Assembly (NCBI GenBank): GCA_049297675.1
Contig: JBAQUS010000011.1
Coordinates: forward strand, 101,184 to 165,183
Origin: Minisyncoccia bacterium
GTDB taxonomy: Bacteria > Patescibacteriota > Minisyncoccia > Phycocordibacterales > DATDWN01
Reading direction: 5' to 3'
Length of the DNA stretch: 64,000 nt
Shown: in pieces, positions 1 to 64,000 of the stretch
Numbering within the stretch: the first letter of the stretch is position 1
Layout: each line of letters begins with the position of its first letter
The notes under the pieces: model-generated
The model's database searches: none
Told to the model about the DNA's origin: nothing
Seen by the model: only the letters and a program-made list of their open reading frames with translations
Program-made: the position numbers and the translations under genes

Positions 1-729
1 AGCGATGAAGATATGAAACATGTTTTAGTTTTTGGAAATCCGGAGTGGAAACCATCTCTACTTGGTTTGGTTGCAAATAGTTTTTCCGATGAACACAACC
101 GTCCAGTTTTTTTCTGGGGTAGAAATTCAACCATGGCTGGCGAGGAAGATGCTGAGGTTAGAAGACCGAATGCAGGAAGCCCTCTTATAAAAGGCTCATG
201 TAGGGCAGGAGGAGAAACCGACATAGTAAAGCTCATGGAGAAAGTCAAAGATATTTTTGTTGACTACGGTGGACACAAGGGGGCAGGCGGTTTTTCAATT
301 TTACAGGAAAACGTTCATCATTTAGAGGAGAGACTTAATATTGCCTATCTTGAACTTGTCAAAGAGCACAAGGTTATTTTGGACACACTTGTTGATAAAA
401 AACTTTCACTAGATGATGTAAATTGGGAAACATGGAAAGAAGTAGAGAAGTTTACACCTTTTGGTTTTGAGAATCCTAAACCACTTTTTCTTTTTGAAAA
501 TATTAAAATTTCTAACGTAAAACTATTTGGTAAAGAACAAAATCATTTAGAATTGAAATTTAAAAATAGTCATGGTAAGGATGTGACAGCAATTGTTTTT
601 TTTCAAAATGGCGACAAGTTTGAAACAGAAATAAAGGAGGGGAGTGTAATAAATCTTGTCGCAAACCTTGAGAAATCTGTTTTTAGAAACTATCCCGAAC
701 TTAGACTTCGTATCATTGACATTTATTAG
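1..729 (+). CDS. recJ: C-terminal part of a RecJ-like DHH/DHHA1 phosphoesterase (ssDNA exonuclease); gene begins upstream of the window
   Basis: ORF 13..729 is in frame with position 1; DHHA1-type glycine motif DYGGHKGAGGFS followed by an OB-like tail. Confidence 0.5.
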   Translation, partial: SDEDMKHVLVFGNPEWKPSLLGLVANSFSDEHNRPVFFWGRNSTMAGEEDAEVRRPNAGSPLIKGSCRAGGETDIVKLMEKVKDIFVDYGGHKGAGGFSILQENVHHLEERLNIAYLELVKEHKVILDTLVDKKLSLDDVNWETWKEVEKFTPFGFENPKPLFLFENIKISNVKLFGKEQNHLELKFKNSHGKDVTAIVFFQNGDKFETEIKEGSVINLVANLEKSVFRNYPELRLRIIDIY

Positions 730-782
730 ATTAGATGTTATCTTGAAATATAGAAAAATGCACTGAGGCTTATGCCAATATT

Positions 783-1028
783 GTGCGAGGTATTGATATG
801 GACACTTTCCTTCTCGGTTTTGGTTTGTTGTTGATGGTATTGTCCATCATGCTTCTCATTTATCTTTCGTTTACTGGACCGTACGACCGCTGGTTGGTCT
901 GGTATCTCAATGTTGTTTTTTTCGTCGGACTTGCATTTGCCTCATACGGGGCGTTCGGTCTCGACGTTCCACGCTCGGGGGTGCCATCTGGCGCCCTCGG
1001 GCTTTTCGTTTACACAAAAATCATCTGA
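783..1028 (+). CDS. small hydrophobic hypothetical protein; 3' half is locally GC-rich
   Basis: ORF track; two predicted TM helices; no recognisable family. Confidence 0.25.
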   Translation: MRGIDMDTFLLGFGLLLMVLSIMLLIYLSFTGPYDRWLVWYLNVVFFVGLAFASYGAFGLDVPRSGVPSGALGLFVYTKII

Positions 1029-1040
1029 TATACTTTATAT

Positions 1041-1733
1041 ATGTTAACTGTTTTTACTGATGGTAGTTCTCGTGGTAATCCTGGTCCAGGGGGTTGGGGG
1101 GCTATTTTAATTTCTGATGACTTGGTAAAGGAAATTGGTGGTAGAGAAAACAGTACAACAAATAACAGAATGGAACTGACCGCGGTGATTTCAAGTTTGG
1201 AGTTAAGTCCGTCTGGAGAGGAGATTATTATTTATACTGATTCAGCCTACGTTCTAAACGGTATTACGCGTTGGGTCAAGGGCTGGCAAAAAAACAATTG
1301 GAAAACGTCACAAAAAGAAGAAGTACTTAATCGTGATTTGTGGGAGAAACTTGTGAAGCTCACAGTTCACAGAGTGATAGATTGGAAGCTAATTAAAGGT
1401 CATAGTGGCACAGCAGGAAATGAAAGATGTGATGTTATCGCGACATCTTTTGCGGATGATAAACCAGTAATTCTATATAACGGCAGTCGAGAAAGATATG
1501 GTGTAAATATTTCTGTTTTCCCGAAGTCGGACTTAGGGGAAAGAAAAGGGGAGAGAAAATCAAAGAGTAAAAGCAAAGCATATTCATATGTCTCAGTGGT
1601 TAAGGGCGAAATTAAATTGCACAAAACATGGGATGATTGCAAAAAAAGAGTAAGTGGTATCTCTGGTGCTAAATACAAAAAATCAATATCTCCAATGAAT
1701 GAGGAAGAAATAATAAGAGAGTTTTCTGAGTAA
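1041..1733 (+). CDS. rnhA: ribonuclease HI with a C-terminal RNA/DNA hybrid-binding (HBD / Cauli_VI-like) domain
   Basis: N-terminus TDGSSRGNPGPGGWGAIL ... NNRMELTAVI ... HSGTAGNERCD is canonical RNase HI; C-terminal YSYVSVVKGEIKLHKTWDDCKKRVSGISGAKYKK matches the HBD pattern of eukaryotic RNase H1. Confidence 0.85.
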   Translation: MLTVFTDGSSRGNPGPGGWGAILISDDLVKEIGGRENSTTNNRMELTAVISSLELSPSGEEIIIYTDSAYVLNGITRWVKGWQKNNWKTSQKEEVLNRDLWEKLVKLTVHRVIDWKLIKGHSGTAGNERCDVIATSFADDKPVILYNGSRERYGVNISVFPKSDLGERKGERKSKSKSKAYSYVSVVKGEIKLHKTWDDCKKRVSGISGAKYKKSISPMNEEEIIREFSE

Positions 1734-1744
1734 AATCACAACAC

Positions 1745-1830
1745 AAATAATGAATGTTCACGAATGTACGAAGTGAAAACATTCTGCTATCTTATTTGTG
1801 TCATTCGTATGAATTCGTAAATTAGTGTGA
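1745..1830 (+). repeat. copy of the palindromic ACGAAT-triplet intergenic element (outside the ribosomal operons)
   Basis: aatgaatgttcacgaatgtacgaag ... tgtcattcgtatgaattcgtaaattag: two arms of inverted ACGAAT/ATTCGT repeats. Confidence 0.5.
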
Positions 1831-1939
1831 ATTACAAAACTCGACGAAAACACATGTTTTCTAGCGTATCTAGGAGTGCGTGAAGCACGAGAGTTAAGGA
1901 AAATTTTCAGTAGAAAATTATTCCGGCGCTAGAAAATAT

Positions 1940-3472
1940 GTGTTGAGTAAGAGTTTTGTAATTCACAATAAATTAGCATCCATCATCATGATTTTATCTT
2001 TTGTTTTCGGTTTCATATCTGGTATCGCAGTTTCATCTTTTTTTAATTTTCCGTTGTGGTCGGTTCTTACTGTTGGAGTAGTTTCAGCAACTCTTTTCCT
2101 TTATAGGTACGAATTGAGAGGTAAGAATCGGTTATTCACTACTATTTTAGCCTTATTTCTCCTAGCTTTTCTTATTGGCACGATAAGAATGTCTTATTCT
2201 GATCTTCATAGAACATCTATTATTCAAAACCTTATTAATAAAGAAATTATAGCCGAAGGTGTAATCGTCTCCGAGCCGGATGTCAGGGAAAATAACACAA
2301 AACTAACAATCGAAATTTCAAAAATTATTCATAAAGAAGTTTTGAGAGAGGAGAATTTTAACGAAAAAGTTTTAGTGACAGTTCCTATTTACCCGGAATA
2401 CAACTATGGTGACAAACTGAAATTAAATTTTACTTTTAAGGAACCAGAAAATTTTGATTCGGGAGAAGGAAGATTTTTTGATTACAAAGGATATCTCCGA
2501 GTCAGGGGAATTTGGTTTGTCTCAAGTTTTGCAAAAGTTGAACTTCTCTCCACTGGTAACGGCAACATAGTAAAAACTCAGTTATTCAAGGTAAAAAAAT
2601 TTTTCACAAGCTCAATAAATAATAGTTTGCCAGAACCGGAATCATCTCTTCTTTCGGGATTACTTTTAGGAAGTAAACAATCTCTCGGAAAAGACTTACT
2701 GACAGAGTTTCAAAGAACTGGAGTTTCACACGTTGTAGTTCTCTCTGGTTATAACATTGCTATCGTTGCAAAAAGTGTAATGTCTTTCATGAGATTTTTA
2801 CCACAAAATATTTCTTTTGGATTTGGAGCGGTCAGTGTAATTCTTTTCACCATTCTCTCTGGCGGTGGAGCATCAGCAGTTCGGGCGTCCATTATGGTAA
2901 TGGTTGCGCTTTTTGCAAAGCAATTTAACAGAGACTACAAAGCTGGAAGAGTTTTGGGACTGACTGTTATTTTGATGCTAGCTCCTAACCCACTTCTTTT
3001 AGTTTTTGATCCATCCTTTCAGCTTTCGGTTTTAGCAACTATCGGAATAATATTTGTCACTCCGATAGTGGAAACTTATTTCAAATGGGTTACGGAGAGA
3101 TTTGGCTTAAGAGAAGTATTGTCCACCACTATTGCAACACAACTGACCGTCCTACCTTTTCTCATTTACAACATTGGATTACTTTCCTTTGTCTCACTTC
3201 CAGCCAATGTCCTCATCTTGGGAACAATTCCAACCACAATGTTTCTCGGATTCGTTACTGGGTTTCTAGGTCTATTTTCGTATTATCTTTCCCTCATTCC
3301 TGCTTTATTTACGTATTCACTTTTGTGGTATCAGCTCAAGGTCGTACACGTTGGAGCCAGTCTTTCATATGGTGCAATAAATCTACCTATTTTCTCTCCA
3401 ATAATTTTGATAATAGTTTATCTAGCTATTTTTCTTGGTATTCATTTTCTTAAAACCAATAAAAATCGATAG
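1940..3472 (+). CDS. comEC: ComEC/Rec2 competence channel, N-terminal and membrane part (DUF4131 + Competence domain); true start may be the internal Met near 1988
   Basis: polytopic membrane protein with the characteristic LLSGLLLGSKQSL ... GVSHVVVLSGYNIAIV ... SGGGASAVRASIMVM Competence-domain motifs. Confidence 0.8.
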   Translation: MLSKSFVIHNKLASIIMILSFVFGFISGIAVSSFFNFPLWSVLTVGVVSATLFLYRYELRGKNRLFTTILALFLLAFLIGTIRMSYSDLHRTSIIQNLINKEIIAEGVIVSEPDVRENNTKLTIEISKIIHKEVLREENFNEKVLVTVPIYPEYNYGDKLKLNFTFKEPENFDSGEGRFFDYKGYLRVRGIWFVSSFAKVELLSTGNGNIVKTQLFKVKKFFTSSINNSLPEPESSLLSGLLLGSKQSLGKDLLTEFQRTGVSHVVVLSGYNIAIVAKSVMSFMRFLPQNISFGFGAVSVILFTILSGGGASAVRASIMVMVALFAKQFNRDYKAGRVLGLTVILMLAPNPLLLVFDPSFQLSVLATIGIIFVTPIVETYFKWVTERFGLREVLSTTIATQLTVLPFLIYNIGLLSFVSLPANVLILGTIPTTMFLGFVTGFLGLFSYYLSLIPALFTYSLLWYQLKVVHVGASLSYGAINLPIFSPIILIIVYLAIFLGIHFLKTNKNR

Positions 3473-4006
3473 TACTACTGAAAAATTAATTATAAAAATA
3501 TAAATTGGGTAGGATAATAAAATAATATTAGTAGAGCCAACCGCAATAGCTGCAAAAATTCCAGCAATTCCAGAGAGTACCCAAGTTATTGTAGTTTCAC
3601 TTTCCGGTTCTTTATATGATTTGATTACTGTGAGGATTCCACCAATTGCATCAATTACAATAACAATGAACAGTGCAATTGCTGGTTCATTAGTTATATA
3701 CCATAAAAACAATCCAACTCCGGCACCAATGAGTGAAAAAATATCTAGTTTATTTAATCCTCCATATCCAAATTTGATAGATAATAAAAAAACGATTAAG
3801 ACTCCAAATGTTTGAACTCCCGTTAACCATAGTGAATGATCAGCCCCTTTTGCAAACTGAGAAAAGAATGCGACTGATCCTAAAACAGACCAAATCAACC
3901 AAGAGGCTCTTTCCGGTTTAGTTTTTAGTTTCAGAATATCTCTGATATATGGAATATATGATATAGCACTAAGTATCCCAGAAATATAACCGGCTGTTTG
4001 TAACAT
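3422..4006 (-). CDS. polytopic membrane protein, possibly PQ-loop/SWEET-like (two internal repeats)
   Basis: ORF track; about 6 TM helices; weak PQ-loop-like repeat; low certainty. Confidence 0.3.
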   Translation of the reverse strand: MLQTAGYISGILSAISYIPYIRDILKLKTKPERASWLIWSVLGSVAFFSQFAKGADHSLWLTGVQTFGVLIVFLLSIKFGYGGLNKLDIFSLIGAGVGLFLWYITNEPAIALFIVIVIDAIGGILTVIKSYKEPESETTITWVLSGIAGIFAAIAVGSTNIILLSYPIYIFIINFSVVLSIFIGFKKMNTKKNS

Positions 4007-4009
4007 TTT

Positions 4010-4603
4010 CTATTTAACCTTAAGAAAATTCTCCTCAACCTTTTTCCAATTTAGATTTTCAAAAAAATCTTCAACGTATTGTTTCTTTCCACTTGGTTGA
4101 TAGTCGGCAACATAAGAGTGTTCCCACATGTCGAGTGCTAAAATAGGGGAGCATCCCTGGAGTTGTCCTAAGTGTTGTTCGTCAATCCACGCAGGAACAA
4201 GCTGATCACTTTGTTTGTCATAGTAGAGAATTGCCCAGCCAATGCCACGTGTCATAGCAAGAGTTTTGAAACCCATTATGGCTTGATCAAGCGTTGGTGC
4301 TTGCTTCTCGATCGCCTTTCTGAATTCTGAATTTTCCGGAAGTGGGTCGGATCCACTCGAAAGAGAATCAAAATAAATTTCATGATTTCTCATACCATTG
4401 AATTCAAAACCAGTCCTTCTGTGTAGCTCACCGATCAAATAAGCATTCTTTGTCGGATCTACCATTAACTCACTAATTTTTTCAAAAATTCCATTAAGGT
4501 TTTTTACATAACCAGTGTAAAGCTTTAAATGCTCCTCAATTGTTTTTTTGCTTATCCCTTTAAGCTCTCCAATATCAAACTTTTTCTCTTCAAATTGTTT
4601 CAT
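4010..4603 (-). CDS. sodA: Fe/Mn superoxide dismutase
   Basis: HxxxH metal-ligand spacing in the N-domain and C-terminal LALDMWEHSYVADY (the DxWEHAYY signature). Confidence 0.85.
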   Translation of the reverse strand: MKQFEEKKFDIGELKGISKKTIEEHLKLYTGYVKNLNGIFEKISELMVDPTKNAYLIGELHRRTGFEFNGMRNHEIYFDSLSSGSDPLPENSEFRKAIEKQAPTLDQAIMGFKTLAMTRGIGWAILYYDKQSDQLVPAWIDEQHLGQLQGCSPILALDMWEHSYVADYQPSGKKQYVEDFFENLNWKKVEENFLKVK

Positions 4604-4614
4604 AACTTATTAAT

Positions 4615-5595
4615 TTGACTTGTCCACGTGTGTGGCAAGAATTAGTAATCATAAATTCAGTGTGTATACTATACCACATGCCAATAACCTTTTCACACAT
4701 CCAGAAGCATTTGCGTTGGTACACTCTTTTACTTCTCGTAAACATTCTTTATCTTCTTTGGTTGGCAGTAATACATGAAAATAGGCAAGGCATTTTGAAG
4801 TTTGTTGTTCTAGATGTTGGCCAAGGGGACGCACTTTTTATAGAATCTCCGACAGGAAAACAGGTAATAGTTGATGGTGGTCCAAACAAAACTCTAATGC
4901 GAGAGATTGTAAAGGTTATGCCATGGTATGACAGGCATATAGATATGATAGTGGTGACAAATCCTGATAGAGACCACTACGAAGGGTTTATACCACTTTT
5001 GGACAAATACACAGTTGACTCACTACTTGAGCCTGGTACAGAAAATCCAAACCCAGTTTATAGTGTCTTTGAAAATAAAATAGCAGAGAAGGAAATCCCA
5101 AAATTTCTGGCGAGAAAGGGACAGACCATTGATCTGGGAGGTGGAGTATACCTTGAGATACTTTTTCCGGATAGAGATGTCTCAGAGCTTTCAGTGAACG
5201 ATGGGTCGATAGTTATGAAACTCGTTTATGGAGAGACTTCAATCATGCTTCAGGGAGATTCAACGGCAAAGATGGAACAATATTTAAGAAACTCTGTTTC
5301 AAGCACCACTTTGCAAAGTACTATATTAAAAGCAGGACATCATGGCTCCAGAACATCTAGTTCTGTAGGATATGTCAAAGCAGTTTCACCGAAGTGGGTG
5401 GTTATTTCCTCTGGAAAAAATAATTCTTACAGGCACCCACACGAAGAAACATTGGAGACTTTCAAAAAGTTAAATATTCCTGTCTTTGATACTTGTAATA
5501 ATGGTGCGATTCATTTTGAGTCAGACGGTAAAAATTTTGTTTTAAAAAATAAAAACCTTAAGATGGCGGTGAGTGGATGTAAATTGACCAACTAA
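4615..5595 (+). CDS. membrane-anchored metallo-beta-lactamase domain protein corresponding to the C-terminal domain of ComEC (ComEC is split into two genes)
   Basis: one TM helix then VLDVGQGDALFIESPTGKQVIVDGG ... TNPDRDHYEG ... KAGHHGSRTSSS, typical of the ComEC MBL domain. Confidence 0.75.
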   Translation: MTCPRVWQELVIINSVCILYHMPITFSHIQKHLRWYTLLLLVNILYLLWLAVIHENRQGILKFVVLDVGQGDALFIESPTGKQVIVDGGPNKTLMREIVKVMPWYDRHIDMIVVTNPDRDHYEGFIPLLDKYTVDSLLEPGTENPNPVYSVFENKIAEKEIPKFLARKGQTIDLGGGVYLEILFPDRDVSELSVNDGSIVMKLVYGETSIMLQGDSTAKMEQYLRNSVSSTTLQSTILKAGHHGSRTSSSVGYVKAVSPKWVVISSGKNNSYRHPHEETLETFKKLNIPVFDTCNNGAIHFESDGKNFVLKNKNLKMAVSGCKLTN

Positions 5596-5627
5596 TTAGC
5601 ATCTAGTATTGTGTAATAGGAGGTACA

Positions 5628-5864
5628 GTGAAAATATCAGACCCTACCTGCACTCTGCGCTGGAATAGAAATGAGAACGGAAGAGTCACAACTGGTGACA
5701 GGGAATTCTTCACCGATTTCCCTCAAGTACTGCAGTACGTGATCTCTCACACAACTGAACTGCGTCACTTGGGTGGCGAATGGGAGTTTACTCTTCAAGA
5801 CACAGGTGGAAGAGTTATCCCACTCGACCTTCCCACAGAGGTTAGACCTGAGGTGTGGCGATAG
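5628..5864 (+). CDS. hypothetical protein in a locally GC-rich patch
   Basis: ORF track only; GC content is clearly higher than the surroundings; no family recognised. Confidence 0.2.
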   Translation: MKISDPTCTLRWNRNENGRVTTGDREFFTDFPQVLQYVISHTTELRHLGGEWEFTLQDTGGRVIPLDLPTEVRPEVWR

Positions 5865-5865
5865 G

Positions 5866-5910
5866 GGTCGGACGGCCGGATTCCACTGTGGAGTTCGGCC
5901 GATTTTTATT
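5866..5910 (+). terminator. intrinsic terminator-like hairpin plus T-run
   Basis: ggccgg-attccactgtggagt-tcggcc followed by gatttttatt. Confidence 0.45.
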
Positions 5911-5923
5911 AAAATATAAGTAA

Positions 5924-6166
5924 CTATATAACCCCGGCTTTTTTGAGAGTTCTAAATGCTCCGTTTTTTTGAATAGTTTTGATAGCTTCTGTGGAGAGGG
6001 TTAAAGTCATGGACTTTTTGAGTTCAGGAATATAAATCTTCTTTTTCTGAAGATTCGCATATCGTCTTTTCATGCCAGTTGGGTTAAACTGTGTCGCACG
6101 AGTACGGTTTGAATACCCGCCACCCATTTGAGAAGACTTACCTGTTACTTCACACGCTTTTGCCAT
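5924..6166 (-). CDS. rpmB: 50S ribosomal protein L28
   Basis: MAKACEVTGKSSQMGGGYSNRTRATQFNPTGMKRRYANLQKK matches L28; the ORF-track start at 6205 is an upstream in-frame extension. Confidence 0.8.
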   Translation of the reverse strand: MAKACEVTGKSSQMGGGYSNRTRATQFNPTGMKRRYANLQKKKIYIPELKKSMTLTLSTEAIKTIQKNGAFRTLKKAGVI

Positions 6167-6288
6167 GACGAGTATGCTATCATAAGAAAGTATTGCAGGC
6201 AACATTTCGTTAGTTATAACTTAGAAAGTCTATAATGAAAGAATTAATACTTTACAAACTTTATAACTTTTAACTTTATAACTTATTC

Positions 6289-6894
6289 ATGCCAATTGAT
6301 ATAATATTTTCAGGAATAATATTTATCTTCTCGGTTATCATTCATGAAGTCTCTCATGGATTTATGGCGTATAAGCTGGGGGATAACACAGCCAAATTTG
6401 CTGGTAGGTTGACGCTAAATCCCATTCCACATATTGATCTTTTCGGTTCAATAATACTTCCCCTTTTTCTCGTTCTATCAGGGTCTTCAATGGTTGTTGG
6501 TTGGGCAAAGCCAGTACCATTCAATCCTTACAATCTTAAAAATCAAAGATGGGGAGAGGCAATGGTAGCCATTGCAGGACCACTTTCAAATATATTTCTC
6601 GCTGTTATTTTTGGAATCCTTATAAGGGTCGCTGTTTTTCCATCTCTTCTCAGTCCGTTCATATATATAGTATTGGTCAATCTTCTTCTAGCTACTTTTA
6701 ACCTAGTGCCAATTCCACCGCTCGATGGTTCCAAAATACTTTTCTCACTTTTTCCAAACAAGTTACATGAAGTCAGAGAATTTTTAGAGAGAAATGGGCT
6801 TTTTGTTTTGATTTTCTTTGTCTTTTTCCTTTGGCAATATGTTTATCCAATTGTTCTGGTTCAGTTTAATTTATTGACCGGTATGGCGATATAG
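6289..6894 (+). CDS. site-2 protease family zinc metalloprotease (peptidase M50)
   Basis: HEVSHGFMAYKLGD HExxH motif in a TM helix; polytopic membrane protein. Confidence 0.75.
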   Translation: MPIDIIFSGIIFIFSVIIHEVSHGFMAYKLGDNTAKFAGRLTLNPIPHIDLFGSIILPLFLVLSGSSMVVGWAKPVPFNPYNLKNQRWGEAMVAIAGPLSNIFLAVIFGILIRVAVFPSLLSPFIYIVLVNLLLATFNLVPIPPLDGSKILFSLFPNKLHEVREFLERNGLFVLIFFVFFLWQYVYPIVLVQFNLLTGMAI

Positions 6895-7026
6895 TTTCGT
6901 ATAAATCTGTGGAAAGAAATAGTGTAGTTTAGTGTGTTGGTGACGCACGGGTTTGGCTTTTCTCAAAGTGTAAGCCTTGCCTTTTTGGAAGAGATATATT
7001 AAAGTAGCCAAGCAAATACAAAAAAT

Positions 7027-7440
7027 ATGTCAACGATAAATCAGCTTGTCAGAAGAAAGAGATCAAAGCCCGGAGTAAAGTCAAAAGCCGTGGCTCTTAC
7101 TCGTGGATTTAACAATCTAACAAACAGACCAGTTTTTTATAACTCACCTTTTAAGAGAGGTGTTTGCACAAAAGTGACGACAAAGACTCCTAAGAAACCA
7201 AACTCTGCTATACGAAAATACGCAAGAGTTCGCCTTACAAACGGTATGGAGGTTTCAGCATACATCCCAGGAATGGGACATGCCCTTCAAGAGCACTCCG
7301 TTGTTTTGCTACGAGGTGGAAAGGTAAAGGATGTCGGCTTGCGTTATACAATAGTGCGAGGCAAGCTCGATGCTACTGGAGTTGAGAAGAGAATGAAGGG
7401 AAGAAGTCAGTACGGAGCAAAGAGACCGAAAAGCAAATAA
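7027..7440 (+). CDS. rpsL: 30S ribosomal protein S12
   Basis: [53 protein letters not shown]. Confidence 0.95.
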
Positions 7441-7546
7441 CGCGATACCAATTTACGAATACATGCGAATGATACGAATAAATACAAAACAGTTGCACCC
7501 ATTCGTTTTATTCGTATAATTCGTTGATTCGCATCGATATTATTAT
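7441..7546 (+). repeat. palindromic ACGAAT-triplet intergenic element (rpsL-rpsG spacer)
   Basis: gcgataccaatttacgaatacatgcgaatgatacgaataaa ... cattcgttttattcgtataattcgttgattcgcatcga; fills the entire spacer. Confidence 0.7.
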
Positions 7547-8017
7547 ATGAGAAGAAAAGTTACAAACAGAAACATAGTCAAGAAAGACAAAAAATACGAC
7601 TCCGATAAAATCGGCAAATTTATCAACTACATAATGGAGAGGGGGCAGAAAGAAACTGCCAGAGGAATTGTTTACGATGCCTTGGAAGAAGTGAAAGAGA
7701 GAACAAAGGTTGAAGATGTTATGGAAGTTTTTGATACAGCTCTGAAAAACACAGGACCTTTGACAGAAGTTCGTTCTCGAAGAGTTGGTGGTGCAAACTA
7801 TCAGATTCCCAGAGAAGTTAGACCGGAAAGAAGGTCTTTCTTGTCCATGAAATGGATAATTGAGGCTGCTCGAGGTGGAAAAGGAAAGAGTATGGCTTTA
7901 AAACTAGCAGATGAAATAATTCTAGCAAGTAAAAACGAAGGTAAGGCTGTCAAGAAGAGAGAAGATACTCATAAAATGGCTGAAGCCAATAAGGCATTTG
8001 CCCATTTTGCATGGTAA
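7547..8017 (+). CDS. rpsG: 30S ribosomal protein S7
   Basis: full-length S7 similarity (RGQKETARGIVYDALEEV ... SRRVGGANYQIPREV). Confidence 0.95.
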   Translation: MRRKVTNRNIVKKDKKYDSDKIGKFINYIMERGQKETARGIVYDALEEVKERTKVEDVMEVFDTALKNTGPLTEVRSRRVGGANYQIPREVRPERRSFLSMKWIIEAARGGKGKSMALKLADEIILASKNEGKAVKKREDTHKMAEANKAFAHFAW

Positions 8018-8050
8018 AAAAGGGCCGAAAGGCCTTTTTTACCATGCAAA
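8003..8050. terminator. roughly 46-bp near-perfect palindrome that can form a long hairpin with flanking A/T runs (bidirectional terminator) after rpsG
   Basis: ttttgcatggtaaaaaagggccgaaaggccttttttaccatgcaaaa. Confidence 0.6.
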
Positions 8051-8244
8051 ATAAATTAAACAGCGCATGGTCGAGAGGGAAAATAGTAGAAAGCTATTTT
8101 CCCTCCGGGTGAGTTTTTCAAAAATCCTCACAAAAACAGAAAAGATCTCAACACCAGGAGAAGCAAAAATAAAAATTTAATAATTAAGAATAATTAAAAC
8201 AAGTTGAGCTTTCTTGTTTTTAATGTATTATTTAGTAATTAACA

Positions 8245-8793
8245 TTGAAGCACATGAAAACTGAATCTTTAGAAGCTTTTCCACCACCATATCTAAGAAG
8301 TCTGGATGAGATCTTGGGTTTTTCGGAAATACCGGAGGATAATTTTCAAGAATTGAAGTCCAGGTATATAGAATTGTATAAAAATAGTTTTGTTAAGTCA
8401 GTAAGAGACAATGAAGAAATAGATATGGAGTTATCGGAGGAAGTTTTGGATGAAGGGGGGACTGACGGGCTATTTAATGAACTTGAGGATTATTATAAAA
8501 AAGAAATTTGGGATAAATTAGTTGACGAACTAGTAAGAGTCGCTCCAGATTTTAAAGGTTTAAAGGTTCCCTCACCACTTAGACCTGAAGATTCAAAAAT
8601 TGAATTTGATGAGGATTTAGTTGACGCAGGCTTGGATGAAAAAAATAGAGATGTGCTGGACGAATATAGAAAATTACAAAAAAGTGCTCTTGAAATGTGT
8701 CTTAAGTTTTCAAAAAGAATTTCTAGGGAGGTGTTAAGAGAAAGTGTAAAAATGGCACGTATAGAGTTAGGATTAAGAAATATTGTTAACTAA
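8245..8793 (+). CDS. hypothetical acidic protein
   Basis: ORF track; no family recognised. Confidence 0.35.
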   Translation: MKHMKTESLEAFPPPYLRSLDEILGFSEIPEDNFQELKSRYIELYKNSFVKSVRDNEEIDMELSEEVLDEGGTDGLFNELEDYYKKEIWDKLVDELVRVAPDFKGLKVPSPLRPEDSKIEFDEDLVDAGLDEKNRDVLDEYRKLQKSALEMCLKFSKRISREVLRESVKMARIELGLRNIVN

Positions 8794-8913
8794 TATTAGA
8801 TTGTAATAGAAAGGAATTTTTTTCAACATAGGAATTTCATTTTATGTGCGAACCAGCGAGGGGAGTCTTCGGTTACTCGCTTACCAATTGTGTTCTCTAT
8901 TTTTCCTAATAAA

Positions 8914-8949
8914 ATAAAGTATCATATACGCCATGGCGTATATGATACT
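8914..8949. promoter_or_regulatory. 36-bp perfect palindrome centred on CCATGG, about 80 bp upstream of the Cas2/VapD-like gene
   Basis: aaagtatcatatacgccatggcgtatatgatacttt is identical to its reverse complement. Confidence 0.5.
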
Positions 8950-9027
8950 TTTATGGTATTCTCAGGGCAGGGGAATGTTGTTATAGATTTGTAATATACT
9001 GATGCATTAAATATATAGAAATCTCAA

Positions 9028-9417
9028 ATGAAAAGAAAATACTTAAGATACAAAGGAATACGAGTCAACGCTTTTGGTATTCCTGTGTCAGGATATGTTG
9101 ATAAAAGTAAAGGCAAAAAACCTATTAAAAAGAGGGATATTTATCACACCTCTTTTCCATCAGTTTTCAAAGAGAATTCTCCTAAAAATCTTATTGTTAT
9201 GTATGATATTCCACATGAATTAAAAAAGGAAAGAGACTGGTTTCGGCGACATCTTATTAAGTTTGGATACAAAATGATACAAAAAAGTGTTTGGGTGGGA
9301 CCATCCCCACTACCAAAAGAATTCCTCAAGTATTTAGAGGAAATAAAAATTGGAAATAGGTTAAAAACCCTTAAATTAGCCAAAACATACAATCCTACTA
9401 TATCAGCCATGGCGTAA
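9028..9417 (+). CDS. Cas2/VapD-fold endoribonuclease-like protein with a basic N-terminal extension of about 55 aa; solitary (no cas1, no CRISPR array)
   Basis: NLIVMYDIPHELKKERDWFRRHLIKFGYKMIQKSVWVG ... NRLKTLKL follows the Cas2 pattern (LVxYDV ... RRLRKxLxxYGxRVQxSVF ... RIYRL). Confidence 0.4.
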   Translation: MKRKYLRYKGIRVNAFGIPVSGYVDKSKGKKPIKKRDIYHTSFPSVFKENSPKNLIVMYDIPHELKKERDWFRRHLIKFGYKMIQKSVWVGPSPLPKEFLKYLEEIKIGNRLKTLKLAKTYNPTISAMA

Positions 9418-9481
9418 ATGATGATATCTAGGATTTCATGGTTATAAAATGGTCAATTAAATATTAGCTTTTTTTGGGTAA

Positions 9482-9534
9482 CTTGCATTTTTAGTGGGGG
9501 GGTAAAATAATGGTATTAAAATTAGCTTAAAATT
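9482..9534 (+). promoter_or_regulatory. conserved promoter/leader module, copy a (TTGCAt, 7 G's, TAAAAT ... ttaaaattATG)
   Basis: cttgcatttttagtgggggggtaaaataatggtattaaaattagcttaaaatt followed by ATG at 9535. Confidence 0.45.
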
Positions 9535-10203
9535 ATGAATGAAGGAAAACTTGAAAATAGTGATGACTTATCTATTGCCCCTCAAGAAGGATTAGATGGG
9601 CAAGTTGAAGATTATGATGCAGAAAAAAATTGGCAAGAATATATAAGAGATGGACGTCGAGAGCCGATGTCTATGGATCGTATATACTATATAATCCAAC
9701 GAGAAGATGGTCGGGCAGCCAGAATGGCGTTAAGTCACGCAGTTAATAGTGAGAGAGAATTTAAAAATGGAAAAGCGTGGTCTCCTCGTTCAGGAATAGA
9801 TTTTCCAATAGATGTGTCAGGACTTAATGAAGAGGAAAAGGATAAAATAGATCTTAAAGTGGGTAGTCTTGTCAAAGCATGGATTTTAGAACACGAACAA
9901 CAACAAGAATTAATGTTAGCAAGAGAAGAAGCTTTACGTGGTAATACCACAAAACTTATGAGTCTTCTCGTGGCATCTATGAGAAACGTAATAAACTCAG
10001 AGAGTCCGGAAACAGCCTTCAAATATATTTGTGGAATATGGTCCAGGAGTGATGGGGAAGATTATGAAGCAAATGCAACAGATTCTCCTCGTGAACTGAT
10101 GGATCATCCACTTCGTTATTTACCGAGCGATGTACAAAAAAAATTTGAGGATGAGTATAAGAGAGAATTTAGGAGCATGTTGGATGAGGAAAATGAAAGG
10201 TAA
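9535..10203 (+). CDS. hypothetical acidic protein
   Basis: ORF track; no family recognised. Confidence 0.35.
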   Translation: MNEGKLENSDDLSIAPQEGLDGQVEDYDAEKNWQEYIRDGRREPMSMDRIYYIIQREDGRAARMALSHAVNSEREFKNGKAWSPRSGIDFPIDVSGLNEEEKDKIDLKVGSLVKAWILEHEQQQELMLAREEALRGNTTKLMSLLVASMRNVINSESPETAFKYICGIWSRSDGEDYEANATDSPRELMDHPLRYLPSDVQKKFEDEYKREFRSMLDEENER

Positions 10204-10290
10204 AACTAATGGATAAGCAAGGTAAGCTATTGCTTTAATCAATCCTGAAAATGTTTAAGCTAGGGGAGTCCTCGCTTAAACTCGATTTAC

Positions 10291-10566
10291 TTAAAAAAGT
10301 TCGGAATGGTTGCCAATGTCGATTAATATCAAAACGAGCTCTCTTTTTCGGATTTGATAAACTAGAAGCAGGTCACCTTTAATGTGACACTCACGGAGGT
10401 TGTGCATACTTCCATGTAAAGAATGGTCTTTGTATTTTAGTGGGAGTGTTTTTCCTGAAGCTAGTATTTCGACAGCTGTTTCGATTTCGACCCTTTTGAT
10501 CTTCCCAGAGTGCATGACTTTCTTAAGGGATTTCTCAAATCTCTTAGTGAATATTTTTTTATACAT
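10291..10566 (-). CDS. yafQ: YafQ/RelE-family mRNA interferase toxin
   Basis: TLPLKYKDHSLHGSMHNLRECHIKGDLLLVYQIRKRELVLILIDIGNHSELF matches the YafQ pattern (LPxxYKDHxLxG ... REcHI ... DxLLIY ... GTHSxLF). Confidence 0.7.
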   Translation of the reverse strand: MYKKIFTKRFEKSLKKVMHSGKIKRVEIETAVEILASGKTLPLKYKDHSLHGSMHNLRECHIKGDLLLVYQIRKRELVLILIDIGNHSELF

Positions 10567-10583
10567 TTATTTTCCACTAAAAT

Positions 10584-10859
10584 TTAGACCAAAATATCAT
10601 CAAACATTTCTCGGGTAGAAGAATATCTTTTGCCGTGCTTTAAAGCCTCCACAGCCTCCCTTTCATATTTCTCAATTATTTTAGGATTGTATTTGTGAGT
10701 AAAACCAAATGGGCAAACATAAGTAAGATTATTAGGGTCGCTTTCTCTGGCCAAAAGAAACTTTATTCCGGAAGACAAATCAAGCCCCATATTCTTAAAC
10801 ATTTTTATAGCTTTTGTTTTTGTTGCCTTGTCTATTCTAATTTGTAGTGTTGTGTCCAT
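10584..10859 (-). CDS. dinJ: DinJ/RelB-family antitoxin, partner of the YafQ toxin
   Basis: MDTTLQIRIDKATKTKAIKMFKNMGLDLSSGIKFLLARES matches DinJ; the ORF-track start at 10943 is an upstream extension. Confidence 0.65.
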   Translation of the reverse strand: MDTTLQIRIDKATKTKAIKMFKNMGLDLSSGIKFLLARESDPNNLTYVCPFGFTHKYNPKIIEKYEREAVEALKHGKRYSSTREMFDDILV

Positions 10860-10936
10860 TTGGACAGTATAAAAAAATGTAATGATAATGTCAATACATA
10901 CTTTGTTGTAAGTGAAGGTGTACTTACCTACAATGA

Positions 10937-10998
10937 CTTGCAATTTTTACGGGGGGTAAAATTGAGGTATTAAAGTTAATACTTAAAAGTATAAAATT
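10937..10998 (+). promoter_or_regulatory. conserved promoter/leader module, copy b (TTGCAA, 6 G's, TAAAAT)
   Basis: cttgcaatttttacggggggtaaaattgaggtattaaagttaatacttaaaagtataaaatt followed by ATG. Confidence 0.45.
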
Positions 10999-11409
10999 AT
11001 GGAAACATACCACGATAGTTCTGGTCAAGAAATAAGTAGGGAATCTTTTATTGAATCACAGGAGAAAGAACATGATATTGAAGAAAGACTTTTGAGAGAG
11101 TCAGGGTGGTCACCGCTAGATGTTGTTCGTACTTTCTATCTATATGATAAATATGATGAAGCTAATCGTGACCAAGCGATAGGTGTAAAAAGGACTGTCG
11201 TTGTAATTGACACAACCATTCCGTCATACGGGTTTGATCATTGGGAAATTAATGGTGATGTTTTGCCACCAGATAATTCTGCAAAAAGTATATCAGTATA
11301 TGAATGGGTGAAGAACGGTGATGAGTATAAATGGGTTGAGATCGAAAGATATAAATGTAGTTATGATGGTGGTAAGCAGGGTGAATGGAAAAGTCTAGAT
11401 CTGACATAA
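10999..11409 (+). CDS. hypothetical protein
   Basis: ORF track. Confidence 0.35.
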   Translation: METYHDSSGQEISRESFIESQEKEHDIEERLLRESGWSPLDVVRTFYLYDKYDEANRDQAIGVKRTVVVIDTTIPSYGFDHWEINGDVLPPDNSAKSISVYEWVKNGDEYKWVEIERYKCSYDGGKQGEWKSLDLT

Positions 11410-11476
11410 ATACACTAAAAGAAATCCATATAGCTCAATAATTGACTATAAGTTTATCTTAAGATAAACTTATAGT

Positions 11477-11728
11477 ATGACTAAAATCAAGGATAAAATA
11501 ATAGGGCTTAAAGAGCTTAGGGAGAATACTGAAACTTATATTTCCCAAGTGGAAAAAGGTAAGTCTTTTGTGGTTATGCGAAAGTCAAAGCCAGTTTTTA
11601 CTATTTCTCCAGTAGACGAATGGGGAGATGAGGGTACCTGGGAAACAGTCGTAGACTTTAATGAGATAAAAAAAGGTGGTGTTCCAATTGAAGATGTGAT
11701 AAGTAGTTTGAAAAGATTAAATAGATAG
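11477..11728 (+). CDS. Phd/YefM-like antitoxin
   Basis: KIIGLKELRENTETYISQVEKGKSFVVMRKSKPVFTISPVDEW fits the Phd/YefM pattern; immediately precedes a RelE/ParE toxin gene. Confidence 0.5.
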   Translation: MTKIKDKIIGLKELRENTETYISQVEKGKSFVVMRKSKPVFTISPVDEWGDEGTWETVVDFNEIKKGGVPIEDVISSLKRLNR

Positions 11729-11735
11729 CTTATTT

Positions 11736-11969
11736 ATGAATAAAATAGATAAGTTTCTGAAAAAACTAATAACAGGCGACAGAGTTTTTATTTTAAAAGT
11801 TTTGAATCAAATATATTCTGGAAATTTCGAAAATTTACACGTAAAGAAGCTAAAAGGATTTAAAAATAAATACAGAGTTAGGGTGGGTAGAATAAGGATA
11901 ATATTTACTAAAGAAAGAGAAGGAATCAGAATTGATAAATTAGATTTTAGGAGCGATAATACATATTAA
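11736..11969 (+). CDS. RelE/ParE-family toxin
   Basis: KKLKGFKNKYRVRVGRIRIIFTKEREGIRIDKLDFRSDNTY fits the LxGxxxxYRxRVGxYRIIY ... I ... HR motif. Confidence 0.6.
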   Translation: MNKIDKFLKKLITGDRVFILKVLNQIYSGNFENLHVKKLKGFKNKYRVRVGRIRIIFTKEREGIRIDKLDFRSDNTY

Positions 11970-11977
11970 CTAATCTA

Positions 11978-12172
11978 ATGGAGACATTCTGGGACTTATT
12001 AAAAGATCCGGCACATTGGTGGTTTGAGTTATTTCTCATTTTTATTTTCGACGTAGTTGTCGGACTTATTGTTTGGCCGTTTGTCCAAAAGGCACTTATT
12101 CACCATAAATCCGATCACGAAAGACTAGAGGATTTAGAGAGGGAGGTGGAAAAACTAAGAAATAAAATGTAA
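11978..12172 (+). CDS. small membrane protein, hypothetical
   Basis: ORF track; one TM helix plus a charged tail. Confidence 0.3.
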   Translation: METFWDLLKDPAHWWFELFLIFIFDVVVGLIVWPFVQKALIHHKSDHERLEDLEREVEKLRNKM

Positions 12173-12174
12173 TT

Positions 12175-12435
12175 TTATCTGTATCCATCATGGTCATCAA
12201 TTGCCAGTAAGTACACTTCGTTTTTTAGTCCATATTGAAATATTATTCTGTCTTTACGATTAATCCAAAAGGCATATTTATCGCTCAGTCTACCGTGCAG
12301 TTTATGAACTTTCAGTCGCTTGTGGTTAAGAGGGTTTTCAAACAGTTTTATTTTTTCCAAAACCTCCTCATAGAATTTATTATCCAACTTTTTTAACTGT
12401 TTAATAAATGTGTGCGTATATATAAGACTAATCAT
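12175..12435 (-). CDS. RelE/ParE-superfamily toxin
   Basis: FIKQLKKLDNKFYEEVLEKIKLFENPLNHKRLKVHKLHGRLSDKYAFWINRKDRIIFQY ... VYLLAIDDH. Confidence 0.5.
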   Translation of the reverse strand: MISLIYTHTFIKQLKKLDNKFYEEVLEKIKLFENPLNHKRLKVHKLHGRLSDKYAFWINRKDRIIFQYGLKNEVYLLAIDDHDGYR

Positions 12436-12437
12436 AT

Positions 12438-12662
12438 TTAGTCTTTAAATTTTCTAACTATTTCTCTCAGGTCTCCACTAAAGACCCTGCCATTTTTTAT
12501 ATCCTTCTCTGCTTCAAAGATATTTTTTAGCAGTTCTTCTTCTGCATATAAATCTAATGCTTGTCTGACGGCATGGGCCTTATTAGCTGCCTTACCGCTT
12601 TTTACAAGGGAAGATATAAACCTTTCATTTTTTGGTGATATGGGTACTGATATTGTAGTCAT
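12438..12662 (-). CDS. ribbon-helix-helix (CopG/ParD-like) antitoxin, partner of the 12175..12435 toxin
   Basis: MTTISVPISPKNERFISSLVKSGKAANKAHAVRQALDLYAEEE; 3-nt gap to the toxin gene. Confidence 0.5.
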   Translation of the reverse strand: MTTISVPISPKNERFISSLVKSGKAANKAHAVRQALDLYAEEELLKNIFEAEKDIKNGRVFSGDLREIVRKFKD

Positions 12663-12810
12663 ATGATAATATATTAATTTATATGATATTATCATATATT
12701 AATAAGTAACTAAATGTCAAATTTACTTACTGATATTGCTCAAAATAGTCTTTTAGTATATAGTTTTCTCGTATCCCGAGAGGGTATTTTATTTACCACA
12801 ATAAATGAAT

Positions 12811-12923
12811 CCCGTTAGAGGCCGCGGTCGCTTACGGGTTAAGGAAATTAAGTAATTAATTAAAATTATCAATATTAATAAATATGGTATGGTAACGGAA
12901 GACCGCGACCTGCCTCTAACGGG
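12811..12923 (+). promoter_or_regulatory. long imperfect inverted repeat CCCGTTAGAGGCCGCGGTCG ... CGACCGCGACCTGCCTCTAACGGG whose right arm abuts the fusA ATG
   Basis: arms at about 12811-12830 and 12900-12923 around a 69-nt AT-rich loop; ATG at 12924. Confidence 0.5.
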
Positions 12924-15065
12924 ATGAACCGCGATTACACACTAGACAAAGTTAGAAACTTCGGAATCATTGCTCATATTGATGCTGGAAAAACAACCAC
13001 ATCCGAGCGTGTGCTTTTTTATACTGGAATGACTCACAAAATAGGTGAGGTGCACGAGGGGGAGACGGTGACTGACTGGATGGAGCAGGAAAGAGAAAGA
13101 GGTATTACAATTACAGCTGCGGCTATTACCTGTTTTTGGAATCCGACATACAGAGAGAAGGGTAGCAAACCTGAGTATCGTTTTAATATTATAGATACTC
13201 CAGGGCATATTGATTTTACTGCGGAAGTAAAGAGGTCACTTAGAGTACTCGACGGGGCGGTTGTGGTTTTCGACGGAGTGGCGGGAGTAGAACCACAGTC
13301 CGAGACAAACTGGAGATATGCGGATGATGGAAATGTTCCGAGAATCTGTTTTATAAATAAACTCGATAGAACAGGAGCATCATTTGAAAGAAGTTATGCT
13401 TCTATTTTGGATAGACTAACAAAAAACGCTGTCAGGGTTCAGATTCCAATCGGTCTTGAGGACAAGTTTGAAGGAGTTATTGACCTTATGAAAATGAAAG
13501 CTTTTTACTTTGAGGGAAACATGGGTATGCAAATAAAGGAAGCTGAAATTCCTGCTGAGCTTCTAGATGAGGCCAAAAAATATAGAGCAGAGCTTGTCGA
13601 AAAAGTTGTTGGAGAAGATGACAATCTAATGTCTGCGTATCTTGATGGTAAAGAGCCAACTACCGAGGAGCTCAAATTAACCCTGAGAAAAGCTACCCTT
13701 GCTGTAAAACTTGTACCAGTTTTTGCTGGATCAGCACTGAAAAACAAGGGAGTTCAGCTAGTTTTGGATGGTGTTGTTGATTACCTACCATCACCTTTGG
13801 ATATTCCTCCTGTACACGGAACTGATCCTAAAACAGGTGAAGATATTTTCCGAAACGCATCTGACTCAGAGCCATTCTCAGCACTTGCTTTCAAGCTTCA
13901 AAACGATCCTTTCGTTGGACAATTAACTTTCTTTAGAGTTTACTCTGGGACTTTAGAGGCAGGCACTTATGTCTACAATTCGACTACCGGAGAGAAAGAG
14001 CGTCTGGGAAGAATTGTTCGCCTTCAGGCGGATAAGCGTGAGGAAGTTAAAAAAGTTTTTGCGGGGGAGATCGCTGCGGCAGTAGGTCTGAAGTCAGCTA
14101 AAACGTCTCATACGCTATGTGATGAAAATAATCCGATTGTTCTTGATCCTATCAAGTTTGTTGATCCAGTGGTGTCTTTGCGTGTTGAGCCGAAGACCAA
14201 AGCTGATCAGGAAAAAATGGGTATGGCACTTAAAAAACTTTCTGACGAAGATCCAACTTTTGTTATTTCATCAAACTCTGAAACAGGCGAGAGTATTATT
14301 TCTGGAATGGGAGAGCTCCACCTTGAGATCATGGTTGATCGTATGAAGAGAGAATTTGGTGTAGAGGTAAACGTCGGCAAGCCACAAGTGGCATACAGAG
14401 AAACTATATTAGGTTCTGCAGAGGCTGAACACAAATACATAAAACAAACTGGTGGTAAGGGTCAATACGGACACGTTAAATTGACCATCAAACCACTTGA
14501 GAAAATAGAGGAAGGGGCAAAAATCCCTAAAAATGTTAAGAGATACGATGACTTCGAATTTATAGATTCAATCAAAGGTGGTGTTATTCCGCAGGAATTC
14601 ATTCCAGCGGTTGAAAAGGGGGTTCATGAAGCAATGGATCGTGGAATAGTGGCGGGTTACAAAATGGTAAATATTTCTTGCGAACTGACATTTGGATCGT
14701 ACCACGACGTGGACTCATCCGAAATTGCATACAAGATCGCTGCCTCGCAAGCTTTTCAGGAGGCTGCTAGGAGAGCTAGACCAGTAATACTTGAGCCAAT
14801 CATGAAAGTTGAGGCTGTTATGCCTGAGCAGTTCATGGGAGACATTACAGGTTCGCTTTCAGGAAAGAGAGGACAAATAGAAGGTATGGACGAGAGAGGA
14901 ATGCTTCGAGTAATCCACGCCAAAGTTCCACTTTCTGAAATGTTTGGATATACAACTGACATACGTTCAATGACCCAAGGCCGTGGCTCAGTCCAAATGG
15001 AATTTGATCACTATGAAGTAGTACCACCAAACGTGGAGAAAACAATCATTGAATCGAGGAAATAA
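12924..15065 (+). CDS. fusA: elongation factor G
   Basis: [29 protein letters not shown]-domain motifs and full-length EF-G similarity. Confidence 0.95.
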
Positions 15066-15960
15066 AATTATTTTTATTGAATTGAGGTATAATGAAAGAA
15101 TGTCAGAATCATTAGATAACCCAGTAGTTGTCGCAGAACCAACTATAGACAATACTGAAGAAAGATCTAGATTGCTAACTGAATTGGCTGAGAAGCTCGA
15201 GGGCTTTTTTTATGATCCAGATCAGAATGTTCCAGGTATAGAAAGAGAGAATTATGTTGATAATTTGTTAATAAATAGAAAAGTTATTGACTTTATTGAA
15301 CATAATCCAGGCAGTTTTGACTTGTTTTTTATTTATTTAAGTCGTCAAGTTTACGATAAGGATCAGCTGGAGTCATTGCTAAAAAACATTATTCTAAGAG
15401 AAGCTGAGAAAACCAAAAATCAAGTAGAATTGGTTGAAAGACTATGGGTTAGTCCACTGGCTTCAGTAGAAGAATATGAGTTGGGTGTTTACAAAGAGCA
15501 AATAGAGAGTCAGGTCAGAGATGCTGTCTTGGAATTAAAAAGAAAGGGTTATAGACCATTTGGATCTGGTTTCGGAGACCTAGTATCCGGTACACAAGCA
15601 ATACTTTTGAATAAGGAAGGAGTTGAAATAAGTTTGATTACAGAGAATTTAAGAGGTGAGAATGTGGAAATAGTTGAAGAAGAAGATAGAATACAAATAA
15701 TATTTAAGCCGACAGACTCAGAAACATCTATGGAGGAATTAAAAAAAGTTTGGAATAGAATAGTTTCAAAAATTCCATCAGTAAAGGATAATTCAAAATT
15801 AAGGTTGTCAGATAATGGTAGGCAAGGCAGTGAGTTTAGAGAAACTCAAAACAAAATCAAAAAAGGACAGAATGCTTGGTTAAGAAACGGATTAGCTTTT
15901 GTTGATGGAAAAGTAGTTGAAATGTCGTATGAGGATTTTCAGATTTTAATGAATAAATGA
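15049..15960 (+). CDS. hypothetical protein (probable start at the internal Met near 15100)
   Basis: ORF track; no family recognised. Confidence 0.35.
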
Positions 15961-15985
15961 TTTGAGAGAAGAACTACAGGGATTC

Positions 15986-16085
15986 ATCCCGTTAGAGTTT
16001 TGCTTGTTAACAATGTATTTTAAGTAATAAACAGGTTATCCCATAATATTTTTATATATGTTTGATTATTAAACTCTAACGGGAT
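15986..16085 (+). promoter_or_regulatory. 15-bp perfect inverted repeat ATCCCGTTAGAGTTT / AAACTCTAACGGGAT enclosing a 70-nt AT-rich loop, ending 11 nt before the ATG at 16097
   Basis: arms at about 15986-16000 and 16071-16085. Confidence 0.5.
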
Positions 16086-16096
16086 AAAATTAGTCA

Positions 16097-17362
16097 ATGG
16101 TTACTACTACTGACTTAAAAAAACCTATACCCTCGCCTTTTGATATTTTGACTTCTCAAACTGAGAAAGTTGAAAAAAGTGAAACAAGTGATATTTATAA
16201 TATTCCTATAAAGAAGATATTTGACAGTGTTCCGAAGCCGACTGAACTAGAGCCTTTGATGGGAGCTGATGGTTCGCAAAAAATTCCAATAAACAAAAAA
16301 ACATCACCGAAAAAAAGTTTCTTTGTTCCACAAATTGCATTAGACTTTGTAGAGAGTCTAATAAGAAATAATAGACCGCTCAAATCTCTGAGGTTTGATT
16401 TGGAGGAGTCAAATTCAATCGAAGAAGCTTTGGAACACATTGATGATTCAAAACTTCTATTAATTTCTGAAAAACAAGATTTACTCAAGATTCTCGGTTT
16501 TGAAGATAAGAGTCCTGAGGCAGAAGTAATTTTGGACGAGGAGCTTGCAAAAGCAAGGAAAAATTATATTTCTTTACAAGGTCCTTACATAAGAAAAAAT
16601 CAGATTCACAAAGAGAGCTACGCAAAGATCATGGCTGATTTTGGAGTAGAAAAAGAGATGCCTAAGAGAGATGTACCGAAAGAAGTTATGGAAGCAAGAT
16701 TGGAATACGAAGATTTGAAATTGAGGAAGAAAGGTCTTCTAGGTGAAAACAGTACAGAGTTTATTGTCACGGAACAAGAATTTTTTTCCGACGAGTTGTT
16801 CAAGATCGTCAAACCAGAAGCTTCTCCATACATTAGTAAGCTTTCAAACATATGGAATCATTCGGAGAATGATAGTTCAATTGATTTTTTACTACTAGAC
16901 ATTGATTTTTTGAAAAAAACAGAGTCACAAGAGGCAGTCTTTGAGGGGTTGAGAACTGAAATAAATCTTACAACCACTGAAGTTTCACCTATTCTAGCGA
17001 ATAAAGTTGAAAACGATACGATACTTGCAAAAAGAGCTGAAAATGCTGAAAACCTGCCTGTGGAGAACTTCTCTGTACAAAAGGAGGTCTTTGAGCAAGA
17101 ATCGGCTAGTCCGAAAGAAGAGGTATTCCCCTCAGAATACGAGGGTAACCAGATAAAGGTAATAAAAGAGGGTATAGATGACACTTTTATTATTAGGGTA
17201 ACATTCAATGATAAGGACATTGCTCTAGGTGAAATCGTAAAAAATAACCTAAAAATAAAGTTAAAACCGGAGTTTAAGGCAGGATGGTTTTATGTAAAAA
17301 CACCAGAAGAGAGAGCTTTTAAGGAGAAAATATTGCCATTTCTTAAAACTCTCAAATCTTAA
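16097..17362 (+). CDS. hypothetical acidic protein
   Basis: ORF track. Confidence 0.35.
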   Translation: MVTTTDLKKPIPSPFDILTSQTEKVEKSETSDIYNIPIKKIFDSVPKPTELEPLMGADGSQKIPINKKTSPKKSFFVPQIALDFVESLIRNNRPLKSLRFDLEESNSIEEALEHIDDSKLLLISEKQDLLKILGFEDKSPEAEVILDEELAKARKNYISLQGPYIRKNQIHKESYAKIMADFGVEKEMPKRDVPKEVMEARLEYEDLKLRKKGLLGENSTEFIVTEQEFFSDELFKIVKPEASPYISKLSNIWNHSENDSSIDFLLLDIDFLKKTESQEAVFEGLRTEINLTTTEVSPILANKVENDTILAKRAENAENLPVENFSVQKEVFEQESASPKEEVFPSEYEGNQIKVIKEGIDDTFIIRVTFNDKDIALGEIVKNNLKIKLKPEFKAGWFYVKTPEERAFKEKILPFLKTLKS

Positions 17363-17365
17363 TAT

Positions 17366-17653
17366 TTGATGAATTTATCAAAAGATATAATAAATGAATG
17401 GGACCTTGGTACTTTGTCCAAGGAAAGAAAGACTGACGTAGTCAGTCGGATTAGCCGTGTATTGTTCCAGGCACTTATGGTTAGATCACTTGATATACTA
17501 TCTGATTCAGAGCAGTCAGAACTTGATGACTTGATGAGTCAGGATTCAACAACGTCTGAGGATGTTCTTATTTTTTTAAAATCTAAAATTCCAACATTTA
17601 GTGTTCTGGTGAAGGAAGAGAGAGAAAGTTTAAAAAGAAGTATGCAGATTTAG
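17366..17653 (+). CDS. hypothetical protein
   Basis: ORF track. Confidence 0.3.
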   Translation: MMNLSKDIINEWDLGTLSKERKTDVVSRISRVLFQALMVRSLDILSDSEQSELDDLMSQDSTTSEDVLIFLKSKIPTFSVLVKEERESLKRSMQI

Positions 17654-17954
17654 TTCGGGGGTTGACTATTGAATATTTTTTGTCTAGTATTATTGTGTCG
17701 CTTTTGCGACAGTTTTTTCTCTGCTAATTTTCGTAAGTTCCCAAAATTTAGATTTCTCGAACACTAAGTTTTTGGAGTTTCCAAAATGGCAAATTATTAG
17801 AAGATTAATTAAAACAAACACGACGCAAATTACGAATAAAAACGAACCCGTCCGAATGGATTCATCCGGGCGGATGACACGAATCAAATTCTAAATAATT
17901 GAATCTTATTCGTAAATTCGTACTCATTCGTGGATTGGTGTCGAGATAAATATT

Positions 17955-19157
<1,203 letters not shown>

Positions 19158-19330
19158 CAATTATCTTAGGTGACAGAACTTCCAAATTTGGTGAACTTCT
19201 CGTTCCGAATTTGAAAATGCTCGTCACCTTAGCACTAACTAAGGCTTCTCGCATTTTCAAATTCTCACGTCGAATTTCACTCAAATTTGAAAGTTCGTGG
19301 TGACTCTAGAATATAGTTTTCAAAATAAAA

Positions 19331-19368
19331 TCAAAAAACCATCCTGAGTTTATCGTGGGGTGGTTTTT
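19331..19368. terminator. A-run / hairpin / T-run terminator downstream of tuf
   Basis: aaaaaaccatcctgagtttatcgtggggtggtttttt. Confidence 0.45.
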
Positions 19369-19375
19369 TGGTACC

Positions 19376-19430
19376 CTTGCAATTTTTACGGGGGGGGTAA
19401 AATTAAGTGAATAATAATTAACTTAAAATT
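19376..19430 (+). promoter_or_regulatory. conserved promoter/leader module, copy c (TTGCAA, 8 G's, TAAAAT)
   Basis: cttgcaatttttacggggggggtaaaattaagtgaataataattaacttaaaatt followed by ATG. Confidence 0.45.
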
Positions 19431-19844
19431 ATGACAGAAGAAGGATACAAACCAAGTGAAGAAGAGATAGAATTAGCAAAATCTCATATGAGATCAGCGG
19501 AAGGTGTCATGTCTACAAGTAGAGAGTTACAATTTAATAATTTAGCCGAGATGGGCGTTAAGGGTTATTTGTATTTTAGTCATACTCTTGTTGGAGATCA
19601 CGTTGAATATGAATTTGAGGGTGAACTAAATGGTCATAGGGTTTTATTTAAAACTGAAGGTAAACAATTGTTTATTGATGGTGTAGAGGTAGATAAAAAT
19701 AGAGCCATGAGATTTAAGGAGAAATATTGTCCACTAGCAATAGATAAAAGTGCCGAAAATTCATATAATGATTATGCTAGGGTAGAAAGAGAAAAACCAA
19801 TTGAATTAATAAGAGCTGAAGAATTTTTGGACGAAATTCTTTAA
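19431..19844 (+). CDS. hypothetical protein
   Basis: ORF track. Confidence 0.35.
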   Translation: MTEEGYKPSEEEIELAKSHMRSAEGVMSTSRELQFNNLAEMGVKGYLYFSHTLVGDHVEYEFEGELNGHRVLFKTEGKQLFIDGVEVDKNRAMRFKEKYCPLAIDKSAENSYNDYARVEREKPIELIRAEEFLDEIL

Positions 19845-19865
19845 ATTTTAATATATAAATTATTA

Positions 19866-19935
19866 CCTACCACGGAGGCGTTGCCTCCGTGGTACCGCCA
19901 CAACCCCGAGTTAGTTTCTAGTTCGGTGGTTTTTT
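19866..19935 (+). terminator. GC-rich hairpin ccacggaggcGTTgcctccgtgg followed by a second stem and T-run
   Basis: the same hairpin core recurs at about 49835. Confidence 0.4.
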
Positions 19936-19941
19936 GTTTGA

Positions 19942-20184
19942 ATGAAAATGGGAAATATGATAATATGGCCTAATATGAAAAAAACTATTTCATTTAAGAT
20001 ATCAAAGGAGGGAAAACATTATACGGCTTCAGCTGTGGGTTTTTTCATTGTCACAGAGGGGAAAAGTTTAGACGAGCTTTCAAAAAATATAAGAGAAGCA
20101 ACGGAACTTTACTTTGAAGATCATAATAAAAAAAATAAAAATAATTTTAATTCTATTTCGCTAAATTTACCACTATACGTTTAA
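19942..20184 (+). CDS. hicB: HicB-like antitoxin
   Basis: ISFKISKEGKHYTASAVGFFIVTEGKSLDELSKNIREATELYFED fits the HicB RNase-H-fold antitoxin pattern; followed 3 nt later by hicA. Confidence 0.5.
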   Translation: MKMGNMIIWPNMKKTISFKISKEGKHYTASAVGFFIVTEGKSLDELSKNIREATELYFEDHNKKNKNNFNSISLNLPLYV

Positions 20185-20187
20185 TAT

Positions 20188-20427
20188 ATGCCTAGACTGA
20201 GGGATATTTCTGGTAAGCAAATGGTCAGAATCTTTCAAACCCTTGGTTTTGTTGTTTTAAGTCAAAAAGGTAGTCATATCAAGATGTCTAGAGTTCAAGG
20301 TGGAAAAGAGCAGACTTTGGTTATTCCAAACCATACTTCAATCTCAAAAGGAACACTTAAAACAATTTATATTCAGGCAGGTAACTACATTCCTGAAAAT
20401 CAGCTCAAAAAACTTTTTTATACATAG
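20188..20427 (+). CDS. hicA: HicA mRNA interferase toxin
   Basis: ISGKQMVRIFQTLGFVVLSQKGSHIKMSR ... LVIPNHTSISKGTLKTIYIQAG matches HicA (GKELIKLLEKxGFxxVRxKGSHxxxxH ... VPxHxxLxxGTLxSILKQAG). Confidence 0.65.
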   Translation: MPRLRDISGKQMVRIFQTLGFVVLSQKGSHIKMSRVQGGKEQTLVIPNHTSISKGTLKTIYIQAGNYIPENQLKKLFYT

Positions 20428-20500
20428 TTTTATTAAGCGAGGGGAATTGCGACTTATTTACATGCTATTTAGGGTATCATTGTATTGGACAAAACTCCTA

Positions 20501-20529
20501 TTGTACAAAAAACAATTATCTGATAGTAT
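20501..20529 (+). promoter_or_regulatory. sigma70-like promoter upstream of rpsJ: TTGTAC, 17 nt, TAGTAT
   Basis: ttgtacaaaaaacaattatctgatagtat, about 25 nt upstream of the rpsJ ATG. Confidence 0.4.
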
Positions 20530-20551
20530 CGTTCTATTGTAATTTATCAAA

Positions 20552-21022
20552 ATGACTGCCAAGGAAAGCCCAAAAAAACCTGTAGCCAAAAAAACTGCTA
20601 CAAAAAAACCCGCTAATGCAGGTGGGTCTGTTGCTAAACCTTCCGTACCAAAGTCTACAACGAAAGTGGCTAAGACAGTTTCTACTCCAGTCAAGTCTTC
20701 ACCTAAGACCGAGGCTATTTCTAAACTTCGTATACGGGTCAGAGCATACGAGTACAAGATTTTGGATGTTTCAGTAAAGCAGATAATAGATACAGCTCTT
20801 CGTTATGATGCTAAAGTCGAAGGACCTATACCTCTCCCTACTGAGATAAAAAAATACACTGTAAACAGATCATCTTTCGTTTTTAAAAATGCTAGAGAGC
20901 AGTTTGAAATGAGAGTACACAAGAGAGTTATAGACATTCTCAATCCTAGCCCGAAAATAATGGAGGCGTTGACAAACATGTCATTACCAAGTGGAGTTAA
21001 CATTGATGTGAAGATTATTTAG
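20552..21022 (+). CDS. rpsJ: 30S ribosomal protein S10 with an N-terminal K/A/P-rich (histone H1-like) extension of about 55 aa
   Basis: the C-terminal 100 aa (LRIRVRAYEYKILDVSV ... GPIPLPTEIKKYTVNRS) is S10; the N-terminus is KKPVAKKTATKKPANAGG-type low-complexity sequence. Confidence 0.9.
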   Translation: MTAKESPKKPVAKKTATKKPANAGGSVAKPSVPKSTTKVAKTVSTPVKSSPKTEAISKLRIRVRAYEYKILDVSVKQIIDTALRYDAKVEGPIPLPTEIKKYTVNRSSFVFKNAREQFEMRVHKRVIDILNPSPKIMEALTNMSLPSGVNIDVKII

Positions 21023-21230
21023 TGGAAAGTGTGACTAGAACAATTTTATTAAAAATTGTTCGTCCGACCGATTGTATTCAATTGGTTTAGGAAAGTGTGA
21101 AAGTACGACTCTTGAATTCCAAACACATATCTGCTATTGTACTCCAATCGCCTCTGGGCGTTTTTATACGCCTTATCTAGTATTCATTCGTATCATTCGC
21201 ATGAATTCGTAGATTGGTATCGCACTTACT

Positions 21231-21845
21231 ATGAAGTTTATCCTAGGTACAAAAATAAATATGACTCAAATCTTTGATGAAAAAGGTTTGGTCCATCCTG
21301 TAACTGCCATAAAGGCTGGTCCAGTTTTTGTTACTCAAGTCAAGACAGAAAAAACAGATGGCTATAATGCTATTCAAGTTGGTTTCGGTGAGAGAAATCC
21401 AAAAAATATAAACAAAGCTCTCAAGGGTCACATGAAGGACAAAAATTTCATCCATCTTAAAGAATTACGAGTTAAGGGAGAACCTACATACAAAGTTGGT
21501 GATTCAATAGATTTGTCAGCTTTTACAACAGGGGATAAAGTAGTTGTTTCTTCAACATCAAAAGGCAAGGGTTTTCAAGGTGTTGTTAAGAGGCATGGTT
21601 TCAAAGGTGGACCGAGATCTCATGGGCAAAAGCATTCCGAAAGAGAACCAGGTTCTATTGGAGGAGCTGGTCGTGATGGAGGGCGTGTTGCTAAAGGAAA
21701 GAGAATGGCAGGGAGAATGGGGGGTGATAGAATCACACTAAAGGGGCTGACTGTAGTTAGCATGGACACAAAATCAGGGGAGATGTTTATTCGTGGAGCT
21801 GTTCCAGGGAGGAGGGGGACGCTAGTTGAAATACATGGGAGTTAA
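21231..21845 (+). CDS. rplC: 50S ribosomal protein L3
   Basis: GTKINMTQIFDEKGLVHPVTAIKAGP ... GFKGGPRSHGQKHSEREPGSIG. Confidence 0.9.
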   Translation: MKFILGTKINMTQIFDEKGLVHPVTAIKAGPVFVTQVKTEKTDGYNAIQVGFGERNPKNINKALKGHMKDKNFIHLKELRVKGEPTYKVGDSIDLSAFTTGDKVVVSSTSKGKGFQGVVKRHGFKGGPRSHGQKHSEREPGSIGGAGRDGGRVAKGKRMAGRMGGDRITLKGLTVVSMDTKSGEMFIRGAVPGRRGTLVEIHGS

Positions 21846-21880
21846 AAGTGTGAAAGTAGAAAGTATAAAGTAAATTCAAA

Positions 21881-22627
21881 ATGGAAGAGAAAAAGTTAAA
21901 AAAGAATACGAAACCAAAAATGGAGTCTACAAAAGAGACAAAAGTCCCAGTCTCACTTGAAGCAGTCGTTTATGACACAAAAGGTAAAGAATCTGGCAAA
22001 GTTAGCCTACCAGAAGGAGTATTTGGTCAGAAATGGAATGCCGACCTGGTTCATCAGGTGGTTATGTCAATGGAGTCGACACAGAGAACAAATGTTGCTC
22101 ACACCAAAAACCGAGGTGAGGTCAGGGGTGGAGGTAAAAAACCTTGGCAACAAAAAGGTACCGGACGAGCAAGGCATGGTTCTATAAGGTCACCGCTTTG
22201 GGTTGGGGGAGGTGTGACGCATGGTCCTAGAAATGATAAAGATTATTCTAGGAAAATAAATAAAAAAATGAAGGCTAAGGCTCTTTATACTATTCTCTCA
22301 AAAAAATACAGAGACGGACAAGTTTTGTTTGTGGATGAAATCGCACTTAAAGCACCTAAGACAAAAGAAGCCAAAGTTATCCTATCGTCGCTCTCAAAGG
22401 TTTCAGGGTATAATGATTTACTATCAAAGAAAAAAAATTCCGCATACATAGCACTTTCAGCAAAGGACACAAACACAGAAAAAAGTTTTAACAATTTTGG
22501 TAATCTGATGGTGGACGAGATAAGAAACGTAAATCCTGTCAGTCTTTTGAAATATAAATACGTAGTTATATCAAATCCGGAGAGGGGACTATCATTGATT
22601 TCAGAGAAGTTATCAAGTAAAAAGTAG
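21881..22627 (+). CDS. rplD: 50S ribosomal protein L4
   Basis: KNRGEVRGGGKKPWQQKGTGRARHGSIRSPLWVGGGVTHGPR. Confidence 0.9.
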   Translation: MEEKKLKKNTKPKMESTKETKVPVSLEAVVYDTKGKESGKVSLPEGVFGQKWNADLVHQVVMSMESTQRTNVAHTKNRGEVRGGGKKPWQQKGTGRARHGSIRSPLWVGGGVTHGPRNDKDYSRKINKKMKAKALYTILSKKYRDGQVLFVDEIALKAPKTKEAKVILSSLSKVSGYNDLLSKKKNSAYIALSAKDTNTEKSFNNFGNLMVDEIRNVNPVSLLKYKYVVISNPERGLSLISEKLSSKK

Positions 22628-22645
22628 AAAGTATAAAGAAATATA

Positions 22646-22927
22646 ATGAAGAAAGATTTGAATTCAATTTTAATAAAGCCGAGAGTTACAGAAAAAGCTA
22701 CTTTTAAAGCAGAGTCTTCAGTTTATACTTTTGAAGTAACACCAAAGTCTACAAAGTCGCAAATTGAGAGAGCCTTTGAGGAAAAATATAAAATGAGTCC
22801 CGTCAAAATAAGTACAGTGACAATTCCTGCCAAATACGTTTTTGTTCGTGGAAAGAGAGGTAAAAAGTCAGGGTACAAAAAAGCTTATGTGTATTTGAAG
22901 AAGGGTGAGAAGATCGAAAATATTTAA
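22646..22927 (+). CDS. rplW: 50S ribosomal protein L23
   Basis: ILIKPRVTEKATFKAESSVYTFEVTPKSTKSQIERAFEEKY. Confidence 0.9.
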   Translation: MKKDLNSILIKPRVTEKATFKAESSVYTFEVTPKSTKSQIERAFEEKYKMSPVKISTVTIPAKYVFVRGKRGKKSGYKKAYVYLKKGEKIENI

Positions 22928-23032
22928 AGCGATACAAATATACGAATGACATGCGAATGATACGAATTAATAAAATACACTTGCACCCATTCGTTTTATT
23001 CGTATAATTCGTAGGTTCGCATCGATATTATT
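22928..23032 (+). repeat. palindromic ACGAAT-triplet intergenic element (rplW-rplB spacer)
   Basis: agcgatacaaatatacgaatgacatgcgaatgatacgaat ... cattcgttttattcgtataattcgtaggttcgcatcgat. Confidence 0.7.
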
Positions 23033-23875
23033 ATGAAACGCTACAGACCAACAACAAAATCAAGAAGACAAATGTCAACCATTTCTTTTGGTGATCATGT
23101 TACTGTAAAAGAACCATACAAACCTCTTACTCATGGTTTCAGAAGAAAAATGGGAAGAAATAGTTTCGGTGAGATAACTACTCGTCACAAAGGGGGAGGA
23201 GCAAAAAGACTTTTCCGAGAAATAGATTTTAAATATGACAAGATAAACGTTCCATATACTGTAAAAACAGTTGAATACGATCCAAACAGAACAAGTTTTA
23301 TCAGTTTGGTTCAATATTTAGATGGTGAGAGAAGATATGTTATTTTACCAGCTTCGCTTAAGGTTGGTGATGTTTGCATCACAAAAGAAGATGCAGAACA
23401 AAAACCAGGAAATAGATTGCCACTTAAAAATATTAATGTTGGTACTTTTGTGTATAACGTCGAGCTAAAGCCGGGAAGTGGAGCAAAGATAGCTCGTTCT
23501 GCTGGAAATTATGTGGAAGTTATTGCCAAAGACGCTGGATATGTTGACCTAAAAATGCCGTCATCAGAAGTCAGAAAAGTTCTTGAAACATCTTGGGCGT
23601 CAGTTGGGGAAGTTTCAAATAATGAAAATAGATTAGTAAACTTAGGAAAGGCAGGAAGAAGTAGATGGCTAGGTATAAGACCAACAGTCAGAGGTACCGC
23701 AATGAACCCAGTTGATCACCCATACGGAGGAGGAGAGCAGAGACAGGGAAGAGGAAGAAAGAGAGCTATTTCAGTTTACGGCAAACCAACAGGCAAGGGA
23801 CAGAAATCTAGAACGCCGAAGAAATATTCGAACAAGTGGATAGTTTCTCGCCGAAAAGTTGGCAAGAAGAAGTAA
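23033..23875 (+). CDS. rplB: 50S ribosomal protein L2
   Basis: GRNSFGEITTRHKGGGAKR ... MNPVDHPYGGGE. Confidence 0.95.
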   Translation: MKRYRPTTKSRRQMSTISFGDHVTVKEPYKPLTHGFRRKMGRNSFGEITTRHKGGGAKRLFREIDFKYDKINVPYTVKTVEYDPNRTSFISLVQYLDGERRYVILPASLKVGDVCITKEDAEQKPGNRLPLKNINVGTFVYNVELKPGSGAKIARSAGNYVEVIAKDAGYVDLKMPSSEVRKVLETSWASVGEVSNNENRLVNLGKAGRSRWLGIRPTVRGTAMNPVDHPYGGGEQRQGRGRKRAISVYGKPTGKGQKSRTPKKYSNKWIVSRRKVGKKK

Positions 23876-24096
23876 AACTTCCAAAACTGGCGAATTTCTT
23901 TGTTCTCGATTTTACTTCCTCCACGCGCAGTACTAAATGTACAGCTTGGTCGTAAGTAAAATCTGCGAACTTCAAAATTCACTCAGTTTATGAAAGTTTT
24001 ATGAATTCGAGTATAAATCCTAAAATTAGAAAACTTCCAATACTGACTGAGGAGTTTTATTTTTGACAAAGTATAATTTTTTTGTTATAAATTAGT

Positions 24097-24294
24097 TTGG
24101 AGGATGTTATGTCATTTTTCACAGAGGGTATGGTACGTCGGGAGCATGAACGGAGAGACGGGACGCTCACTCAGGTTCTGAGGATCATTGATTCAGAGAT
24201 TTCCAAATGCAATCCTGGGTCTGACCATGGAGCGCAACGTGTCTATGCTCTTCAAGAGCTTCGCAAAAGGATTGTTCGCGAGGTTGCGGAGTGA
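24097..24294 (+). CDS. hypothetical small protein in a GC-rich patch
   Basis: ORF track only; GC-rich relative to the flanks. Confidence 0.2.
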   Translation: MEDVMSFFTEGMVRREHERRDGTLTQVLRIIDSEISKCNPGSDHGAQRVYALQELRKRIVREVAE

Positions 24295-24346
24295 ACACAG
24301 TAGGACGACAAGGGATGCCGAGTCGTCCTTTGTCGTACTAGTGGGA

Positions 24347-24382
24347 TTGACATTTCATATCCAAAGTATATACTTTGGATAT
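24347..24382. promoter_or_regulatory. 34-bp perfect palindrome overlapping the start of the RelB/DinJ-like antitoxin gene (putative autoregulatory operator)
   Basis: tttcatatccaaagtatatactttggatatgaaa. Confidence 0.5.
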
Positions 24383-24656
24383 GAAAACGATGATAAATAT
24401 AAAAACAGATGTTGAGATAAAAAATCAGGCCAAGAAGGTGGCTAAAGAGCTTGGTATTCCACTCGGGACTGTGCTTAACGCATATTTAAGGGAGTTTATT
24501 CAAACTAAGACGGCTCACTTTTCATTGGTACCAAGAATGACAAAAACCTTGGAGCTACTTTTAGGGTCTGTTGAAAAAGATGTGAGGAAGAGAAAAAATC
24601 TTTCCCAAACTTTTTCTTCTGATAAAGAAGCCATTAGTTATCTAAATAATCTCTAA
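24375..24656 (+). CDS. RelB/DinJ-family antitoxin
   Basis: MINIKTDVEIKNQAKKVAKELGIPLGTVLNAYLREFIQTK matches DinJ/RelB. Confidence 0.6.
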   Translation: MDMKTMINIKTDVEIKNQAKKVAKELGIPLGTVLNAYLREFIQTKTAHFSLVPRMTKTLELLLGSVEKDVRKRKNLSQTFSSDKEAISYLNNL

Positions 24657-24661
24657 GTCTT

Positions 24662-24922
24662 ATGAGAGTCGTTTTTCATAAGAATTTTGAAAAGAAATAC
24701 AAAAGACTAAGGTCCTCCGAAAAAGATAGGTTTAAAAAAATTTTAAATACTTTTATTATTGATCCGTTTTATCCAACTTTGAACAACCACGTATTATCTG
24801 GTAAATACGGAGGTTTTAGAAGTATAAATATCGGTGGCGATTTAAGGGCTATTTACAAAATGTTAGATAATGATATGTACCTCTTTGTGACCATTGATTC
24901 ACACAGCAATTTGTATGAATAG
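24662..24922 (+). CDS. RelE/YafQ-family toxin
   Basis: FEKKYKRLRSSEKDRFKKILNTFIIDPFYPTLNNHVLSGKYGGFRSINIGGDLRAIYKM ... DSHSNLY. Confidence 0.6.
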   Translation: MRVVFHKNFEKKYKRLRSSEKDRFKKILNTFIIDPFYPTLNNHVLSGKYGGFRSINIGGDLRAIYKMLDNDMYLFVTIDSHSNLYE

Positions 24923-24981
24923 TATTTAGGTTTGACTAAGTTAGACAGGATCGAGAAGAGATTTGACAAAAAACCACAGTC

Positions 24982-25833
24982 ATGATATGCTTACGAGCAG
25001 AAATGCAGGAATCTCCTGCAACTGATCCAGCAGATCTCTGGAAAGTACGTTCACAGGGAGAAACTGTCATGACGACTCAAGTTGTCGCAGACGGCATTGC
25101 CAAGAGAAAACCGACGGTAGATGAGATGGAAACACTGCTCTTCAATCGCATTCCGGATCTGATTCGCCGCTACAAAGAGGGCGGTCTTGATCCAGCCGGA
25201 GTGAACACGACCCTGCAGATGGTGGCGGAAGGTTCAATCATCACTGAATCGAAAACAGTGGTGGTCGCTCCACCGAAGCCAAAGCAGGACAAGTTCGAAC
25301 TTCTCACGACGTTCGAAGTCACGGTCCCGGAAGGTTACAACCACGCAACTCACCTCGACACGTTCCGTGCACAGCATCAGAGTAAAGAGAACAAGGAGTT
25401 CTACTTCTACAACGATGCCATCACGGACGCGAACTACGCGGCGAAAGCGACGACCAAGTTGACCGCCGGCCGGAGGTTCTTGGTCAAGGCCTTCGGTATC
25501 AAGAAGACGGTGAGTTCACTCGACTGTCTCGCGAAGGTCAAGGCCGAAAACGCTGTTTTGACCGGGGCGCAGGGTGCATCCCTCGTTTACGAGGAGAGGA
25601 AGAACGAATTGCCGAAAGGCAAGTATTACGTCTCTTTCGATGAAAAGGATGCCCTCTGGCGGGATCCGTACGGCTACCACAGGGTGCCGCTCGTGTGCGC
25701 GTACTCCGATGACGACTTTCGCTTCGATCTCGGCCTCTTCGAGTTTGACTGGGTTTCCGTCTACGTCCTCCTCTGCTTCTGCGACTTGCCCAGTGACTCG
25801 TCTTCGGGCGAGGCACAGATCTTGGACGCTTAG
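24982..25833 (+). CDS. DGR target protein (GC-rich gene; the C-terminal ~45 aa are encoded by the variable repeat)
   Basis: its 3' end (about 25654-25786) matches the template repeat at 26200-26332 except at template adenines; the whole gene is about 55% GC. Confidence 0.6.
   Translation: MICLRAEMQESPATDPADLWKVRSQGETVMTTQVVADGIAKRKPTVDEMETLLFNRIPDLIRRYKEGGLDPAGVNTTLQMVAEGSIITESKTVVVAPPKPKQDKFELLTTFEVTVPEGYNHATHLDTFRAQHQSKENKEFYFYNDAITDANYAAKATTKLTAGRRFLVKAFGIKKTVSSLDCLAKVKAENAVLTGAQGASLVYEERKNELPKGKYYVSFDEKDALWRDPYGYHRVPLVCAYSDDDFRFDLGLFEFDWVSVYVLLCFCDLPSDSSSGEAQILDA
25654..25786 (+). repeat. DGR variable repeat (VR)
   Basis: 133-nt match to the TR; about 18 mismatches, all but one at TR adenines. 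Confidence 0.7.
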
Positions 25834-26199
25834 AACCTTAAACAAGTTCTTTGCTTTCTTTGATCCTTCCGTTTTTTCCAGGCCCCTGCTTTACCGCGGG
25901 GGTCCTTCTTTATATACTTTTCTTTTATTAATGTTTTCTATACAATAATCTTGGATATTCGATCGGGTGAGCGATCACGGTTTCTCACTATCGCTATCTT
26001 GTAAAAGGGATCAATGAGGATTCACCGAGCAATATTTTTTCTTAGCTTTGTGAATGAGAATTGCCTTTTATAAAAAAAACAAAATAAGTCGGTGTGATAG
26101 GTTATCGAGCGTATCAGTTATGACACATAAGGCTCGGAATGAAGTACAGAGGGTGACTGGTGTTGCTCTCGGTGATAATAGACGACCTATCATACATTG

Positions 26200-26332
26200 C
26201 TCTGGCAGGATCCGAACGGCAACCACAGGGTGCCGCTCGTGAACGCGAACTCCGATGACGACTTCAACTTCGATCTCGACAACTTCGAGAATGACTGGAA
26301 TTCCGACTACGTCCTCCTCTGCTTCTGCAACT
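26200..26332 (+). repeat. DGR template repeat (TR)
   Basis: non-coding copy of the VR carrying AAC codons (ALWQDPNGNHRVPLVNANSDDDFNFDLDNFENDWNSDY) where the VR encodes Y/C/R/L/F/V. Confidence 0.7.
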
Positions 26333-26373
26333 CATTTGTTTCTCCTCCATCTTTTAGGTGGGGGAGTTTCTTT

Positions 26374-26733
26374 TTACAATCTCTCCTGAATATCTTTCTT
26401 CCATCCTCCAAGCATTCGTCCGACTTCATCGAGATTGAGAATAAGAACTCCGTATTGTTTGTTATCTATGATTTTGTGTTCCCACGCTATTTGAAGGAAA
26501 AATTTAAGTAAATCATCTTTACCAATTGCTTGTGATACTAAAGAAAGCTTCTCAAATTTATCATATGCAAAACAGGCTCGAAATATTAATTCAAGTAGAG
26601 AAAGAAACAAATCGTCAATTTGTGTCCCGATAGTATTTCGATCAACACGATTAACTTTCTCTAAATAATCATGCCAAACTCTATATCCTTCTTTTGCACG
26701 GACTAAAACGAGGGGCGACGTTATCGGGGGGGT
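26374..26733 (-). CDS. avd: Avd-like accessory variability determinant (four-helix bundle, 23S-IVS protein family); the ORF-track start at 26610 is TTG and homology continues upstream to a stop at about 26734 with no canonical start codon
   Basis: LFLSLLELIFRACFA ... LLKFFLQIAWEHKIIDNKQYGVLILNLDEVGRMLGGWKK fits the Avd/IVS pattern (...VS ... LRFWLR ... IAEVGRILGxW). Confidence 0.5.
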   Translation of the reverse strand, partial: TPPITSPLVLVRAKEGYRVWHDYLEKVNRVDRNTIGTQIDDLFLSLLELIFRACFAYDKFEKLSLVSQAIGKDDLLKFFLQIAWEHKIIDNKQYGVLILNLDEVGRMLGGWKKDIQERL

Positions 26734-26776
26734 TCATCATAGTTTTATTATCTGTGTTGTAATTTTTTATGCTATA

Positions 26777-27769
26777 TTGAATTTCGTGTTCGCTCACAAA
26801 TATACAGACATAATAACCATAGAAAATATTTTGGCAACATGGGGTCATTTTGTTTGTGGTAAGCGCAAGAAAAGAGACGTCAGAACTTTTCAATTACTGC
26901 TTGCTGATAATCTCATTACGCTATACAAAGAACTTACTGAAAAAACATATGAACATGGTAATTATTCAGCTTTTAATATATCAGATCCTAAACCGAGAAA
27001 TATACATAAAGCATTGGTAAGAGATAGAGTCATTCATCATCTAATATATAAGGAGTTGTATTGGTATTTCCATGAAAGACTGATATTTGATTCGTATTCG
27101 TGCAGAAAATATAAGGGGACTCACAAAGCTCTTGATAGGTTTGAACTTTTTGCTGGAAAAGTCTCAAAAAATCATACGAGAACGTGTTATGTATTAAAAT
27201 GCGATATTAAAAAATTCTTTGCTTCAATTGATCAGAAGTCTCTGATGCAGGTTCTTGATCGGCATATTGAAGACGAAGATATTAAATGGTTGATTAATCA
27301 AGTGTTAAAAAGTTTTCATACAACTGATGTGGGTGTAGGTTTGCCACTAGGTAATCTTAGCTCTCAATTACTGGTAAATATCTATATGCATGAGTTCGAT
27401 ATGTATGTGAAACAGGAACTGAGAGTTAAATATTATATCCGTTACGCTGACGATTTTGTTTTTCTATCAGATGATAAAAAATATCTTGAAGATCTTTTAC
27501 CAAAAATAAGGTTGTTTTTACAAGATAAGCTTCATTTATCTCTCCACCCTAACAAAGTGTTTATACAAACGTCCAGTTTAGGAGTGGATTTTCTAGGCTG
27601 GATTCACTTTCCGCACCATCGCATTATTAGAACTACAACAAAACGTAAGATTATTAAAAACACAAAATGGTATCCACGTCATGAAACAGTCAATTCATAT
27701 CGAGGTCTACTGGGACACGGAAATACCCATGAATTACAAGAGAAAATTGGAATTATTAAACATGCGTAA
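26777..27769 (+). CDS. DGR-type reverse transcriptase
   Basis: RT motifs including GLPLGNLSSQLLVNIYM (the SQ signature of DGR RTs, cf. IGNLTSQ) and RYADDFVFL (YxDD box). Confidence 0.8.
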   Translation: MNFVFAHKYTDIITIENILATWGHFVCGKRKKRDVRTFQLLLADNLITLYKELTEKTYEHGNYSAFNISDPKPRNIHKALVRDRVIHHLIYKELYWYFHERLIFDSYSCRKYKGTHKALDRFELFAGKVSKNHTRTCYVLKCDIKKFFASIDQKSLMQVLDRHIEDEDIKWLINQVLKSFHTTDVGVGLPLGNLSSQLLVNIYMHEFDMYVKQELRVKYYIRYADDFVFLSDDKKYLEDLLPKIRLFLQDKLHLSLHPNKVFIQTSSLGVDFLGWIHFPHHRIIRTTTKRKIIKNTKWYPRHETVNSYRGLLGHGNTHELQEKIGIIKHA

Positions 27770-27959
27770 TTTTTTTACCTGCCATAAGTTAAAAAGTTGA
27801 CATTATAACCTATTTTGTATAGTATGTTTGGCACATAAGAGCCATTACCTCTTAGGTGAAGTTTTGTGTGGTATTCGCAAAATGCCTCTACAAAGAGCGC
27901 TTTTTCTTTTGAGTTTATTCGTTTCATTCGTATGAATTCGTATATTAGCATCGCTTAAT

Positions 27960-28298
27960 ATGACAAGATCATCCAAAAAAGGTCCATACGTAGACGAGAG
28001 AGTCCTCAAAAAGATTGAGGGTAGAAAGCCTCTGGAAACTGGAGTCATAAAGACATGGTCAAGAGCCTGTGTTATCTCTCCTGAGATGATCGGTTTTACT
28101 TTCGGAGTTCATAACGGTAAAACACATTTGGACGTGCTAGTATCAGAGGATATGATTGGTCACAGACTTGGAGAATTCTCACCTACAAAGAAGTTTATAA
28201 AACACGGAGGTAAGATGCAGAAAGAGCTTGAGATGAAGAAGAAGGAATCTGAAATTGCGGCAGCATCAGCGGCAAAGGCGGAGCCAGCCAAGAAGTAA
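27960..28298 (+). CDS. rpsS: 30S ribosomal protein S19 (with a K/A/E-rich C-terminal tail)
   Basis: [16 protein letters not shown] ... [29 protein letters not shown]. Confidence 0.9.
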
Positions 28299-28410
28299 AT
28301 TAACGCGATGCAAATATACGAATACATACGAATGAAATGAATAGATGTAGTCAATTACCCCGTTAATTTGTATCATTCGTAAAATTCGTAGATTAGTATC
28401 GACATCATAT
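28299..28410 (+). repeat. palindromic ACGAAT-triplet intergenic element (rpsS-rplV spacer)
   Basis: aacgcgatgcaaatatacgaatacatacgaatgaaatgaat ... gtatcattcgtaaaattcgtagattagtatcga. Confidence 0.7.
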
Positions 28411-28860
28411 ATGACAATGAAAACAGCTAAAGCAACATTGGGAAATTTCAGACAAGCTCCTCGTAAAATGAGGCTTATTGCTAATGCTGTCAGAGGCAAA
28501 AAAGTTTCAGATGCACTTGTTAACCTGGATTTTATCGCAAAGAGAGCATCTAGCCCGATAAAAACTCTCATTGCTTCTGCTTTGGCAAATGCCAAGACTC
28601 TTGATATCCCAACAGACAATCTTGTTGTTAAAACAATTCAAGTAAATGGAGGTTCTATAATGTACAGGAGACTGCCAGCCGCTCGTGGAAGTGCACATCC
28701 CATGAGAAAAAGAACCAGCTCTGTCTATGTTGAGCTCGGAGAGGCAGAAGTTAAAAGTAAAAAGTCGAAAGTAGAAAGAAATGCAGTTTCTTTGCCTGAA
28801 ATTAGTAAGGAAAAGTCTATCAAGAGTACAAAGACTGCAAAGGCTAAAACAAAGAATTAA
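28411..28860 (+). CDS. rplV: 50S ribosomal protein L22 (with a K-rich C-terminal tail)
   Basis: AKATLGNFRQAPRKMRLIANAVRGKKVSDALVNLDF. Confidence 0.9.
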   Translation: MTMKTAKATLGNFRQAPRKMRLIANAVRGKKVSDALVNLDFIAKRASSPIKTLIASALANAKTLDIPTDNLVVKTIQVNGGSIMYRRLPAARGSAHPMRKRTSSVYVELGEAEVKSKKSKVERNAVSLPEISKEKSIKSTKTAKAKTKN

Positions 28861-28898
28861 CTTTATGTACTTTTTACTTTAAACTTTATAACTAACAT

Positions 28899-29558
28899 AT
28901 GACTCATCAAGTTCACCCATATTCACATAGGCTAGGCATAATCAGGGATTGGAAATCTCGATGGTTTGGGGTAAAAAATAAATATAAGGAATTTCTTAAA
29001 AGTGATGTACTTCTTCGAAGCCATCTTGAGAAAAAAATGAGAGGTATGTATGTTTCTAATATCGAGATGGAAAGAGGTGAGAAAGTATTGAGGATAATAA
29101 TTGAGACATCAAGACCTGGAATGATTATTGGTAGAAGCGGAGACGGGGCTGTAAAACTCAAAAACGATATCGTATCTTTCCTAAATAAAAACAAACTTTC
29201 TTCAGGGGGTGAGGTAAAAGTAGATATTAAGGAGATTAAATCCCCTGAGTCTAATTCGACTATAGTTGCACAGATGATTGCTGATGGGCTGGAGAAAAGA
29301 TTACCCTTCAGACGAGTTGCTAAGCAAATGATAGAAAAAGTTGTAGCAAACAGAGACGTGCAAGGCGTAAAAATAGAGCTTTCTGGCAGGCTGGCTGGAG
29401 CAACAATGGCAAGAAAGGAGAAACTAAAGAAAGGAAGAATTCCTCTTCAGACTTTTCGAGCCGATGTTGATTTTGCTAGATACGAAGCTAGATTACCGTA
29501 CGGTGGCATTGGTATAAAGGTCTGGATTTATAAGGGAGAAATATTTGCCAAGAAATAA
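28899..29558 (+). CDS. rpsC: 30S ribosomal protein S3
   Basis: KH-domain region RPGMIIGRSGDGAVKLKNDI and full-length S3 similarity. Confidence 0.9.
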   Translation: MTHQVHPYSHRLGIIRDWKSRWFGVKNKYKEFLKSDVLLRSHLEKKMRGMYVSNIEMERGEKVLRIIIETSRPGMIIGRSGDGAVKLKNDIVSFLNKNKLSSGGEVKVDIKEIKSPESNSTIVAQMIADGLEKRLPFRRVAKQMIEKVVANRDVQGVKIELSGRLAGATMARKEKLKKGRIPLQTFRADVDFARYEARLPYGGIGIKVWIYKGEIFAKK

Positions 29559-29631
29559 ACATGACACCAATACACGAATGAAAACGAATGACACGAATAA
29601 AAGAATAGTTAGAGGTAATTAAAAATCTGCT

Positions 29632-30054
29632 ATGTTATTCCCAAAAAAAGTAAAATATAGAAAGTGGCATACATTTAGAAAGAACCCAGAAAAAGTTGGG
29701 GTTGCTTCTCGTGGAATAACAGTAGCTTTTGGATCTCATGGTCTAAAAGCTATGGAGGGAGCCAGAATAATGTCGAACCAGATTGAGTCTGCAAGAAAAG
29801 TTCTATCTCGAGAGATAGGAAAGACTGGAAAAATGTGGATCAGAATTTTTCCAGACATGCCACTTACAAAAAAGCCAGCCGAAGTAAAGCTCGGAAAAGG
29901 CAAAGGGGACTTATTCGGATATTGTGCTCCAGTCAAACCAGGAAGGGTTCTCTTTGAAGTTGATGGGGTGACTGAGTCAGTGGCCAAAGAGGCATTGAGA
30001 AAAGCTGGGACAAAATTACCACTTAAAACAAAGATAGTGGCGGCAATACATTAA
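29632..30054 (+). CDS. rplP: 50S ribosomal protein L16
   Basis: MLFPKKVKYRKWHTFRK ... RMGKGKG-type motif KLGKGKGD. Confidence 0.9.
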   Translation: MLFPKKVKYRKWHTFRKNPEKVGVASRGITVAFGSHGLKAMEGARIMSNQIESARKVLSREIGKTGKMWIRIFPDMPLTKKPAEVKLGKGKGDLFGYCAPVKPGRVLFEVDGVTESVAKEALRKAGTKLPLKTKIVAAIH

Positions 30055-30161
30055 AAGCGATGCAAATATACGAAAACATACGAATGATACGAAATATAAG
30101 AGAACATTTGCACCCATTCGTTCTATTAGTATAATTCGTTGATTCGTATCGATATCATAAT
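30055..30161 (+). repeat. palindromic ACGAAT-triplet intergenic element (rplP-rpmC spacer)
   Basis: aagcgatgcaaatatacgaaaacatacgaatgatacgaaat ... cattcgttctattagtataattcgttgattcgtatcgat. Confidence 0.7.
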
Positions 30162-30350
30162 ATGATAAAAGATTTGATAAAAAAAACAGAAAAGGAACTC
30201 AGAATACTTCTTACAGAAAAGAGGTTGGCATTGAGAAACTTTAGATTTTCTATTGCCGGAAGTAATGTTAGAAATGTAAAGGAGGGCTTAGTCTTGAAAA
30301 AAGATATAGCTAGAATTCTGACAATCTTGAATAAGAAGGAAAATAAATAA
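30162..30350 (+). CDS. rpmC: 50S ribosomal protein L29
   Basis: [29 protein letters not shown]; conserved position between rplP and rpsQ. Confidence 0.8.
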
Positions 30351-30358
30351 AAATAAAA

Positions 30359-30622
30359 ATGGAAACCAAAAGCCTAAAAATGGAAGTTTCAAAAAAGAAG
30401 ATCTTGACCGGGATTGTAATTTCAGACAAGATGAAAGAAACTGTTGTAGTAGAGGTGGTAAGGTTTGTTAAACACCCCAAATATGGCAAGTATTATAAGG
30501 TCAACAAGAAGTACAAAGCTCACGATGCTGGGAATACTAAGAAGATAGGGGATAGGGTTCTGATACAGGAATGCAGACCGATATCGAAAGATAAACATTT
30601 CGTCGTAATTCAAGGAGCGTAG
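30359..30622 (+). CDS. rpsQ: 30S ribosomal protein S17
   Basis: [41 protein letters not shown]. Confidence 0.85.
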
Positions 30623-30639
30623 TGACTATGAATTACACG

Positions 30640-30790
30640 ACCCAGCCCTAATTTTACGAAACAATTATGAATAAAATATTAAAAAACCACATATCTGGCA
30701 TTGAAAATAATTTCTTGTCTTGCAGACAAGAAATTGGAATGATACCTTTAGTAAAATTAGGGCTGGGTGGTGATTTTTATAATCGCTTCG
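30640..30790. repeat. roughly 150-bp element bounded by a perfect 17-bp inverted repeat (ACCCAGCCCTAATTTTA / TAAAATTAGGGCTGGGT) with an inner palindrome ttcttgtcttgcagacaagaa; rpsQ-rplN spacer
   Basis: read directly from the sequence; the minus-strand 70-aa ORF inside is probably spurious. Confidence 0.5.
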
Positions 30791-30809
30791 CTCGTTAAAA
30801 ATCAACCAA

Positions 30810-31181
30810 ATGATACAACCAAGATCAATAGTAAAAATAGCTGATAACTCTGGAGCAACTTTGGGCAGAATTTTCAAAGTACTCGGAAGTTCAAAAAAGA
30901 GATATGCCAGTATAGGTGAGAAAGTTGTGTTATCAATCCAGAAGGCTCAGCCAAGAAAGACAACAAAAAAGAAGGATGTTGTTTATGGGCTAGTTGTCAG
31001 ACAAAAGGCTCCGTTTAGAAGAAAGGACGGTTCATATATAAGGTTTGATGAAAATGCAGTGGTTATAGTTATGAAAGACAAACTTGAACCAGTTGCCGGT
31101 CGTGTTTTCGGTCCTATACCTAGGGAAATCGGTGAAGTAGGATATCAAAAGATTATTTCTTTAGCACCAGAAGTGGTTTAA
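30810..31181 (+). CDS. rplN: 50S ribosomal protein L14
   Basis: MIQPRSIVKIADNSGA ... full-length L14. Confidence 0.9.
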   Translation: MIQPRSIVKIADNSGATLGRIFKVLGSSKKRYASIGEKVVLSIQKAQPRKTTKKKDVVYGLVVRQKAPFRRKDGSYIRFDENAVVIVMKDKLEPVAGRVFGPIPREIGEVGYQKIISLAPEVV

Positions 31182-31288
31182 TGCGATGCAAATATACGAA
31201 TACATGCGAATTATACGAATAAAAAAAAGTGTGTGTTGCGTTTATTCGTTTCATTCGTATAATTCGTAGATTAGTATCGAAAACATTT
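31182..31288 (+). repeat. palindromic ACGAAT-triplet intergenic element (rplN-rplX spacer)
   Basis: tgcgatgcaaatatacgaatacatgcgaattatacgaat ... cgtttattcgtttcattcgtataattcgtagattagtatcga. Confidence 0.7.
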
Positions 31289-31507
31289 ATGTTTATAAAA
31301 AAAGACGACAAAGTAATAGTTTTGACTGGTAAGGATAAAGGAAAGTCTGGTACTGTGACAAAGGCTATGCCAAAAACTGGCAAAGTTATAGTATCAGGTA
31401 TAAATATTTCAAAGGTTCACCAAAAGCCAAGAAAAAGCGGTGAAAAGGGTCAAATAATAGACAAAGTCATGCCGATTGATGTATCCAACCTAAAGAAAGC
31501 AAAATAA
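31289..31507 (+). CDS. rplX: 50S ribosomal protein L24
   Basis: MFIKKDDKVIVLTGKDKGKSGTVTKAMPKTGKVIVSGINISKVHQKP (KOW motif); the ORF-track start at 31229 lies inside the repeat element. Confidence 0.85.
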   Translation: MFIKKDDKVIVLTGKDKGKSGTVTKAMPKTGKVIVSGINISKVHQKPRKSGEKGQIIDKVMPIDVSNLKKAK

Positions 31508-31618
31508 AAAAGCGATACAAATATACGAATGACATGCGAATTATACGAATTAATACCAAACATATCTTGCATTCATTCGTTTCATTCGTATAATTCGTAG
31601 ATTAGTATCGATATAAAC
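31508..31618 (+). repeat. palindromic ACGAAT-triplet intergenic element (rplX-rplE spacer)
   Basis: agcgatacaaatatacgaatgacatgcgaattatacgaat ... cattcgtttcattcgtataattcgtagattagtatcga. Confidence 0.7.
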
Positions 31619-32209
31619 ATGAAAACAATTAAAGAAAAAGTAAAAGAATCGTTTGAGATGCTGAAGACTGAATTCGGTTATAAAAACGCTATGCAAGCAC
31701 CAAAAATTCAAAAAGTTATTGTGTCTTCTGGCGTGGGATCAATAAAGGACAAGAAAAAGATAGATCTAGTTGAAGATAGATTGTCCAAAATTACTGGACA
31801 AAAACCTGCGAGAAAGGGAGCAAAAATCTCAATAGCTTCTTTCAAAGTTAGACAGGGAGATATTGTTGGTATGCAGATAACACTTCGGGGAGCCAGAATG
31901 TATGATTTTCTTGATAGACTTATAAATCTAGCTCTTCCTAGAACAAAGGATTTTAGAGGTATATCAAGTAACGGCATAGACGGAATGGGTAACTATTCTT
32001 TTGGTATAAAAGAAAACACCATTTTTCCAGAATGTAGCGATGAAGAACTAAAAGATGTTTTTGGCATGGCAGTAACTGTTGTAACAAATGTAAAAAATCC
32101 AAAGGAAACAAAAGCTTTTCTGACCCATCTAGGTTTTCCATTCAAAAAGGTTGAAACAAAAGAGATAAAGGAGAAACCGAAGCGAGAGAAGAAACCAAAA
32201 GCAGAGTAA
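31619..32209 (+). CDS. rplE: 50S ribosomal protein L5
   Basis: full-length L5 similarity (APKIQKVIVSSGVG ... ITLRGARMYDFLDRLINLALPR). Confidence 0.9.
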   Translation: MKTIKEKVKESFEMLKTEFGYKNAMQAPKIQKVIVSSGVGSIKDKKKIDLVEDRLSKITGQKPARKGAKISIASFKVRQGDIVGMQITLRGARMYDFLDRLINLALPRTKDFRGISSNGIDGMGNYSFGIKENTIFPECSDEELKDVFGMAVTVVTNVKNPKETKAFLTHLGFPFKKVETKEIKEKPKREKKPKAE

Positions 32210-32350
32210 AAAGTGTGACCAATTTCGCAAAGCTGAAACCAGAAAGCCTGAAAGTAAAAATAGCCTAAAATAAGGCTATTTTTCGAATAGAGTTGACTTT
32301 TGTGAAATCTGAACACATAATCAAGAGAGATTTGGCGTAACATTCCAGTT

Positions 32351-32785
32351 ATGTCAAAAGTGGTAGGAGGGTCCATGACCAATAAGAACCAGCGATACAA
32401 CCAACTCAAAAGTATTCTGGAGTCGAGGAGGGAGGAACTCCGAGAAGAGCTCAGGGGTGACATCGGTACCATCCAGTCGTCAGGGAATCAGACCGGCGGG
32501 GATCCTGTCGATCGCGGTGTAGCCGCGAACCAGGATGATCTAGAATTCGCTTTGATCCAGATGAAGTCTGAAACACTCAGTCGCATTGTGGGTGCACTCG
32601 TCCGTCTCGAACATGGCAAGTACGGCATCTGTTTAGATTGTGACGAAGAAATCGCCGAGAAGCGCTTGCGTGCGTTGCCGTTCGCAGATCGATGTACTGA
32701 CTGCGAGGGTGTCAAGGAGAATGAGGAGACCTTGAAACGTCGTCCATTTCAGGGTCAGCATGTCGGCCCACTTTTCGACCTCTAG
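32351..32785 (+). CDS. DksA/TraR-family C4 zinc-finger protein, GC-rich insertion between rplE and rpsZ
   Basis: C-terminal CLDCDEEIAEKRLRALPFADRCTDCEG is a C4 finger preceded by a coiled-coil region; GC content is far above the flanking ribosomal genes. Confidence 0.55.
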   Translation: MSKVVGGSMTNKNQRYNQLKSILESRREELREELRGDIGTIQSSGNQTGGDPVDRGVAANQDDLEFALIQMKSETLSRIVGALVRLEHGKYGICLDCDEEIAEKRLRALPFADRCTDCEGVKENEETLKRRPFQGQHVGPLFDL

Positions 32786-33020
32786 TTCCTTCTTCGTAGC
32801 CTGGCTCTTTCGGGAGCCAGGCATCGTCGTATACACGCGTTGACTTTGCTTGGACATTTTGATACTCTTAAGCCCAAGCGAATCTTCGCTTTTTTAATTA
32901 GTATTTTTAGAACTTTCACAATTTGGATGAAATCCGAGGCAGACGAGAAAAATGCGAGGAGCCTTATCGAGTATAAGGTGACGAGCATTTTTTGAAGTCT
33001 AACGAAGGAGTTCGCCAAAT

Positions 33021-33221
33021 TTGAAAGTTATAACCATGGCAAAGACATCAGTACTGGCACGAGCCGCAAAAAAGCCAAAGTTTTCTACACGGGCAACAAA
33101 CCGATGTTTTAAGTGTGGACGTGGAAGAGCATTTATGAGAGACTTTGGTCTCTGCAGGATATGCTTCCGCGAGCTTGCCAATGAAGGGAAGATACCAGGT
33201 GTGAAAAAGTCGTCTTGGTAA
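33021..33221 (+). CDS. rpsZ: 30S ribosomal protein S14, type Z (zinc-ribbon form)
   Basis: 61-aa protein with [23 protein letters not shown]. Confidence 0.85.
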
Positions 33222-33350
33222 GTCGAGGCTCACTAGAGCATAGATACTACTGAGATATTATAATATAAGTTGAAAGTTCATAAAGTAAATCCAAAATTCA
33301 CTTTACAAACTTTACAAACTTTAAGAACTTTATAACTTTAAAACTGATTT

Positions 33351-33740
33351 ATGGATCCAATTGCAGACATGATAATAAGAATAAAGAATGCTTCCGATTC
33401 AAAAAAAGAGTCTGTGGCCTTTCCTCACTCAAATATCAAGTTGGCTATTTTAGACGTCTTACTTAAAAATGGTTTTGTTAAGTCTTTTGGTAAGAAAGGG
33501 AAAAAGATAGTGAAGTTTATAGAAGTCGACTTGCAGTATTATCCTGACGGATCTCCGTTTGTTCATGGAGTAGAAAGAATTTCTAAAAATTCAAAGAGAA
33601 TATATTACAAATTTGGGGAAATAAGGAGTGTTAAAAACGGTTTCGGTTCCATGATTCTTTCTACCCCAAAAGGAATTATGACAGATAAAACGGCAAAAGA
33701 GGCAAAGGTCGGAGGAGAGGCCCTCTTCAAAATCTGGTAA
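33351..33740 (+). CDS. rpsH: 30S ribosomal protein S8
   Basis: DPIADMIIRIKNA ... full-length S8. Confidence 0.9.
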   Translation: MDPIADMIIRIKNASDSKKESVAFPHSNIKLAILDVLLKNGFVKSFGKKGKKIVKFIEVDLQYYPDGSPFVHGVERISKNSKRIYYKFGEIRSVKNGFGSMILSTPKGIMTDKTAKEAKVGGEALFKIW

Positions 33741-33772
33741 CCCACGAATGAATACCCGCGAATCTTAACGAA

Positions 33773-34315
33773 TTGAATACAATGTCACGAATAGGAAAAA
33801 AAATAATAATAATTCCAGAGAAGACAGAAGTAACTATTTCTGGTGGCGTAGTTTCTGTAAAGGGACCCCTCGGAACAATTTCTAAATCATTTAAAAGTAA
33901 TATAGAAATTGTGATTCAAGGTAAAGAAATAAAACTAAGTCCGAAAACCGAATCCCTAGAGAATAAGGCTTTGTGGGGGACATACGGATCTCACCTAAAC
34001 AATATGATTGCTGGGGTTAACACTCTATACATTAAGAAGCTAATATTAGAAGGAATAGGTTATAAGTCTGAAGTAAAGAGCAACAATCTAGTATTGGCAC
34101 TTGGTTTCTCACATCCTGTCATCGTTTCAATACCTGAGGGTATTAAAGTTACGGCAGAAAAAAATGTTATCTCTGTAACAGGCATAGACAAAGAGCTTGT
34201 GGGCGAGTTTACAGCATCTGTTAGAAGTTTAAAGAAGCCTGAGCCATATAAAGGTAAGGGTATGAGGTATGAGGGCGAAGTAATAAAGAGAAAACAAGGT
34301 AAGAAAACAGCCTAA
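33773..34315 (+). CDS. rplF: 50S ribosomal protein L6
   Basis: SRIGKKIIIIPEKTEVTISGGVVSVKGPLG ... full-length L6. Confidence 0.9.
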   Translation: MNTMSRIGKKIIIIPEKTEVTISGGVVSVKGPLGTISKSFKSNIEIVIQGKEIKLSPKTESLENKALWGTYGSHLNNMIAGVNTLYIKKLILEGIGYKSEVKSNNLVLALGFSHPVIVSIPEGIKVTAEKNVISVTGIDKELVGEFTASVRSLKKPEPYKGKGMRYEGEVIKRKQGKKTA

Positions 34316-34369
34316 AACAATCTTTTGGATTGGTCGGCCGACTCCGAAGGGGTTTAGGCACAAAATACA

Positions 34370-34720
34370 ATGAAAAGTCAAAATATTAAAAAAGAAAAAA
34401 GAGTGAGAAGACACAAAAGGATAAGAGCCAAGGTTTTTGGAACTACCGACAAGCCCAGACTCTCTGTTTTTAAATCAAACAAGCATATTTCTGCCCAGAT
34501 AATAGATGACTCAACTGGAAAAACTCTTGTCTCAGCGCATTCAAGAGAGTTTTCGGGGAAAAAGATGGTAGAAAAATCAAAAATGGTTGGAGAAAGTATA
34601 GCCACAAAAGCCGTTTCAAAAAAGATAGATAAAGTAGTTTTTGATAGAGGAGGATTTATTTATACAGGTAATATAAAAGCTCTAGCTGATGGAGCTAGAA
34701 GTAGTGGGCTTAAATTTTAG
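34370..34720 (+). CDS. rplR: 50S ribosomal protein L18
   Basis: [44 protein letters not shown]. Confidence 0.85.
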
Positions 34721-34730
34721 AACAACAACC

Positions 34731-35336
34731 ATGGAACCAGAAAAAATAAATGAAGAAATAAAAGTCAATGAGGTGGCTCAGGAGGTTACCCTTCCCCCAG
34801 ATGTTTCTCCTGTGCAAAGCAGGGTTCCAAGGGAGTTTAAGAAGAATCAGAGAAAGTCAGGGCCAAGACGTGAAGCTCGTATTAAACCTGAGTTTGATCA
34901 GAAGATTATTAGCATAAGAAGGGTGACTCGAGTTGTTACTGGGGGGAGAAGGTTCACTTTTTCTGTGGCAGTAGTTATAGGTGATGGAAAAGGAAAGGTT
35001 GGTGTTGGTTTGGGTAAGGCTGGAGATACTCCTCTAGCAATAGACAAGGCTGTTAGAGATGCTAAAAAAAACATGATAAAAGTAGCAACTACAAAATCTG
35101 GGAGTATTCAGCATGAAGTGTCAGCAAAGTATGGATCATCAAGAGTACATATAATGAGAGCTCCAGGCAAGGGAGTTTTGGCTGGATCATCAGTCAGGAC
35201 AGTCTTAGAGTTTGCTGGTCTTAAGGAGGTTTCGGCAAAGATTTTCTCGAGAAGCAAGAATAAAATAAACAATGCTAAAGTGGCCATAAAAGCACTAAGT
35301 CAACTAATCAGTAGACAAGCAGATCAAAATAACTAA
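34731..35336 (+). CDS. rpsE: 30S ribosomal protein S5 (start taken at the internal Met; the ORF track begins at 34689 overlapping rplR)
   Basis: ISIRRVTRVVTGGRRFTFSVAVVIGDGKGKVGVGLGKA. Confidence 0.85.
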   Translation: MEPEKINEEIKVNEVAQEVTLPPDVSPVQSRVPREFKKNQRKSGPRREARIKPEFDQKIISIRRVTRVVTGGRRFTFSVAVVIGDGKGKVGVGLGKAGDTPLAIDKAVRDAKKNMIKVATTKSGSIQHEVSAKYGSSRVHIMRAPGKGVLAGSSVRTVLEFAGLKEVSAKIFSRSKNKINNAKVAIKALSQLISRQADQNN

Positions 35337-35342
35337 AGTATT

Positions 35343-35786
35343 ATGCAAAAGCACAACTTAAAAAGAAATCATCCGAATAAGTCCAAAAGAATGGTTGGTC
35401 GTGGTGGCAAGCATGCCAAAACGTCAGGACGTGGAACTAAGGGACAAAACGCTCGTGCTGGTCATAAGAAAAGACCAGAAATAAGAGATTTTATAAAAAG
35501 AATACCAAAACTTCGTGGTAGGGGAAAAAATATAAACACAAGTATTCAGTCAAAGTATTCAGTCATTAGTCTAGGTCTCTTAAATGAGCTTTGTAAAGAT
35601 GGAGATATCATTTCACCTGCGACTTTGGTTAAGCACGGTCTTTTAAAGAAATCGGAGGGAACACTTCCTAGAGTCAAAATACTTGGAGGTGGTGACATAA
35701 AAAAGAAGCTTAATTTTGTTAGTTGCCAAGTTTCTCAATCCACAAGATTAGCAATTGAGAAAGCAGGTGGAAGTATAAAATATTAA
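35343..35786 (+). CDS. rplO: 50S ribosomal protein L15 (directly follows rpsE; no rpmD/L30 gene present)
   Basis: GRGGKHAKTSGRGTKGQNARAG ... full-length L15. Confidence 0.85.
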   Translation: MQKHNLKRNHPNKSKRMVGRGGKHAKTSGRGTKGQNARAGHKKRPEIRDFIKRIPKLRGRGKNINTSIQSKYSVISLGLLNELCKDGDIISPATLVKHGLLKKSEGTLPRVKILGGGDIKKKLNFVSCQVSQSTRLAIEKAGGSIKY

Positions 35787-35793
35787 AAAAGGT

Positions 35794-37065
35794 ATGTCAG
35801 AATTTTTTAAAAAATTTGGTTTAGTTTTTCAGGATAGCAGTCTGAGAAAGAAAATATTCTTCACTTTGATTATTCTTGTTGTTTTCAGGGTTTTGGCAAC
35901 AATACCTGTTCCAGGAATAGATCAGAGTAGATTAGCCCAGTTTTTGTCTGGTAATGAGTTGTTCGGTTTACTAAACATCTTTTCTGGTGGAGGACTTTCC
36001 CAGCTTTCCATAGTCATGCTAGGTGTAGGCCCATATATAACTGGGTCAATCATAATGCAACTTTCTACAATCATCTTTCCTAAGCTTAAGGAAATGTATC
36101 AAGAGGAGGGTGAAGCTGGAAGGAGAAAATTTACACAATACGGCAGGATAATAACTGTTCCTCTAGCTCTACTCCAGTCATTTAGTTTTATTAAGATTTT
36201 GGAGAGTCAACAAGTTATATCACATTTACCTTTATTCCCACTTGTCACCAATCTTCTAGTTATTACAGCAGGCTCTATGCTTCTTATGTGGATTGGTGAA
36301 CTCATCTCTGAATACGGTATAGGAAATGGTGTTTCCCTCATAATTTTTGCTGGAATAGTAGCAACTTTACCTACTGAACTTGCCCAACTAATATTTACCT
36401 TTGATCCTTCACAGATTCCAGTTTATTTGGCTTTCATAGTGGTTGCTGCCATAGTTATTTATGCAGTTGTGGTTATTACTGAAGCTGAAAGACCAATACC
36501 AATAACTTATGCTAAACAAGTCAGGGGCAACAGGATTTACGGTGGGACTTCAACATACCTCCCACTTCGTATAAATCAAGCGGGGGTTATTCCTATAATT
36601 TTTGCCTTGTCTATCCTCCTATTTCCTCAAATGATTTTAAATTACTTACAAAACTCTAGTCAGGAAATCTTGAAGACGGTTTCAAGCACACTTTTGACTA
36701 TTCTAAATAACAGTTGGTTCTACGCTATAGCATACTTTTTGCTTGTTTTTGTATTTACCTATTTCTACACAGCGGTTACTTTTGATCCTGATCAAATCTC
36801 AACAAACTTACAAAAAAATGGAGCATTTATTCCAGGTGTTCGTCCAGGGAAATCAACCTCAGATCATATTTCTAGAATCCTAACACGATTGACTCTTGTT
36901 GGGGCACTTTTTCTAGGATTTATTGCTATATTACCTCTTATAATAAGTGGAGTAACCGGTATTACTGCTGTTTCTGTTGGGGGAACTGCTCTACTCATTG
37001 TTGTTTCTGTGGTTATTGATCTTATTAAAAAAGTTGAAGCACAAGCATCGATAAGGGAATACTAA
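35794..37065 (+). CDS. secY: preprotein translocase subunit SecY
   Basis: 10-TM protein with RKKIFFTLIILVVFRVLATIPVPGID and conserved spc-operon position. Confidence 0.9.
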   Translation: MSEFFKKFGLVFQDSSLRKKIFFTLIILVVFRVLATIPVPGIDQSRLAQFLSGNELFGLLNIFSGGGLSQLSIVMLGVGPYITGSIIMQLSTIIFPKLKEMYQEEGEAGRRKFTQYGRIITVPLALLQSFSFIKILESQQVISHLPLFPLVTNLLVITAGSMLLMWIGELISEYGIGNGVSLIIFAGIVATLPTELAQLIFTFDPSQIPVYLAFIVVAAIVIYAVVVITEAERPIPITYAKQVRGNRIYGGTSTYLPLRINQAGVIPIIFALSILLFPQMILNYLQNSSQEILKTVSSTLLTILNNSWFYAIAYFLLVFVFTYFYTAVTFDPDQISTNLQKNGAFIPGVRPGKSTSDHISRILTRLTLVGALFLGFIAILPLIISGVTGITAVSVGGTALLIVVSVVIDLIKKVEAQASIREY

Positions 37066-37164
37066 GGGAGTTCATAAAGTTACCAAGTTTCTAAAGTTAT
37101 AAAGTTCACGAATTCAACTTTGTAAACTTTTTACTTTACAAACTTTATAAACTATAATGCTTTC

Positions 37165-37755
37165 ATGCCTCTTCAAACTATAATATTTTTTGGCCCATCT
37201 GGTTCAGGAAAGGGCACACAAGCTAAACTTCTAATTGAAAAGATTAAGGAAAGTGATATGAGAGAAGTTCTCTATGTTGAAACAGGACAGAGGTTTAGAG
37301 ATTTTTCTTCAGAGGCTTCTTTTACCGCCTTAAAAACGAAGGAAATAATGAAAAGTGGTGGACTCTTGCCAGAGTTTTTGCCAATCTGGATTTGGACGGA
37401 GTATTTTATTAGACATATATCTGGAGATGAGCATCTTATTTTGGATGGTCTTTCGAGACGAGTACATGAAGCGCCTATACTGGACTCAGCAATGAAATTT
37501 TACGGAAGAGAAAATCCATCAGTCGTTTCCTTAGAGGTTAGCAGGGCTTGGGCAAAAGATAGGATGATCAATCGTGGTAGAGTAGATGATAATATTAAAG
37601 ATATAGAAAAAAGAATAGACTGGTATTTCGAAAATGTTTTACCTGCAATGGAATTTTTCAAAAATAACTCATACTATAATTTTATTTCCATAAACGGAGA
37701 ACAAAGCATTGAAAATGTTCACAAAGAAATAACCTCTGCTCTCGATCTAAAATAA
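37165..37755 (+). CDS. adk: adenylate kinase
   Basis: IIFFGPSGSGKGTQA P-loop; conserved position after secY. Confidence 0.8.
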   Translation: MPLQTIIFFGPSGSGKGTQAKLLIEKIKESDMREVLYVETGQRFRDFSSEASFTALKTKEIMKSGGLLPEFLPIWIWTEYFIRHISGDEHLILDGLSRRVHEAPILDSAMKFYGRENPSVVSLEVSRAWAKDRMINRGRVDDNIKDIEKRIDWYFENVLPAMEFFKNNSYYNFISINGEQSIENVHKEITSALDLK

Positions 37756-38525
37756 TGCCAATAAAAATAAAAACAAAAGAAGAAATTGAGATTTTAAGAG
37801 AAGGTGGCAGAAGACACTCTTTTATACTTTCAGAAGTTGCAAAGAAAGTTAAACCTGGAGTTTCTACACAGCATTTGGAAGACTATGTGAGGGACTTGAT
37901 AAAAGAAGGAGGTGATACACCTGCGTTTTTAAACTACACACCAAAAGGCGCAAAAAGACCTTACCCAGCTTCACTTTGTGTTTCTGTAAATAACGAGATA
38001 GTTCACGGTATTCCAAACGAAAAGCCAACTATATTGCAAGAGGGAGATGTGGTTTCGCTTGATCTCGGGCTTATACATAACGGACTTATCACCGACAGTG
38101 CCATTACAGTCCCTGTAGGCAAGGTAAGTAAAGAGAACAAAAGACTGATTGAAGATTGCAAGGAAGCTTTGTACCTAGGTATAAAGCAGGCCAGAGGCGG
38201 TGGCTTTGTGGGCGATATTAGTGAAGCCATAGGCACTTTTGCCAGAGGTAAGGGCTATGGAATATGCCAGGGCTTAGCAGGACATGGAGTAGGATACAAG
38301 GTTCATGAGGAGCCTTATGTGCCTAACGAGGGTAGAAAGGGTGGAGGTGAGAAACTTCGAGCAGGCATGGTTATTGCCATAGAGCCAATGCTGACCCTAG
38401 GTACAGATAAAATCGTGCTTTCCAAAGACGGCTACACATACAAAACCGCCGATGGCTCAAACTCTGCTCATTTTGAACATACAGTTGCAATCACAGATGG
38501 TGACCCTGTAATTTTGACAAAATAG
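37755..38525 (+). CDS. map: type I methionine aminopeptidase
   Basis: pita-bread fold motifs VHGIPNEK ... DVVSLDLG ... HFEHTVAIT. Confidence 0.9.
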   Translation: MPIKIKTKEEIEILREGGRRHSFILSEVAKKVKPGVSTQHLEDYVRDLIKEGGDTPAFLNYTPKGAKRPYPASLCVSVNNEIVHGIPNEKPTILQEGDVVSLDLGLIHNGLITDSAITVPVGKVSKENKRLIEDCKEALYLGIKQARGGGFVGDISEAIGTFARGKGYGICQGLAGHGVGYKVHEEPYVPNEGRKGGGEKLRAGMVIAIEPMLTLGTDKIVLSKDGYTYKTADGSNSAHFEHTVAITDGDPVILTK

Positions 38526-38664
38526 TTATTCAGATATCTAATACAAAGTATACTTATGTGTAAATTCTAGGGTGAAATGCAACTTTGGAAAAATTCTTCC
38601 AGGTCATATTTTTTTTATGAAAATATTGCTTATTCTAAATAAACATGTGCTTATGCTAAATATT

Positions 38665-38693
38665 TTGACATTCAAAAATCTAAATTATAGTAT
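38665..38693 (+). promoter_or_regulatory. textbook sigma70-like promoter (TTGACA, 17 nt, TAGTAT) upstream of the large surface-protein gene
   Basis: ttgacattcaaaaatctaaattatagtat. Confidence 0.45.
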
Positions 38694-38725
38694 TTTAGAA
38701 ATACTAGAGTTATCAAAATATAATT

Positions 38726-41700
38726 ATGCTACGAATAAAAAATTCAATTATACTGTCGCTAGTTTTACTAGCTTTTTTTGTTGCCAAAGATGTAGAAGCT
38801 GTTCCATCTAATTTTGTAAACGAAACAGTTATTAATAGTGGCATAAATCTACCAACAATGTTGGAGTTTCTTCCTGACGGGAGAATGTTAATAGGAGAAT
38901 TTAATGGCAGGATTATTGTGGCACAGCCAGGAGCTAATACTGTTGATCCAACTCCTGTTCTAACTATCACTAACATATTCGGTGATGACATAATCTCTGG
39001 AGGTGAACGAGGTCTAGTTGGAATTACAATAGACCCAAATTTCTCTTCTAATCAATATATATATGTATTTTACACTTCTAATATTCCTCAGAGAGATAGG
39101 GTTTCTAGATTTACTATGGTAGGTAATTCAGCTAACCCATCAAGCGAAGTTATAATTTGGCAGGCAGTTGCAGATTCAACACATACAGATCATCACGGGG
39201 GAGGACTGGGATTTGGACCCGATGGTAAACTTTACATTACTACTGGCGACAATGGTGATCCATCAAGTTCTCAATCCTTGAGTTCAGATCATGGTAAAAT
39301 TTTGCGAGTTAATGCTGATGGTACAGTTCCTACTGATGGTCCGTTTTTTGATGGTGCTGGTCCAAATATTGATTCAATATACGCTCGCGGATTACGCAAT
39401 CCTTATAGAATATTTTTTGATATCGACGGCAAGCTATATATAGGAGATGTAGGGCAGCTTACTTGGGAGGAAATAGATATTGGAGTTTCAGGTGCAAATT
39501 ACGGTTGGCCAATTTGTGAAGGAACGTGTGGTACTTCTGGTATGACTAACCCTATATTGGCTTATCCTCATTTTAATGGTGAGGCTTCAGTCACTGGAGG
39601 TTTAATATATCGAGGCACTCAATTTCCTGTTCAATACCGTGGTGCTTATTTTTATGGTGATTACGCTCTGAACTGGATTAAATATCTAACCTTTGATGCA
39701 AGCGGATCATTAACAAGTAATGTTAACTTTGAACCAATCGATGGTTCAAACAATGGTCCTTATGGAGATCCTGTAGATTTTGCTGTTGGACCAGATGGCT
39801 CTCTGTATTATGTGGATTTTGGCTTTGGAGTACCTAATCCAGCAAGTATTAAAAGAATTAGATATGTGGCATCTAATCTGCCACCTTTGGTGGTAGCTAG
39901 CTCTACCCCAACAGAAGGTTTACCTCCTTTGGCTGTGAACTTCTCATCTATTGGTTCATCTGACCCAGAAAATAATCCTCTAACCTACCTTTGGAATTTT
40001 GGAGATAATGCCACTTCAAGTCAAAGTAATCCAACTCATGTTTACGGATCACAAGGATTATACACAGCTACTTTAACCTTGTCAGATGGAAACAGTTCTA
40101 GTGTTTCTAATCCAATAATAATTTCTGTCGGTAACAAACCTGTTGGAGAAATTACATCACCTTCAAATAATGCATTATTTAGGGCTGGGGATGTTATAAA
40201 CTTCTCAGGTACTGCTTCAGATGTTGAGGATGGAACAAACCTTCCAAGCAGTGCTTATTCATGGACTGTACTTTTCCATCATGAGAGCCATGTTCATCCA
40301 GCTCATGGCCCAGTTTCTGGACCTTCTGGAACATTCACTATATCAAACTCTGGGCATGATTTCTCTGGAAATACTAGTTACGAATTTATTTTGACTGTAA
40401 CTGATTCTTCAGGATTAAAACACGTAAGCTCCACAACAATCTTCCCAGAAAAAGTTGATCTAACATTTAATTCTAATCCTTCTGGACTCACGTTGATAAT
40501 CGATGGGATCCCCCAAATAACACCATTGGTAAAAAACTCTTTAATAGGATTCCAGTATACAGTCGATGCAATTAATCAGTCTTCTGTTTCTAATAATTAT
40601 ACTTTCCAATCTTGGTCAGATAATGGTGCACAATCACATATTATCACTACCCCTATAACAAATCAGACGTATACAGCAACCTTCAATACTTCACCAACGG
40701 CAAACATATCTTTTGATACATCCGTAAATTCAGGAGATCTAAGCAATTTAACTTCTGCTTCATGGACACACACAACAAGTGGCTTAAATCGATATTTAAT
40801 TGTTGGCTTAGCTGGATGGGATAACAATTCTTCTTTATCCGGTGTTACTGTAAGTTATGCAGGAGTGACCATGACTAAACTTGGTGGCCAACAAACTGTA
40901 GCTAACAATAATGCCGTACTATGGGGATTGGCCAATCCCACTCTTGGATCAAACCTAGTTTCAGTTACCAACATTCCTGCATCATTTTTAGAACTAGGAG
41001 GAGGATCCTTGTCATTCACAAATGTTGATCAAGCTAGTTCAACAGGATTGCTGGTTACAGGTATAACAAATACAGCTAATATAAATTTGTCTAATGTCGA
41101 CATGGGAGTAGATATTCTATACGATGGACAAAACGGATCGACAATCAATTACCCGACTCCTGGTGCTAATGAAACAATGAGAGTCAACACAACCTTTAGT
41201 AAGGATGGGGGGAATAATCGAGACTATATGATGATGGGAATTGAAACTGGAACAGGAACTATTCAGATGGATTGGTTGGGCCACGGAGATTACGCTATTG
41301 CTGCAGTTCCTATTAAGGCCATTTCTGGTTCATCTACTCCAGATACAACAGCCCCAGTTCTCTCCAACGGAACACCAAATGGGATTCTACCTGATGGTAC
41401 AACCCAAACAACAATATCTCTGATATCAAATGAGAATGCAACTTGTCGATATAGCACTACAGCAAACACAACTTATATTTCAATGACTGGTAATTTCACC
41501 AATACTGGTACAACTACTCATTCTACTGTTGTCAGCGGATTATCAAATGGAAATAACTATACTTACAACGTTCGTTGCATAGATAGTTCAAATAATGCTA
41601 ACCAAACAGACTTTCCTATAAGCTTTTCAATAAATAATCCTCCACCACCTGACACAATTGCTCCTACAGTAAACATTACAGCTCCAACCACCAACTCAAC

Positions 41701-42568
41701 TATTTCCGGTACTGTTTTTGTAAATGCTAATGCATCAGATAATATAGGTGTTGTTGGTGTCCAGTTTTTACTAGATGGGAATAATTTGGGAACTGAAGAT
41801 ACCAGTTCGCCTTACAGTACATCTTGGAATACTGCCACAACTACTCAAGGAGCTCACATTTTGACTGCTCGTGCTCGTGATGTGGCTGGCAATGTTTCTA
41901 CTAGCAGTCCAATAAACATTAACGTAAATAATTCAATTCCAGGTCTTGTAGCCGCATATAGCTTCAATGAAGGATTTGGAACAAGTCTCTATGACGTCTC
42001 AGGTAATCTTAATCTTGGAACGATCGACGGAGCAACTTGGACTCTAACAGGTAAATACGGTAATGCCCTGATTTTTGATGGATCAAATGATTGGGTGACA
42101 GTTGCCGATTCAAATTCTTTGGATCTTACAAATTCAATTACTATAGAAGCTTGGGTAAATCCATCAATATTACCTAAAGGTTGGAGAACTATCGTAGCAA
42201 AAGAACAAAATGACGGTCTAATGTATTACTTATATGCTTCAAGTCGTAGTGCTAATCAACCTGCTCAAGGAGTTTTTGTAAATAACGCAGAAAGAAATCT
42301 AGTTGGAGGTACACGTCTTGCTATAAACACATGGACCCATGTTGCAATGACATATAATGGTTCTATTCAGAGGTTATATATAAATGGTGTACAAGTTGCA
42401 ACTCGTAATCAAACCGGATCGATGACAAATAGTACTGGTGTATTGAGAATTGGTGGTAATAATCAGTTCGGAGAATTCTTCAATGGTATGGTTGATGAAG
42501 TTAGGATTTGGAACACAGTTAGAACTCAAACCCAAATCCAAACAGACATGAATACACCAATTCCATAA
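38726..42568 (+). CDS. very large secreted multidomain protein: signal peptide, PQQ-dependent sugar dehydrogenase-like beta-propeller, PKD/Ig-like and fibronectin-like repeats, C-terminal LamG/concanavalin-like lectin domain
   Basis: N-terminal hydrophobic signal; GLVGITIDPNF ... YIYVFYT and DGKLYITTGDNGD (SGDH-type propeller); LTYLWNFGDNATSSQSNPTHVYGSQGLYTATLTLSDG (PKD); the C-terminal GNALIFDGSNDWVTV ... NTWTHVAMTYNG ... LRIGG ... FNGMVDEVRIWN is a laminin-G-like fold. Confidence 0.6.
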   Translation: MLRIKNSIILSLVLLAFFVAKDVEAVPSNFVNETVINSGINLPTMLEFLPDGRMLIGEFNGRIIVAQPGANTVDPTPVLTITNIFGDDIISGGERGLVGITIDPNFSSNQYIYVFYTSNIPQRDRVSRFTMVGNSANPSSEVIIWQAVADSTHTDHHGGGLGFGPDGKLYITTGDNGDPSSSQSLSSDHGKILRVNADGTVPTDGPFFDGAGPNIDSIYARGLRNPYRIFFDIDGKLYIGDVGQLTWEEIDIGVSGANYGWPICEGTCGTSGMTNPILAYPHFNGEASVTGGLIYRGTQFPVQYRGAYFYGDYALNWIKYLTFDASGSLTSNVNFEPIDGSNNGPYGDPVDFAVGPDGSLYYVDFGFGVPNPASIKRIRYVASNLPPLVVASSTPTEGLPPLAVNFSSIGSSDPENNPLTYLWNFGDNATSSQSNPTHVYGSQGLYTATLTLSDGNSSSVSNPIIISVGNKPVGEITSPSNNALFRAGDVINFSGTASDVEDGTNLPSSAYSWTVLFHHESHVHPAHGPVSGPSGTFTISNSGHDFSGNTSYEFILTVTDSSGLKHVSSTTIFPEKVDLTFNSNPSGLTLIIDGIPQITPLVKNSLIGFQYTVDAINQSSVSNNYTFQSWSDNGAQSHIITTPITNQTYTATFNTSPTANISFDTSVNSGDLSNLTSASWTHTTSGLNRYLIVGLAGWDNNSSLSGVTVSYAGVTMTKLGGQQTVANNNAVLWGLANPTLGSNLVSVTNIPASFLELGGGSLSFTNVDQASSTGLLVTGITNTANINLSNVDMGVDILYDGQNGSTINYPTPGANETMRVNTTFSKDGGNNRDYMMMGIETGTGTIQMDWLGHGDYAIAAVPIKAISGSSTPDTTAPVLSNGTPNGILPDGTTQTTISLISNENATCRYSTTANTTYISMTGNFTNTGTTTHSTVVSGLSNGNNYTYNVRCIDSSNNANQTDFPISFSINNPPPPDTIAPTVNITAPTTNSTISGTVFVNANASDNIGVVGVQFLLDGNNLGTEDTSSPYSTSWNTATTTQGAHILTARARDVAGNVSTSSPININVNNSIPGLVAAYSFNEGFGTSLYDVSGNLNLGTIDGATWTLTGKYGNALIFDGSNDWVTVADSNSLDLTNSITIEAWVNPSILPKGWRTIVAKEQNDGLMYYLYASSRSANQPAQGVFVNNAERNLVGGTRLAINTWTHVAMTYNGSIQRLYINGVQVATRNQTGSMTNSTGVLRIGGNNQFGEFFNGMVDEVRIWNTVRTQTQIQTDMNTPIP

Positions 42569-42694
42569 TTAATTTTGGTTTTGAATTATACATTTTCACT
42601 AAGCGCTTTGATGCTTGGCGGATTTCGTTTTTTAGACTAAAATGGGTGTAATAAATTTATTTTACTTTATAAACTTTAAGAACTTTATAACTTT

Positions 42695-43312
42695 ATGAAC
42701 TCGTCTACGACCCATTCAAAAAAAGAAAGAACACTTGTAATTATTAAACCTGATGCGATTCAGAGAACTTTAACAGGCGAAGTGGTTTCTCGTTTAGAGA
42801 GAGTTGGTTTAAAACTTATTGCAATGAAGTTGATTGTGGCTACTGCCGATCATATCGAAAAGCATTACACCCTAGACCCAGATTGGCGGCGAGTAACAGG
42901 AGAAAAAACTATCTCAAGTTATAAAAAGAAAGGTCTACCCCCTCCATCTGAAGATCCCTTTGAAATAACCACCAAGCTTCTTATAAAGCTTAAAAAATAT
43001 ATGGTTAGTGGCCCGATTATTCCGATGGTTTGGGAAGGAGCACATGCAGTAGAAATTGTAAGAAAGTTAATTGGAGGTACAGAACCTCTGACGTCTGACG
43101 TGGGTACTATACGTGGGGATTATATGCTCGATTCGTATTCTATGTCAGACGAAGATAATAGATCTTTAAGAAATATTGCTCATGCGTCTGGTTCAGTAAC
43201 AGAAGCTAACATGGAAATTGCTCATTGGTTTAAAGACGAAGAAATTGTTAATTATCGTCTTGTTCAAGACGAGATATTGTATGACGTAAATTTGGACGGG
43301 ATACTAGAGTAA
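42695..43312 (+). CDS. ndk: nucleoside diphosphate kinase (with an internal insertion)
   Basis: ERTLVIIKPDAIQRTLTGEVVSRLERVGLKLIAMKL. Confidence 0.85.
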   Translation: MNSSTTHSKKERTLVIIKPDAIQRTLTGEVVSRLERVGLKLIAMKLIVATADHIEKHYTLDPDWRRVTGEKTISSYKKKGLPPPSEDPFEITTKLLIKLKKYMVSGPIIPMVWEGAHAVEIVRKLIGGTEPLTSDVGTIRGDYMLDSYSMSDEDNRSLRNIAHASGSVTEANMEIAHWFKDEEIVNYRLVQDEILYDVNLDGILE

Positions 43313-43320
43313 AATCTCGA

Positions 43321-43425
43321 CAAACCAAAACCTTTTTAGAGACTCTCGGAGGCTGACGAGCCGAGAGTGAGCAAATTTCTAGCCCAGAAATTATGTGTGC
43401 TCTAAAAAGGTTTTGGTTAGTAAGA
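43321..43425 (+). repeat. copy 1 of an ~85-bp direct repeat containing a nested inverted repeat
   Basis: ttttagagactctcggaggctgacgagccgagagtgagcaaatttctagcccagaaattatgtgtgctctaaaaag. Confidence 0.55.
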
Positions 43426-43717
43426 GATTTTTTACAACCTATCTCAGATTTTTTTCAAGTTGTGTCAGGTCTAGTGAAAGGTATAATTATATGGGGTTAC
43501 ATTAGATATTTTCTACCTAAAATTTTTTTAGGGAGCCCGAATCTTTGTGTCGCGATGAGCGTTTACTCGTTCTGACTTACACATATGAGGGCACCCACCT
43601 GCGGTAAAACGTAGGGGAATATCTATGTGACCCCACTAAAGGCCCCGCCCCTGAAGTATTGGCGGAGTTTTTAGTAAGAGAAGTTTGTTGTACAATGTAT
43701 TAACCGTGAATTAAAAA

Positions 43718-43842
43718 ACTCGTCGAAAACATAATTTTTTAGAGACTCTCGGAGGCTGACGAGCCGAGAGTGAGCAAATTTCTAGCTCAGAAATTATGTG
43801 TGCTCTAAAAAGTTATGTTGAGTAAGAGTTTTGTAATCAACA
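43718..43842 (+). repeat. copy 2 of the same direct repeat, flanked by the conserved gene-proximal module ...gttgagtaagagttttgtaatcaacaATG
   Basis: near-identical to copy 1 (one C/T difference in the core); the same upstream module is found before comEC at 1836-1975. Confidence 0.55.
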
Positions 43843-44250
43843 ATGTCAATGCTTAAATCTAAACTTCTCAGACAAACTGTTGCTTTACTTGCGATCATAG
43901 GAGTTCTATATTTTTTTGCAGAGATTTTTTATCTTCACTGGACTGTTTGGTGGTATGATGTAATGCTCCATTCTCTCTCTGGTGTATGTGCCGGTATGGC
44001 TTATGTTTTCTTTTCTTCCCAATATTTCTGGTCTTTGACAGAAGACAATAATAAAACAATTTTTCTTGGTTTAGTTTTTGTTTTTGTTGTGGGCGTATTA
44101 TGGGAGGTGTATGAGATAAAGTTTGACCATACTTCTTTCAAAGATGGTATTTATTACATCAGAGACACAATTTCTGATTTAATTGCAGATGTTTCCGGGG
44201 GATTTTTTGGCATAACCTACGGTCTAAGGTTTCTTAAAGTTAAGAAATAA
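43843..44250 (+). CDS. hypothetical integral membrane protein
   Basis: ORF track; 4 predicted TM helices. Confidence 0.4.
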   Translation: MSMLKSKLLRQTVALLAIIGVLYFFAEIFYLHWTVWWYDVMLHSLSGVCAGMAYVFFSSQYFWSLTEDNNKTIFLGLVFVFVVGVLWEVYEIKFDHTSFKDGIYYIRDTISDLIADVSGGFFGITYGLRFLKVKK

Positions 44251-44260
44251 AATTATCAAC

Positions 44261-45682
44261 ATGAAAGATAAAAAAGAACTGAACCTGACGTTTTATTCTG
44301 GAGTTGGTACAGTAACAGGAGCAAACTTTATGCTTGAAAGCAAAAACACGAGACTCCTGGTTGACTGTGGACTGGTTCAAGGAGATCCTAATGCTTATGA
44401 ATTAAACAGAAAACCATTTCAATATGATGCAAAGACAGTTGATTATCTTTTTATTACTCATGCACATCTGGATCATATAGGAAGGGTTTGCAAACTTGTC
44501 AGAGAAGGCTTCAGGGGTGTTATTTTCTCGACTCCCGAAACAAAAGAGATCGCAGAAGCAATGTTTTTTGATGCCTTAAAGGTTATGACCATGAAGGAAA
44601 AAGAGATTCAGGACGGCATACACCAAGCTCCGCTTTATGATGCTCAAGATGTCGAAAAAGCTTTGTCTCTGTGGAGGACGATTCCATATCACAAAGAGAC
44701 AAAAATAAATGACGAACTTTCCGTTACTCTCAAAGACGCTGGACACATTCTCGGCTCCTCCATGTACGAGTTTACAGTTTCCCCGAAGTCAGACTTAGGG
44801 GTCGACATAGGAGAGAAAAAGGTAAAAGTGGTATTTACAGGGGACACGGGAAATTCTCCGGCACCACTTTTGAGGGATACTGACAAGATAACTCAAGCTG
44901 ATTATCTAATAGTAGATAGTGTCTACGGTGACAGAAACCACGAACCAAAAGAGGAAAGGGATGAGAGATTCAAGCAGATAGTTTTAGAGACTATAAAAAA
45001 AGGTGGGGCTTTAGTTCTCCCTGCATTTTCAATAGAGAGAACACAGGTTATTCTTTATGAGCTAAACAATATGATAGAAGACAAGATTATTCCTACTGTA
45101 CCTGTATATCTAGACTCTCCGTTGGGGAGAAAAGTAACAGATATATATTCTCGTTCGAATAAGTATTTTAATTCCGGTGTGCAAAAAGAAATAAAAGCCG
45201 GGGATGATATTTTCAACTTTCCCAAACTTTCCATCACTCATGGCTCCTATGATTCAAAAAAGATAGAAGAAATGCCAAACCCGAAAATCATTGTATCTGG
45301 TTCGGGCATGTCATCAGGCGGACGGGTGATATGGCATGAAATGGCTTATTTGCCTGACCCAAAAAGTACAGTGCTTCTCATGGGGTATCAGGCTGTAGGG
45401 ACTTTGGGGAGGAAAATACAAGACAGACCAGCCTCTGTCATGATAAACGGTCAAATGGTGCCGATTAGAGCTAGGATAGAGATGATTTCAGGCTATTCTT
45501 CACATAAGGACTCTGATAACTTAGTTAAACTTGTCGAAGGTACAGCCAATACTGTCAAAAAAGTTTTCGTTGTTATGGGTGAGCCAAAATCCTCCACCTT
45601 TTTAGCCCAACGCTTGCGAGACGAGTTAGATGTTGAGGCTATCTGTCCCGAGAAGGGTAAAATCTATAAGTTAGATGTATAA
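44261..45682 (+). CDS. MBL-fold beta-CASP family ribonuclease (CPSF/RNase J-like)
   Basis: HAHLDHIG (HxHxDH) motif and downstream beta-CASP region (VVFTGDTGN ... LVLPAFSIERTQ ... SGYSSHKD). Confidence 0.7.
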   Translation: MKDKKELNLTFYSGVGTVTGANFMLESKNTRLLVDCGLVQGDPNAYELNRKPFQYDAKTVDYLFITHAHLDHIGRVCKLVREGFRGVIFSTPETKEIAEAMFFDALKVMTMKEKEIQDGIHQAPLYDAQDVEKALSLWRTIPYHKETKINDELSVTLKDAGHILGSSMYEFTVSPKSDLGVDIGEKKVKVVFTGDTGNSPAPLLRDTDKITQADYLIVDSVYGDRNHEPKEERDERFKQIVLETIKKGGALVLPAFSIERTQVILYELNNMIEDKIIPTVPVYLDSPLGRKVTDIYSRSNKYFNSGVQKEIKAGDDIFNFPKLSITHGSYDSKKIEEMPNPKIIVSGSGMSSGGRVIWHEMAYLPDPKSTVLLMGYQAVGTLGRKIQDRPASVMINGQMVPIRARIEMISGYSSHKDSDNLVKLVEGTANTVKKVFVVMGEPKSSTFLAQRLRDELDVEAICPEKGKIYKLDV

Positions 45683-45992
45683 TGTATTAATTAATATTAA
45701 CTATAAAAACATGGGTCTAGAAGGACAGCCAAAAATGACATGGGATGAGATGGTAACAAGTATAGAAGTTGGTCCGATATTAGATAGAAAAGTTATGGAG
45801 TTTTTAAGCAAACACAACAAGGAATATATAACTGCTGAGTTCAGTGAAGTACTATTTGAAGGTGAAATAATAAAATCGAGTAGGACCGGAGAACTTATAC
45901 GTCCATCTGCTATGATAACTGATCCAAACGAAAAGGCAAAAATACTTGAAGCTGTTTATGAGGAATTAGAAAAAAGTCAAACAGACGAATAA
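45675..45992 (+). CDS. hypothetical protein
   Basis: ORF track. Confidence 0.3.
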   Translation: MYNVLININYKNMGLEGQPKMTWDEMVTSIEVGPILDRKVMEFLSKHNKEYITAEFSEVLFEGEIIKSSRTGELIRPSAMITDPNEKAKILEAVYEELEKSQTDE

Positions 45993-46583
45993 ATGGACCC
46001 AAATATTCCAATTCAAATCCAAAACCCTCTTCCGCCAGTACCACAAAAACACCACTATTTTGTCATAGTTTTGGTTCTGATTTGTGTTCTTCTCCTTATG
46101 TCAGGATACTTGGTTTTCCAGAATGTCAGAGAGGAGCAAAAAGAAGTAGTGGTAGTTTCAGAAAGTGTCACAGTTCCCCAAGATGACATTTCGACTTGGA
46201 AAACATACAGAAATGAAGAGTATGGGTTTGAGTTTAAGTATCCATCCGATTGGGAAATTATAAACAATGGTTTAATAAAGCCTAATGGTAGAGAGGAAGA
46301 ATCTGAAAAAATATATTTCTTTCCAGACTTCAATAATGATAATTTAGAAATTGAAGCTTGGTTTGTGCAGCTCAATGGATACTCTGACTCACATTCTCTG
46401 GTTGAGATCGATGGAGTCAGAGCTATTAGATCAAAGGAAAGTCATGATATTTCAGGTATTGTCACTTATATACTCCTAAAAACAATACCAAATAGGGCGG
46501 TTCTAAATTTTCAAATTCGGGGGTCTTCTCCTGAAGGATTGAAAATATATGACCAAATTCTCTCAACTTTTAAGTTTATTTAG
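45993..46583 (+). CDS. hypothetical membrane-anchored protein
   Basis: ORF track; one N-terminal TM helix. Confidence 0.35.
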   Translation: MDPNIPIQIQNPLPPVPQKHHYFVIVLVLICVLLLMSGYLVFQNVREEQKEVVVVSESVTVPQDDISTWKTYRNEEYGFEFKYPSDWEIINNGLIKPNGREEESEKIYFFPDFNNDNLEIEAWFVQLNGYSDSHSLVEIDGVRAIRSKESHDISGIVTYILLKTIPNRAVLNFQIRGSSPEGLKIYDQILSTFKFI

Positions 46584-46920
46584 CTAACTCAACCACTTTC
46601 TTAAACGTCTCGGGATTTTGTTCCACCAAACCAGCTAGGATTTTTCGATCCAAAAGTACACCTTTCTTTTTCAGTCCGCCCATAAGTTTCGAGTACGATG
46701 TGCCGAGCTCTTTTGCACCATAAGAAATGCGAATATTCCACATCTTTCGAGCGTCGCCCTTCTTATCTCTCCTATGAGCAAAAGCGTAAGCTCCAGCGTG
46801 GTAGAGGGCTTCCCAAGCTTCTCTTTCCTTGGATTTTCTTCCATGTCTAAAACCCTTTGTTTTTCTCAAAACATTCTTTCTTCCCTTCAGTGCATTGACC
46901 CCCTTTTTTACTCTAGTCAT
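46576..46920 (-). CDS. rplT: 50S ribosomal protein L20
   Basis: MTRVKKGVNALKGRKNVLRKTKGFRHGRKSKEREA ... AHRRDKKGDARKMWNIRISYGAK. Confidence 0.9.
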   Translation of the reverse strand: MTRVKKGVNALKGRKNVLRKTKGFRHGRKSKEREAWEALYHAGAYAFAHRRDKKGDARKMWNIRISYGAKELGTSYSKLMGGLKKKGVLLDRKILAGLVEQNPETFKKVVELAK

Positions 46921-47066
46921 GTTTTTGGTGTCGATACTAATCTACGAATGAAACGAAGTTAGATACCCTTGACGAATAGGGCATACGAATTTATTTGTAA
47001 TATTCGTATGCAATTCGTATATTGGTATCGCTTCATATTCGCATGTATTCGTATATTTGTATCGCG
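46921..47066 (-). repeat. long (~140 nt) copy of the palindromic ACGAAT element in the rplT-rpmI spacer
   Basis: differs at a single position from the copy at 47256-47399. Confidence 0.7.
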
Positions 47067-47255
47067 TTACTTTTTAATATAAAACGCTCTATCTTTATTA
47101 CTAATTTGAAAAGCCACTGATCTCTTCTTGGCTAACTGTGATCTTCGGCTCTCTTTGGCATTGAAATGGTTTTGACCAGTTTTTCTGGCAGTTATCTTTC
47201 CATTCTTGCTGACCTTCAGCCTTTTGGTAAATGATTTGTTTGTTTTTGTTGACAT
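47067..47255 (-). CDS. rpmI: 50S ribosomal protein L35
   Basis: 62-aa basic protein KRLKVSKNGKITARKTGQNHFNAKESRRSQLAKKR in the conserved infC-rpmI-rplT order. Confidence 0.75.
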   Translation of the reverse strand: MSTKTNKSFTKRLKVSKNGKITARKTGQNHFNAKESRRSQLAKKRSVAFQISNKDRAFYIKK

Positions 47256-47399
47256 AAATGGTGTCGATACTAATCTACGAATGAAACGAAGTTAGATACC
47301 CTTAACGAATAGGGCATACGAATTTATTTGTAATATTCGTATGCAATTCGTATATTGGTATCGCTTCATATTCGCATGTATTCGTATATTTGTATCGCG
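47256..47399 (-). repeat. second long copy of the palindromic ACGAAT element (rpmI-infC spacer)
   Basis: about 99% identical to 46921-47062. Confidence 0.7.
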
Positions 47400-47909
47400 T
47401 TACGCTTTCTCTATTATAACACTGAGGCCCTTCGGGCTTCTCTTGGCTGGATCTGCCACTTTGTATTCCTCTGTTATGAGCTTTAAAACTCTATCCATAC
47501 GCTCACGTAGGAACCCTTCATTCATAAACTTAGTCCTTCCGGGTAGAAATAGATCTATTTTTATGCGATTGCCTTCCTTTAGCCACTCTGAAGCCTTCTT
47601 AGCTTTTAGCTCCAGGTCGTGCTCTCCAGTACCGACTTTGATCTGAATGATCTTTATCTCAACCGTATGAGCCTTGGTTTTAGCAGTTTTAAGCTTCTTG
47701 TTTTCGGCGTATTGAAATTTACCATAATCCATGATTTTTGCAACTGGAGGTACGGCTTTTGGAGATATTTCAATGAGATCTAACCCAGTCTCTCTGGCCT
47801 TATCAATAGCTTCTTTAAACGAGATCACCCCGAGGTTTGTGCCATCGTCCAAAATCACACGTAGTTCCTGTGCTTGAATCTGGTTATTTATTCTAACGTT
47901 TGTTGACAA
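47400..47909 (-). CDS. infC: translation initiation factor IF-3 (apparently a non-ATG start)
   Basis: INNQIQAQELRVILDDGTNLGVISFKEAIDKARETGLDLIEISPKAVPPVAKIMDYGKFQYE. Confidence 0.85.
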   Translation of the reverse strand: MSTNVRINNQIQAQELRVILDDGTNLGVISFKEAIDKARETGLDLIEISPKAVPPVAKIMDYGKFQYAENKKLKTAKTKAHTVEIKIIQIKVGTGEHDLELKAKKASEWLKEGNRIKIDLFLPGRTKFMNEGFLRERMDRVLKLITEEYKVADPAKRSPKGLSVIIEKA

Positions 47910-48037
47910 ATATTATTTATAAACTGATAAATATGCTAAAACAATAGAAAATGTATCACTTTCTAGCTTTATTATCAAGCCGTTCCTTTTATGATAAACT
48001 TAGATAGCCCTAGGTTTTATAAGACTATTTAAATTAA

Positions 48038-48601
48038 ATGAAAAATATACTAGTAATTTCGATTATTTTTGTTTTAGTTGGTTTGGGTTTTTGGATATCA
48101 AAATCTGGTAAGAAAAATGCTGAGATAGTTGCAGAAAATATGGTTCCTGTTAGCGCTGAAACTTCATCAGTCCAAAAACCCTCTTCAAACACTGGTCTAT
48201 CTGTAAAAAACACAGTTAGTACAGAAGTATTTACAAATATTCTGCCTCACAAAGGAAATTATGAATGCGAATACGAGGAGGTAACTCAAAGTTCAAGGAG
48301 TTCACATAATATATATCTCTCTGATGGTAAAATGAGAGGGGAGTTTAGAACATACTCTGTTTCTGGTGGAATTTCAAACATTATGGTTTACGACGGTTCA
48401 CGTCTTTATACTTGGATAGAGGGTCAAACAGTCGGGACGAGTATGGTGCCAAAGTCTCTTTCAGATTTTCCATCCATCATTCCAAAGGATATACTTCAGT
48501 CTAAAATTCTTGGATCAGGTCTAAACAGCGCTAGTTGGAATTGTCACGCCTGGAGTAGGGTACCGTCGCTACTCGCCAAACCATCCTACGTGAAATTCTA
48601 A
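48038..48601 (+). CDS. hypothetical secreted/membrane-anchored protein
   Basis: ORF track; N-terminal hydrophobic segment. Confidence 0.35.
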   Translation: MKNILVISIIFVLVGLGFWISKSGKKNAEIVAENMVPVSAETSSVQKPSSNTGLSVKNTVSTEVFTNILPHKGNYECEYEEVTQSSRSSHNIYLSDGKMRGEFRTYSVSGGISNIMVYDGSRLYTWIEGQTVGTSMVPKSLSDFPSIIPKDILQSKILGSGLNSASWNCHAWSRVPSLLAKPSYVKF

Positions 48602-49776
48602 TCACTTAAATAACCGGTTACGCGTAGTGCCTCCTCTATCGTTGTCACCCCCATCACCACTTTTTCGAAAGCCGAAGTTTTTAGACTTTTAACATTTTTT
48701 CTCTTTAGAAGGTCGAGTATGATAGAACTTGGTTGAGAGTCAAAAATTGCTGATCTTACTTCTGAATCAATATTAATTATTTCAAATATCCCAGTTCTAC
48801 CAACAAAACCTAGGCTTTGGCAAACATTACAACCTTCACCGAAGTAGAATTTAGACCCTCTAAATTCTGGAGGTATAATCTCCATTTGTCTTTCTGTTGG
48901 AGCTGTTTCCTTTTTACAATTGTCACATATTCTTCTAACTAACCTTATTGCAACCACTCCTCGTATTGACTGTGCCACGATAGATCTATCCACGTTCATT
49001 TCAACCAATCTGTTAACTAGTGCTGGCAGGTCAAATGTGTGGAAAGTTGAGAGTAGAAGTATTCCGGCAAGGGATGCTTGTACAGCCATGATAGCAGTCT
49101 CGGGATCACGGATTTCCCCGAGCATTATGACATCTGGGTCTTGGCGGAGGATCGATCTTATAGCGGCCGCAAAAGTTAATCCTATCTCACTATTTATGCT
49201 TGTTTGTCTGACGTTTTCTATCTGGTACTCAACTGGATCTTCTATAGTTACTATATTTTTCTCAGGAGTATTGAGATAATTTATTATTGAGTAAAGGAGA
49301 TTGGTTTTTCCTGAACCAGTTGGCCCAGTGACTAAGATAAGTCCGTTCGGGCTTCGGATAAGATTTTGCAAAAGCTCAAGCTGATCTTGATCAAGTCCAA
49401 GGTCTTCCATCTTTAGTATGACATCTTGTTCTCCATGTAGACGAAAGACTATACTCTCACCGTAAATATCTGGCATGGTTGAAACACGAATACTGTAAAC
49501 TTTATTTTTGTAGGCAAATTCAAAATGTCCGTCTTTTGGAATACGATGCTCAACAATATCCATTTGCGAAAGTATTTTTATTCTCGAAACGAGTTGTTCT
49601 TCCATACTTAGATTGAGCGACTGAATGGGATGAAGGATACCATCAATCCTAAAACGCACATTAAAGCCTTCTCTTGTCGGCTCAAAGTGGATGTCACTGG
49701 CGCGATTTTCGATGGCCATACCAATAAGGTTGTCGAGGACTTGGGCTGTGTTCAAACTATCCTTTGGATTATTCAT
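48598..49776 (-). CDS. pilB: type II secretion / type IV pilus assembly ATPase (GspE/PilB family)
   Basis: Walker A LVTGPTGSGKTNLLYSII, the GspE-type Asp/His boxes and a C-terminal CxxC...CxxC zinc motif. Confidence 0.8.
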   Translation of the reverse strand: MNNPKDSLNTAQVLDNLIGMAIENRASDIHFEPTREGFNVRFRIDGILHPIQSLNLSMEEQLVSRIKILSQMDIVEHRIPKDGHFEFAYKNKVYSIRVSTMPDIYGESIVFRLHGEQDVILKMEDLGLDQDQLELLQNLIRSPNGLILVTGPTGSGKTNLLYSIINYLNTPEKNIVTIEDPVEYQIENVRQTSINSEIGLTFAAAIRSILRQDPDVIMLGEIRDPETAIMAVQASLAGILLLSTFHTFDLPALVNRLVEMNVDRSIVAQSIRGVVAIRLVRRICDNCKKETAPTERQMEIIPPEFRGSKFYFGEGCNVCQSLGFVGRTGIFEIINIDSEVRSAIFDSQPSSIILDLLKRKNVKSLKTSAFEKVVMGVTTIEEALRVTGYLSD

Positions 49777-49918
49777 ACCAAAAGTATATCAAGACAAATT
49801 GCTAATTGGTAGTAACACAGAGGCAACGATATACGGAGGCGTTGCCTCCGTATACGTTGCCTCCGTATATAGGTTTCTCCTCGTAATCTAAAATCATAGT
49901 AATTTTTTAGGGGTAGTT

Positions 49919-49985
49919 GTTTGAATAAAAAGAAAGACCCCGTGCAGAGGTCGTGCGTTTGCACGGGGTCTCTCACGGGGTCGGA
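49919..49985 (-). terminator. two consecutive GC-rich hairpins followed (on the minus strand) by a U-run, immediately after the stop of the GC-rich gene
   Basis: agaccccgtgca-gaggtcgtgcgtt-tgcacggggtct and gactagcaagga-cgg-tccttgctagtc, preceded on the plus strand by aaaaagaaag. Confidence 0.5.
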
Positions 49986-50696
49986 CTAGCAAGGACGGTC
50001 CTTGCTAGTCAGAGCGTCGCGATCTTTCTCGATTTCCTTCTCGAAGTCACTCTTTGGACCGAGTGGATCCTGTGGCTGAAACATGTCTCCGAGGTACTGG
50101 CCGTAAGTGATCCAGTTGTCCTCGCAGTACGCCTCGACCATGGTTTCCTGAACGACCTCGGGATCGGGGAGATAGTATCTTCCTCTCCATTCCTCCTGGC
50201 CGATGAGAGTCACGAGTTTGACGAACTTCTGCATCGCGGTGTGAGTGAAACCCTCACCGTTACGCAGGTTGAGTCTCAGGTTTGCCGTCAAGGCAGACCC
50301 GTTGGCCCAGACTGGACTGACACCACCATCGTCGTCGGTGTAATCCCAATCAGCACCAAGCTCGTTTCCGATTACTTCCGAGAGTGCTCGGCGGAAGTGC
50401 TGGCGGATCACCTGCTGGTGAACCTCGCGAGCAGTCTTCTCGGCTTCGAACTCAACCCTGAGAGTGGCCTTACCACGAAACATCGTGGCGGTCACTTGAA
50501 CCAGAACAGCTTCACACACCTTAGTAGGCATGTGCTTCTGATGAGCCGGCGCCATCGGGTTAACGAAACGCCAGGTCATCGTCGTGCGCTGGAGCTTCTT
50601 CATGGCTGTCTCCTTGCTGTCATAAACTCTGGGTCTACCAGAGGCCCAGCATAATACCGGGACAAATAACAGCAATCTAAGCACAATTATAAACAA
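49986..50696 (-). CDS. hypothetical protein encoded by a strongly GC-rich gene (foreign-looking); the plus-strand ORF 49953..50654 is its antisense shadow
   Basis: ORF track; the minus-strand protein has an ordinary composition while the plus-strand ORF is L/R/S-rich junk. Confidence 0.35.
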   Translation of the reverse strand: MFIIVLRLLLFVPVLCWASGRPRVYDSKETAMKKLQRTTMTWRFVNPMAPAHQKHMPTKVCEAVLVQVTATMFRGKATLRVEFEAEKTAREVHQQVIRQHFRRALSEVIGNELGADWDYTDDDGGVSPVWANGSALTANLRLNLRNGEGFTHTAMQKFVKLVTLIGQEEWRGRYYLPDPEVVQETMVEAYCEDNWITYGQYLGDMFQPQDPLGPKSDFEKEIEKDRDALTSKDRPC

Positions 50697-51220
50697 TTTA
50701 TAACTCTATGTCAAGGGGTAGTTTGGGCGCCGAAAGGGTGGCTAAGATGTTGAGACTTTTATGAAGAAAGGGCAGTTGGTTAGGAATGATTTTAGTTTCG
50801 TTAATACAAGAATCACTTCATTGCTCAATAGTTTTTTATTAGACGAGGTGTCTTTTACTGAAAGCGTGTCCTGAGCCATGTTTTAAGTATTTTTCAAATT
50901 TTAGTGCCTTATTTTTATTTGGAAATGCGCAAAACCAGATTAATGAGAATGGAAGTTTAGTTTTTGAGTATCTAGACTCCCCGTTATTGTGTTCTTTTAG
51001 TCTATTCTTGATGTTTTCTGTGCTTCCGAAATATAGACTACCATCCTTCTGACTTTTTTAGAATGTAAACATAGTGCATATAAAGAATATATATCCTGCG
51101 TCGCTTGATTACAAGCTATGCAGGATCCACTGCTTCGCTAACAAAAAACCTCACAGGTTGTGTGAAGTTTCTTGTGCTAAAGGTATTTAGTGCCTGCACT
51201 GCGTAGCTTTAGCGAAGCAG

Positions 51221-51617
51221 TGGAGATGCCGATAGTTGAAATCGGGTCCATAAAGTGAATCGAGACAGATCTACAATACTTAGTTTACTTAAAGTTTTAA
51301 TCCGTGTTGCTTAGAGTAAACCAAACACAACACGGACGATCTTCTATTTTCTGGTTTCACTCGAAGAAAGTGAAACTATAACCTTAGTTTATATCAATCA
51401 TCTCCTCCTTAAAGGTTCAAGAGGAGAGACCGTCGTTTAGGTGTTGAGTTTAAGCAACTGCGTAAGCGAAAGCAAAATCGTTTGCTCCAAAATATGGAGA
51501 AGCGGATGCTTTTTTAGATAAGTTTTTTACACTTAATCTTTCCAGACTTTTTAAGAGTTTCTGGAGCTCTGTATTGCCTGAATCAATATCGTCTTTATGT
51601 CAAAACCTGTCATCCCC
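51221..51617 (-). ncRNA. ssrA: tmRNA (ssrA), about 397 nt, predicted tag peptide (A)ANDFAFAYAVA
   Basis: minus-strand 5' end GGGGATGACAGGTTTTGACA resembles GGGGCTGATTCTGGATTCGAC; the 3' end CCGAT-TTCAACT-ATCGG-CATCTCC-A forms a T-arm and a 7-bp acceptor stem with the 5' end, including a G3:U70 wobble pair; internal ORF GCA AAC GAT TTT GCT TTC GCT TAC GCA GTT GCT TAA at about 51450-51485; smpB lies immediately upstream. Confidence 0.6.
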
Positions 51618-51729
51618 GAGGAATAGATGTTTGAAGTATGAAGTTAGATGTACGATAAACTTCTACTTTTCGGGAATTTTTGGTTTATCTTTTCAAAGTG
51701 CTTGCCTAGCTCTTTATAAAGGGCTGTGG

Positions 51730-52173
51730 CTATTTACCTTTCAAGTCTCTCTCGATATCACGTTCTGTGTCTCTCTTCTTGATCGACTCTCTTTTGTCGA
51801 ATTTTTTCTTGCCCCTAGCGACTGCGATATCGAGCTTTATTAGACCCCCCTTATTATACACCGAAATTGGGACAATTGTCAATCCTTTAGCGTTTTCAGT
51901 GCCAGATAGAGCCATAATCTCCTTTTTGCTAAGCAAAAGTCGTCGGTTTCTGTACGGATCATAGTCTTTTGGAGTGTTTCCAGCTTGATATGGCGGGATG
52001 AACATGCCAATTAAATAGGCTTCCGCACCACGAATGGTTACATAAGTACCCTCTAAAGACCCCTGACTTTTCCTTAATGACTTTACCTCAAACCCAAAAA
52101 GCTCTATACCGGCAGTATATTTTTCCAAAATCTCGTAATCGAACCCTGCTTTTCTGTTTGTGATAAGAGACAT
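51730..52173 (-). CDS. smpB: SsrA-binding protein SmpB
   Basis: ITNRKAGFDYEILEKYTAGIELFGFEVKSLR ... GLTIVPISVYNKGGLIKLDIAVARGKK. Confidence 0.9.
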   Translation of the reverse strand: MSLITNRKAGFDYEILEKYTAGIELFGFEVKSLRKSQGSLEGTYVTIRGAEAYLIGMFIPPYQAGNTPKDYDPYRNRRLLLSKKEIMALSGTENAKGLTIVPISVYNKGGLIKLDIAVARGKKKFDKRESIKKRDTERDIERDLKGK

Positions 52174-52208
52174 GGTGAAATTCTAGCATATAAATTGATT
52201 TTTTCTTT

Positions 52209-52502
52209 TTGTTTATGTATAGTAAAAGCAGAGGAGGTGACCCTATGGCAAGACCATACGGTGTAAACACCGATTTGCTGTGTCCAGATTGTGCAAGTTC
52301 CGAGAAGGATTTTCCGAAATATCCTCGTGACCAGGTGGGCCAGGTCAGGTGTTCGGAGTGCCAGAGGTTTCTTGTCCATCTGGGGACTCTTAGTGTCGGA
52401 GAGTTGGATGAACTCTCTGCCAGATGGCCGGAGCTGGGCGATGTCAAGTTCAGCACCATCTGTGCAGACTACGATAGGAGGGGAATAAGCTTGCCACAAT
52501 GA
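52209..52502 (+). CDS. small GC-rich CxxC...CxxC zinc-ribbon protein (likely start at MARPYGV near 52245)
   Basis: LCPDCASSEK ... VRCSECQRF; GC content far above the neighbourhood. Confidence 0.3.
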   Translation: MFMYSKSRGGDPMARPYGVNTDLLCPDCASSEKDFPKYPRDQVGQVRCSECQRFLVHLGTLSVGELDELSARWPELGDVKFSTICADYDRRGISLPQ

Positions 52503-52727
52503 TTTTTGACGGCAAGTTTTTCACGGGGCGACGAGAGTCGTCCCGTCTTAGTTTTCTATTTGCTAAAACACTAACGGGATGTATATTTCTCCAAAATTTT
52601 TGAACAGTCTATATACATTAACTTGATGCTATAGCATTAGATTAGTGTATGTATTGATGTAGGTTAAAACAAACTTTTTTGCTTTGAATTTTTTGATATT
52701 AATGTATACTGTGGCTACTTCTAAAAG

Positions 52728-54659
52728 ATGCCTGAAAATCAGGAAAAAAAGAAAATAATAATAAAAAGGTCGGGAAAGGGGGGCAAAGACCCTGAAGATA
52801 GCTCTATACTAAACTACGTAATATACGTCATTGTTATTTTTATTGTGCTTTCTTCAATTTACTCTCTTGTTTCTGATTCTGGTTCAAATAAAGTCGAAGA
52901 AATTTCCATATCACAGCTTTCAGCAGATGTTCAAGCAGGTTTAGTTGATTCAATAACAGTAAACGGCGATAGCTTAGATCTTTTATATAAGAAAGGTGAA
53001 AAAAAGATTTCCAAAAAAGAGGAGTCTGTGGCACTTTCTCAAACTCTAGTAAATTATGGAGTAACAAAAGAGGAGATTGGTTCTGTTAAAGTAGATATTC
53101 AAAACCAGAAAGGTTTTAGTTTTTGGTTTATAAATCTTTCACCAATTATTTTTCCCATTCTTTTCATTGTTATCTTCATTTGGTTTCTGACCAGACAAGT
53201 CAAAGGTGCTGGCATTCAAGCTCTAACTTTCGGGCAGTCAAAAGCCAGGATGATAGATCCAAACGACAAGTCGCAGAGAGTGACTTTCAAAGACGTGGCT
53301 GGATGTAAGGAAGCAAAAGAGGAGCTTTCAGAAATAGTTGATTTTTTGAAAAATCCTCAAAAATTTCTAGATATTGGGGCTAGGATTCCAAAGGGTATTT
53401 TGCTTATGGGGGCACCTGGCACAGGAAAAACCATGCTTGCTAGAGCTGTCAGTGGTGAGGCTCGAGTTGCTTTTTTCTCGATTTCAGGTTCGGAGTTTGT
53501 GGAAATGTTTGTCGGTGTTGGAGCTTCGCGCGTGAGGGACTTGTTTATGATGGCCAAGAAAAACTCTCCATCAATTATTTTTGTAGACGAGATAGATGCA
53601 GTGGGTAGAGTGCGTGGAGCCGGTCTTGGTGGCGGTAATGACGAGAGGGAACAAACACTCAACCAAATTCTAGTTGAGATGGATGGCTTCGAGCCAAATG
53701 AAAAAGTGATAGTCATGGCCGCAACAAACAGGCCTGACGTTTTGGACCCAGCACTTCTTCGACCGGGGAGATTTGATAGGCGAGTCACTCTTGATTTACC
53801 AGACAGAAAAGATAGGGAGGAAATACTGAAAGTTCATAGTACAAAAAAACCTTTTGCAGAGGATGTAAACTTAACTGTCATTGCCGAGAGGACGCCAGGG
53901 TTTTCTGGTGCTGATCTATACTCTCTTATGAACGAGGGAGCCATCTTAGCTGCTCGTGAAAATCGTACAAAAGTTTCTCAATTTGATCTTATTCGCTCGA
54001 TCGAGAAAGTCATGCTCGGTCCAGAGAGACGAAGTCATCTACTTTCAAAGAAAGAAAAGGAAATCACAGCATATCATGAGGCGGGTCACGCTGTTTTGGC
54101 CTCCATACTTCCTTACGCTGACCCAGTACACAAGATCTCCATTATTTCACGTGGCCGAGCGGCAGGTTATGTTTTCAAGCTCGCACTAGAAGAGAGAAAG
54201 TTACAATCCAAAAAAGAATTTCTTGACGATATTGCAGTTTCTCTCGGTGGATATATTACAGAGAAAATGCTTTTCGATGACCTAACAACTGGTCCATCAA
54301 ATGACTTACAAGTTTCAACAGCTTTGGCACGGGATATGGTTACCAAATATGGGATGTCGGATAGTATTGGTCCTGTAGCTCTTGAAGGCCACGAAGGTAA
54401 AGCACTTTTTGGTAGGGGGGTTGATGAAAAGGAATTCTCGGAGAGAGTGTCAGCGGACATTGACTCTGAAGTTTCCAGAATAATGAAAGAAGCTTTAGAG
54501 AAGGCAAGAGTAGTAATAACAGAGAATAGAAAGCTACTTGATGCGATTGCGGTGAGACTTATAGAGGTTGAAACAATAGAGAGAGCAGAGTTCGAGTCGA
54601 TTTTAGTTGCAAATGGTGTCACTCCAAAAAAGAAGCTTGATATTGAACATCAGGGATAG
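52728..54659 (+). CDS. ftsH: ATP-dependent zinc metalloprotease FtsH
   Basis: TM helices then GAPGTGKT Walker A, DEIDAVGR, second region of homology, HEAGHAV zinc site. Confidence 0.95.
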
Positions 54660-54687
54660 TGTTTATTTTACCAATTTATGATAATGT

Positions 54688-54933
54688 TTGGATAGAAATG
54701 AGGAGGGGCTCATGAGAAATGAAGGGCAAATTTCGGTTGAGTTGTTTGATGAGGAATATGATCGAATCAAGATTATTGATACTATTTTTTCAAGACTAGG
54801 TGAGCTCTACCAGCTAGAACAGGCTGGTGGAAAAGATACTGATTTTCTTGAAGGAATTATTGAGGATTTGCTTCAAAGACAACTTTCTTTGGATGAGGCG
54901 ACTTGTGCTCTCTGTGAGTACCTCAATGTCTGA
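54688..54933 (+). CDS. hypothetical small acidic protein
   Basis: ORF track. Confidence 0.3.
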   Translation: MDRNEEGLMRNEGQISVELFDEEYDRIKIIDTIFSRLGELYQLEQAGGKDTDFLEGIIEDLLQRQLSLDEATCALCEYLNV

Positions 54934-55006
54934 AGGCCTCATGCGGTGTTCTATCTACCGCCTGGGGCCTTTCTCGTGTCAAAGAGTCTCTTTGACTCTA
55001 CTTACC

Positions 55007-55264
55007 CTATCTCCATCTCGGTCTCTTGCCTTTTGCGTAGCAGATAATAATAAGAAAAATTGTGTTGATGATAAAAGGCAGGGATAAATTTATTAGAGTA
55101 TCACTTGCTGAATGAGAAAATTTATCTATGTTTAAGAAGTTGAGAGTTATTGCTACTATGTAAAGCAAAAGAACAAACCACCCCTCCCAACTTGTTGGTG
55201 TCCATCCCCATCCATATTTTTTAGATTCAAACCACAGTTTATTATCTTTGTTTTTATTTTCCAT
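55007..55264 (-). CDS. hypothetical small membrane protein
   Basis: ORF track; two TM helices. Confidence 0.3.
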   Translation of the reverse strand: MENKNKDNKLWFESKKYGWGWTPTSWEGWFVLLLYIVAITLNFLNIDKFSHSASDTLINLSLPFIINTIFLIIICYAKGKRPRWR

Positions 55265-55294
55265 AAAATGTGTTAGTTTATTATATATGATTTT

Positions 55295-55368
55295 GCGCGT
55301 ATAGCTCAGTTGGTTAGAGCATCGAGCTTATACCTCGAGGGTCCCACGTTCGAGTCGTGGTACGCGCA
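55295..55368 (+). tRNA. tRNA-Ile with anticodon UAU (reads AUA directly)
   Basis: gcgcgta / tagctcagttggttagagc / a / tcgag-cTTATAc-ctcga / gggtc / ccacg-ttcgagt-cgtgg / tacgcgc-a gives a clean cloverleaf with U33 and anticodon TAT; CCA not encoded. Confidence 0.8.
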
Positions 55369-55373
55369 CATCT

Positions 55374-57530
55374 TTATTCAAAATGGATTTTGTGATTCTG
55401 AGATTCTAATCGTTCTTTGAGGAGTGGATAGTTCGTTAGCTCCGGGTCTTCCTCGACTAGTTTTTGTGCTTCGGTTCGTGAAGCCTCAACCATTTTAATG
55501 TTTTTTATAGCTTCCATGGCTAAATCCGAAATGCCCCATTGTTTTCTACCATAAAGTTCGCCGGCTCCTCTCTGAGCTAGGTCAAATTCTGAGAGCTCGA
55601 AGCCATTTTTAGCAGTAGTAAGAGCCTTAAGTCTATCTCGAGTTTTCTGTCCTGAACTTTCAGGAAAAACATAACAATAGGCTTGGTGGTTTGAGCGTAT
55701 GACTCTTCCACGGAGCTGATGAAGCTGGGACAGTCCGAACCTTTCAGCACCCTCAATAATTATCATTGTAGCATTTGGTACGTTTACACCCACTTCCACC
55801 ACAGAAGTTGCCACCAAAATTTTTGTTACCCCTTTAGAGAATTTTTCCATAACCTTCTCTTTTTCCAAGGGTGTCATCTTTGAATGCAAAATATCAACGG
55901 TAAATTCGGAAAAAACTTCCTTCTTTAGTCTCTCAGCTTCGAGTTTTACTGATTTGGCAATAACCGACAGCTCCTTTGTTGGATCTGGCTCTTCTATTCT
56001 CGGACAAATAACATAAAGTTGTCTTCCATTATTTAATTCTTTTCTAATTTCGTTGTAACAATTATTTCTTTCGCTTGGCAAGACAATTTTAGTAATAATA
56101 GGAAGTCTGCCATGTGGCATTTCATCGAGTAAAGTCAAATCAAGATCTCCGTAGATAGTAAGTGCTAGTGTTCGTGGGATGGGTGTTGCCGTCATGGATA
56201 ATAGGTGGGGAGTCAATCCATCTTTTATCATTAGCTTTTGTCTCTGAAGTGTTCCAAACCTGTGTTGTTCATCAATGACCACATATGCTAAATGTTTAAA
56301 TGTTACAGATTTTTGGATTAAAGCATGTGTGCCAATAAGGATTGGCACTTCGCCGTTCGCTACCCATTTGAGGAGTTGGGTTCTAGAGATTTTCGTTGGC
56401 TTTGTAGGATCACTTTTGCTTGGAAATATTTTACATTCACTTCCGGTAATTAACCCTATTTTAATAGGTAGATGCTCAAAATATCTTATAAAATTTTCAT
56501 AGTGTTGTTTTGCTAAAATTTCTGTTGGACACATATAAGCGGTTTGCAAATTCCCAAAGGTGTCACCTTTGGGAAAGGTTTGAGTGACAGCGTATATGGT
56601 AGTGGCAGCTACTGCTGTTTTGCCAGAACCCACATCTCCCTCGAGAAGTCGAGACATGGGATAGCCTCTTTTGAAATCTAGAGAAATAGAATTTATAGCT
56701 TTCATCTGGGAATCAGTAGCTTTGAAAGGAAAACGGAGGATGAATTCTCTAATGTCTTTTTGGCTTGTTGTAATATTGAAACTACTTTTTTCTCTCCAAA
56801 ATCTTTTCTCCCTTTGTTTTTCTAGTTGTATAAAGAAGATTTCCTCAAAGGCAAATCTCTTCCTAGCGGACTCGGCATCAGACTTTTTTCTCGGAGCATG
56901 GATCCAAATAAGGGCAGTTTTCAGTCCGGGTAGGTTATATTTTTTAAGAATCTCCTCCGGTATTGGGTCCTCCAAAGTGTCAAGGGTGCCCCTTGACATG
57001 ATTTTCTGGAGGGCGTGGTAGAACCAGTTTGAGGTAATACCTCTGCTTTCTGGATAAACGGGGTAGAGAGAATGATTTTCACCGCCTTCTCCGAAAAGGG
57101 ATTTTCCAACTAAGACAGGAGTATTGTTTGCAACTTCTATTTTAGGGTTGCTTAGATATTGCACACCCTTTCTTTCTGAAACTTTCCCCTCTACTCTAAC
57201 TGACTGTCCATCGTGAATCATCTTGGCAATGTAAGGCTGGTTAAACCATACAAGCTTGATTTTTCCGGTTTCATCCTCGAGCATACCATCTGACATAGGG
57301 ATTTTTTTGTAAAAAGCCTTACTGGTTTTAAGCCCTGATATTTTTCCAAAAATGACTGCATTCTGACCAGTGTTCAAATTCAGAACACTGACTATTTCAG
57401 CAGTGTCCCCATACCTGACAGGGAAGTGATAGAGTAAGTCGCTAATAGTAGCGATTCCCATTTTCTCCAAAGCTTTCTTTTGTGAATTTGTCAAACGTAT
57501 CTCCTCTATCAGTATGGAGTTAAGTTTCAT
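55374..57530 (-). CDS. recG: ATP-dependent DNA helicase RecG
   Basis: wedge domain then helicase motifs GDVGSGKT, DEQHRFG, arginine finger region. Confidence 0.9.
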   Translation of the reverse strand: MKLNSILIEEIRLTNSQKKALEKMGIATISDLLYHFPVRYGDTAEIVSVLNLNTGQNAVIFGKISGLKTSKAFYKKIPMSDGMLEDETGKIKLVWFNQPYIAKMIHDGQSVRVEGKVSERKGVQYLSNPKIEVANNTPVLVGKSLFGEGGENHSLYPVYPESRGITSNWFYHALQKIMSRGTLDTLEDPIPEEILKKYNLPGLKTALIWIHAPRKKSDAESARKRFAFEEIFFIQLEKQREKRFWREKSSFNITTSQKDIREFILRFPFKATDSQMKAINSISLDFKRGYPMSRLLEGDVGSGKTAVAATTIYAVTQTFPKGDTFGNLQTAYMCPTEILAKQHYENFIRYFEHLPIKIGLITGSECKIFPSKSDPTKPTKISRTQLLKWVANGEVPILIGTHALIQKSVTFKHLAYVVIDEQHRFGTLQRQKLMIKDGLTPHLLSMTATPIPRTLALTIYGDLDLTLLDEMPHGRLPIITKIVLPSERNNCYNEIRKELNNGRQLYVICPRIEEPDPTKELSVIAKSVKLEAERLKKEVFSEFTVDILHSKMTPLEKEKVMEKFSKGVTKILVATSVVEVGVNVPNATMIIIEGAERFGLSQLHQLRGRVIRSNHQAYCYVFPESSGQKTRDRLKALTTAKNGFELSEFDLAQRGAGELYGRKQWGISDLAMEAIKNIKMVEASRTEAQKLVEEDPELTNYPLLKERLESQNHKIHFE

Positions 57531-57962
57531 GGCATTAGTCTATCACGACTATAAAATATTAATTGTAAAATTATGAAAATTTTTTCTAGAACACATGGTT
57601 AATTATTGACGCAAGATCTGGTTTTGTCCTTGAGTTTCACTACCCACAGCTTATACAAGCTTTTCCACAGGAATTCCACATATTACGACACAAAGTTTAT
57701 TCTTTGTTTATTGTGCCAAAATTTTCCTGTGCTAGTATCGTACTTGTTCTGAAAAAGTCAGAGCATGTAAATTATAAGCAAGCATGAGAATACTTTTTCC
57801 AAGTACAAAATGCAAGCAGTTAAAAGAGTTGTTTTTTGGTGTTTAAAAGACGCTAAAAAACAGCTCTTTTTTTGTACGCAATTGTATGAAGAAGAGCATG
57901 GTCGGTGAATGCAAAATACTATATAGAATTGGGTTTATTAAAAAAATTTAACAATTAATAAA

Positions 57963-58251
57963 ACCCCCGAACTAATTAGGACTTTGAATTATGTTCTATG
58001 TGTATATATTAAAAAGTGAAAAGGACAACAATCTTTACACTGGGTATACAAATGATCTTAAAAGGAGACTCATAGAACATAATTCAGGTAAAAGTAAGTC
58101 AACTAAATCGAGAAAACCATTTGAGTTGATATATTACGAAGCAAGGATGACGCTACGCATAGGGAACAAATGTTAAAGGAATACGGTAGATCTCTAGGTG
58201 GCTTAAAAAGACGAATAAGCATGAGTCTTAAGTCCTAATTAGTTCGGGGGT
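57963..58251. mobile_element. 289-bp cassette bounded by perfect 22-bp terminal inverted repeats (ACCCCCGAACTAATTAGGACTT) that encloses only a GIY-YIG nuclease ORF
   Basis: left arm about 57963-57984, right arm about 58230-58251 (exact reverse complement). Confidence 0.5.
57991..58176 (+). CDS. GIY-YIG nuclease (UPF0213-like), interrupted by an apparent +1 frameshift near 58140-58150; the downstream frame continues ...DDATHREQMLKEYGRSLGGLKRRISMSLKS to 58238
   Basis: YVYILKSEKDNNLYTGYTNDLKRRLIEHNSGKS is the GIY-YIG motif; the C-terminal homology resumes in the +2 frame. Confidence 0.55.
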   Translation: MFYVYILKSEKDNNLYTGYTNDLKRRLIEHNSGKSKSTKSRKPFELIYYEARMTLRIGNKC

Positions 58252-58262
58252 AAAAAATAAAA

Positions 58263-59429
58263 ATGAATAGAAAGATACTAATGAGTTTGGGTGCCATAGT
58301 TTTTGTTGTGGCACTTTCAATCACAGCAACAGGTGCATTCTTCTCTGATAGTGAAACATCTACAGGGAACACTTTAACAGCAGGTTCAATCGACTTAAAG
58401 ATTGACAACACAAGTTATGTTACAAGTACTTCTACAGGACAGCTTATAGCAAGCCCTTGGACTACTTGGACAATAAGGGATTTGACAGTCGAGAAGTTTT
58501 TTGACTTTATCGATCTAAAACCAGGAGATATGGGAGAGGATACTATTTCTCTTCACGTTGACAACAACGATTCATATCTCTGTGCCGATATTACTCTGAC
58601 TTCAAACAATGAAAACACATTAGTTGAGCCAGAAATGGAGGATGGCGACGTTTCATCAACAACTGGCGAACTTGCTCAGCAAGTAAACTTCCTATGGTGG
58701 CCAGACGATGGAGATAACGTTCTAGAAGTTGGAGAGACAGTTCTTCCTGGAGGACCTCTAGGAGCTGCTGGAGTTGGAGCAACTACAACAGTCACTCTAG
58801 CTGACTCAGTCTTTAACATTTGGACAGGAGTAGGAGGTCCAGTTCCAGGTGCTTCGACAAGATACATCGGAAAAGCATGGTGCTTTGGAGCAATCACACC
58901 TGCACCACTTGCTCAGGATAACGCCACAACTAGCGGTCCTCTAGTAAGAGGCCCTGGTCTAACTTGTGACGGATCCCAAGCAGACAATACTGCCCAAACA
59001 GATAGTTTAACAGCAGACATAGCTTTCAGAGCTGTTCAGTCAAGAAATAACGGTGATTTCCAGTGTGTGGTTAGACAAACACCACCACCTCCACCACCAG
59101 CACCAGCAACAGTTACAATTGACAAGGAAGTTTCATTTACAAATATAGCTGTTGTGGGGGTTGATGTAAGCGACTTTGAACTTCACTTATTTGGTCCAGG
59201 TGGCGATCATATCTTAACTGATAATGTTCCATTCCCAGGACTTACTCCAGGAGTTTACACAGTATCTGAGATTTATTCAGGTGTTCCAGCTAATGCAACA
59301 TCTACAGCTGTATTCGGTGGAAGTTGCGTAGAAATAGGAACTACTGATACAGCAACGATGAACGTGGTCTCTGGTGTTAACCCAACGTGTACGATCACAA
59401 ACTCTGTTTCAACAACAACACCAAATTAG
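58263..59429 (+). CDS. TasA/camelysin (peptidase M73)-like secreted protein with a SipW-cognate-type signal peptide, paralogue 1
   Basis: signal peptide then GAFFSDSETSTGNTLTAGSIDLKIDN, DLKPGDMGEDTISLHVDNNDSYLCADITLT, YIGKAWCFG, ADIAFRAVQSRN; compare TasA NLKPGDKLTKDFQF and QFSFEATQWNG. Confidence 0.6.
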   Translation: MNRKILMSLGAIVFVVALSITATGAFFSDSETSTGNTLTAGSIDLKIDNTSYVTSTSTGQLIASPWTTWTIRDLTVEKFFDFIDLKPGDMGEDTISLHVDNNDSYLCADITLTSNNENTLVEPEMEDGDVSSTTGELAQQVNFLWWPDDGDNVLEVGETVLPGGPLGAAGVGATTTVTLADSVFNIWTGVGGPVPGASTRYIGKAWCFGAITPAPLAQDNATTSGPLVRGPGLTCDGSQADNTAQTDSLTADIAFRAVQSRNNGDFQCVVRQTPPPPPPAPATVTIDKEVSFTNIAVVGVDVSDFELHLFGPGGDHILTDNVPFPGLTPGVYTVSEIYSGVPANATSTAVFGGSCVEIGTTDTATMNVVSGVNPTCTITNSVSTTTPN

Positions 59430-59598
59430 TAGATAATTAATAAGGATACTTTAACTCATTAGTATCTTTGTAGGTGGCAGTTCATAACAAAAAAGTAGTT
59501 GTGGACTGCAACCGAACAGAGATACGAGATGAAATACAAGGGAGTTAAAAGTGTGAAAGTAGAAATTGTGAAAGTAAGAAATTAAAGATTAAAGATTA

Positions 59599-60897
59599 AT
59601 GAAAAAAATTTTCCTATCGATCTCAAGTATCATATTCGCTGGAGCAATCCTTGCCGGAGGGACGGGGGCTTTTTTCAACAGCCAAAACACTTCAACTGGC
59701 AATACTTTTGCTACAGGCATTATTGATTTGAAGATTGATAATGAAAGTTATGTTACGGACGAAAACGGAAAACTGGTTTTCAGTCCTAGCACATCTTGGG
59801 CACTATCGACTTTGATAGGGAAACTTTTCTTTAATTTTCCAGACATAAAACCGGGAGACATTGGAGAAGACACCATATCGCTTCATGTAAGCAACAACAA
59901 CGCTTGGGCATGTATGAATATAACTCTGACAGGTACGCCAGAGAATGGTCAGAGCGAACCAGAAGCTCTAGTGGACACAACTACTGGAGTGAATGACGGT
60001 GAGCTTCAATACGAGCTCTATTTTGCATTCTGGGCAGATGATGGAGACAATGTCTACGAGTCCAACGAAAAAATCTTTAAGCAAGGACTTGCTAAAGATA
60101 TTTTCAATGGTGAGAGCTGGCCACTTTCTGATTCCAAATCAAACATTTGGAGTCCTCCACCTTGGCCAATCCAAGCTGGAGCCACAAAGTATATTGCAAA
60201 GGCCTGGTGTTTCGGTGTTATGGGTAAGACTCCTGTAACACAGGATGGTCTTGGTAAAACTGGCTCAAACGGACCACTAGCGAGGGGTACTGGTTTTACT
60301 TGCGATGGAGAGCCACTAGGAAATATTTTGCAGTCAGATGGTATTACTGCGGATGTTTCTTTCACGGCAGTTCAGTCACGTAATTATCCAGAGTTTGTTT
60401 GCGGACAAGGAGAGCCAGCACCAATACCACAAACTTCGACACTTTTCTTCGACAACTTCGAAAGCTATGAGGTTAACACCAATGTTGATCCATTAAATCT
60501 AAAGTGGGTACAAGTTGGTGGTGTGCAAGCAATATGGGGTCTGGATGGGAAAGTAGCTGATTTAGATACTGGTGATGGATCTGAAACCATAACTTCGAAA
60601 AGTTTGGATCTTTCGATTTATCACGACATCACTCTAAAATACAGCAGAAAAAGTGACGATACGGCTGGCACTGTAGATCCACAAACACTAAAGGTGGAGT
60701 ATAGCGTAGACGGCGGTGGAAATTGGACTACGCTTGAAACCATAAACGGGGAGACAGTGTGGACAACAAAGACGTTCAGTCTTTCTCCATCCGCAAATAA
60801 CAAGTCGGATGTCAAAATACGATTTGTTTTGACTGGTACAAATAGCACAAATCATGTTTACATAGACAACGTTTCTCTGACAGGAGTGACACCATAA
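59599..60897 (+). CDS. TasA/camelysin-like secreted protein, paralogue 2, with an additional C-terminal beta-rich domain
   Basis: shares the N-terminal module (GTGAFFNSQNTSTGNTFATGIIDLKIDNESY ... ISLHVSNNNAWACMNITLT ... ADVSFTAVQSRN); the C-terminal domain ending YIDNVSLTGVTP is shared with paralogue 3. Confidence 0.6.
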   Translation: MKKIFLSISSIIFAGAILAGGTGAFFNSQNTSTGNTFATGIIDLKIDNESYVTDENGKLVFSPSTSWALSTLIGKLFFNFPDIKPGDIGEDTISLHVSNNNAWACMNITLTGTPENGQSEPEALVDTTTGVNDGELQYELYFAFWADDGDNVYESNEKIFKQGLAKDIFNGESWPLSDSKSNIWSPPPWPIQAGATKYIAKAWCFGVMGKTPVTQDGLGKTGSNGPLARGTGFTCDGEPLGNILQSDGITADVSFTAVQSRNYPEFVCGQGEPAPIPQTSTLFFDNFESYEVNTNVDPLNLKWVQVGGVQAIWGLDGKVADLDTGDGSETITSKSLDLSIYHDITLKYSRKSDDTAGTVDPQTLKVEYSVDGGGNWTTLETINGETVWTTKTFSLSPSANNKSDVKIRFVLTGTNSTNHVYIDNVSLTGVTP

Positions 60898-60975
60898 AAA
60901 ATAAAGAAAGACCGTATACAAAATTAACAGAATTATTGTGACAGTAACGAAGGATCGTGATCTGTCTCTAACGGG

Positions 60976-63741
60976 ATGAAAAAAATACTACTTAGCACTG
61001 CGATTGTAATGTTTGTGGGTGGGGCGCTCGCCATGGGAGGGACAGGGGCTTTTTTCTCTGACAGAGAATTGTCAGGGGGGAATATTTTCACTGCCGGAGC
61101 CATTGACCTCAAGATAGACAACGAGAGTTATTACAACGGCAAAGTTTCCACCACAACCAGCTGGACACTCTCAGATCTGACGATTGAAAAGTTTTTTAAT
61201 TTTCTAGATCTTAAACCAGATGATTATGGAGAAGACACAGTCAGTATTCATGTTGATACGAACGACGCCTACCTTTGTGCCAATATCACTCTGACATCGG
61301 ATGATGATAACGGAATAAACGAACCGGAATCAGCTTCAGATCAAACAGATGGACCTGGAGCGGGTGAACTTGGAGACAATGTCAACTTTATGTGGTGGGC
61401 AGACGATGGTGATAATGTTCTAGAAGACGGTGAGAATGTCATCTCACAAGGTCCTATAGGAGATTTGACTCTAAACGTTCCTTACTATTTCACTTTGGCT
61501 GACTCTGACCAGAACATTTGGACTGGCTCGGGTGGTCCTGTACCAGGCGAGAAGACTTTGTATATTGGAAAGGCATGGTGTTTCGGTAGTATTTCACCAA
61601 GCCCTCTTTCACAAAGTTCAACTGGTTCTAGGTCTACTACTACGCCAGCAGGTGATGGAAACAACAATCTAGTTTTAGGTGAACCTGAGGATGGTGGTTA
61701 CTTGTGTGACGGAACAGGCTTAAATAACTCGACTCAAACAGACAGTTTAACGGCCGATGTGTCCTTTAGTGCTATTCAATCAAGAAATAACAGGGATTTC
61801 CAGTGTCAGGGCCCAAGTGAACCAGAGGTAACATCTCTAACACTCATAAAACAGGTTATAGGTATTCCAGATGTGGGACCAAACGAATCAGCATCTAGCT
61901 GGACACTTTCTGCAAGTGGCGGTCCAACACCATTCTCTGGTCCAGGTCCATCTGTTAACTCACCTGTAAATTTTCAACCAGGAGCATATACACTTTCTGA
62001 AAATGTAGTGCCCGGATATACTTCTGGTAATTGGAATTGCGATGCGGGAGTTCTAGTTGGTGATGAGTTAACTCTTGCAGAGGGTCAATCGGCAACTTGT
62101 ACAATTATAAATACAGAGGAGGCTATTGCGTGCAATGCCAGAATTGATCTTATGATAGTTATGGATAACTCATCTTCTATAAATGATACAGAGGAAGCTA
62201 TGATGAAATCTGGTGCGGTAGCTTTCGTCAATGCTCTGACAATAACTACTCCTGGTAATCATGGTGGTCTTACAAGTTTTGATGACGGAGCAGTTTTGAG
62301 TCAAGCATTAACCGATAACCAAGCTACTTTGCTAGCTGCAGTCAATGCACCGTTTGGTAGCGGACTGACAAATCTTGAGGCTGGAATACTGGGAGCTACA
62401 ACAGAGCTCGGTGGACCAAATGACAGGACACCAGACACAGACTCAGATTTTCCTGATGTTATGGTAGTCATAACTGACGGTAATCCTACAGCTTCAAATG
62501 GACCAGATACAGACGAGATAGATGCCTTTAATGCGGCAACGGCGGCAAAATCTGCAGGTATTGAGGTTTATGTAGTTGGTGTTGGAGCCGATGTCAATGC
62601 TGGTTATCTAGCTACCATTGCCAGTCCCGGTAAATATTATTCAGCCGAAAATTTTTCAGATCTTGAATCGGCACTTCTGACAATTGCTAATTGCGGACAA
62701 GTCCCAACTGGAACACTTACTGTAACTAAAGTTGTAGTTTCTGGGAATGATCCTACCCCAGCTTCCATAGGAGATTTTCCACTTTTTGTTGATGGTCTTT
62801 CAGTTGTATCAGGAGTTTCTACAACCACAATTGCAGGATCTCATGTCGTAAGTGAGACAAACAACGATCCAGACTACACTTCTGTTATAGGAGGACCTGA
62901 TTGTGATGCAAATGGTAATGTCACAGTCCCAATTGGTGGAGTAGCAAGTTGCACCATTACAAATACATGGAATGAACCGCATGGAACACTAACAGTAAAC
63001 AAAGTTAGAGTTGGTGGTTTTGGACTTCAAGCAACTTCAACATTTCAGTTTGTTGTAAATGGTGGAGCTCCAACAAATTTTGAATCAGACGGTTCAAATC
63101 AAATCTCTGTGCCAGTCGGTCCATACACTGTTGCAGAGGTTGCAACGACAAGTTACAGTATTCTTTATAGTGCTGGTTGTAGTGGAGTAATGAGTCCTGG
63201 TGGAAATGAGACTTGTACAATTACAAATACGGCAGAAATTGTTAATTTTGCCCTAGCAAATGGAAATTTCGGTACAGGAGCTACAACCACTGACATAAAT
63301 AGTTGGGATGAGGAAGGAACTGACAGCGACGCAACAACACAATCTATTCCAGCTGGAAGCGGTCAAAATATTGGAAGTCCTGATGGAGACAAATTTGCTA
63401 TAATCGGAAATGACGAATGGATTTGTAAAGCGGTTTCAACTTCCGGTTTCAGTTCACTCTCCGTTAGTTACTATTGGAAAGGAGATCCTGATGCAGAAGA
63501 CGGCGAAAGTGGTGTCTTGGAGCATAGATCAAATGGAACCTGTAACTCTGGTGGCGGATGGACAACGGTAGCCACACACGAGTTGGATGATGCTAACAAT
63601 AACCTCGACGAGGGATGGAGTTCTCTTCAAGGAGTAGGTTTGCCAAACGACATAACCCTATTTAGGTTTAGGAATGGGTCAAATAGCAGTGGAGAAGACT
63701 TTAGGGTTGATGGTGTCAGTCTGACCGGAATACCAAATTAA
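60976..63741 (+). CDS. TasA/camelysin-like secreted protein, paralogue 3 (921 aa), with an internal von Willebrand factor A domain and the shared C-terminal domain
   Basis: the N-terminal module as above; vWA MIDAS DLMIVMDNSSSIND ... MVVITDGNPT ... VYVVGVG; the C-terminus ends FRVDGVSLTGIPN. Confidence 0.6.
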   Translation: MKKILLSTAIVMFVGGALAMGGTGAFFSDRELSGGNIFTAGAIDLKIDNESYYNGKVSTTTSWTLSDLTIEKFFNFLDLKPDDYGEDTVSIHVDTNDAYLCANITLTSDDDNGINEPESASDQTDGPGAGELGDNVNFMWWADDGDNVLEDGENVISQGPIGDLTLNVPYYFTLADSDQNIWTGSGGPVPGEKTLYIGKAWCFGSISPSPLSQSSTGSRSTTTPAGDGNNNLVLGEPEDGGYLCDGTGLNNSTQTDSLTADVSFSAIQSRNNRDFQCQGPSEPEVTSLTLIKQVIGIPDVGPNESASSWTLSASGGPTPFSGPGPSVNSPVNFQPGAYTLSENVVPGYTSGNWNCDAGVLVGDELTLAEGQSATCTIINTEEAIACNARIDLMIVMDNSSSINDTEEAMMKSGAVAFVNALTITTPGNHGGLTSFDDGAVLSQALTDNQATLLAAVNAPFGSGLTNLEAGILGATTELGGPNDRTPDTDSDFPDVMVVITDGNPTASNGPDTDEIDAFNAATAAKSAGIEVYVVGVGADVNAGYLATIASPGKYYSAENFSDLESALLTIANCGQVPTGTLTVTKVVVSGNDPTPASIGDFPLFVDGLSVVSGVSTTTIAGSHVVSETNNDPDYTSVIGGPDCDANGNVTVPIGGVASCTITNTWNEPHGTLTVNKVRVGGFGLQATSTFQFVVNGGAPTNFESDGSNQISVPVGPYTVAEVATTSYSILYSAGCSGVMSPGGNETCTITNTAEIVNFALANGNFGTGATTTDINSWDEEGTDSDATTQSIPAGSGQNIGSPDGDKFAIIGNDEWICKAVSTSGFSSLSVSYYWKGDPDAEDGESGVLEHRSNGTCNSGGGWTTVATHELDDANNNLDEGWSSLQGVGLPNDITLFRFRNGSNSSGEDFRVDGVSLTGIPN

Positions 63742-63759
63742 TTTATTAGTTAGAAAAAC

Positions 63760-64000
63760 ATGAAAAAAATATTATTAAGTTCAGCTCTGATATTGTTTGT
63801 TAGCGGAGCCTTGGGCTTAGGAGGCACTGGAGCTTTTTTCTCTGACAAAGAGATTTCCAGATTGAACAGCTTCACTGCCGGAGCCATTGATCTAAAGATA
63901 GACAACGAGAGTTACTACAACGGTGTGGTTTCAACTACAACCAGCTGGACACTTGCAGATCTAACCATTCAAAAATTTTTTGATTTTCCTGATCTGAAGC
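63760..64000 (+). CDS. TasA/camelysin-like secreted protein, paralogue 4 (5' partial, runs off the window)
   Basis: MKKILLSSALILFVSGALGLGGTGAFFSDKEISRLNSFTAGAIDLKIDNESYYNG ... is the same N-terminal module. Confidence 0.55.
   Translation, partial: MKKILLSSALILFVSGALGLGGTGAFFSDKEISRLNSFTAGAIDLKIDNESYYNGVVSTTTSWTLADLTIQKFFDFPDLK

Follow-up and report, generated by a model that had tools for sequence, protein, structure and literature searches.

The ACGAAT palindromes that fill the spacers of the ribosomal-protein operons in the 64-kb stretch of DNA analysed here (the window) are probably, at roughly 60% by our estimate, ORF-less members of a mobile or recently mobile hairpin repeat whose full-length form encodes a PDDEXK_3 protein, in an arrangement like that of REPIN and RAYT but with another class of enzyme. 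A REPIN/RAYT-like system built on a PD-(D/E)XK enzyme is apparently undescribed. Judged from sequence, the elements look like insertions of a mobile repeat and not like a control RNA of ancestral origin.

The palindromes are a true repeat family. In the window, the triplet motif ACGAAT-N3-8-CGAAT-N3-8-ACGAAT occurs 11 times and not once in 100 shuffles, and CGAAT is found in pairs 37 times (0.7 expected). Each arm consists of three to four, and up to six, TRCGAAT heptads 9-10 bp apart; the two arms are heptad arrays inverted relative to one another, and ORF-less copies are about 100 nt long. Placement with an arm HMM and a covariance model gave six canonical, two composite and two degenerate full copies, together with four single-arm copies. 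Copies were recovered at all the spacers listed in the earlier note, with rpsH-rplF marginal, and Pfam confirmed every flanking gene name.

The six canonical elements lie on the plus strand in the spacers rpsL-rpsG (7441-7537, covariance model 114.8 bits), rplW-rplB (22928-23025, 115.6 bits), rpsS-rplV (28304-28401, 108.8 bits), rplP-rpmC (30056-30152, 103.4 bits), rplN-rplX (approximately 31182-31284, 119.7 bits) and rplX-rplE (31511-31611, 113.9 bits). The rpsL-rpsG element has its left arm at 7441-7482 and its right arm at 7498-7537; several heptads of the rplP-rpmC element have decayed. Both degenerate copies are also on the plus strand. Upstream of tuf (17818-17952, 32 bits with the covariance model and 23.8 bits with the arm HMM), a small GC-rich hairpin interrupts the left arm and the right arm is found at 17905-17939. 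Between rnhA and comEC (approximately 1745-1830, flanked by genes matching RNase_H and Competence in Pfam), the left arm has decayed and the right arm is legible at 1791-1825 (arm HMM match 1825-1791, 29 bits). Solo right, or downstream-type, arms on the plus strand precede rplC (21183-21224, arm HMM 49.6 bits) and rpsS (27914-27955, 45.2 bits), ending 7 and 5 nt ahead of the respective ATG, and a solo left, or upstream-type, arm lies between rpsC and rplP (29567-29600, plus strand, 17.5 bits, triplet match at 29574-29598). The 41-nt rpsH-rplF spacer is filled by three CGAAT units in a weak run resembling a left arm (33745-33780, plus strand), which scores below the arm-HMM threshold and is a marginal member of the family. 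The composite, nested elements flank rpmI on the minus strand, at 46923-47067 in the rpmI-rplT spacer (54.8 bits) and at 47256-47400 in the infC-rpmI spacer (58.4 bits). In the former, the outer left arm is truncated, and a palindrome is nested between it and the outer right arm. Alignment of the two gave 143 of 144 identical positions, the single-base difference described previously.

This near-identical pair and comparisons with relatives support the recent duplication or mobility that the earlier note had suggested. Genes beside the elements share 70-83% nucleotide identity with relatives L001-L005, L205 and L206, and each alignment is interrupted precisely where an element sits, with 102-127 nt in the window versus 0-32 nt in the relatives. 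The orthologous rplW-rplB spacer measures 4-27 nt in these relatives; against L001, the gaps are 127 versus 28 nt for rpsS-rplV, 110 versus 17 nt for rplP-rpmC, 110 versus 9 nt for rplX-rplE and 103 versus 0 nt for rplN-rplX. The last is the cleanest site, reading TAA-[103 nt]-ATTT-ATG in the window and TAA-ATTT-ATG in the relative, with no target-site duplication at the TAA|ATTT junction. In the nearest relatives, the orthologous spacers do not contain the element. Since the sites are filled here and near-empty there, and the TAA/ATTT junction is clean, the elements are insertions made without target duplication. Occupancy at the same operons varies among close relatives. The composite copies flanking rpmI are a further sign of recent amplification, as are subfamilies that are genome-specific, loops included (identity 0.80 within a locus versus 0.68 between loci, p = 4e-19, with p-values here and below optimistic because copies are non-independent).

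The full-length form of the repeat measures approximately 450-470 bp, and its two arms enclose the gene for a 125-135 aa PD-(D/E)XK protein, a predicted nuclease belonging to Pfam PDDEXK_3 (NCBIfam 'GxxExxY'). No PDDEXK_3 gene is present within the 64-kb window. Six loci whose arms enclose a PDDEXK_3 ORF were reached via the arms, and among loci retrieved by protein similarity alone an upstream arm was present at 55/80, a downstream arm at 63/80 and both at 48/80, in the correct inverted orientation. Homology between the loci stops at the arms. The start codon lies inside or just past the left arm, and the right-arm heptads encode the last codons (..KP-IRV-IR-xNS-stop) and the TAG stop. Because the short copies retain a TAGATT relic in their downstream arm, they have a definable orientation, which follows that of the host genes; the ORF itself is co-directional with both neighbours at 49 of 55 loci. 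The catalytic D...(D/E)xK motif is conserved, and structural comparison returned DNA nucleases as the best matches. The physical linkage to the arms suggests that the PDDEXK_3 nuclease mobilises the elements, and binding of the ACGAAT triplet by a protein, an idea from the earlier note, stays plausible, with PDDEXK_3 as a candidate. We know of no precedent for a 125-aa single-domain PD-(D/E)XK protein as a stand-alone transposase, which counts against a mobile-nuclease reading. The nusG-[element]-rplK junction is shared by 26 of the 86 ORF-bearing copies, and so frequent a location is no less compatible with a resident gene passed on vertically than with an active transposon.

The family is found CPR-wide and is not tied to this genome. 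A strict arm pattern matched at least 119 stretches (chance expectation estimated at ~9), nearly all from CPR and spanning many classes; the arm HMM located 270 arms, pairing into 82 full elements, and the covariance model approximately 100 full elements. With genes in the retrieved loci called by a crude ORF heuristic, all 40 clearly classified full elements lie stop-to-start between co-directional genes (81% background, P ~2e-4) and none lies in a divergent or convergent spacer. A purely tolerated selfish element predicts copies in convergent spacers, and their absence is a hint of some mechanism or function, linked to transcription units, that the mobile-repeat model leaves unexplained. The outer ends of family copies fall 0-7 nt from the stop codon and 3-12 nt from the ATG. 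In the window, the stop-to-ATG placement described earlier was reproduced (left ends 0-5 nt past the stop codon, right ends 7-11 nt short of the ATG), as were the spacer lengths of 105-112 nt and the orientation with transcription (8/8 well-defined copies). The element is not confined to ribosomal-protein operons. Ribosomal proteins are encoded by 20 of 53 downstream genes (~38%), others encode EF-Tu, GroEL, RecA, RpoB, NusA and SecA, and three copies lie inside rRNA genes: in the helix-45 loop of 23S, which is the classical intervening-sequence site (L029), in the 23S 3' domain (L009) and in a 16S gene (L026). Within the window the element precedes 13/30 translation-gene starts versus 1/45 others (p = 1e-5).

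These placements bear on a host cis-acting RNA, in which the mRNA hairpin itself is selected and mobility is merely its origin. Such a hairpin could serve as an RNase III processing site, as a 3'-end stabiliser of the upstream cistron or in positioning ribosomes for re-initiation without a Shine-Dalgarno sequence. Confinement to co-directional genes, orientation with transcription and a short, constant distance to the ATG, kept even where solo arms end long leaders, are all in its favour, as are the presence of the element at helix 45 and the precedent of the mobile Correia elements, whose hairpins bind RNase III (PMC2649163). Shine-Dalgarno sequences are indeed lacking at these spacers, as reported, which also favours such an RNA; the lack is a trait of the whole genome and not a property of the element (an SD-like 4-mer precedes only 4/75 genes, versus 17.7% of random 17-mers). 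The proposed hairpins are also stable, folding at -27 to -45 kcal/mol with z = -4 to -7 against shuffles (rpsL-rpsG element, -27.1 kcal/mol, z = -4.5; 46923-47067 composite, -45.5 kcal/mol, z = -7.2).

However, stable folding was not accompanied by covariation. The compensatory-change check proposed in the earlier note was run and returned 0/32 pairs among the window copies. That note had held that conservation of primary sequence without pairing would speak against a selected RNA structure, and the heptads are conserved while pairing between the arms essentially is not. Across approximately 100 elements from many genomes, paired cells amounted to 90.7% versus 89.3% after shuffling, and heptad substitutions disrupted pairing in 121 instances and were compensated in 4; at variable columns, the two arms agree no more than randomly chosen partners do. 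The antisense RNA folds as well as the sense or better, with 208 versus 157 G-U pairs. An RNA control structure under pairing selection, for example a hairpin of the ribosomal-protein operons dedicated to RNase III or to regulation, is not supported. With the closest relatives expressing the same operons through 0-30 nt spacers without the element, and with periodic heptads in each arm that a hairpin does not require, we regard the host cis-acting RNA as unlikely.

Conservation of primary sequence rather than pairing would suit arrays of DNA operators, whose heptads bind a regulator, possibly the PDDEXK_3 protein from the nusG-rplK operon, that co-regulates the transcription of translation genes. 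The conserved heptads, their 9-10 bp periodicity and inverted arrangement, and the enrichment ahead of translation and housekeeping genes are consistent with this, and an arm-flanked gene in a core transcription/translation operon would suit autoregulation. In the window subfamily, moreover, the loop and right arm read TTGCAC-N16-TATAAT. Such promoter-like features are nevertheless private to that subfamily, and promoter-like site enrichment is not significant (59 versus 46 +/- 7 in shuffles, ~1.8 sd). The elements never occur in divergent, promoter-containing spacers; they separate co-transcribed cistrons or follow promoter-like sites of better quality (TTGACT-17-TAGTAT at 17662-17690 is upstream of the tuf copy, and TTGACA-17-TAGTAT at 27797-27825 upstream of the rpsS solo arm). 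Variable occupancy between close relatives is unlike a conserved regulon, copies are present inside rRNA genes, and the conserved catalytic residues argue for cleavage and not just binding, making operator arrays quite unlikely.

Very improbable, in our view, is spread through RNA, by intron- or intervening-sequence-like insertion into highly expressed transcripts and fixation via reverse transcription and recombination, with the PD-(D/E)XK protein acting on RNA or on target DNA, as in restriction-like-endonuclease retroelements. It would account for sense-oriented insertions confined to transcribed, highly expressed regions, including rRNA helix loops, and for the missing target-site duplication, and a reverse-transcriptase gene (26777-27769) adjoins a solo arm in a window operon. 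Yet a linked reverse transcriptase was found at none of the 86 ORF-bearing loci, the best structural matches of PDDEXK_3 are nucleases of DNA, the element has neither an Rfam match nor a ribozyme-like conserved core, and its loops are unconserved.

Under the mobile-repeat reading that we prefer, the element would insert into the loops of rRNA helices or, in conserved and highly expressed operons whose genes run in one direction, into spacers of 4-30 nt, directly behind the stop codon. The nuclease would recognise the heptad arrays and act in trans on the short copies. Once inserted, an element is predicted to be co-transcribed, and its imperfect hairpin of 35-40 bp would return the stop codon and the ATG to approximately 10 nt of each other, preserving translational coupling in a genome without Shine-Dalgarno sequences. 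In rRNA it may act as an intervening sequence, and insertions at other places would be purged by selection.

REP/REPIN sequences and their RAYT proteins (PMC3116915, PMC3337134, bioRxiv 10.1101/2021.07.10.451892) are likewise short, hairpin-capable extragenic palindromes of two inverted units, with many ORF-less copies per genome, genome-specific subfamilies and a small protein gene (about 125-180 aa) between the same repeats, often at one conserved chromosomal site and seemingly vertically inherited. RAYT, however, is an HUH/Y1 IS200-like transposase and not a PDDEXK_3 PD-(D/E)XK protein, and REP is a single 20-25 nt unit rather than an arm of 3-6 periodic heptads. In contrast to REPIN, the copies described here are confined to junctions of co-directional genes and to the interior of rRNA genes, and their hosts are CPR bacteria. 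IS200/IS605 and other single-stranded-DNA transposons resemble the present family in their hairpin ends, their very small transposase and their insertion immediately on the 3' side of a short motif, with the target left unduplicated. Here there is no HUH transposase, the arms are symmetric heptad arrays, and the target is apparently a stop codon or spacer and not a fixed tetranucleotide.

The Correia repeat enclosed elements (CREE) of Neisseria resemble the present family in their size of ~100-150 bp, inverted ends, co-transcription with neighbouring genes and hairpins able to bind RNase III (PMC2649163); they can also create promoter-like hexamers, comparable to those of the window subfamily. 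Unlike it, they duplicate a TA target, lack a known cognate protein gene, are not confined to co-directional junctions and are unrelated in sequence. ERIC, RUP and BOX elements are grouped with CREE as comparable. The RNase III-removed 23S intervening sequences and the short rRNA insertions of CPR are also hairpins of ~100-200 nt in rRNA helix loops, some of the former with a small ORF in the loop, and Tsurumaki et al. described many short CPR insertions at intervening-sequence sites that are neither introns nor ORF-bearing (PMC11270868). The present family, by contrast, lies mostly between protein-coding cistrons, and its ORF encodes PDDEXK_3 where that of intervening sequences encodes the 23S_rRNA_IVP four-helix-bundle protein. 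Free-standing homing endonuclease genes similarly place a small nuclease gene in a spacer of conserved genes, as at nusG-rplK, co-oriented with its neighbours and patchily distributed. Homing is specific to one site, and it does not account for a single genome having numerous ORF-less, near-identical copies at different junctions.

Copies of the palindromic ACGAAT element in the window were located with a covariance model and an arm HMM, 14 of them in 64 kb. The full copies comprise six canonical ones, two composite ones (both on the minus strand) and two degenerate ones, of which one lies upstream of tuf and the other at rnhA-comEC. Solo arms are found at rpsC-rplP (a left arm) and upstream of rplC and of rpsS (right arms), and a marginal run of units at rpsH-rplF falls below the HMM threshold. 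The triplet ACGAAT-N3-8-CGAAT-N3-8-ACGAAT occurs 11 times in the window and not at all in shuffles, and there are 37 CGAAT pairs where 0.7 are expected. The window elements share a single layout, in which a left arm of the form GCGATRCNAATNTACGAAT-n4-5-GCGAAT-n2-3-TACGAAT is followed by a loop of 15-30 nt and a right arm that approximates its reverse complement. Every flanking gene name proposed in the earlier note was confirmed by Pfam. The near-identity it described for the two spacers flanking rpmI also holds (143 of 144 positions), and this identity ends a few bases beyond the arms. Its observation that the element spacers lack a Shine-Dalgarno sequence is correct, but the absence is a trait of the whole window and not special to those spacers: an SD-like 4-mer (GGAG, GAGG, AGGA or GGGG) is present at -20 to -4 in 4 of 75 window genes, compared with 17.7% of random 17-mers. 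The host genome, a CPR genome of the Paceibacterota/Parcubacteria, is essentially without Shine-Dalgarno sequences. No entry in the protein collection exceeds 89% identity to its L2 protein, and the best named matches are Candidatus Paceibacterota.

The window copies form long imperfect hairpins as RNA, as previously suggested, with z = -4 to -7 relative to dinucleotide shuffles. Compensatory changes do not, however, maintain this pairing. RNAalifold analysis of six window copies returned 32 pairs with no compensated one among them, and its covariation term was positive, a penalty. Among 80 elements the variable columns of an element's own two arms match no better than those of random arm pairs, with several columns worse, and in a 150-hit model-based alignment 90.7% of cells are paired versus 89.3% after shuffling. 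Where the G of CGAAT has changed (to CTAAT or CAAAT) the partner is unaltered, giving 121 broken cells across genomes versus 4 compensated, a count that rests on columns 22/254, 40/231 and 50/221. Only two spacer positions show an arm asymmetry that tracks gene orientation, one of which is the TAGATT guanine of the downstream arm. A wobble signature of a sense-strand hairpin was sought and rejected, sense and antisense RNAs being equally stable (MFE of -32.6 kcal/mol for sense and -33.6 kcal/mol for antisense, with 157 and 208 G-U pairs, respectively). Rfam returned nothing at the gathering threshold and only spurious miRNA-hairpin matches at E <= 1. Since sequence is conserved and pairing is not, what is conserved is the heptad T-R-C-G-A-A-T, which recurs with a 9-10 bp period in each of two arrays, one inverted relative to the other. 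Such arrays are what a sequence-specific protein would read, and the hairpin is a by-product of their inversion. A hairpin selected as RNA would agree with the folding scores and not with the pairing statistics, and we regard it as unlikely. TIGR guide-RNA arrays were also considered and are a misfit, as the conserved units are 7 nt long, lie 2-4 nt apart and have no spacer-like segments between them.

Relative to random positions, arm ends are strongly enriched at distances of 0-7 nt from stop codons or 3-12 nt from ATGs. Each of the 40 full elements that could be classified without ambiguity has a stop-element-start arrangement between co-directional genes, with none at divergent or convergent junctions, whereas the junction background in the same loci, from gene calls made with a simple ORF heuristic, is 81% co-directional, 10% convergent and 9% divergent (P about 2e-4; copies within one genome are not independent, so this value and that given below for copy likeness are optimistic). 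An in-element promoter was examined and rejected: a TTGCAC-N16-TATAAT sequence found in 5 window copies is absent from other subfamilies, a sigma-70 scan found 59 sites where shuffles have 46 +/- 7 and flagged at most 3 inside elements, and elements were never found in divergent spacers. Outside the window, 20 of 53 downstream genes encode ribosomal proteins, and others encode EF-Tu, GroEL, RecA, RpoB, NusA (twice), SecA, SecE and LepA; these genes were identified by reading the sequences, and ten were checked with Pfam. Conserved genes with high expression are thus favoured. Within the window, an element lies 5' of 13 of 30 translation-gene starts and of 1 of 45 other starts. A regulon with the heptads as DNA operators would be consistent with this bias; the copies inside rRNA genes described below speak against it, and we consider it distinctly unlikely.

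Three copies lie within rRNA genes. The element in L029, a locus retrieved from another genome, replaces a 23S helix loop at LSU model positions about 1206-1226. From the alignment we take this helix to be helix 45, the classical intervening-sequence site, and on that reading the copy fits the 23S rRNA intervening sequences, which are hairpins inserted into the helix 25 or helix 45 loop. A second copy (L009) lies in the 23S 3' domain, where it forms one margin of a 367-nt insertion near model position 2620, and the third (L026) lies within a 16S gene. Many short CPR rRNA insertions at IVS sites have been described that are neither introns nor ORF-bearing, and these were left unclassified (Tsurumaki et al., PMC11270868). 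The copies persist only in transcribed non-coding slots, namely stop-start spacers, leaders and rRNA loops. RNA-mediated spread would suit this confinement, and we give it a very low probability.

The family extends well beyond the window. A strict arm pattern, CGATRCNAATNNACGAAT-N3-6-CGAAT, for which ~9 chance matches are estimated in 596 Gb assuming equal base frequencies, matched at least 119 stretches. Nearly all of the matches listed were CPR MAGs, labelled as Zambryski-, Doudna-, Moran-, Woese-, Collier-, Roizman-, Jorgensen-, Falkow-, Taylor-, Gracili- and Saccharibacteria; a few of those listed carry non-CPR labels and are suspected to be mis-binned contigs. Phage carriers were rejected, with only 3 matches among 2.9 million viral contigs. 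The complete two-arm layout was found again among the pattern matches. The arm HMM identified 270 arms that pair into 82 full elements (window included), and the covariance model about 100 full elements, all of which scored on both strands; in alignment A5 most elements were entered on both strands. Copies, loops included, are more alike within a locus (0.80) than between loci (0.68; p = 4e-19), and every genome has its own element subfamily. The absence of elements in relatives had suggested a private, lineage-specific MITE, a view overturned by this CPR-wide spread. We found no prior description of the elements, or of a link to the PDDEXK_3 gene discussed below, in the open-access literature. 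Such repeats probably break up CPR assemblies and can mislead the annotation of intergenic 'RNA motifs'.

Comparison of filled and empty sites revealed that the elements are insertions. The S10-spc operons of relatives were retrieved via their L2 proteins, which are 89% (L001-L004), 84% (L005), 82% (L205) and 82% (the contig of protein P0013) identical to that of the window. The same gene junctions measure 0-32 nt in all of these, and no arms were detected at them in the DNA of L001-L005 and L205, the P0013 contig being judged from gene coordinates alone. BLASTN alignments of the flanking genes (70-83% identity) are interrupted exactly at the elements, where the window has 102-127 additional bases versus 0-32 in the relatives. 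The rplN-rplX junction is the cleanest case, reading TAA-[103 nt]-ATTT-ATG in the window and TAA-ATTT-ATG in a relative; here the element is an insertion directly 3' of the stop codon, without target duplication. No target-site duplication was found at this junction, and the flanks of the 143/144-identical pair have no repeat in common. The more distant L007 (about 80%) carries elements in rplW-rplB and rpsS-rplV, as in the window, with different loops. Because this distant relative has two same-spacer elements and the nearer ones have none, occupancy is patchy, and the conservation at orthologous positions by which a structured cis-regulatory RNA is recognized was not found.

Unrelated repeats occupy these spacers in other relatives, so that the same kind of spacer is filled by different repeat families. 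In L207 a 100-nt repeat with CCCGTTAGAG fills three ribosomal-protein spacers (1620-1722, 6383-6486 and 10981-11083). Its complement, CTCTAACGGG, lies directly 5' of the ATG of fusA (window 12895-12923) and of ORF 60976 (60947-60975), and also at about 16070-16096, where some 17 nt separate it from the ATG of ORF 16097. The rplC-rplD spacer of L206 (8899-9015) holds a palindrome of TTTCAAT/ATTGAAA heptads, matching the ACGAAT element in layout but with a different heptad.

A longer form of the family encloses a gene. At six loci the arms lie 376-411 nt apart around a single ORF of 125-135 aa, on the strand of the flanking genes, that matches Pfam PF13366 PDDEXK_3 (E = 1e-19) and NCBIfam TIGR04256 'GxxExxY protein'. 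The ATTCGT units of the right arm encode the final residues of the protein (..KP-IRV-IR-xNS) and its TAG stop codon, and in L211 the ATG is within the left arm. Short elements retain ATTCG-TAG-ATT in the arm beside the downstream gene, and this accounts for their orientation, as a relic. As an independent test, 80 metagenomic loci were retrieved by protein similarity alone and then searched with the arm HMM. Of these loci, 55 contain an upstream arm, 63 a downstream one and 48 the two together, correctly inverted, and there are few arms elsewhere; some low-scoring downstream matches overlap the 3' end of the ORF, which is itself arm-encoded. Nucleotide homology between PDDEXK_3 loci covers about 450-470 bp and stops at the arms, and in 49 of 55 loci the ORF and its two neighbours all run in one direction. 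In the longer form the arms known from the short copies flank a PD-(D/E)XK gene. No such gene is present in the 64-kb window, the part of this genome that the analysis covered; the other genomes were covered in stretches of at most 20 kb.

The nusG-rplK junction accounts for 26 of 86 ORF-bearing copies, with NusG identities there of 60-100%, and the copy at this site looks like a long-term resident. Between nusG and the arm-flanked gene L128 carries three additional arms (1273-1396), and short copies therefore accumulate beside an ORF-bearing copy. Across 33 PDDEXK_3 sequences the catalytic motif D68...(D/E)78-x-K80 is conserved. The core alpha-beta fold and D...(D/E)xK residues of the PD-(D/E)XK superfamily are both found, the predicted fold being nearest to Cas4, Dna2 and restriction-type nucleases. 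Sequence searches gave no PDB match, PADLOC gave no defence assignment, and a single weak PHROG match was to a family of unknown function. Practically no open-access literature on PDDEXK_3/GxxExxY was found.

The elements share with the REPIN-RAYT system extragenic, hairpin-capable repeats in inverted pairs and many copies (82 pairs, 270 arms), but the flanked gene encodes PDDEXK_3 in place of the RAYT, an HUH/Y1, IS200-like transposase. They resemble classical MITEs in their inverted arms and in having a longer same-ended form, the ~450-470 bp ORF unit, but lack the target-site duplication, and the enclosed ORF is not the DDE transposase of a MITE source element. What the data show is a CPR-wide repeat family, conserved in its periodic heptad, of which the elements are inserted copies. 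By analogy with REPINs and RAYTs (PMC3116915, PMC3337134), we consider it probable (about 0.6) that the short copies are non-autonomous derivatives, which the nuclease maintains or moves, and that the RNA hairpin renders the insertions harmless; folding would bring stop and start near each other again, and this restored proximity is our proposed reason for their harmlessness. More tentatively, and at below even odds, the PDDEXK_3 proteins may be the enzymes of an unrecognised, REPIN/RAYT-like class of hairpin mobile elements whose palindromes colonise core-operon stop-start spacers and rRNA loops CPR-wide. If so, this class would account for the unclassified short CPR rRNA insertions, joining them with the inter-cistron palindromes as one element. 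It would also place the widespread orphan GxxExxY/PDDEXK_3 family in a genetic context for the first time, offer TRCGAAT heptad arrays as a substrate to test, and add a different enzyme class to the few systems whose non-autonomous palindromes are maintained by a small resident protein gene.

In the tiny CPR genomes, which lack Shine-Dalgarno sequences, operon spacers measure 0-30 nt. Tolerance of 100-nt hairpins directly 5' of ribosomal-protein start codons bears on CPR translation initiation and coupling. A second 'heptad array before ATG' motif is present in this Shine-Dalgarno-free genome, consisting of direct, not inverted, arrays of AACTTTA with a 9-10 nt period immediately 5' of the starts of rpsC, rpsH, adk, ndk and others (window 28861-28898, 33300-33340, 37120-37160, 42664-42695 and 6249-6288, and in reverse-complement form 21850-21880, 22628-22645 and 59560-59598). 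Such arrays also precede ATGs in two other CPR genomes (L037 near 5156 and L103 near 759).

The str and S10 operons are broken by islands of small, mostly unannotated genes (8018-12923, 15049-17653, 19158-20551 and 23876-27913), some of which, judged from their translations, look like putative toxin-antitoxin pairs. The islands contain a Cas2-like protein with a PaaX_M Pfam match (9028-9417) and an RVT_1 reverse transcriptase (26777-27769); in the island with the reverse transcriptase, GC content is 0.44 at 24-26 kb, compared with about 0.37 elsewhere. The possibility that the islands are cargo between separated arms was rejected, as the stop codons of rplB, rpsG and tuf are not followed by a left arm, and the wide-apart pairs of arms in L074 and L119 appear to be solo arms independent of each other and not cargo-bearing units.

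A second, unrelated palindromic family of about 100-160 nt is present at 1818-1975, 43320-43421 and 43710-43837, with outer arms ..AAAACTCGWCGAAAACA..TTTTYTAGAG / CTCTAAAAA..GTTGAGTAAGAGTTTTGTAAT and a conserved core CTCTCGGAGGCTGACGAGCCGAGAGTGAGC. One copy adjoins the ACGAAT element at rnhA-comEC, and two flank a weak 6S RNA match on the plus strand (RF00013, 43491-43637; 21 bits versus a gathering score of 46, E = 0.035). The rpsQ-rplN spacer (30596-30812) is filled by a 66-nt inverted repeat, 76% complementary and 85 nt apart, that is unrelated to the ACGAAT family and has only a spurious miRNA-precursor match. A dksA/traR-type zinc-finger gene (32351-32785) lies between rplE and rpsN in the spc operon. 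S10 (20552-21022) has a Lys/Ala/Pro-rich N-terminal extension of about 55 aa, with the Pfam match limited to residues 60-154, and is also long in the relatives (134-138 aa). Bacterial AUA codons are normally read by a lysidine-modified CAU anticodon, and the tRNA-Ile at 55295-55369, with a UAU anticodon, is unusual.

Follow-up and report, generated by a model that had tools for sequence, protein, structure and literature searches.

The window analysed here, a stretch of 64 kb, belongs to the MAG of a tiny uncultured bacterium, a Minisyncoccia (Parcubacteria) of a lineage close to Zambryskibacteria. In this genome rpsG and fusA are separated by 4906 bp, versus about 50 nt in most bacteria. The gap contains two recurrent residents of the slot, a 64-aa membrane gene and a Cas2-fold gene, and the added cargo consists of two ORFans, one hypothetical gene and three toxin-antitoxin (TA) operons. 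The features from rpsL to fusA are as follows.

7027-7440: rpsL, left of rpsG in the split str operon
7547-8017, plus strand: rpsG (ribosomal protein S7), left flank (Pfam Ribosomal_S7, E = 4.6e-54)
8004-8052, plus: intrinsic-terminator-like hairpin overlapping the rpsG stop codon
8254-8793, plus: acidic hypothetical protein, 179 aa (NCBI call), or 182 aa from a TTG at 8245
8916-8951: perfect 36-bp palindrome, core GCCATGGC, upstream of the Cas2-like gene (z = -6.4)
9028-9417, plus: solitary Cas2-fold/PaaX_M-like protein, 129 aa
9400-9422: second copy of the palindrome, overlapping the codons of the conserved C-terminus (ISAMA and stop) of the Cas2-like protein
9482-9534, plus: promoter and leader cassette with a G7 tract (CTTGCA...G7...TAAAAT...ATG)
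9535-10203, plus: ORFan acidic protein, 222 aa
10291-10566, minus: YafQ-family toxin, 91 aa (Pfam YafQ_toxin, 2.5e-26)
10584-10859, minus: RelB/DinJ-family antitoxin, 91 aa (NCBIfam RelB_DinJ, 3.4e-9, below cutoff)
10894-10866, minus: promoter-like site of the DinJ-YafQ operon (TTGACA-17-TATACT, 11/12)
10999-11409, plus: ORFan protein, 136 aa, behind a G6 promoter cassette (10937-10998)
11445-11476: perfect 32-bp palindrome abutting the Phd start codon, candidate operator
11477-11728, plus: Phd/YefM-like antitoxin, 83 aa (Pfam, 8.9e-6; NCBIfam phd_fam, 2.3e-4)
11736-11969, plus: RelE-fold toxin, 77 aa (PHROG RelE-like, 2.8e-4)
11978-12172, plus: conserved 64-aa single-pass membrane protein, resident upstream of fusA
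12175-12435, minus: RelE/YafQ-like toxin, 86 aa, absent from the NCBI record's calls (NCBIfam RelE_StbE, 5.3e-5)
12438-12662, minus: ParD-like ribbon-helix-helix (RHH) antitoxin, 74 aa (NCBIfam ParD, 4.7e-5, below cutoff)
12661-12720, minus: predicted ParD-RelE promoter (TTGACA 12720-12715, TATGAT 12696-12691, spacing 18)
12736-12795, plus: predicted fusA promoter and leader hairpin, then a T-run (TTGCTC-17-TATAGT)
12809-12925, plus: genome-specific hairpin of about 113 nt ending at the fusA ATG, arms ATCCCGTTAGAGGC / GCCTCTAACGGGAT
12924-15065, plus: fusA (EF-G), right flank (Pfam, all EF-G domains)

The order and coordinates of rpsL-rpsG, gap and fusA agree with the initial annotation, and the 4.9-kb gap is real. 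Both acidic hypothetical proteins that it listed in the gap (8254-8793 and 9535-10203) are present, and its gene order stands, but its list omitted the 136-aa ORF (10999-11409) and the 64-aa membrane ORF (11978-12172).

rpsG and fusA are among the most conserved gene neighbours in biology. In about 65 non-CPR genomes retrieved with the same S7 query the gap between them measures 4-354 nt, with a single exception of 1526 nt, and a more distant Parcubacteria MAG has 19 nt there. The split had been read as an event of this genome, which is not borne out, as 11 relatives are interrupted at the same junction by 0.8-5.6 kb, with different cargo in each. Two relatives have an empty (L169, 290 nt) or near-empty (L168, one 65-aa gene) site with flanks otherwise kept. 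Most of the relatives compared are MAGs and short contigs, and gaps in their assemblies could account for some of the absences.

The hairpin after rpsG, a palindromic terminator first given as about 46 bp, is 49 bp long with perfect 20-bp arms (8004-8023 and 8033-8052) and a 9-nt loop; it folds at -31.2 kcal/mol (z = -6.5) and recurs in L086 at 6729-6776. A conserved spacer of about 85 nt follows it up to 8137, and the backbone 7958-8137 is common to L085, L086, L105, L168 and L169 (blastn). On the other side of the gap, the predicted fusA promoter has its boxes at 12736-12741 (TTGCTC) and 12759-12764 (TATAGT), and its leader hairpin, a terminator-like site, lies at 12763-12785. Promoter and leader are kept in 10 relatives, in which the stem letters vary and the pairing is maintained. 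The hairpin of about 113 nt before fusA folds at -43.5 kcal/mol (z = -5.1); it was found neither in L001, L002, L003 and L005 by alignment nor in the fusA-upstream sequence of L084-L086, L089, L090, L102, L105 and L160. A single operator palindrome had been proposed at 12696-12780, but the fold of this interval is no better than that of shuffles (z = -1.1) and the element was mis-located: the interval holds three separate things, namely ParD operator repeats with a minus-strand promoter, the fusA promoter and the leader hairpin. A simple promoter scan returned 49 sites versus 44.7 in shuffled sequence, i.e. no excess. Judged from these signals, rpsL-rpsG and fusA appear to be separate transcription units, with the str operon decoupled.

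We assigned the six TA proteins to three type II operons of the RelE/ParE superfamily. YafQ-DinJ is strongly supported: the toxin scores 92 bits against a Pfam cutoff of 30, and it matches H. pylori HP0892 in the PDB at 1.3e-18, with the alignment reaching the C-terminal HSELF. The HMM evidence for Phd-RelE and for ParD-RelE/YafQ-like is weaker and is joined by fold and profile comparisons. Both Phd/YefM scores fall just below the cutoffs; the AlphaFold2 model of its 77-aa partner (pLDDT 75) has archaeal RelE as best Foldseek matches (3bpq, 1.00; 1wmi, 0.99). In L084 the antitoxin is 82% identical, the palindrome before it has a homologue with changed arms, and 185 nt of the toxin gene have been deleted while operator and Phd are retained. 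The 86-aa toxin scores 98.9% (E = 2e-17) in hhalign against the YafQ alignment and has homologues in L105 and L089; in L105 it is paired with a ParD homologue 51% identical to ours. All three pairs thus survive HMM, profile or fold tests, which upholds their earlier TA classification, although four of the six proteins score below curated HMM cutoffs. Each operon carries a predicted sigma-70-like promoter of its own, which in two cases is overlapped or adjoined by inverted repeats; at ParD-RelE, ATATGATA inverted repeats span the -10 box and the operator repeats cover 12661-12698. Among 39 small ORFs of the window, all TA-family matches lie within slots of the ribosomal-protein/elongation-factor cluster.

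The solitary Cas2/VapD-like gene noted earlier in the gap is confirmed by HMMs (Pfam PaaX_M, 5.8e-13; CRISPR_Cas2, 5.1e-7) and by its AlphaFold2 model (pLDDT 75.7), whose best Foldseek matches are Cas2 with probability up to 0.99. Its family, confined to Parcubacteria-type genomes, comprises more than 1500 homologues; identity with the 120 best hits is 56-74%, in most cases over 63%, and the protein is as well conserved as ribosomal protein S7. Members are often located between rpsG and fusA, as in L089, L090, L102 and L105, and L086 carries the gene in the fusA-tuf slot; in most of 80 loci examined it is flanked by other housekeeping genes. No CRISPR array was found anywhere in the window. 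The two palindromes around the gene are the only copies in the 64 kb. Among 82 homologous loci, 60 have a palindrome centred on CCATGG ahead of the gene; where the start codon was refined, the centre in nearly every case lies about 35 nt before it. The consensus around the gene is approximately ATATACGCCATGGCGTATAT. The pair bracketing the gene most likely represents its own regulatory sites.

The hypothetical genes gave few matches. For the 179/182-aa acidic protein there was none in Pfam, NCBIfam, PHROGs or PADLOC and no tblastn match in any relative. Family searches with the 222-aa ORFan found nothing, and a search of 1.84 billion representatives yielded a single distant homologue (27% identity, E = 3e-5); the 136-aa ORFan matched only itself among 5.8 billion proteins. 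The promoter and leader cassette before the 222-aa ORFan (G7) is common to 10937-10998 (G6) and 19376-19430 (G8).

Backbone and cargo alternate along the gap. Blocks 7958-8137, 11978-12164 and 12731-12799 are common to relatives, and blocks 8138-11977 and 12165-12730 are not. The 64-aa gene is 69-84% identical in L084, L085, L086, L167 and L168 (tblastn) and is always the last plus-strand gene before fusA in these five. The ParD-RelE operon forms an exact 560-bp insertion between the stop codon of this gene and the fusA -35 box, and its homologues in L105 are located after fusA. An IS200/IS605-like transposase adjoins the ParD-RelE homologue there, which hints that transposition may also move modules. 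As to the synteny expected of an island, most of the content is indeed absent from close relatives with kept flanks (L169, L168), but the 64-aa and Cas2-like genes recur.

Further slots lie downstream in the same cluster:

15100-15960, plus: genome-specific hypothetical protein, 286-303 aa, fusA-tuf slot
16097-17653, plus: lineage-specific pair, a fast-evolving 421-aa protein and a 95-aa DUF5663-like protein
17955-19157: tuf, downstream of fusA
19376-20427, plus: third slot, tuf-rpsJ, with the G8 cassette, a 137-aa ORF, an 80-aa ORF in the HicB position, and HicA

The initial annotation described a second insertion between fusA and tuf. This applies to the 303-aa ORF, which has no family match and no homologue in any relative searched. 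The rest is an ancient pair, kept in every relative examined: it recurs in the fusA-tuf slot of L084-L086 and L167-L169 (24-51% identity for the large protein, 54-71% for the small one), and the small partner carries the precomputed tag PF18908. Likewise, the str unit had been called broken twice; the breaks are real, but the count is too low, for tuf-rpsJ (HicA_toxin, 5.6e-14), rplB-rpsS (a second DinJ-YafQ pair and a diversity-generating retroelement, DGR) and rplE-rpsN (a DksA/TraR-like gene) are interrupted too.

A check of composition agreed with the gap being unusual: it is the most AT-rich 4.9-kb stretch in the window (33.4% GC, against 38.2%), and its tetranucleotide distance lies at the 96.6th percentile. 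Together with the absence of most genes from relatives and a content of ORFans and TA modules typical of islands, this would suit one horizontally acquired genomic island, a mobile element of about 5 kb that entered this genome at the rpsG-fusA junction. However, the other slots are equally low in GC, so low GC marks accessory DNA generally here, and neither an integrase or transposase nor a tRNA or flanking direct repeats were found at the gap. Moreover, the conserved 64-aa gene interrupts it with backbone, different modules are common to different relatives and in different slots, and 11 relatives already show the split. A single acquisition is therefore improbable, and what survives of the proposed 5-kb accessory island is its accessory, TA-rich and AT-rich content.

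RelE/YafQ toxins act on ribosomes, and this family knowledge, the S7-like conservation of the Cas2-like protein and the fixed positions of the 64-aa gene, the Cas2-like gene and the DUF5663 pair among translation genes could point to an ancestral functional extension of the str operon, whose genes serve translation and are held by selection and not by chance. We regard this as unlikely. The closest relatives lack counterparts of the two ORFans, of the 182-aa hypothetical gene and of two of the three TA operons, and L169 has an empty slot. In most loci examined the Cas2-like gene sits beside other housekeeping genes, and two TA operons are encoded on the opposite strand behind predicted promoters of their own. 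An assembly or binning chimera joining ribosomal genes to unrelated accessory DNA is a thought raised by the MAG source and by the frequent occurrence of the Cas2-like family on very short contigs, which suggests that assemblies break nearby. It is very hard to credit: the NCBI assembly and contigs from two independent Logan runs agree on the junction from rpsG to the first ORF of the gap, the backbone blocks between the cargo follow the order known from relatives, and the 11 relatives split at the same place come from different studies.

We consider it likely that the gap is a long-lived variable slot, a patchwork from several events, in a lineage with a decoupled str operon. The operon would be cut into separately transcribed units, rpsL-rpsG ending at the strong hairpin terminator and fusA being transcribed from a separate conserved promoter with a short leader made of a hairpin and a U-run. 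The stretch between them would then need no co-transcription and would be an open slot, in which small self-sufficient genes accumulate and turn over. Cargo is probably exchanged when DNA has been taken up and recombines homologously within the strongly conserved genes on either side; just upstream there is a ComEC-type competence gene. TA modules may persist as selfish passengers because loss of a pair would release the toxin, and persistence would be favoured further between essential genes, where large deletions are lethal.

All parts of the locus belong to known kinds. In type II TA systems of this kind the toxin, a ribosome-dependent mRNA endonuclease, is kept inactive by the bound antitoxin, which also acts as repressor of the operon, and the predicted antitoxins would do the same here. 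Like the DinJ-YafQ, Phd/YefM-RelE and ParD-RelE/ParE systems, our predicted pairs are small and adjacent with the antitoxin first, the YafQ protein exceeds the curated threshold and keeps HSELF, the toxins have the RelE fold, and predicted promoters are accompanied by palindromes in two operons. Unlike them, four of the six proteins stay under the cutoffs, the 77-aa toxin is unusually short, and the site inside the str operon is unusual. The Cas2-like protein shares with Cas2, VapD and the PaaX middle domain a Cas2-type ferredoxin fold (residues 53-129), whose first strand bears an invariant YD motif, and HMM matches exceeding the cutoffs. It differs from Cas2 in having no cas1 gene or CRISPR array, from PaaX in lacking the winged-helix and C-terminal domains, and from all three in its 50-residue basic N-terminal extension, its large Parcubacteria-type family and the conserved palindromes at its 5' and 3' ends.

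Vibrio superintegron arrays consist of small cassettes with or without promoters, including many TA pairs and ORFans, and the TA pairs are thought to stabilise chromosomal integron arrays. The slot resembles them as an array of small cassettes with TA pairs and ORFans, but no IntI integrase or attC-type repeats at module borders were found in the window, and its palindromes are tied to individual genes instead of accompanying every module. Chromosomal hotspots of gene gain and loss between conserved core genes are a known concept of comparative genomics. As in these, the slot is fixed between conserved genes, AT-rich and filled with many ORFans and TA modules, its cargo varies by relative, some sites are empty, and no dedicated integrase is needed. 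Unlike them, several adjoining junctions of the same ribosomal cluster behave alike, and the flanks, rpsG and fusA, belong to an operon cited as an extreme case of gene order conserved from bacteria to archaea (PMC8189683). In portions of two reports on Patescibacteria, ribosomal protein genes, tuf and rpsL are over-represented in predicted islands (PMC12455944), and TA families occur in predicted islands of Ca. Nealsonbacteria, a Parcubacteria genome (bioRxiv 10.1101/2022.04.20.488981); variable slots inside ribosomal operons are not described in those portions. The enrichment of ribosomal genes in predicted islands, as given there (PMC12455944), might partly reflect such slots.

The str operon serves as the textbook example of a gene order that was fixed before the split of bacteria and archaea, and CPR phylogenomics and binning rely on ribosomal gene clusters found on single contigs. 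The gene order of the operon has also been called an extreme case of conservation (PMC8189683). In the present genome, rpsG and fusA are separated by 4906 bp holding eleven ORFs, as determined by ORF listing and Pfam scans:

7027-7440, rpsL
7547-8017, rpsG
8245-8793, plus strand, ORF 1, acidic protein of 182 aa without family
9028-9417, plus strand, ORF 2, 129 aa, PaaX_M/Cas2
9535-10203, plus strand, ORF 3, 222 aa, without family
10291-10566, minus strand, ORF 4, 91 aa, YafQ
10584-10859, minus strand, ORF 5, 91 aa, RelB/DinJ
10999-11409, plus strand, ORF 6, 136 aa, without family
11477-11728, plus strand, ORF 7, 83 aa, Phd/YefM-like
11736-11969, plus strand, ORF 8, 77 aa, RelE-like
11978-12172, plus strand, ORF 9, membrane protein of 64 aa
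12175-12435, minus strand, ORF 10, 86 aa, RelE/YafQ-like
12438-12662, minus strand, ORF 11, 74 aa, ParD-like
12924-15065, fusA
17955-19157, tuf

The gene order and toxin-antitoxin (TA) content agree with the initial annotation, which had overlooked ORFs 6 and 9. A single-pass membrane protein of 64–65 aa is encoded directly upstream of fusA across the clade (relatives' loci L084-L086, L167 and L168), with the conserved pattern ME.F..L.KDPAHW.FE...WPFV.KAL.HHKSDHERLEDLE. The junction between rpsG and the first ORF is identical in NCBI assembly GCA_049296815.1, whose contig JBAQTD010000011.1 is annotated as from a Minisyncoccia bacterium, and in two independent run assemblies. The hairpin that follows rpsG, with 20-bp arms that pair perfectly around a loop of 9 nt, folds far better than shuffled sequence. 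The hypothetical proteins gave no matches in PHROGs or PADLOC apart from a weak RelE-like match and the Cas2 matches, and both ORFans (222 and 136 aa) are essentially unique in protein searches. At the gathering threshold, Rfam reported only tmRNA and one tRNA in the whole window, and thus no known leader or riboswitch that would account for the hairpins. ARAGORN called a tRNA-Ile with anticodon TAT at 55295-55369, an uncommon bacterial means of reading AUA. All components of the region belong to known kinds.

We then compared the junction among other genomes. When a set with one genome for each species was searched with S7, about 65 non-CPR genomes were obtained, and among them rpsG and fusA lie 4–354 nt apart with a single exception of 1526 nt; the distance is 19 nt in a more distant Parcubacteria MAG. 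Every relative with EF-G identity above about 70% is split at this junction, by 0.8 to 5.6 kb, and the cargo is unrelated between genomes. The nearest neighbour in GTDB (L001, EF-G 91%) carries 5.6 kb there, in which no homologue of any protein encoded in the 4.9-kb gap was detectable, and elsewhere the junction encodes a surface protein of 1079 aa, a DUF8128 protein of 913 aa or a handful of small ORFs. The synteny comparison suggested in the initial annotation also turned up one site without any gene (L169, GW2011_GWF2_39_8b, 290 nt) and one with a single 65-aa gene only (L168, C7867-006). Most of the content is therefore accessory, as had been claimed for a 5-kb island, but the split itself proved to be old and lineage-wide.

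When the gaps of the relatives were compared with the window by blastn, backbone and cargo separated as follows:

7958-8137, backbone, end of rpsG with terminator and spacer
8138-11977, cargo, all except the ParD-RelE operon
11978-12164, backbone, 64-aa gene
12165-12730, cargo, ParD-RelE operon
12731-12799, backbone, fusA promoter (TTGCTC-17-TATAGT), short hairpin and T-run

The fusA promoter and leader are present in ten relatives, whose stem sequences vary yet remain paired; MAFFT with RNAalifold misaligned the short hairpins and returned zero structure, and the pairing is taken from direct reading of the sequences. The ParD-RelE operon is an exact 560-bp insertion that precisely fills the interval from the 64-aa gene's stop codon to the fusA -35 box; in L168 and L086 these two features lie 1–7 nt apart. 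Homologues of the pair in the relative L105 (8477-9488) lie after fusA, with 51% and 43% identity, and adjoin a 143-aa IS200/IS605-type transposase, a possible vehicle for moving TA modules. In L084 (580-650, against 11735-11977 of the window) a 185-nt deletion removes the RelE toxin gene and leaves the antitoxin as an orphan, with operator and Phd at 83% nucleotide identity to the window. L084 is a natural case of TA decay to an orphan antitoxin.

The initial annotation had read the region as one mobile island. Among 4.9-kb stretches of the window it does have the lowest GC (33.4% versus 38.2%), and its tetranucleotide distance lies at the 96.6th percentile. The other slots, i.e., junctions of the ribosomal protein and elongation factor cluster that hold other genes, have a GC of 32.8–33.7%, and low GC marks accessory DNA generally here, not a single foreign block. 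Among the ORFs between 8018 and 20427, no integrase, recombinase or transposase was matched in Pfam, NCBIfam or PHROG, and the only tRNA and tmRNA of the window are more than 38 kb away. An island bounded by repeats was rejected because the repeat search found no flanking direct repeat pair around the insert. With neither integrase, tRNA nor bounding repeats, and with parts that have separate histories, the mobile-island reading was not sustained. We consider it probable, from the sequence comparison, that the str operon is decoupled and that its rpsG-fusA junction is a slot of variable content throughout the lineage, with several independent small insertions, three credible TA operons among them, around resident genes. 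The original observation thus stands, and its interpretation does so in part, as a lineage-wide mosaic slot in place of one island. The individual parts are none of them new in kind.

ORF 4 is unambiguously a predicted YafQ-family toxin. It scores 92.2 bits with PF15738, whose cutoff is 30 (E = 2.5e-26), and matches H. pylori HP0892 (4nrn) with E = 1.3e-18, and the alignment to HP0892 conserves KYKDH, RECH, DLLLVYQI and the C-terminal HSELF; the conserved His/Asp/His and C-terminal H..LF residues are those we take to be catalytic in YafQ-type RNases. The DinJ-like gene (ORF 5) lies 17 nt upstream on the same strand and its product scores 36.8 bits with NCBIfam RelB_DinJ (E = 3.4e-9), under the cutoff of 45.65. 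The Phd-like ORF 7 reaches 25.8 bits in Pfam (cutoff 29.8, E = 8.9e-6) and 20.4 bits in NCBIfam (cutoff 20.8). Because the weak TA proteins yielded next to nothing when searched singly against the PDB, profile-profile comparison and predicted fold were used for them. The 77-aa toxin (ORF 8) matches a RelE-like phage family in PHROG (2.8e-4), and its single-sequence AlphaFold2 model (pLDDT 75) has archaeal RelE as the top three Foldseek matches (probability 0.99–1.00, E = 6e-3 to 4e-2); this partner of Phd is predicted to adopt the RelE fold. The 86-aa toxin (ORF 10), whose gene is uncalled in the NCBI record, matches NCBIfam RelE_StbE below cutoff (5.3e-5). Together with two homologues it aligns to the YafQ alignment in hhalign with 98.9% probability (E = 2.1e-17), and it is assigned as a predicted member of the RelE/ParE superfamily. 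Its 74-aa partner (ORF 11) matches NCBIfam ParD at 4.7e-5 (23.3 bits, cutoff 46.2) and nothing in Pfam or PDB searches, and the pairing is kept in L105. The three TA operons are credible, and the outcome that would have refuted the initial annotation on this point, a lack of HMM support for the TA assignments, did not occur.

Each of the three TA operons has a promoter-like site, which agrees with the consensus at 11 of 12 positions for DinJ-YafQ and ParD-RelE and at 9 of 12 for Phd. Candidate operator inverted repeats occur at the expected place in two of the three: a perfect 32-bp palindrome (11445-11476) that abuts the Phd start codon, overlaps the promoter-like site and has a counterpart with changed arms in L084, and ATATGATA repeats spanning the -10 box of the ParD operon. 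When all 39 small ORFs of the window were considered, every TA-family match fell inside the slots, and the other 44 kb yielded no match.

Other junctions of the cluster were also occupied. The insertion annotated between fusA and tuf holds up for the 303-aa ORF only, the one genome-specific gene there; a 421-aa gene and its 95-aa partner, tagged DUF5663, have same-position homologues in all six relatives examined. Further downstream we found:

19376-20427, slot between tuf and rpsJ, 137-aa ORF behind a G8 promoter cassette, then an 80-aa ORF, then HicA
24375-24922, slot between rplB and rpsS, second DinJ/RelB-YafQ pair
24982-27769, between rplB and rpsS, diversity-generating retroelement (DGR)
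24982-25833, DGR target gene
26374-26610, minus strand, bAvd-like gene of the DGR
26777-27769, reverse transcriptase of the DGR

The HicA toxin is matched at E = 5.6e-14, and the 80-aa ORF upstream of it occupies the antitoxin position without a family match. Both L085 and L086 carry the second DinJ-YafQ pair in this slot at 75–88%, but L084 lacks it; the pair has apparently resided in the S10 operon for a long time. In the DGR, the variable repeat (25654-25786) and template repeat (26200-26332) differ at 18 of 133 nt, 17 of these at template adenines, and the GC of the target gene reaches about 0.55 in 500-nt windows. The slot between rplE and rpsN, in the spc region, contains a non-ribosomal gene for a DksA/TraR C4 zinc-finger protein of 144 aa (32351-32785). 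The rpsJ ORF (20552-21022) encodes 156 aa, about 55 residues of which form an N-terminal extension rich in Lys, Ala and Pro, and the called rpsJ genes have 152–154 aa in L085 and L086 and 101 aa in L084.

Two kinds of repeated element lie directly before start codons in the window. A promoter cassette of about 60 nt (CTTGCA...G6-8...TAAAAT...TTAAAATTATG), with its G-tract between -35-like and -10-like boxes, is common to the ORFs starting at 9535, 10999 and 19431:

9482-9534, cassette copy with G7, tract at 9495-9502
10937-10998, cassette copy with G6, tract at 10951-10956
19376-19430, cassette copy with G8, tract at 19390-19397

DNA similarity ends at the start codon and the proteins align without similarity, on which grounds the three genes were rejected as paralogues. 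None of the 168 other fetched loci contains the cassette, and its variable G-tract could make the promoter phase-variable. The second element is a 113-nt hairpin (arms ATCCCGTTAGAGGC / GCCTCTAACGGGAT, z = -5.1) that ends exactly at the fusA ATG. Start-codon-proximal hairpins of this type are built on CCCGTTAGAG(G)...(C)CTCTAACGGG, with the motif CCCGTTAGAGG...CCTCTAACGGG:

12809-12925, hairpin before fusA
15986-16085, second copy, before the 421-aa gene
60944-60975, 3' half, before the ORF at 60976
L085 6253-6262, 3' half, before the homologue of the 421-aa gene
L156 3121-3170, compact version, before a gene

The fusA copy is absent from all relatives, and a conserved fusA leader was rejected for this reason; such hairpins may represent either a mobile palindromic element of small size or a signal in the 5' UTR. 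A 34-nt unit also forms two short tandem arrays (47000-47065 and 47333-47398), about 330 nt apart and flanking small ORFs.

These results indicate that in this Parcubacteria lineage the junctions rpsG-fusA-tuf-rpsJ and rplB-rpsS can all hold kilobases of strain-specific genes, and that str gene order persists without predicted co-transcription. Variable slots within ribosomal operons were not described in the literature searched, the coverage of which was incomplete. According to a study of 125 Patescibacteria genomes, ribosomal proteins, tuf and rpsL are enriched in the predicted islands (PMC12455944), and for a Nealsonbacteria genome TA families are reported inside predicted islands (bioRxiv 10.1101/2022.04.20.488981). 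In the present lineage, ribosomal genes may be picked up by island predictors for trivial reasons. The slots are also predictable spots for finding accessory genes in these reduced genomes, and TA gain and decay form a clean natural series in them, from the exact 560-bp insertion to the toxin deletion that leaves an orphan antitoxin.

The solitary Cas2-like gene (ORF 2) is a different case from the cargo. It has more than 1500 homologues, the best 120 of which are 56–74% identical and annotated from Paceibacterota, Nomurabacteria and similar groups, and its protein is as conserved as S7. An alignment-based model gives a Cas2 ferredoxin fold over residues 53–129, with an invariant YD (the conserved Asp) in the first strand. 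Of 80 metagenomic loci, four have the gene between rpsG and fusA, one has it immediately ahead of fusA, two have it beside other ribosomal genes and the remainder have it amid varied housekeeping genes; in L086 it sits in the slot between fusA and tuf. A CCATGG-centred palindrome (consensus approximately CCCCATATACGCCATGGCGTATATGGGG) is found upstream in 60 of 82 loci, its centre about 35 nt before the start codon in nearly all start-refined loci, but in the window 94 nt before it. A second copy is found at the 3' end of the gene or slightly beyond and often encodes the conserved C-terminus ISAMA. Similarity between upstream and 3' copies is 0.80 within a locus and 0.70 (sd 0.011) between different loci; the two copies co-vary within a genome. 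We take ORF 2 to be a conserved gene with candidate regulatory sites of its own, not island cargo.

Given these palindromes and the recurrence of the gene beside translation genes, one may speculate, at long odds, that the protein is a CRISPR-independent, core-like nucleic-acid-binding factor of Parcubacteria that recognises the conserved 20–28-bp palindrome (ATATACGCCATGGCGTATAT) bracketing its own gene. If true, the ribosomal-operon slots might be maintained acceptor sites and not passive gaps. A palindrome-bracketed Cas2-like family was not described in the literature searched, which was likewise incompletely covered, and this family with its palindromes is the most promising lead and the only one that could repay experiments. 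Such a factor would be of a new, autoregulated kind with ties to the translation cluster, or else a hairpin-targeting element that has been domesticated and resembles REP/RAYT. Compared with a CRISPR-Cas adaptation module, the gene has no cas1 or other cas genes beside it and no CRISPR array in the 64-kb window, whereas its product possesses the Cas2 fold and the conserved Asp.

Follow-up and report, generated by a model that had tools for sequence, protein, structure and literature searches.

A PaaX-type, Cas2-fold protein and its flanking palindromes: a possible autoregulated cassette of Paceibacteria

The window analysed here, a whole stretch of 64 kb of DNA, contains an ORF (9028..9417, plus strand, ATG start) for a 129-aa protein of Cas2-type fold which, together with the palindromes found at both its ends, forms a conserved module in hundreds of Paceibacteria loci. 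The explanation that best accounts for this module, tentatively held and judged a little short of an even chance, is that of an autoregulated, formerly mobile cassette, in which a headless PaaX-type, Cas2-fold protein is bracketed by the cognate palindromes of its family. The contig to which the window belongs is JBAQTD010000011.1, from a Minisyncoccia/Paceibacteria MAG. The local gene order is rpsL-rpsG, cassette, fusA: the ORF sits in a 4.9-kb island of accessory genes, with rpsG on one side and fusA on the other, and the range to which attention was originally drawn (8914-9436) comprises the ORF and both repeats. The adjoining genes (182 aa and 222 aa) are without family match, and three toxin-antitoxin pairs are also housed in the island.

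Residues 55-117 of the protein match the Pfam models PaaX_M ('PaaX central Cas2-like domain'; 49.2 bits, cut-off 24) and CRISPR_Cas2 (PF09827; 30.2 bits, cut-off 23.8), as well as the NCBIfam model TIGR01573 cas2 (30.9 bits, cut-off 24.5), while the Cas2 models of PADLOC match it down to 8e-9. The protein has a ferredoxin fold whose first strand ends in a conserved Asp: D60, within YDIP, aligns with the catalytic Asp of Cas2 and is invariant in the family, and the Cas2-type fold proposed in the original prediction is thus upheld. This Cas2/PaaX_M domain extends over residues 55-121, the protein terminating 8 residues past it, and the score obtained with TIGR02277 (17.4 bits against a cut-off of 264.55) indicates that the C-terminal ligand-binding domain of PaaX is absent. 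No winged-helix domain was matched by Pfam in the 129-aa protein. The nearest relatives of 160-200 aa consist of an N-terminal domain of ~70 aa followed by the same PaaX_M/Cas2-like domain, and the former matches winged-helix models (PaaX N-domain, HTH_45, MarR_2 and WH_AprA) consistently, though below threshold. In an alignment with the 160-aa relatives, two parts are missing from the 130-aa family: helix 1 and a stretch of ~27 aa that corresponds to the recognition helix and the wing. The protein is a member of the PaaX-central-domain branch, and its basic N-terminal extension (residues 1-54, with the motif YKGxRVNAFGxPV and then a basic linker) is the remainder of the winged-helix head. The extension had been noticed from the start, and what is new is its identification as a beheaded winged helix, deprived of helix 1, recognition helix and wing; the idea of a Cas2 domesticated for another role was right as regards the fold and too vague as regards the branch, its nearest relatives being winged-helix-headed.

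Relatives in the protein database number more than 1,572, the family itself comprising over 1,500 proteins of ~130 aa with identities of 56-75%; the best 120 of the more than 1,572 are 119-169 aa long, 56-100% identical and all from Patescibacteria, the relatives being labelled 'Cas2' at NCBI and 'PaaX' at JGI. Searched with a profile, 1.84 billion cluster representatives yielded 1,701 clusters, and a scan of one genome per species returned 322 loci, with two or three copies in several MAGs. As judged from these searches, the family is restricted to Paceibacteria (Patescibacteria). It is under strong purifying selection, and its N-terminus is conserved as YKGxRVNAFGLPV, a variable basic linker and then YHxSFxSxF, with V13 and G17 invariant and K9, G10, N14, F16 and P19 conserved in at least 90% of the sequences. 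A full-text search of the literature found no description of the 130-aa family or of its palindrome. Neither a relative of the family among the IMG/VR viral contigs nor a PHROG match to the protein was found, for which reason a phage or viral origin was rejected; assignment to a known defence system was also discarded, as PADLOC yields Cas2 models only.

Upstream of the gene, at 8916..8951, lies the perfect 36-bp palindrome AAAGTATCATATACGCCATGGCGTATATGATACTTT, exactly as first described: its arms (8916-8933 and 8934-8951, 18 nt each) are 100% complementary with no spacer between them, and its centre holds the family core ATATACGC-CATG-GCGTATAT. No perfect palindrome in the 64 kb is longer, and the folding energy of this one as a DNA single strand is -14.7 kcal/mol (z = -7.7 versus shuffles). 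Its minus strand was scored terminator-like, most palindrome copies are without a U-tract, and an Rfam search at the locus returned nothing. The downstream site (9400..9422) is an imperfect copy, ATATCAGCCATGGCGTAAATGAT, with a left arm of the 'TCAGC' type, which matches 8924-8946 at 20 of 23 positions and takes in the final five codons (I-S-A-M-A) together with the stop. The motif GCCATGGCGTA(T/A)ATGAT, present at 8930-8946 and again at 9406-9422, where it codes for the final residues ..SAMA and the stop codon, had been interpreted as a direct repeat bracketing the gene. The two copies are there, whereas their direct orientation turned out not to be essential, since the second is a degenerate copy with two-fold symmetry, and the relative orientation of the two copies in homologous loci is direct in 10 cases, inverted in 8 and indistinguishable in 24. 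When up to 3 mismatches are allowed, the 16-mer core has 3 matches in the window versus 0.09 expected from shuffles, the third of which (13195) is weak and has no palindromic arms.

The association of the palindrome and the 3' motif with the gene was confirmed on 117 family genes, taken from species-representative loci and metagenome contigs: the palindrome is found upstream in 106, downstream in 82 and on both sides in 79. The flanks picked by way of the gene, 600 kb in all, contain 80 strong sites, of which 79 adjoin a family gene, shuffled DNA giving one strong site per 792 kb; of 96 pairs of neighbouring sites, ~84 have a family gene between them. The arrangement of gene and palindromes recurs in hundreds of Patescibacteria genomes, the palindrome occurs also as solo copies, and no further copy is found in the window. 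Moreover, the upstream and downstream copies of a given locus resemble each other in their rare variants and outer arms, agreeing at 11.9 of 18 positions versus 9.0 +/- 0.33 when permuted, and this comparison has shown that they evolve in concert.

The upstream site keeps a fixed register with the start of the gene. In 97 of the 106 genes the distance from its centre to the ATG downstream is 35-38 nt; a TATAAT-like -10 hexamer starts at offset index 22-24, counted from where the left arm ends, in 69/90 genes, and the gap from this hexamer to the ATG is 5-9 nt in 74/90, typically ~7 nt. Shine-Dalgarno-like motifs are found in 1 of 121 family genes, and an extended -10 (TGn) is unsupported (10/98). 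Such a short distance between -10 box and ATG implies leaderless mRNAs, and the -35 position would be located under the right half of the palindrome.

The window copy departs from this register, its palindrome centre being 95 nt from the ATG, which makes it the sole such outlier of the 106 genes that have the site upstream. A vestigial -10-like hexamer, TATTCT (8957..8962, plus strand), begins 24 nt past the left-arm end (8933), thereby keeping the modal family offset despite the longer spacer, and is probably a degenerate relic of the ancestral promoter. It is followed by a unique spacer (8963..9027, plus strand), which exceeds that of every other family member examined by ~59 nt; a similarity search with the extra ~59 nt gave no match anywhere, and no Shine-Dalgarno motif is present in the spacer. 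A candidate promoter can be traced within it (TTGTAA at 8989-8994, a 17-nt spacer and TATATA at 9012-9017), which is weak and was missed by a consensus scan. The protein is intact and has kept all the invariant residues of the family. Since its upstream site is shifted 59 nt from the start codon, this copy may have escaped autorepressive control or changed it, and with the site at 95 nt instead of 36 nt autorepression by promoter occlusion is not to be assumed for it.

The palindromes themselves were compared in an ungapped alignment of 84 sites. The core AT-n-TACGC-nATn-GCGTA-n-AT is invariant or near-invariant, central AT included, and the outer arms vary among loci yet stay complementary, up to 21-22 nt per arm. 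Paired cells amount to 81.8% (67.5 +/- 0.8 in shuffles) and cells changed on both sides to 249 (118 +/- 9 in shuffles); none of 500 shuffles reached the observed values, which collapse when the register is slid. The conservation of the core, including its central AT, while the stem co-varies implies a sequence-specific reader. Furthermore, perfect arms of up to 21 nt exceed the contact of a small dimer, which points to the formation of hairpins or cruciforms, or to a mechanism that generates palindromes. Some subfamilies carry alternative palindrome cores at the same positions: GACGGCCGTC (L059, L178 and L109), TTGCTATAGCAA (L094) and TTTCGYGACCRCGAAA (L009, L110, L124 and L152). In L117, a winged-helix-bearing relative, 42-bp palindromes with the same ACGCCATGGCGT core are found, with identical outer arms on both sides. 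Such subfamily-specific palindromes are the pattern expected of co-evolving protein-site pairs, to which the shared descent of gene and flanks probably contributes.

As for the downstream site, its position varies between -19 and +44, counted from the stop codon. The window copy belongs to a subfamily whose ORF runs into the palindrome and so acquires the tail ..ISAMA*. Among 41 genes with this tail, Ser is encoded by TCA in 41 and the last Ala by GCG in 41, and GCC-ATG varies only as the coupled, symmetry-keeping pair GCT-ATA; the frozen synonymous positions, together with this coupled change, indicate that the tail is dictated by the DNA palindrome and not by the protein.

The family genes are always co-oriented with their neighbours and placed between housekeeping genes, in a few recurrent contexts, of which the three largest are rpsL-rpsG / fusA (19 loci, window included), FtsW/RodA-FolD / PAP2-SecDF (12 loci) and RNase III-SMC / RNase R (10 loci), several further ones being also found. 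No conserved neighbouring gene was detected in 81 loci, the immediate neighbours being unrelated between loci. In a neighbour-joining tree, context-specific clades indicate vertical inheritance, and the spread of the window's subfamily over at least five syntenic contexts indicates that the cassette has moved. Moreover, the outer arms track the protein clade and not the context, and in this small sample the sites thus seem to travel with the gene; on the same small sample, a target-site duplication of a pre-existing hairpin was rejected. In an empty SMC / RNase R context (L130) the palindrome is absent, this locus being too divergent for the boundaries to be defined, and a search for strain-level presence or absence through the RpsG of the window returned the same genome only. 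Integron-like or dif-like cassette arrays were also dismissed, considering that ~84 of 96 site pairs enclose a family gene and that the site is unlike attC or dif. A third site also bounds some cargo genes nearby, few in number (S51 peptidase, kinase, HAD and EamA).

In addition to the copies that accompany the gene, the palindrome is found alone. A metagenome scan for the exact palindrome 20-mer gave at least 120 stretches; among the matches listed, ~50 sites adjoin a family gene and about 69-80 stand alone. The 3' ends of genes are the usual place of these solo copies, again among the matches listed: 20 are convergent, 22 tandem and 5 divergent, and they are sometimes clustered in groups of two to four. 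The possibility that they are decayed gene copies was rejected, as no protein remnant is found within 700 nt of 80 solo sites. About 20 of the solo copies among the matches listed are inside ORFs, and at least 12 are in-frame parts of recognisable housekeeping genes, where they read ..LRHGVN.. or ..FTPWRK.. in ComF-like, TatD, RNase HI, UvrC-like and PrmC-like proteins, orthologues of different organisms having them at one and the same position. Comparison with solved structures reveals, in the palindrome region, a net insertion of 4 residues in RNase HI and one of 8 residues following the H-x-R motif in TatD. Palindromic DNA inserted in-frame in conserved protein genes is also tolerated in the case of the Rickettsia palindromic elements, which are ~100-150 bp long and are not known to have an associated protein gene; here, in contrast, the net extra coding sequence is of 12-24 nt around a 20-nt core. 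Where sampling is unbiased, solo sites are rare: the 600 kb of gene flanks yielded one, and the remaining 63 kb of the window yielded none. The solo and in-frame copies look like a short element, either mobile or actively maintained.

Within the favoured reading, that of an autoregulated cassette, the compact unit would consist of palindrome, -10 box, leaderless ORF and palindrome. The proteins of the family would combine a Cas2-fold dimerisation domain with the vestige of a winged-helix head, and the palindromes would be the two-fold symmetric recognition sites of the protein superfamily, each subfamily having its own sequence. The upstream site is a candidate operator by its geometry, with the centre 35-38 nt before the ATG in 97/106 genes and at 95 nt in the window; we infer that the family dimer would bind there and, the site covering the -35 of the gene's own promoter in nearly all members, would stop transcription (autorepression). 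The 3'-end site might form a loop with the first one, or act as a roadblock or hairpin terminator closing the unit, and such a closure would insulate the cassette from the host housekeeping operon, here rpsL-rpsG and fusA. The whole cassette would have moved in the past between intergenic positions. What counts against this reading is that the 130-aa family lacks the recognition helix and wing, which leaves it with no obvious way of reading DNA; the long perfect arms, beyond the reach expected of a small dimer, count against it too. A pure regulator model also leaves the solo and in-frame copies of the palindrome unexplained, and these hint at a relationship of the REP/RAYT type.

Such a relationship has been considered as an alternative, unlikely though far from negligible, in which a Cas2-fold nuclease would recognise the palindrome as hairpin or cruciform, cut it via the conserved Asp and copy or maintain palindromes genome-wide, its own gene being flanked by the repeat that it serves, as with RAYT genes. 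REP/RAYT (REPIN) systems resemble the present one in that a small protein gene is flanked by short palindrome copies (on both sides in 79/117), the palindrome occurring also elsewhere, preferentially at gene 3' ends and sometimes clustered, with clade-specific repeat variants. The 69-80 lone copies among the metagenome matches listed, the in-frame insertions shared by orthologues across species, the lack of gene remnants beside solo copies, the invariance of D60 in alignment with the catalytic Asp of Cas2, and the several paralogues per genome with a site variant specific to each clade all speak for this alternative, which agrees with REPIN/RAYT biology as summarised in PMC3337134 and PMC3116915. 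The fold, on the other hand, differs, that of RAYT being of the HUH-Y1 transposase type: neither a Pfam match to HUH-Y1 (IS200-like) transposases nor the HUH and tyrosine motifs were found in the protein. REPs occur in tens to hundreds of copies per genome, whereas the repeat of this family appears far less abundant, with 1 solo copy per 600 kb of flanks and 0 in the other 63 kb of the window, the gene being present in several copies per genome. Furthermore, the upstream repeat is in a fixed promoter register, and this exact correspondence of site and promoter is better explained by regulation. In addition, PMC11980593 describes the nuclease activity of Cas2 as weak and dispensable for spacer acquisition. 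The loss of the recognition helix and wing, with the dimerisation domain fully conserved, would instead fit a distinctly unlikely arrangement in which the 130-aa protein no longer binds DNA and heterodimerises, via its Cas2-fold domain, with winged-helix-bearing paralogues that read the palindrome; it would then be an anti-repressor or dominant-negative modulator, still controlled by the headed paralogues. The winged-helix-bearing L117 indeed uses the same palindrome core, and contigs L059 and L178 each hold one headed and one headless member, but the headed members on these two contigs use a different palindrome (GACGGCCGTC), no headed paralogue is present in the 64-kb window, and the strong constraint on the vestigial N-terminal motif suggests a function of its own.

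Two explanations remain. VapD and Cas2 are recognised as distant homologues (PMC11980593), and the VapD toxins (VapXD, VapWD and VapYD) share with this family the superfold, a conserved N-terminal Asp and the existence as stand-alone genes outside CRISPR loci. A selfish VapD/Cas2-type nuclease toxin, with an antitoxin that would be of some other kind or an RNA, and with palindromes that would be mere terminators or insulators of an inserted gene, is nevertheless very improbable: to the conserved Asp, the three toxin-antitoxin pairs of the rpsG-fusA island and the terminator-like score of the minus strand are opposed the absence of matches between VapD family models and the protein, the lack of a conserved neighbouring gene in 81 loci, the fact that terminators need neither an invariant core nor a fixed register with the next promoter, and the U-tract missing from most copies. 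The N-terminal extension and the palindromes on both sides are further differences from VapD, and the VapD-like toxin once suggested for this gene was abandoned, both as a match to that family and as a toxin-antitoxin pair, for want of a VapD match and of an adjacent conserved antitoxin gene. As regards a decayed remnant of a CRISPR-Cas adaptation module, the Cas2 models score above their cut-offs, and NCBI names the protein Cas2. With Cas2 the family has in common the conserved Asp that ends strand 1 and the pattern hhhhYDIP...R..hR+.L...Gh.hhQ.SVW, which can be aligned to the type II-A proteins. It differs from Cas2 in having no Cas1, array or other cas genes, and in its 54-aa winged-helix remnant, its higher score with PaaX_M, its several copies per genome, its own promoter and its flanking palindromes. 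The lack of CRISPR-Cas context noted at the outset was borne out: no cas family besides Cas2 was found by Pfam among all the genes called in the window, cas1 included, nor any closely spaced direct repeats or repeat-spacer array in its 64 kb; no cas gene was found among the annotated recurrent neighbour clusters of 81 loci, nor any repeat-spacer array in 206 related loci (1.5 Mb). CPR bacteria, moreover, are reported to encode CRISPR-Cas only rarely (PMC6509639). A remnant of this kind, against which strong purifying selection also argues, has therefore been rejected as scarcely credible. Finally, the family shares with PaaX, the phenylacetyl-CoA-responsive repressor, the central PaaX_M (Cas2-like) domain, and differs from it in lacking helix 1, the recognition helix and wing, and the C-terminal ligand-binding domain; no paa genes were found near the family gene.

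Thousands of Patescibacteria genes are at present labelled 'Cas2' or 'PaaX', names that imply CRISPR immunity or aromatic catabolism, neither of which applies here, and the present analysis corrects an annotation that inflates the counts of CRISPR components in CPR bacteria. What is found instead is a distinct module, a headless PaaX-type, Cas2-fold protein with a palindrome at its leaderless promoter and another at its 3' end, inserted among essential operons, which offers a concrete protein-site pair, open to testing, in organisms with almost no regulation worked out. In addition, the solo and in-frame palindromes in TatD, ComF-like, RNase HI and UvrC-like proteins raise the possibility of a new repeat-plus-protein system. 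It would be rather surprising, on present evidence, if the Cas2-fold family were the dedicated partner of mobile short palindromic repeats, binding, cutting, or copying and maintaining them in a RAYT-like manner on a Cas2/PaaX scaffold; if true, this would be a living Cas2-like protein coupled to palindromic repeats outside CRISPR, and it would bear on how the first association between Cas2 and repeats came about.

The palindrome that brackets the family gene, which encodes the Cas2/PaaX_M-fold protein, is also found in frame within housekeeping ORFs of other loci, where it is translated as ..LRHGVN.. or ..FTPWRK... Such copies lie in genes for ComF-like proteins (L109:7099; L157:3212 and 3239; L081:3114; L132:4654), TatD (L101:1150; L114:1765; L155:262), RNase HI (L083:4424), a UvrC-like protein (L141:243) and a PrmC-like protein (L189:10108), and their position is identical among orthologues of different organisms. 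Compared with solved structures, the palindrome region amounts to a net insertion of 4 aa in RNase HI and to an insertion of 8 aa in TatD. Moreover, in a few loci (L003:3361-3965; L005:1839-3151; L002:514-1191; L029:2732-3309) a third palindrome copy delimits one adjacent accessory gene, giving the order site-gene-site-gene-site; the genes bounded in this way encode an S51 peptidase, an AAA kinase, a 207-aa product and a 402-aa product of unknown function.

The headed relatives, proteins of 160 aa with a winged-helix head before the same domain, have palindromes of their own. In L059 the copy 3' of the gene (1365-1394), TTTCAGACGGCCGTCTGAAA, includes GCCGTCTGAA, the 10-mer of the Neisseria DNA-uptake sequence; the match is probably a coincidence. 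The palindrome at the same side of the gene in L178, TTTTTGACGGCCGTCAAAAA, has only the core GACGGCCGTC in common with the L059 copy.

Several further elements occur in the window between rpsG and fusA, including three toxin-antitoxin-like pairs (10291-10943, minus strand; 11477-11969, plus strand; 12175-12695, minus strand), namely a YafQ/ParE type with a RelB-like partner, a Phd/YefM-like type with its partner, and one further pair; HicA-like and YafQ-like genes are also present in the ribosomal-protein operons. The Phd/YefM-like antitoxin gene is preceded by a perfect 32-bp palindrome, ACTATAAGTTTATCTTAAGATAAACTTATAGT (11445-11476), which ends 1 base 5' of the start codon and is probably the operator of this gene. 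Farther along the window, at 24353-24386, another perfect palindrome (TTTCATATCCAAAGTATATACTTTGGATATGAAA, 34 bp) has a sequence that bears no relation to the family site.

Elsewhere in the window, a DGR-like pair (~26.3-27.8 kb) interrupts the S10 ribosomal-protein operon between rplB and rpsS; its members are a bAvd-like gene and one for a reverse transcriptase (ORF 26777-27769). A tmRNA gene (51220-51617; tag peptide VKNLSKKASASPYFGANDFAFAYAVA) and a tRNA-Ile with anticodon TAT (55295-55369) were also located.

The cassette itself is flanked by two acidic ORFs, 8245-8793 and 9535-10203, which share a weak internal repeat (repeat family D1); neither is matched by any family of Pfam, NCBIfam, PADLOC or PHROGs. 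At ~8857-8881, between the first ORF and the palindrome, is a G+C-rich hairpin, GCGAGGGGAGTCTTCGGTTACTCGC, whose loop is of the UUCG type, and a related 21-mer is found at 10258-10278. The second ORF follows a promoter-like block (9483-9534) composed of a -35-like hexamer (TTGCAT), a G run (9496-9502) and a -10-like hexamer (TAAAAT). Comparable blocks occur 3' of the family gene in L001, L011, L043, L045, L060, L066, L069 and L080, with TTGCAA or TTGACA and TAAAAT or TATTAT as the respective hexamers in the loci checked, and the ORFs after them are likewise small, acidic and non-conserved. The G run comprises 7-10 G and varies in length from locus to locus, a difference that would change the promoter spacer; the block may be a phase-variable promoter.
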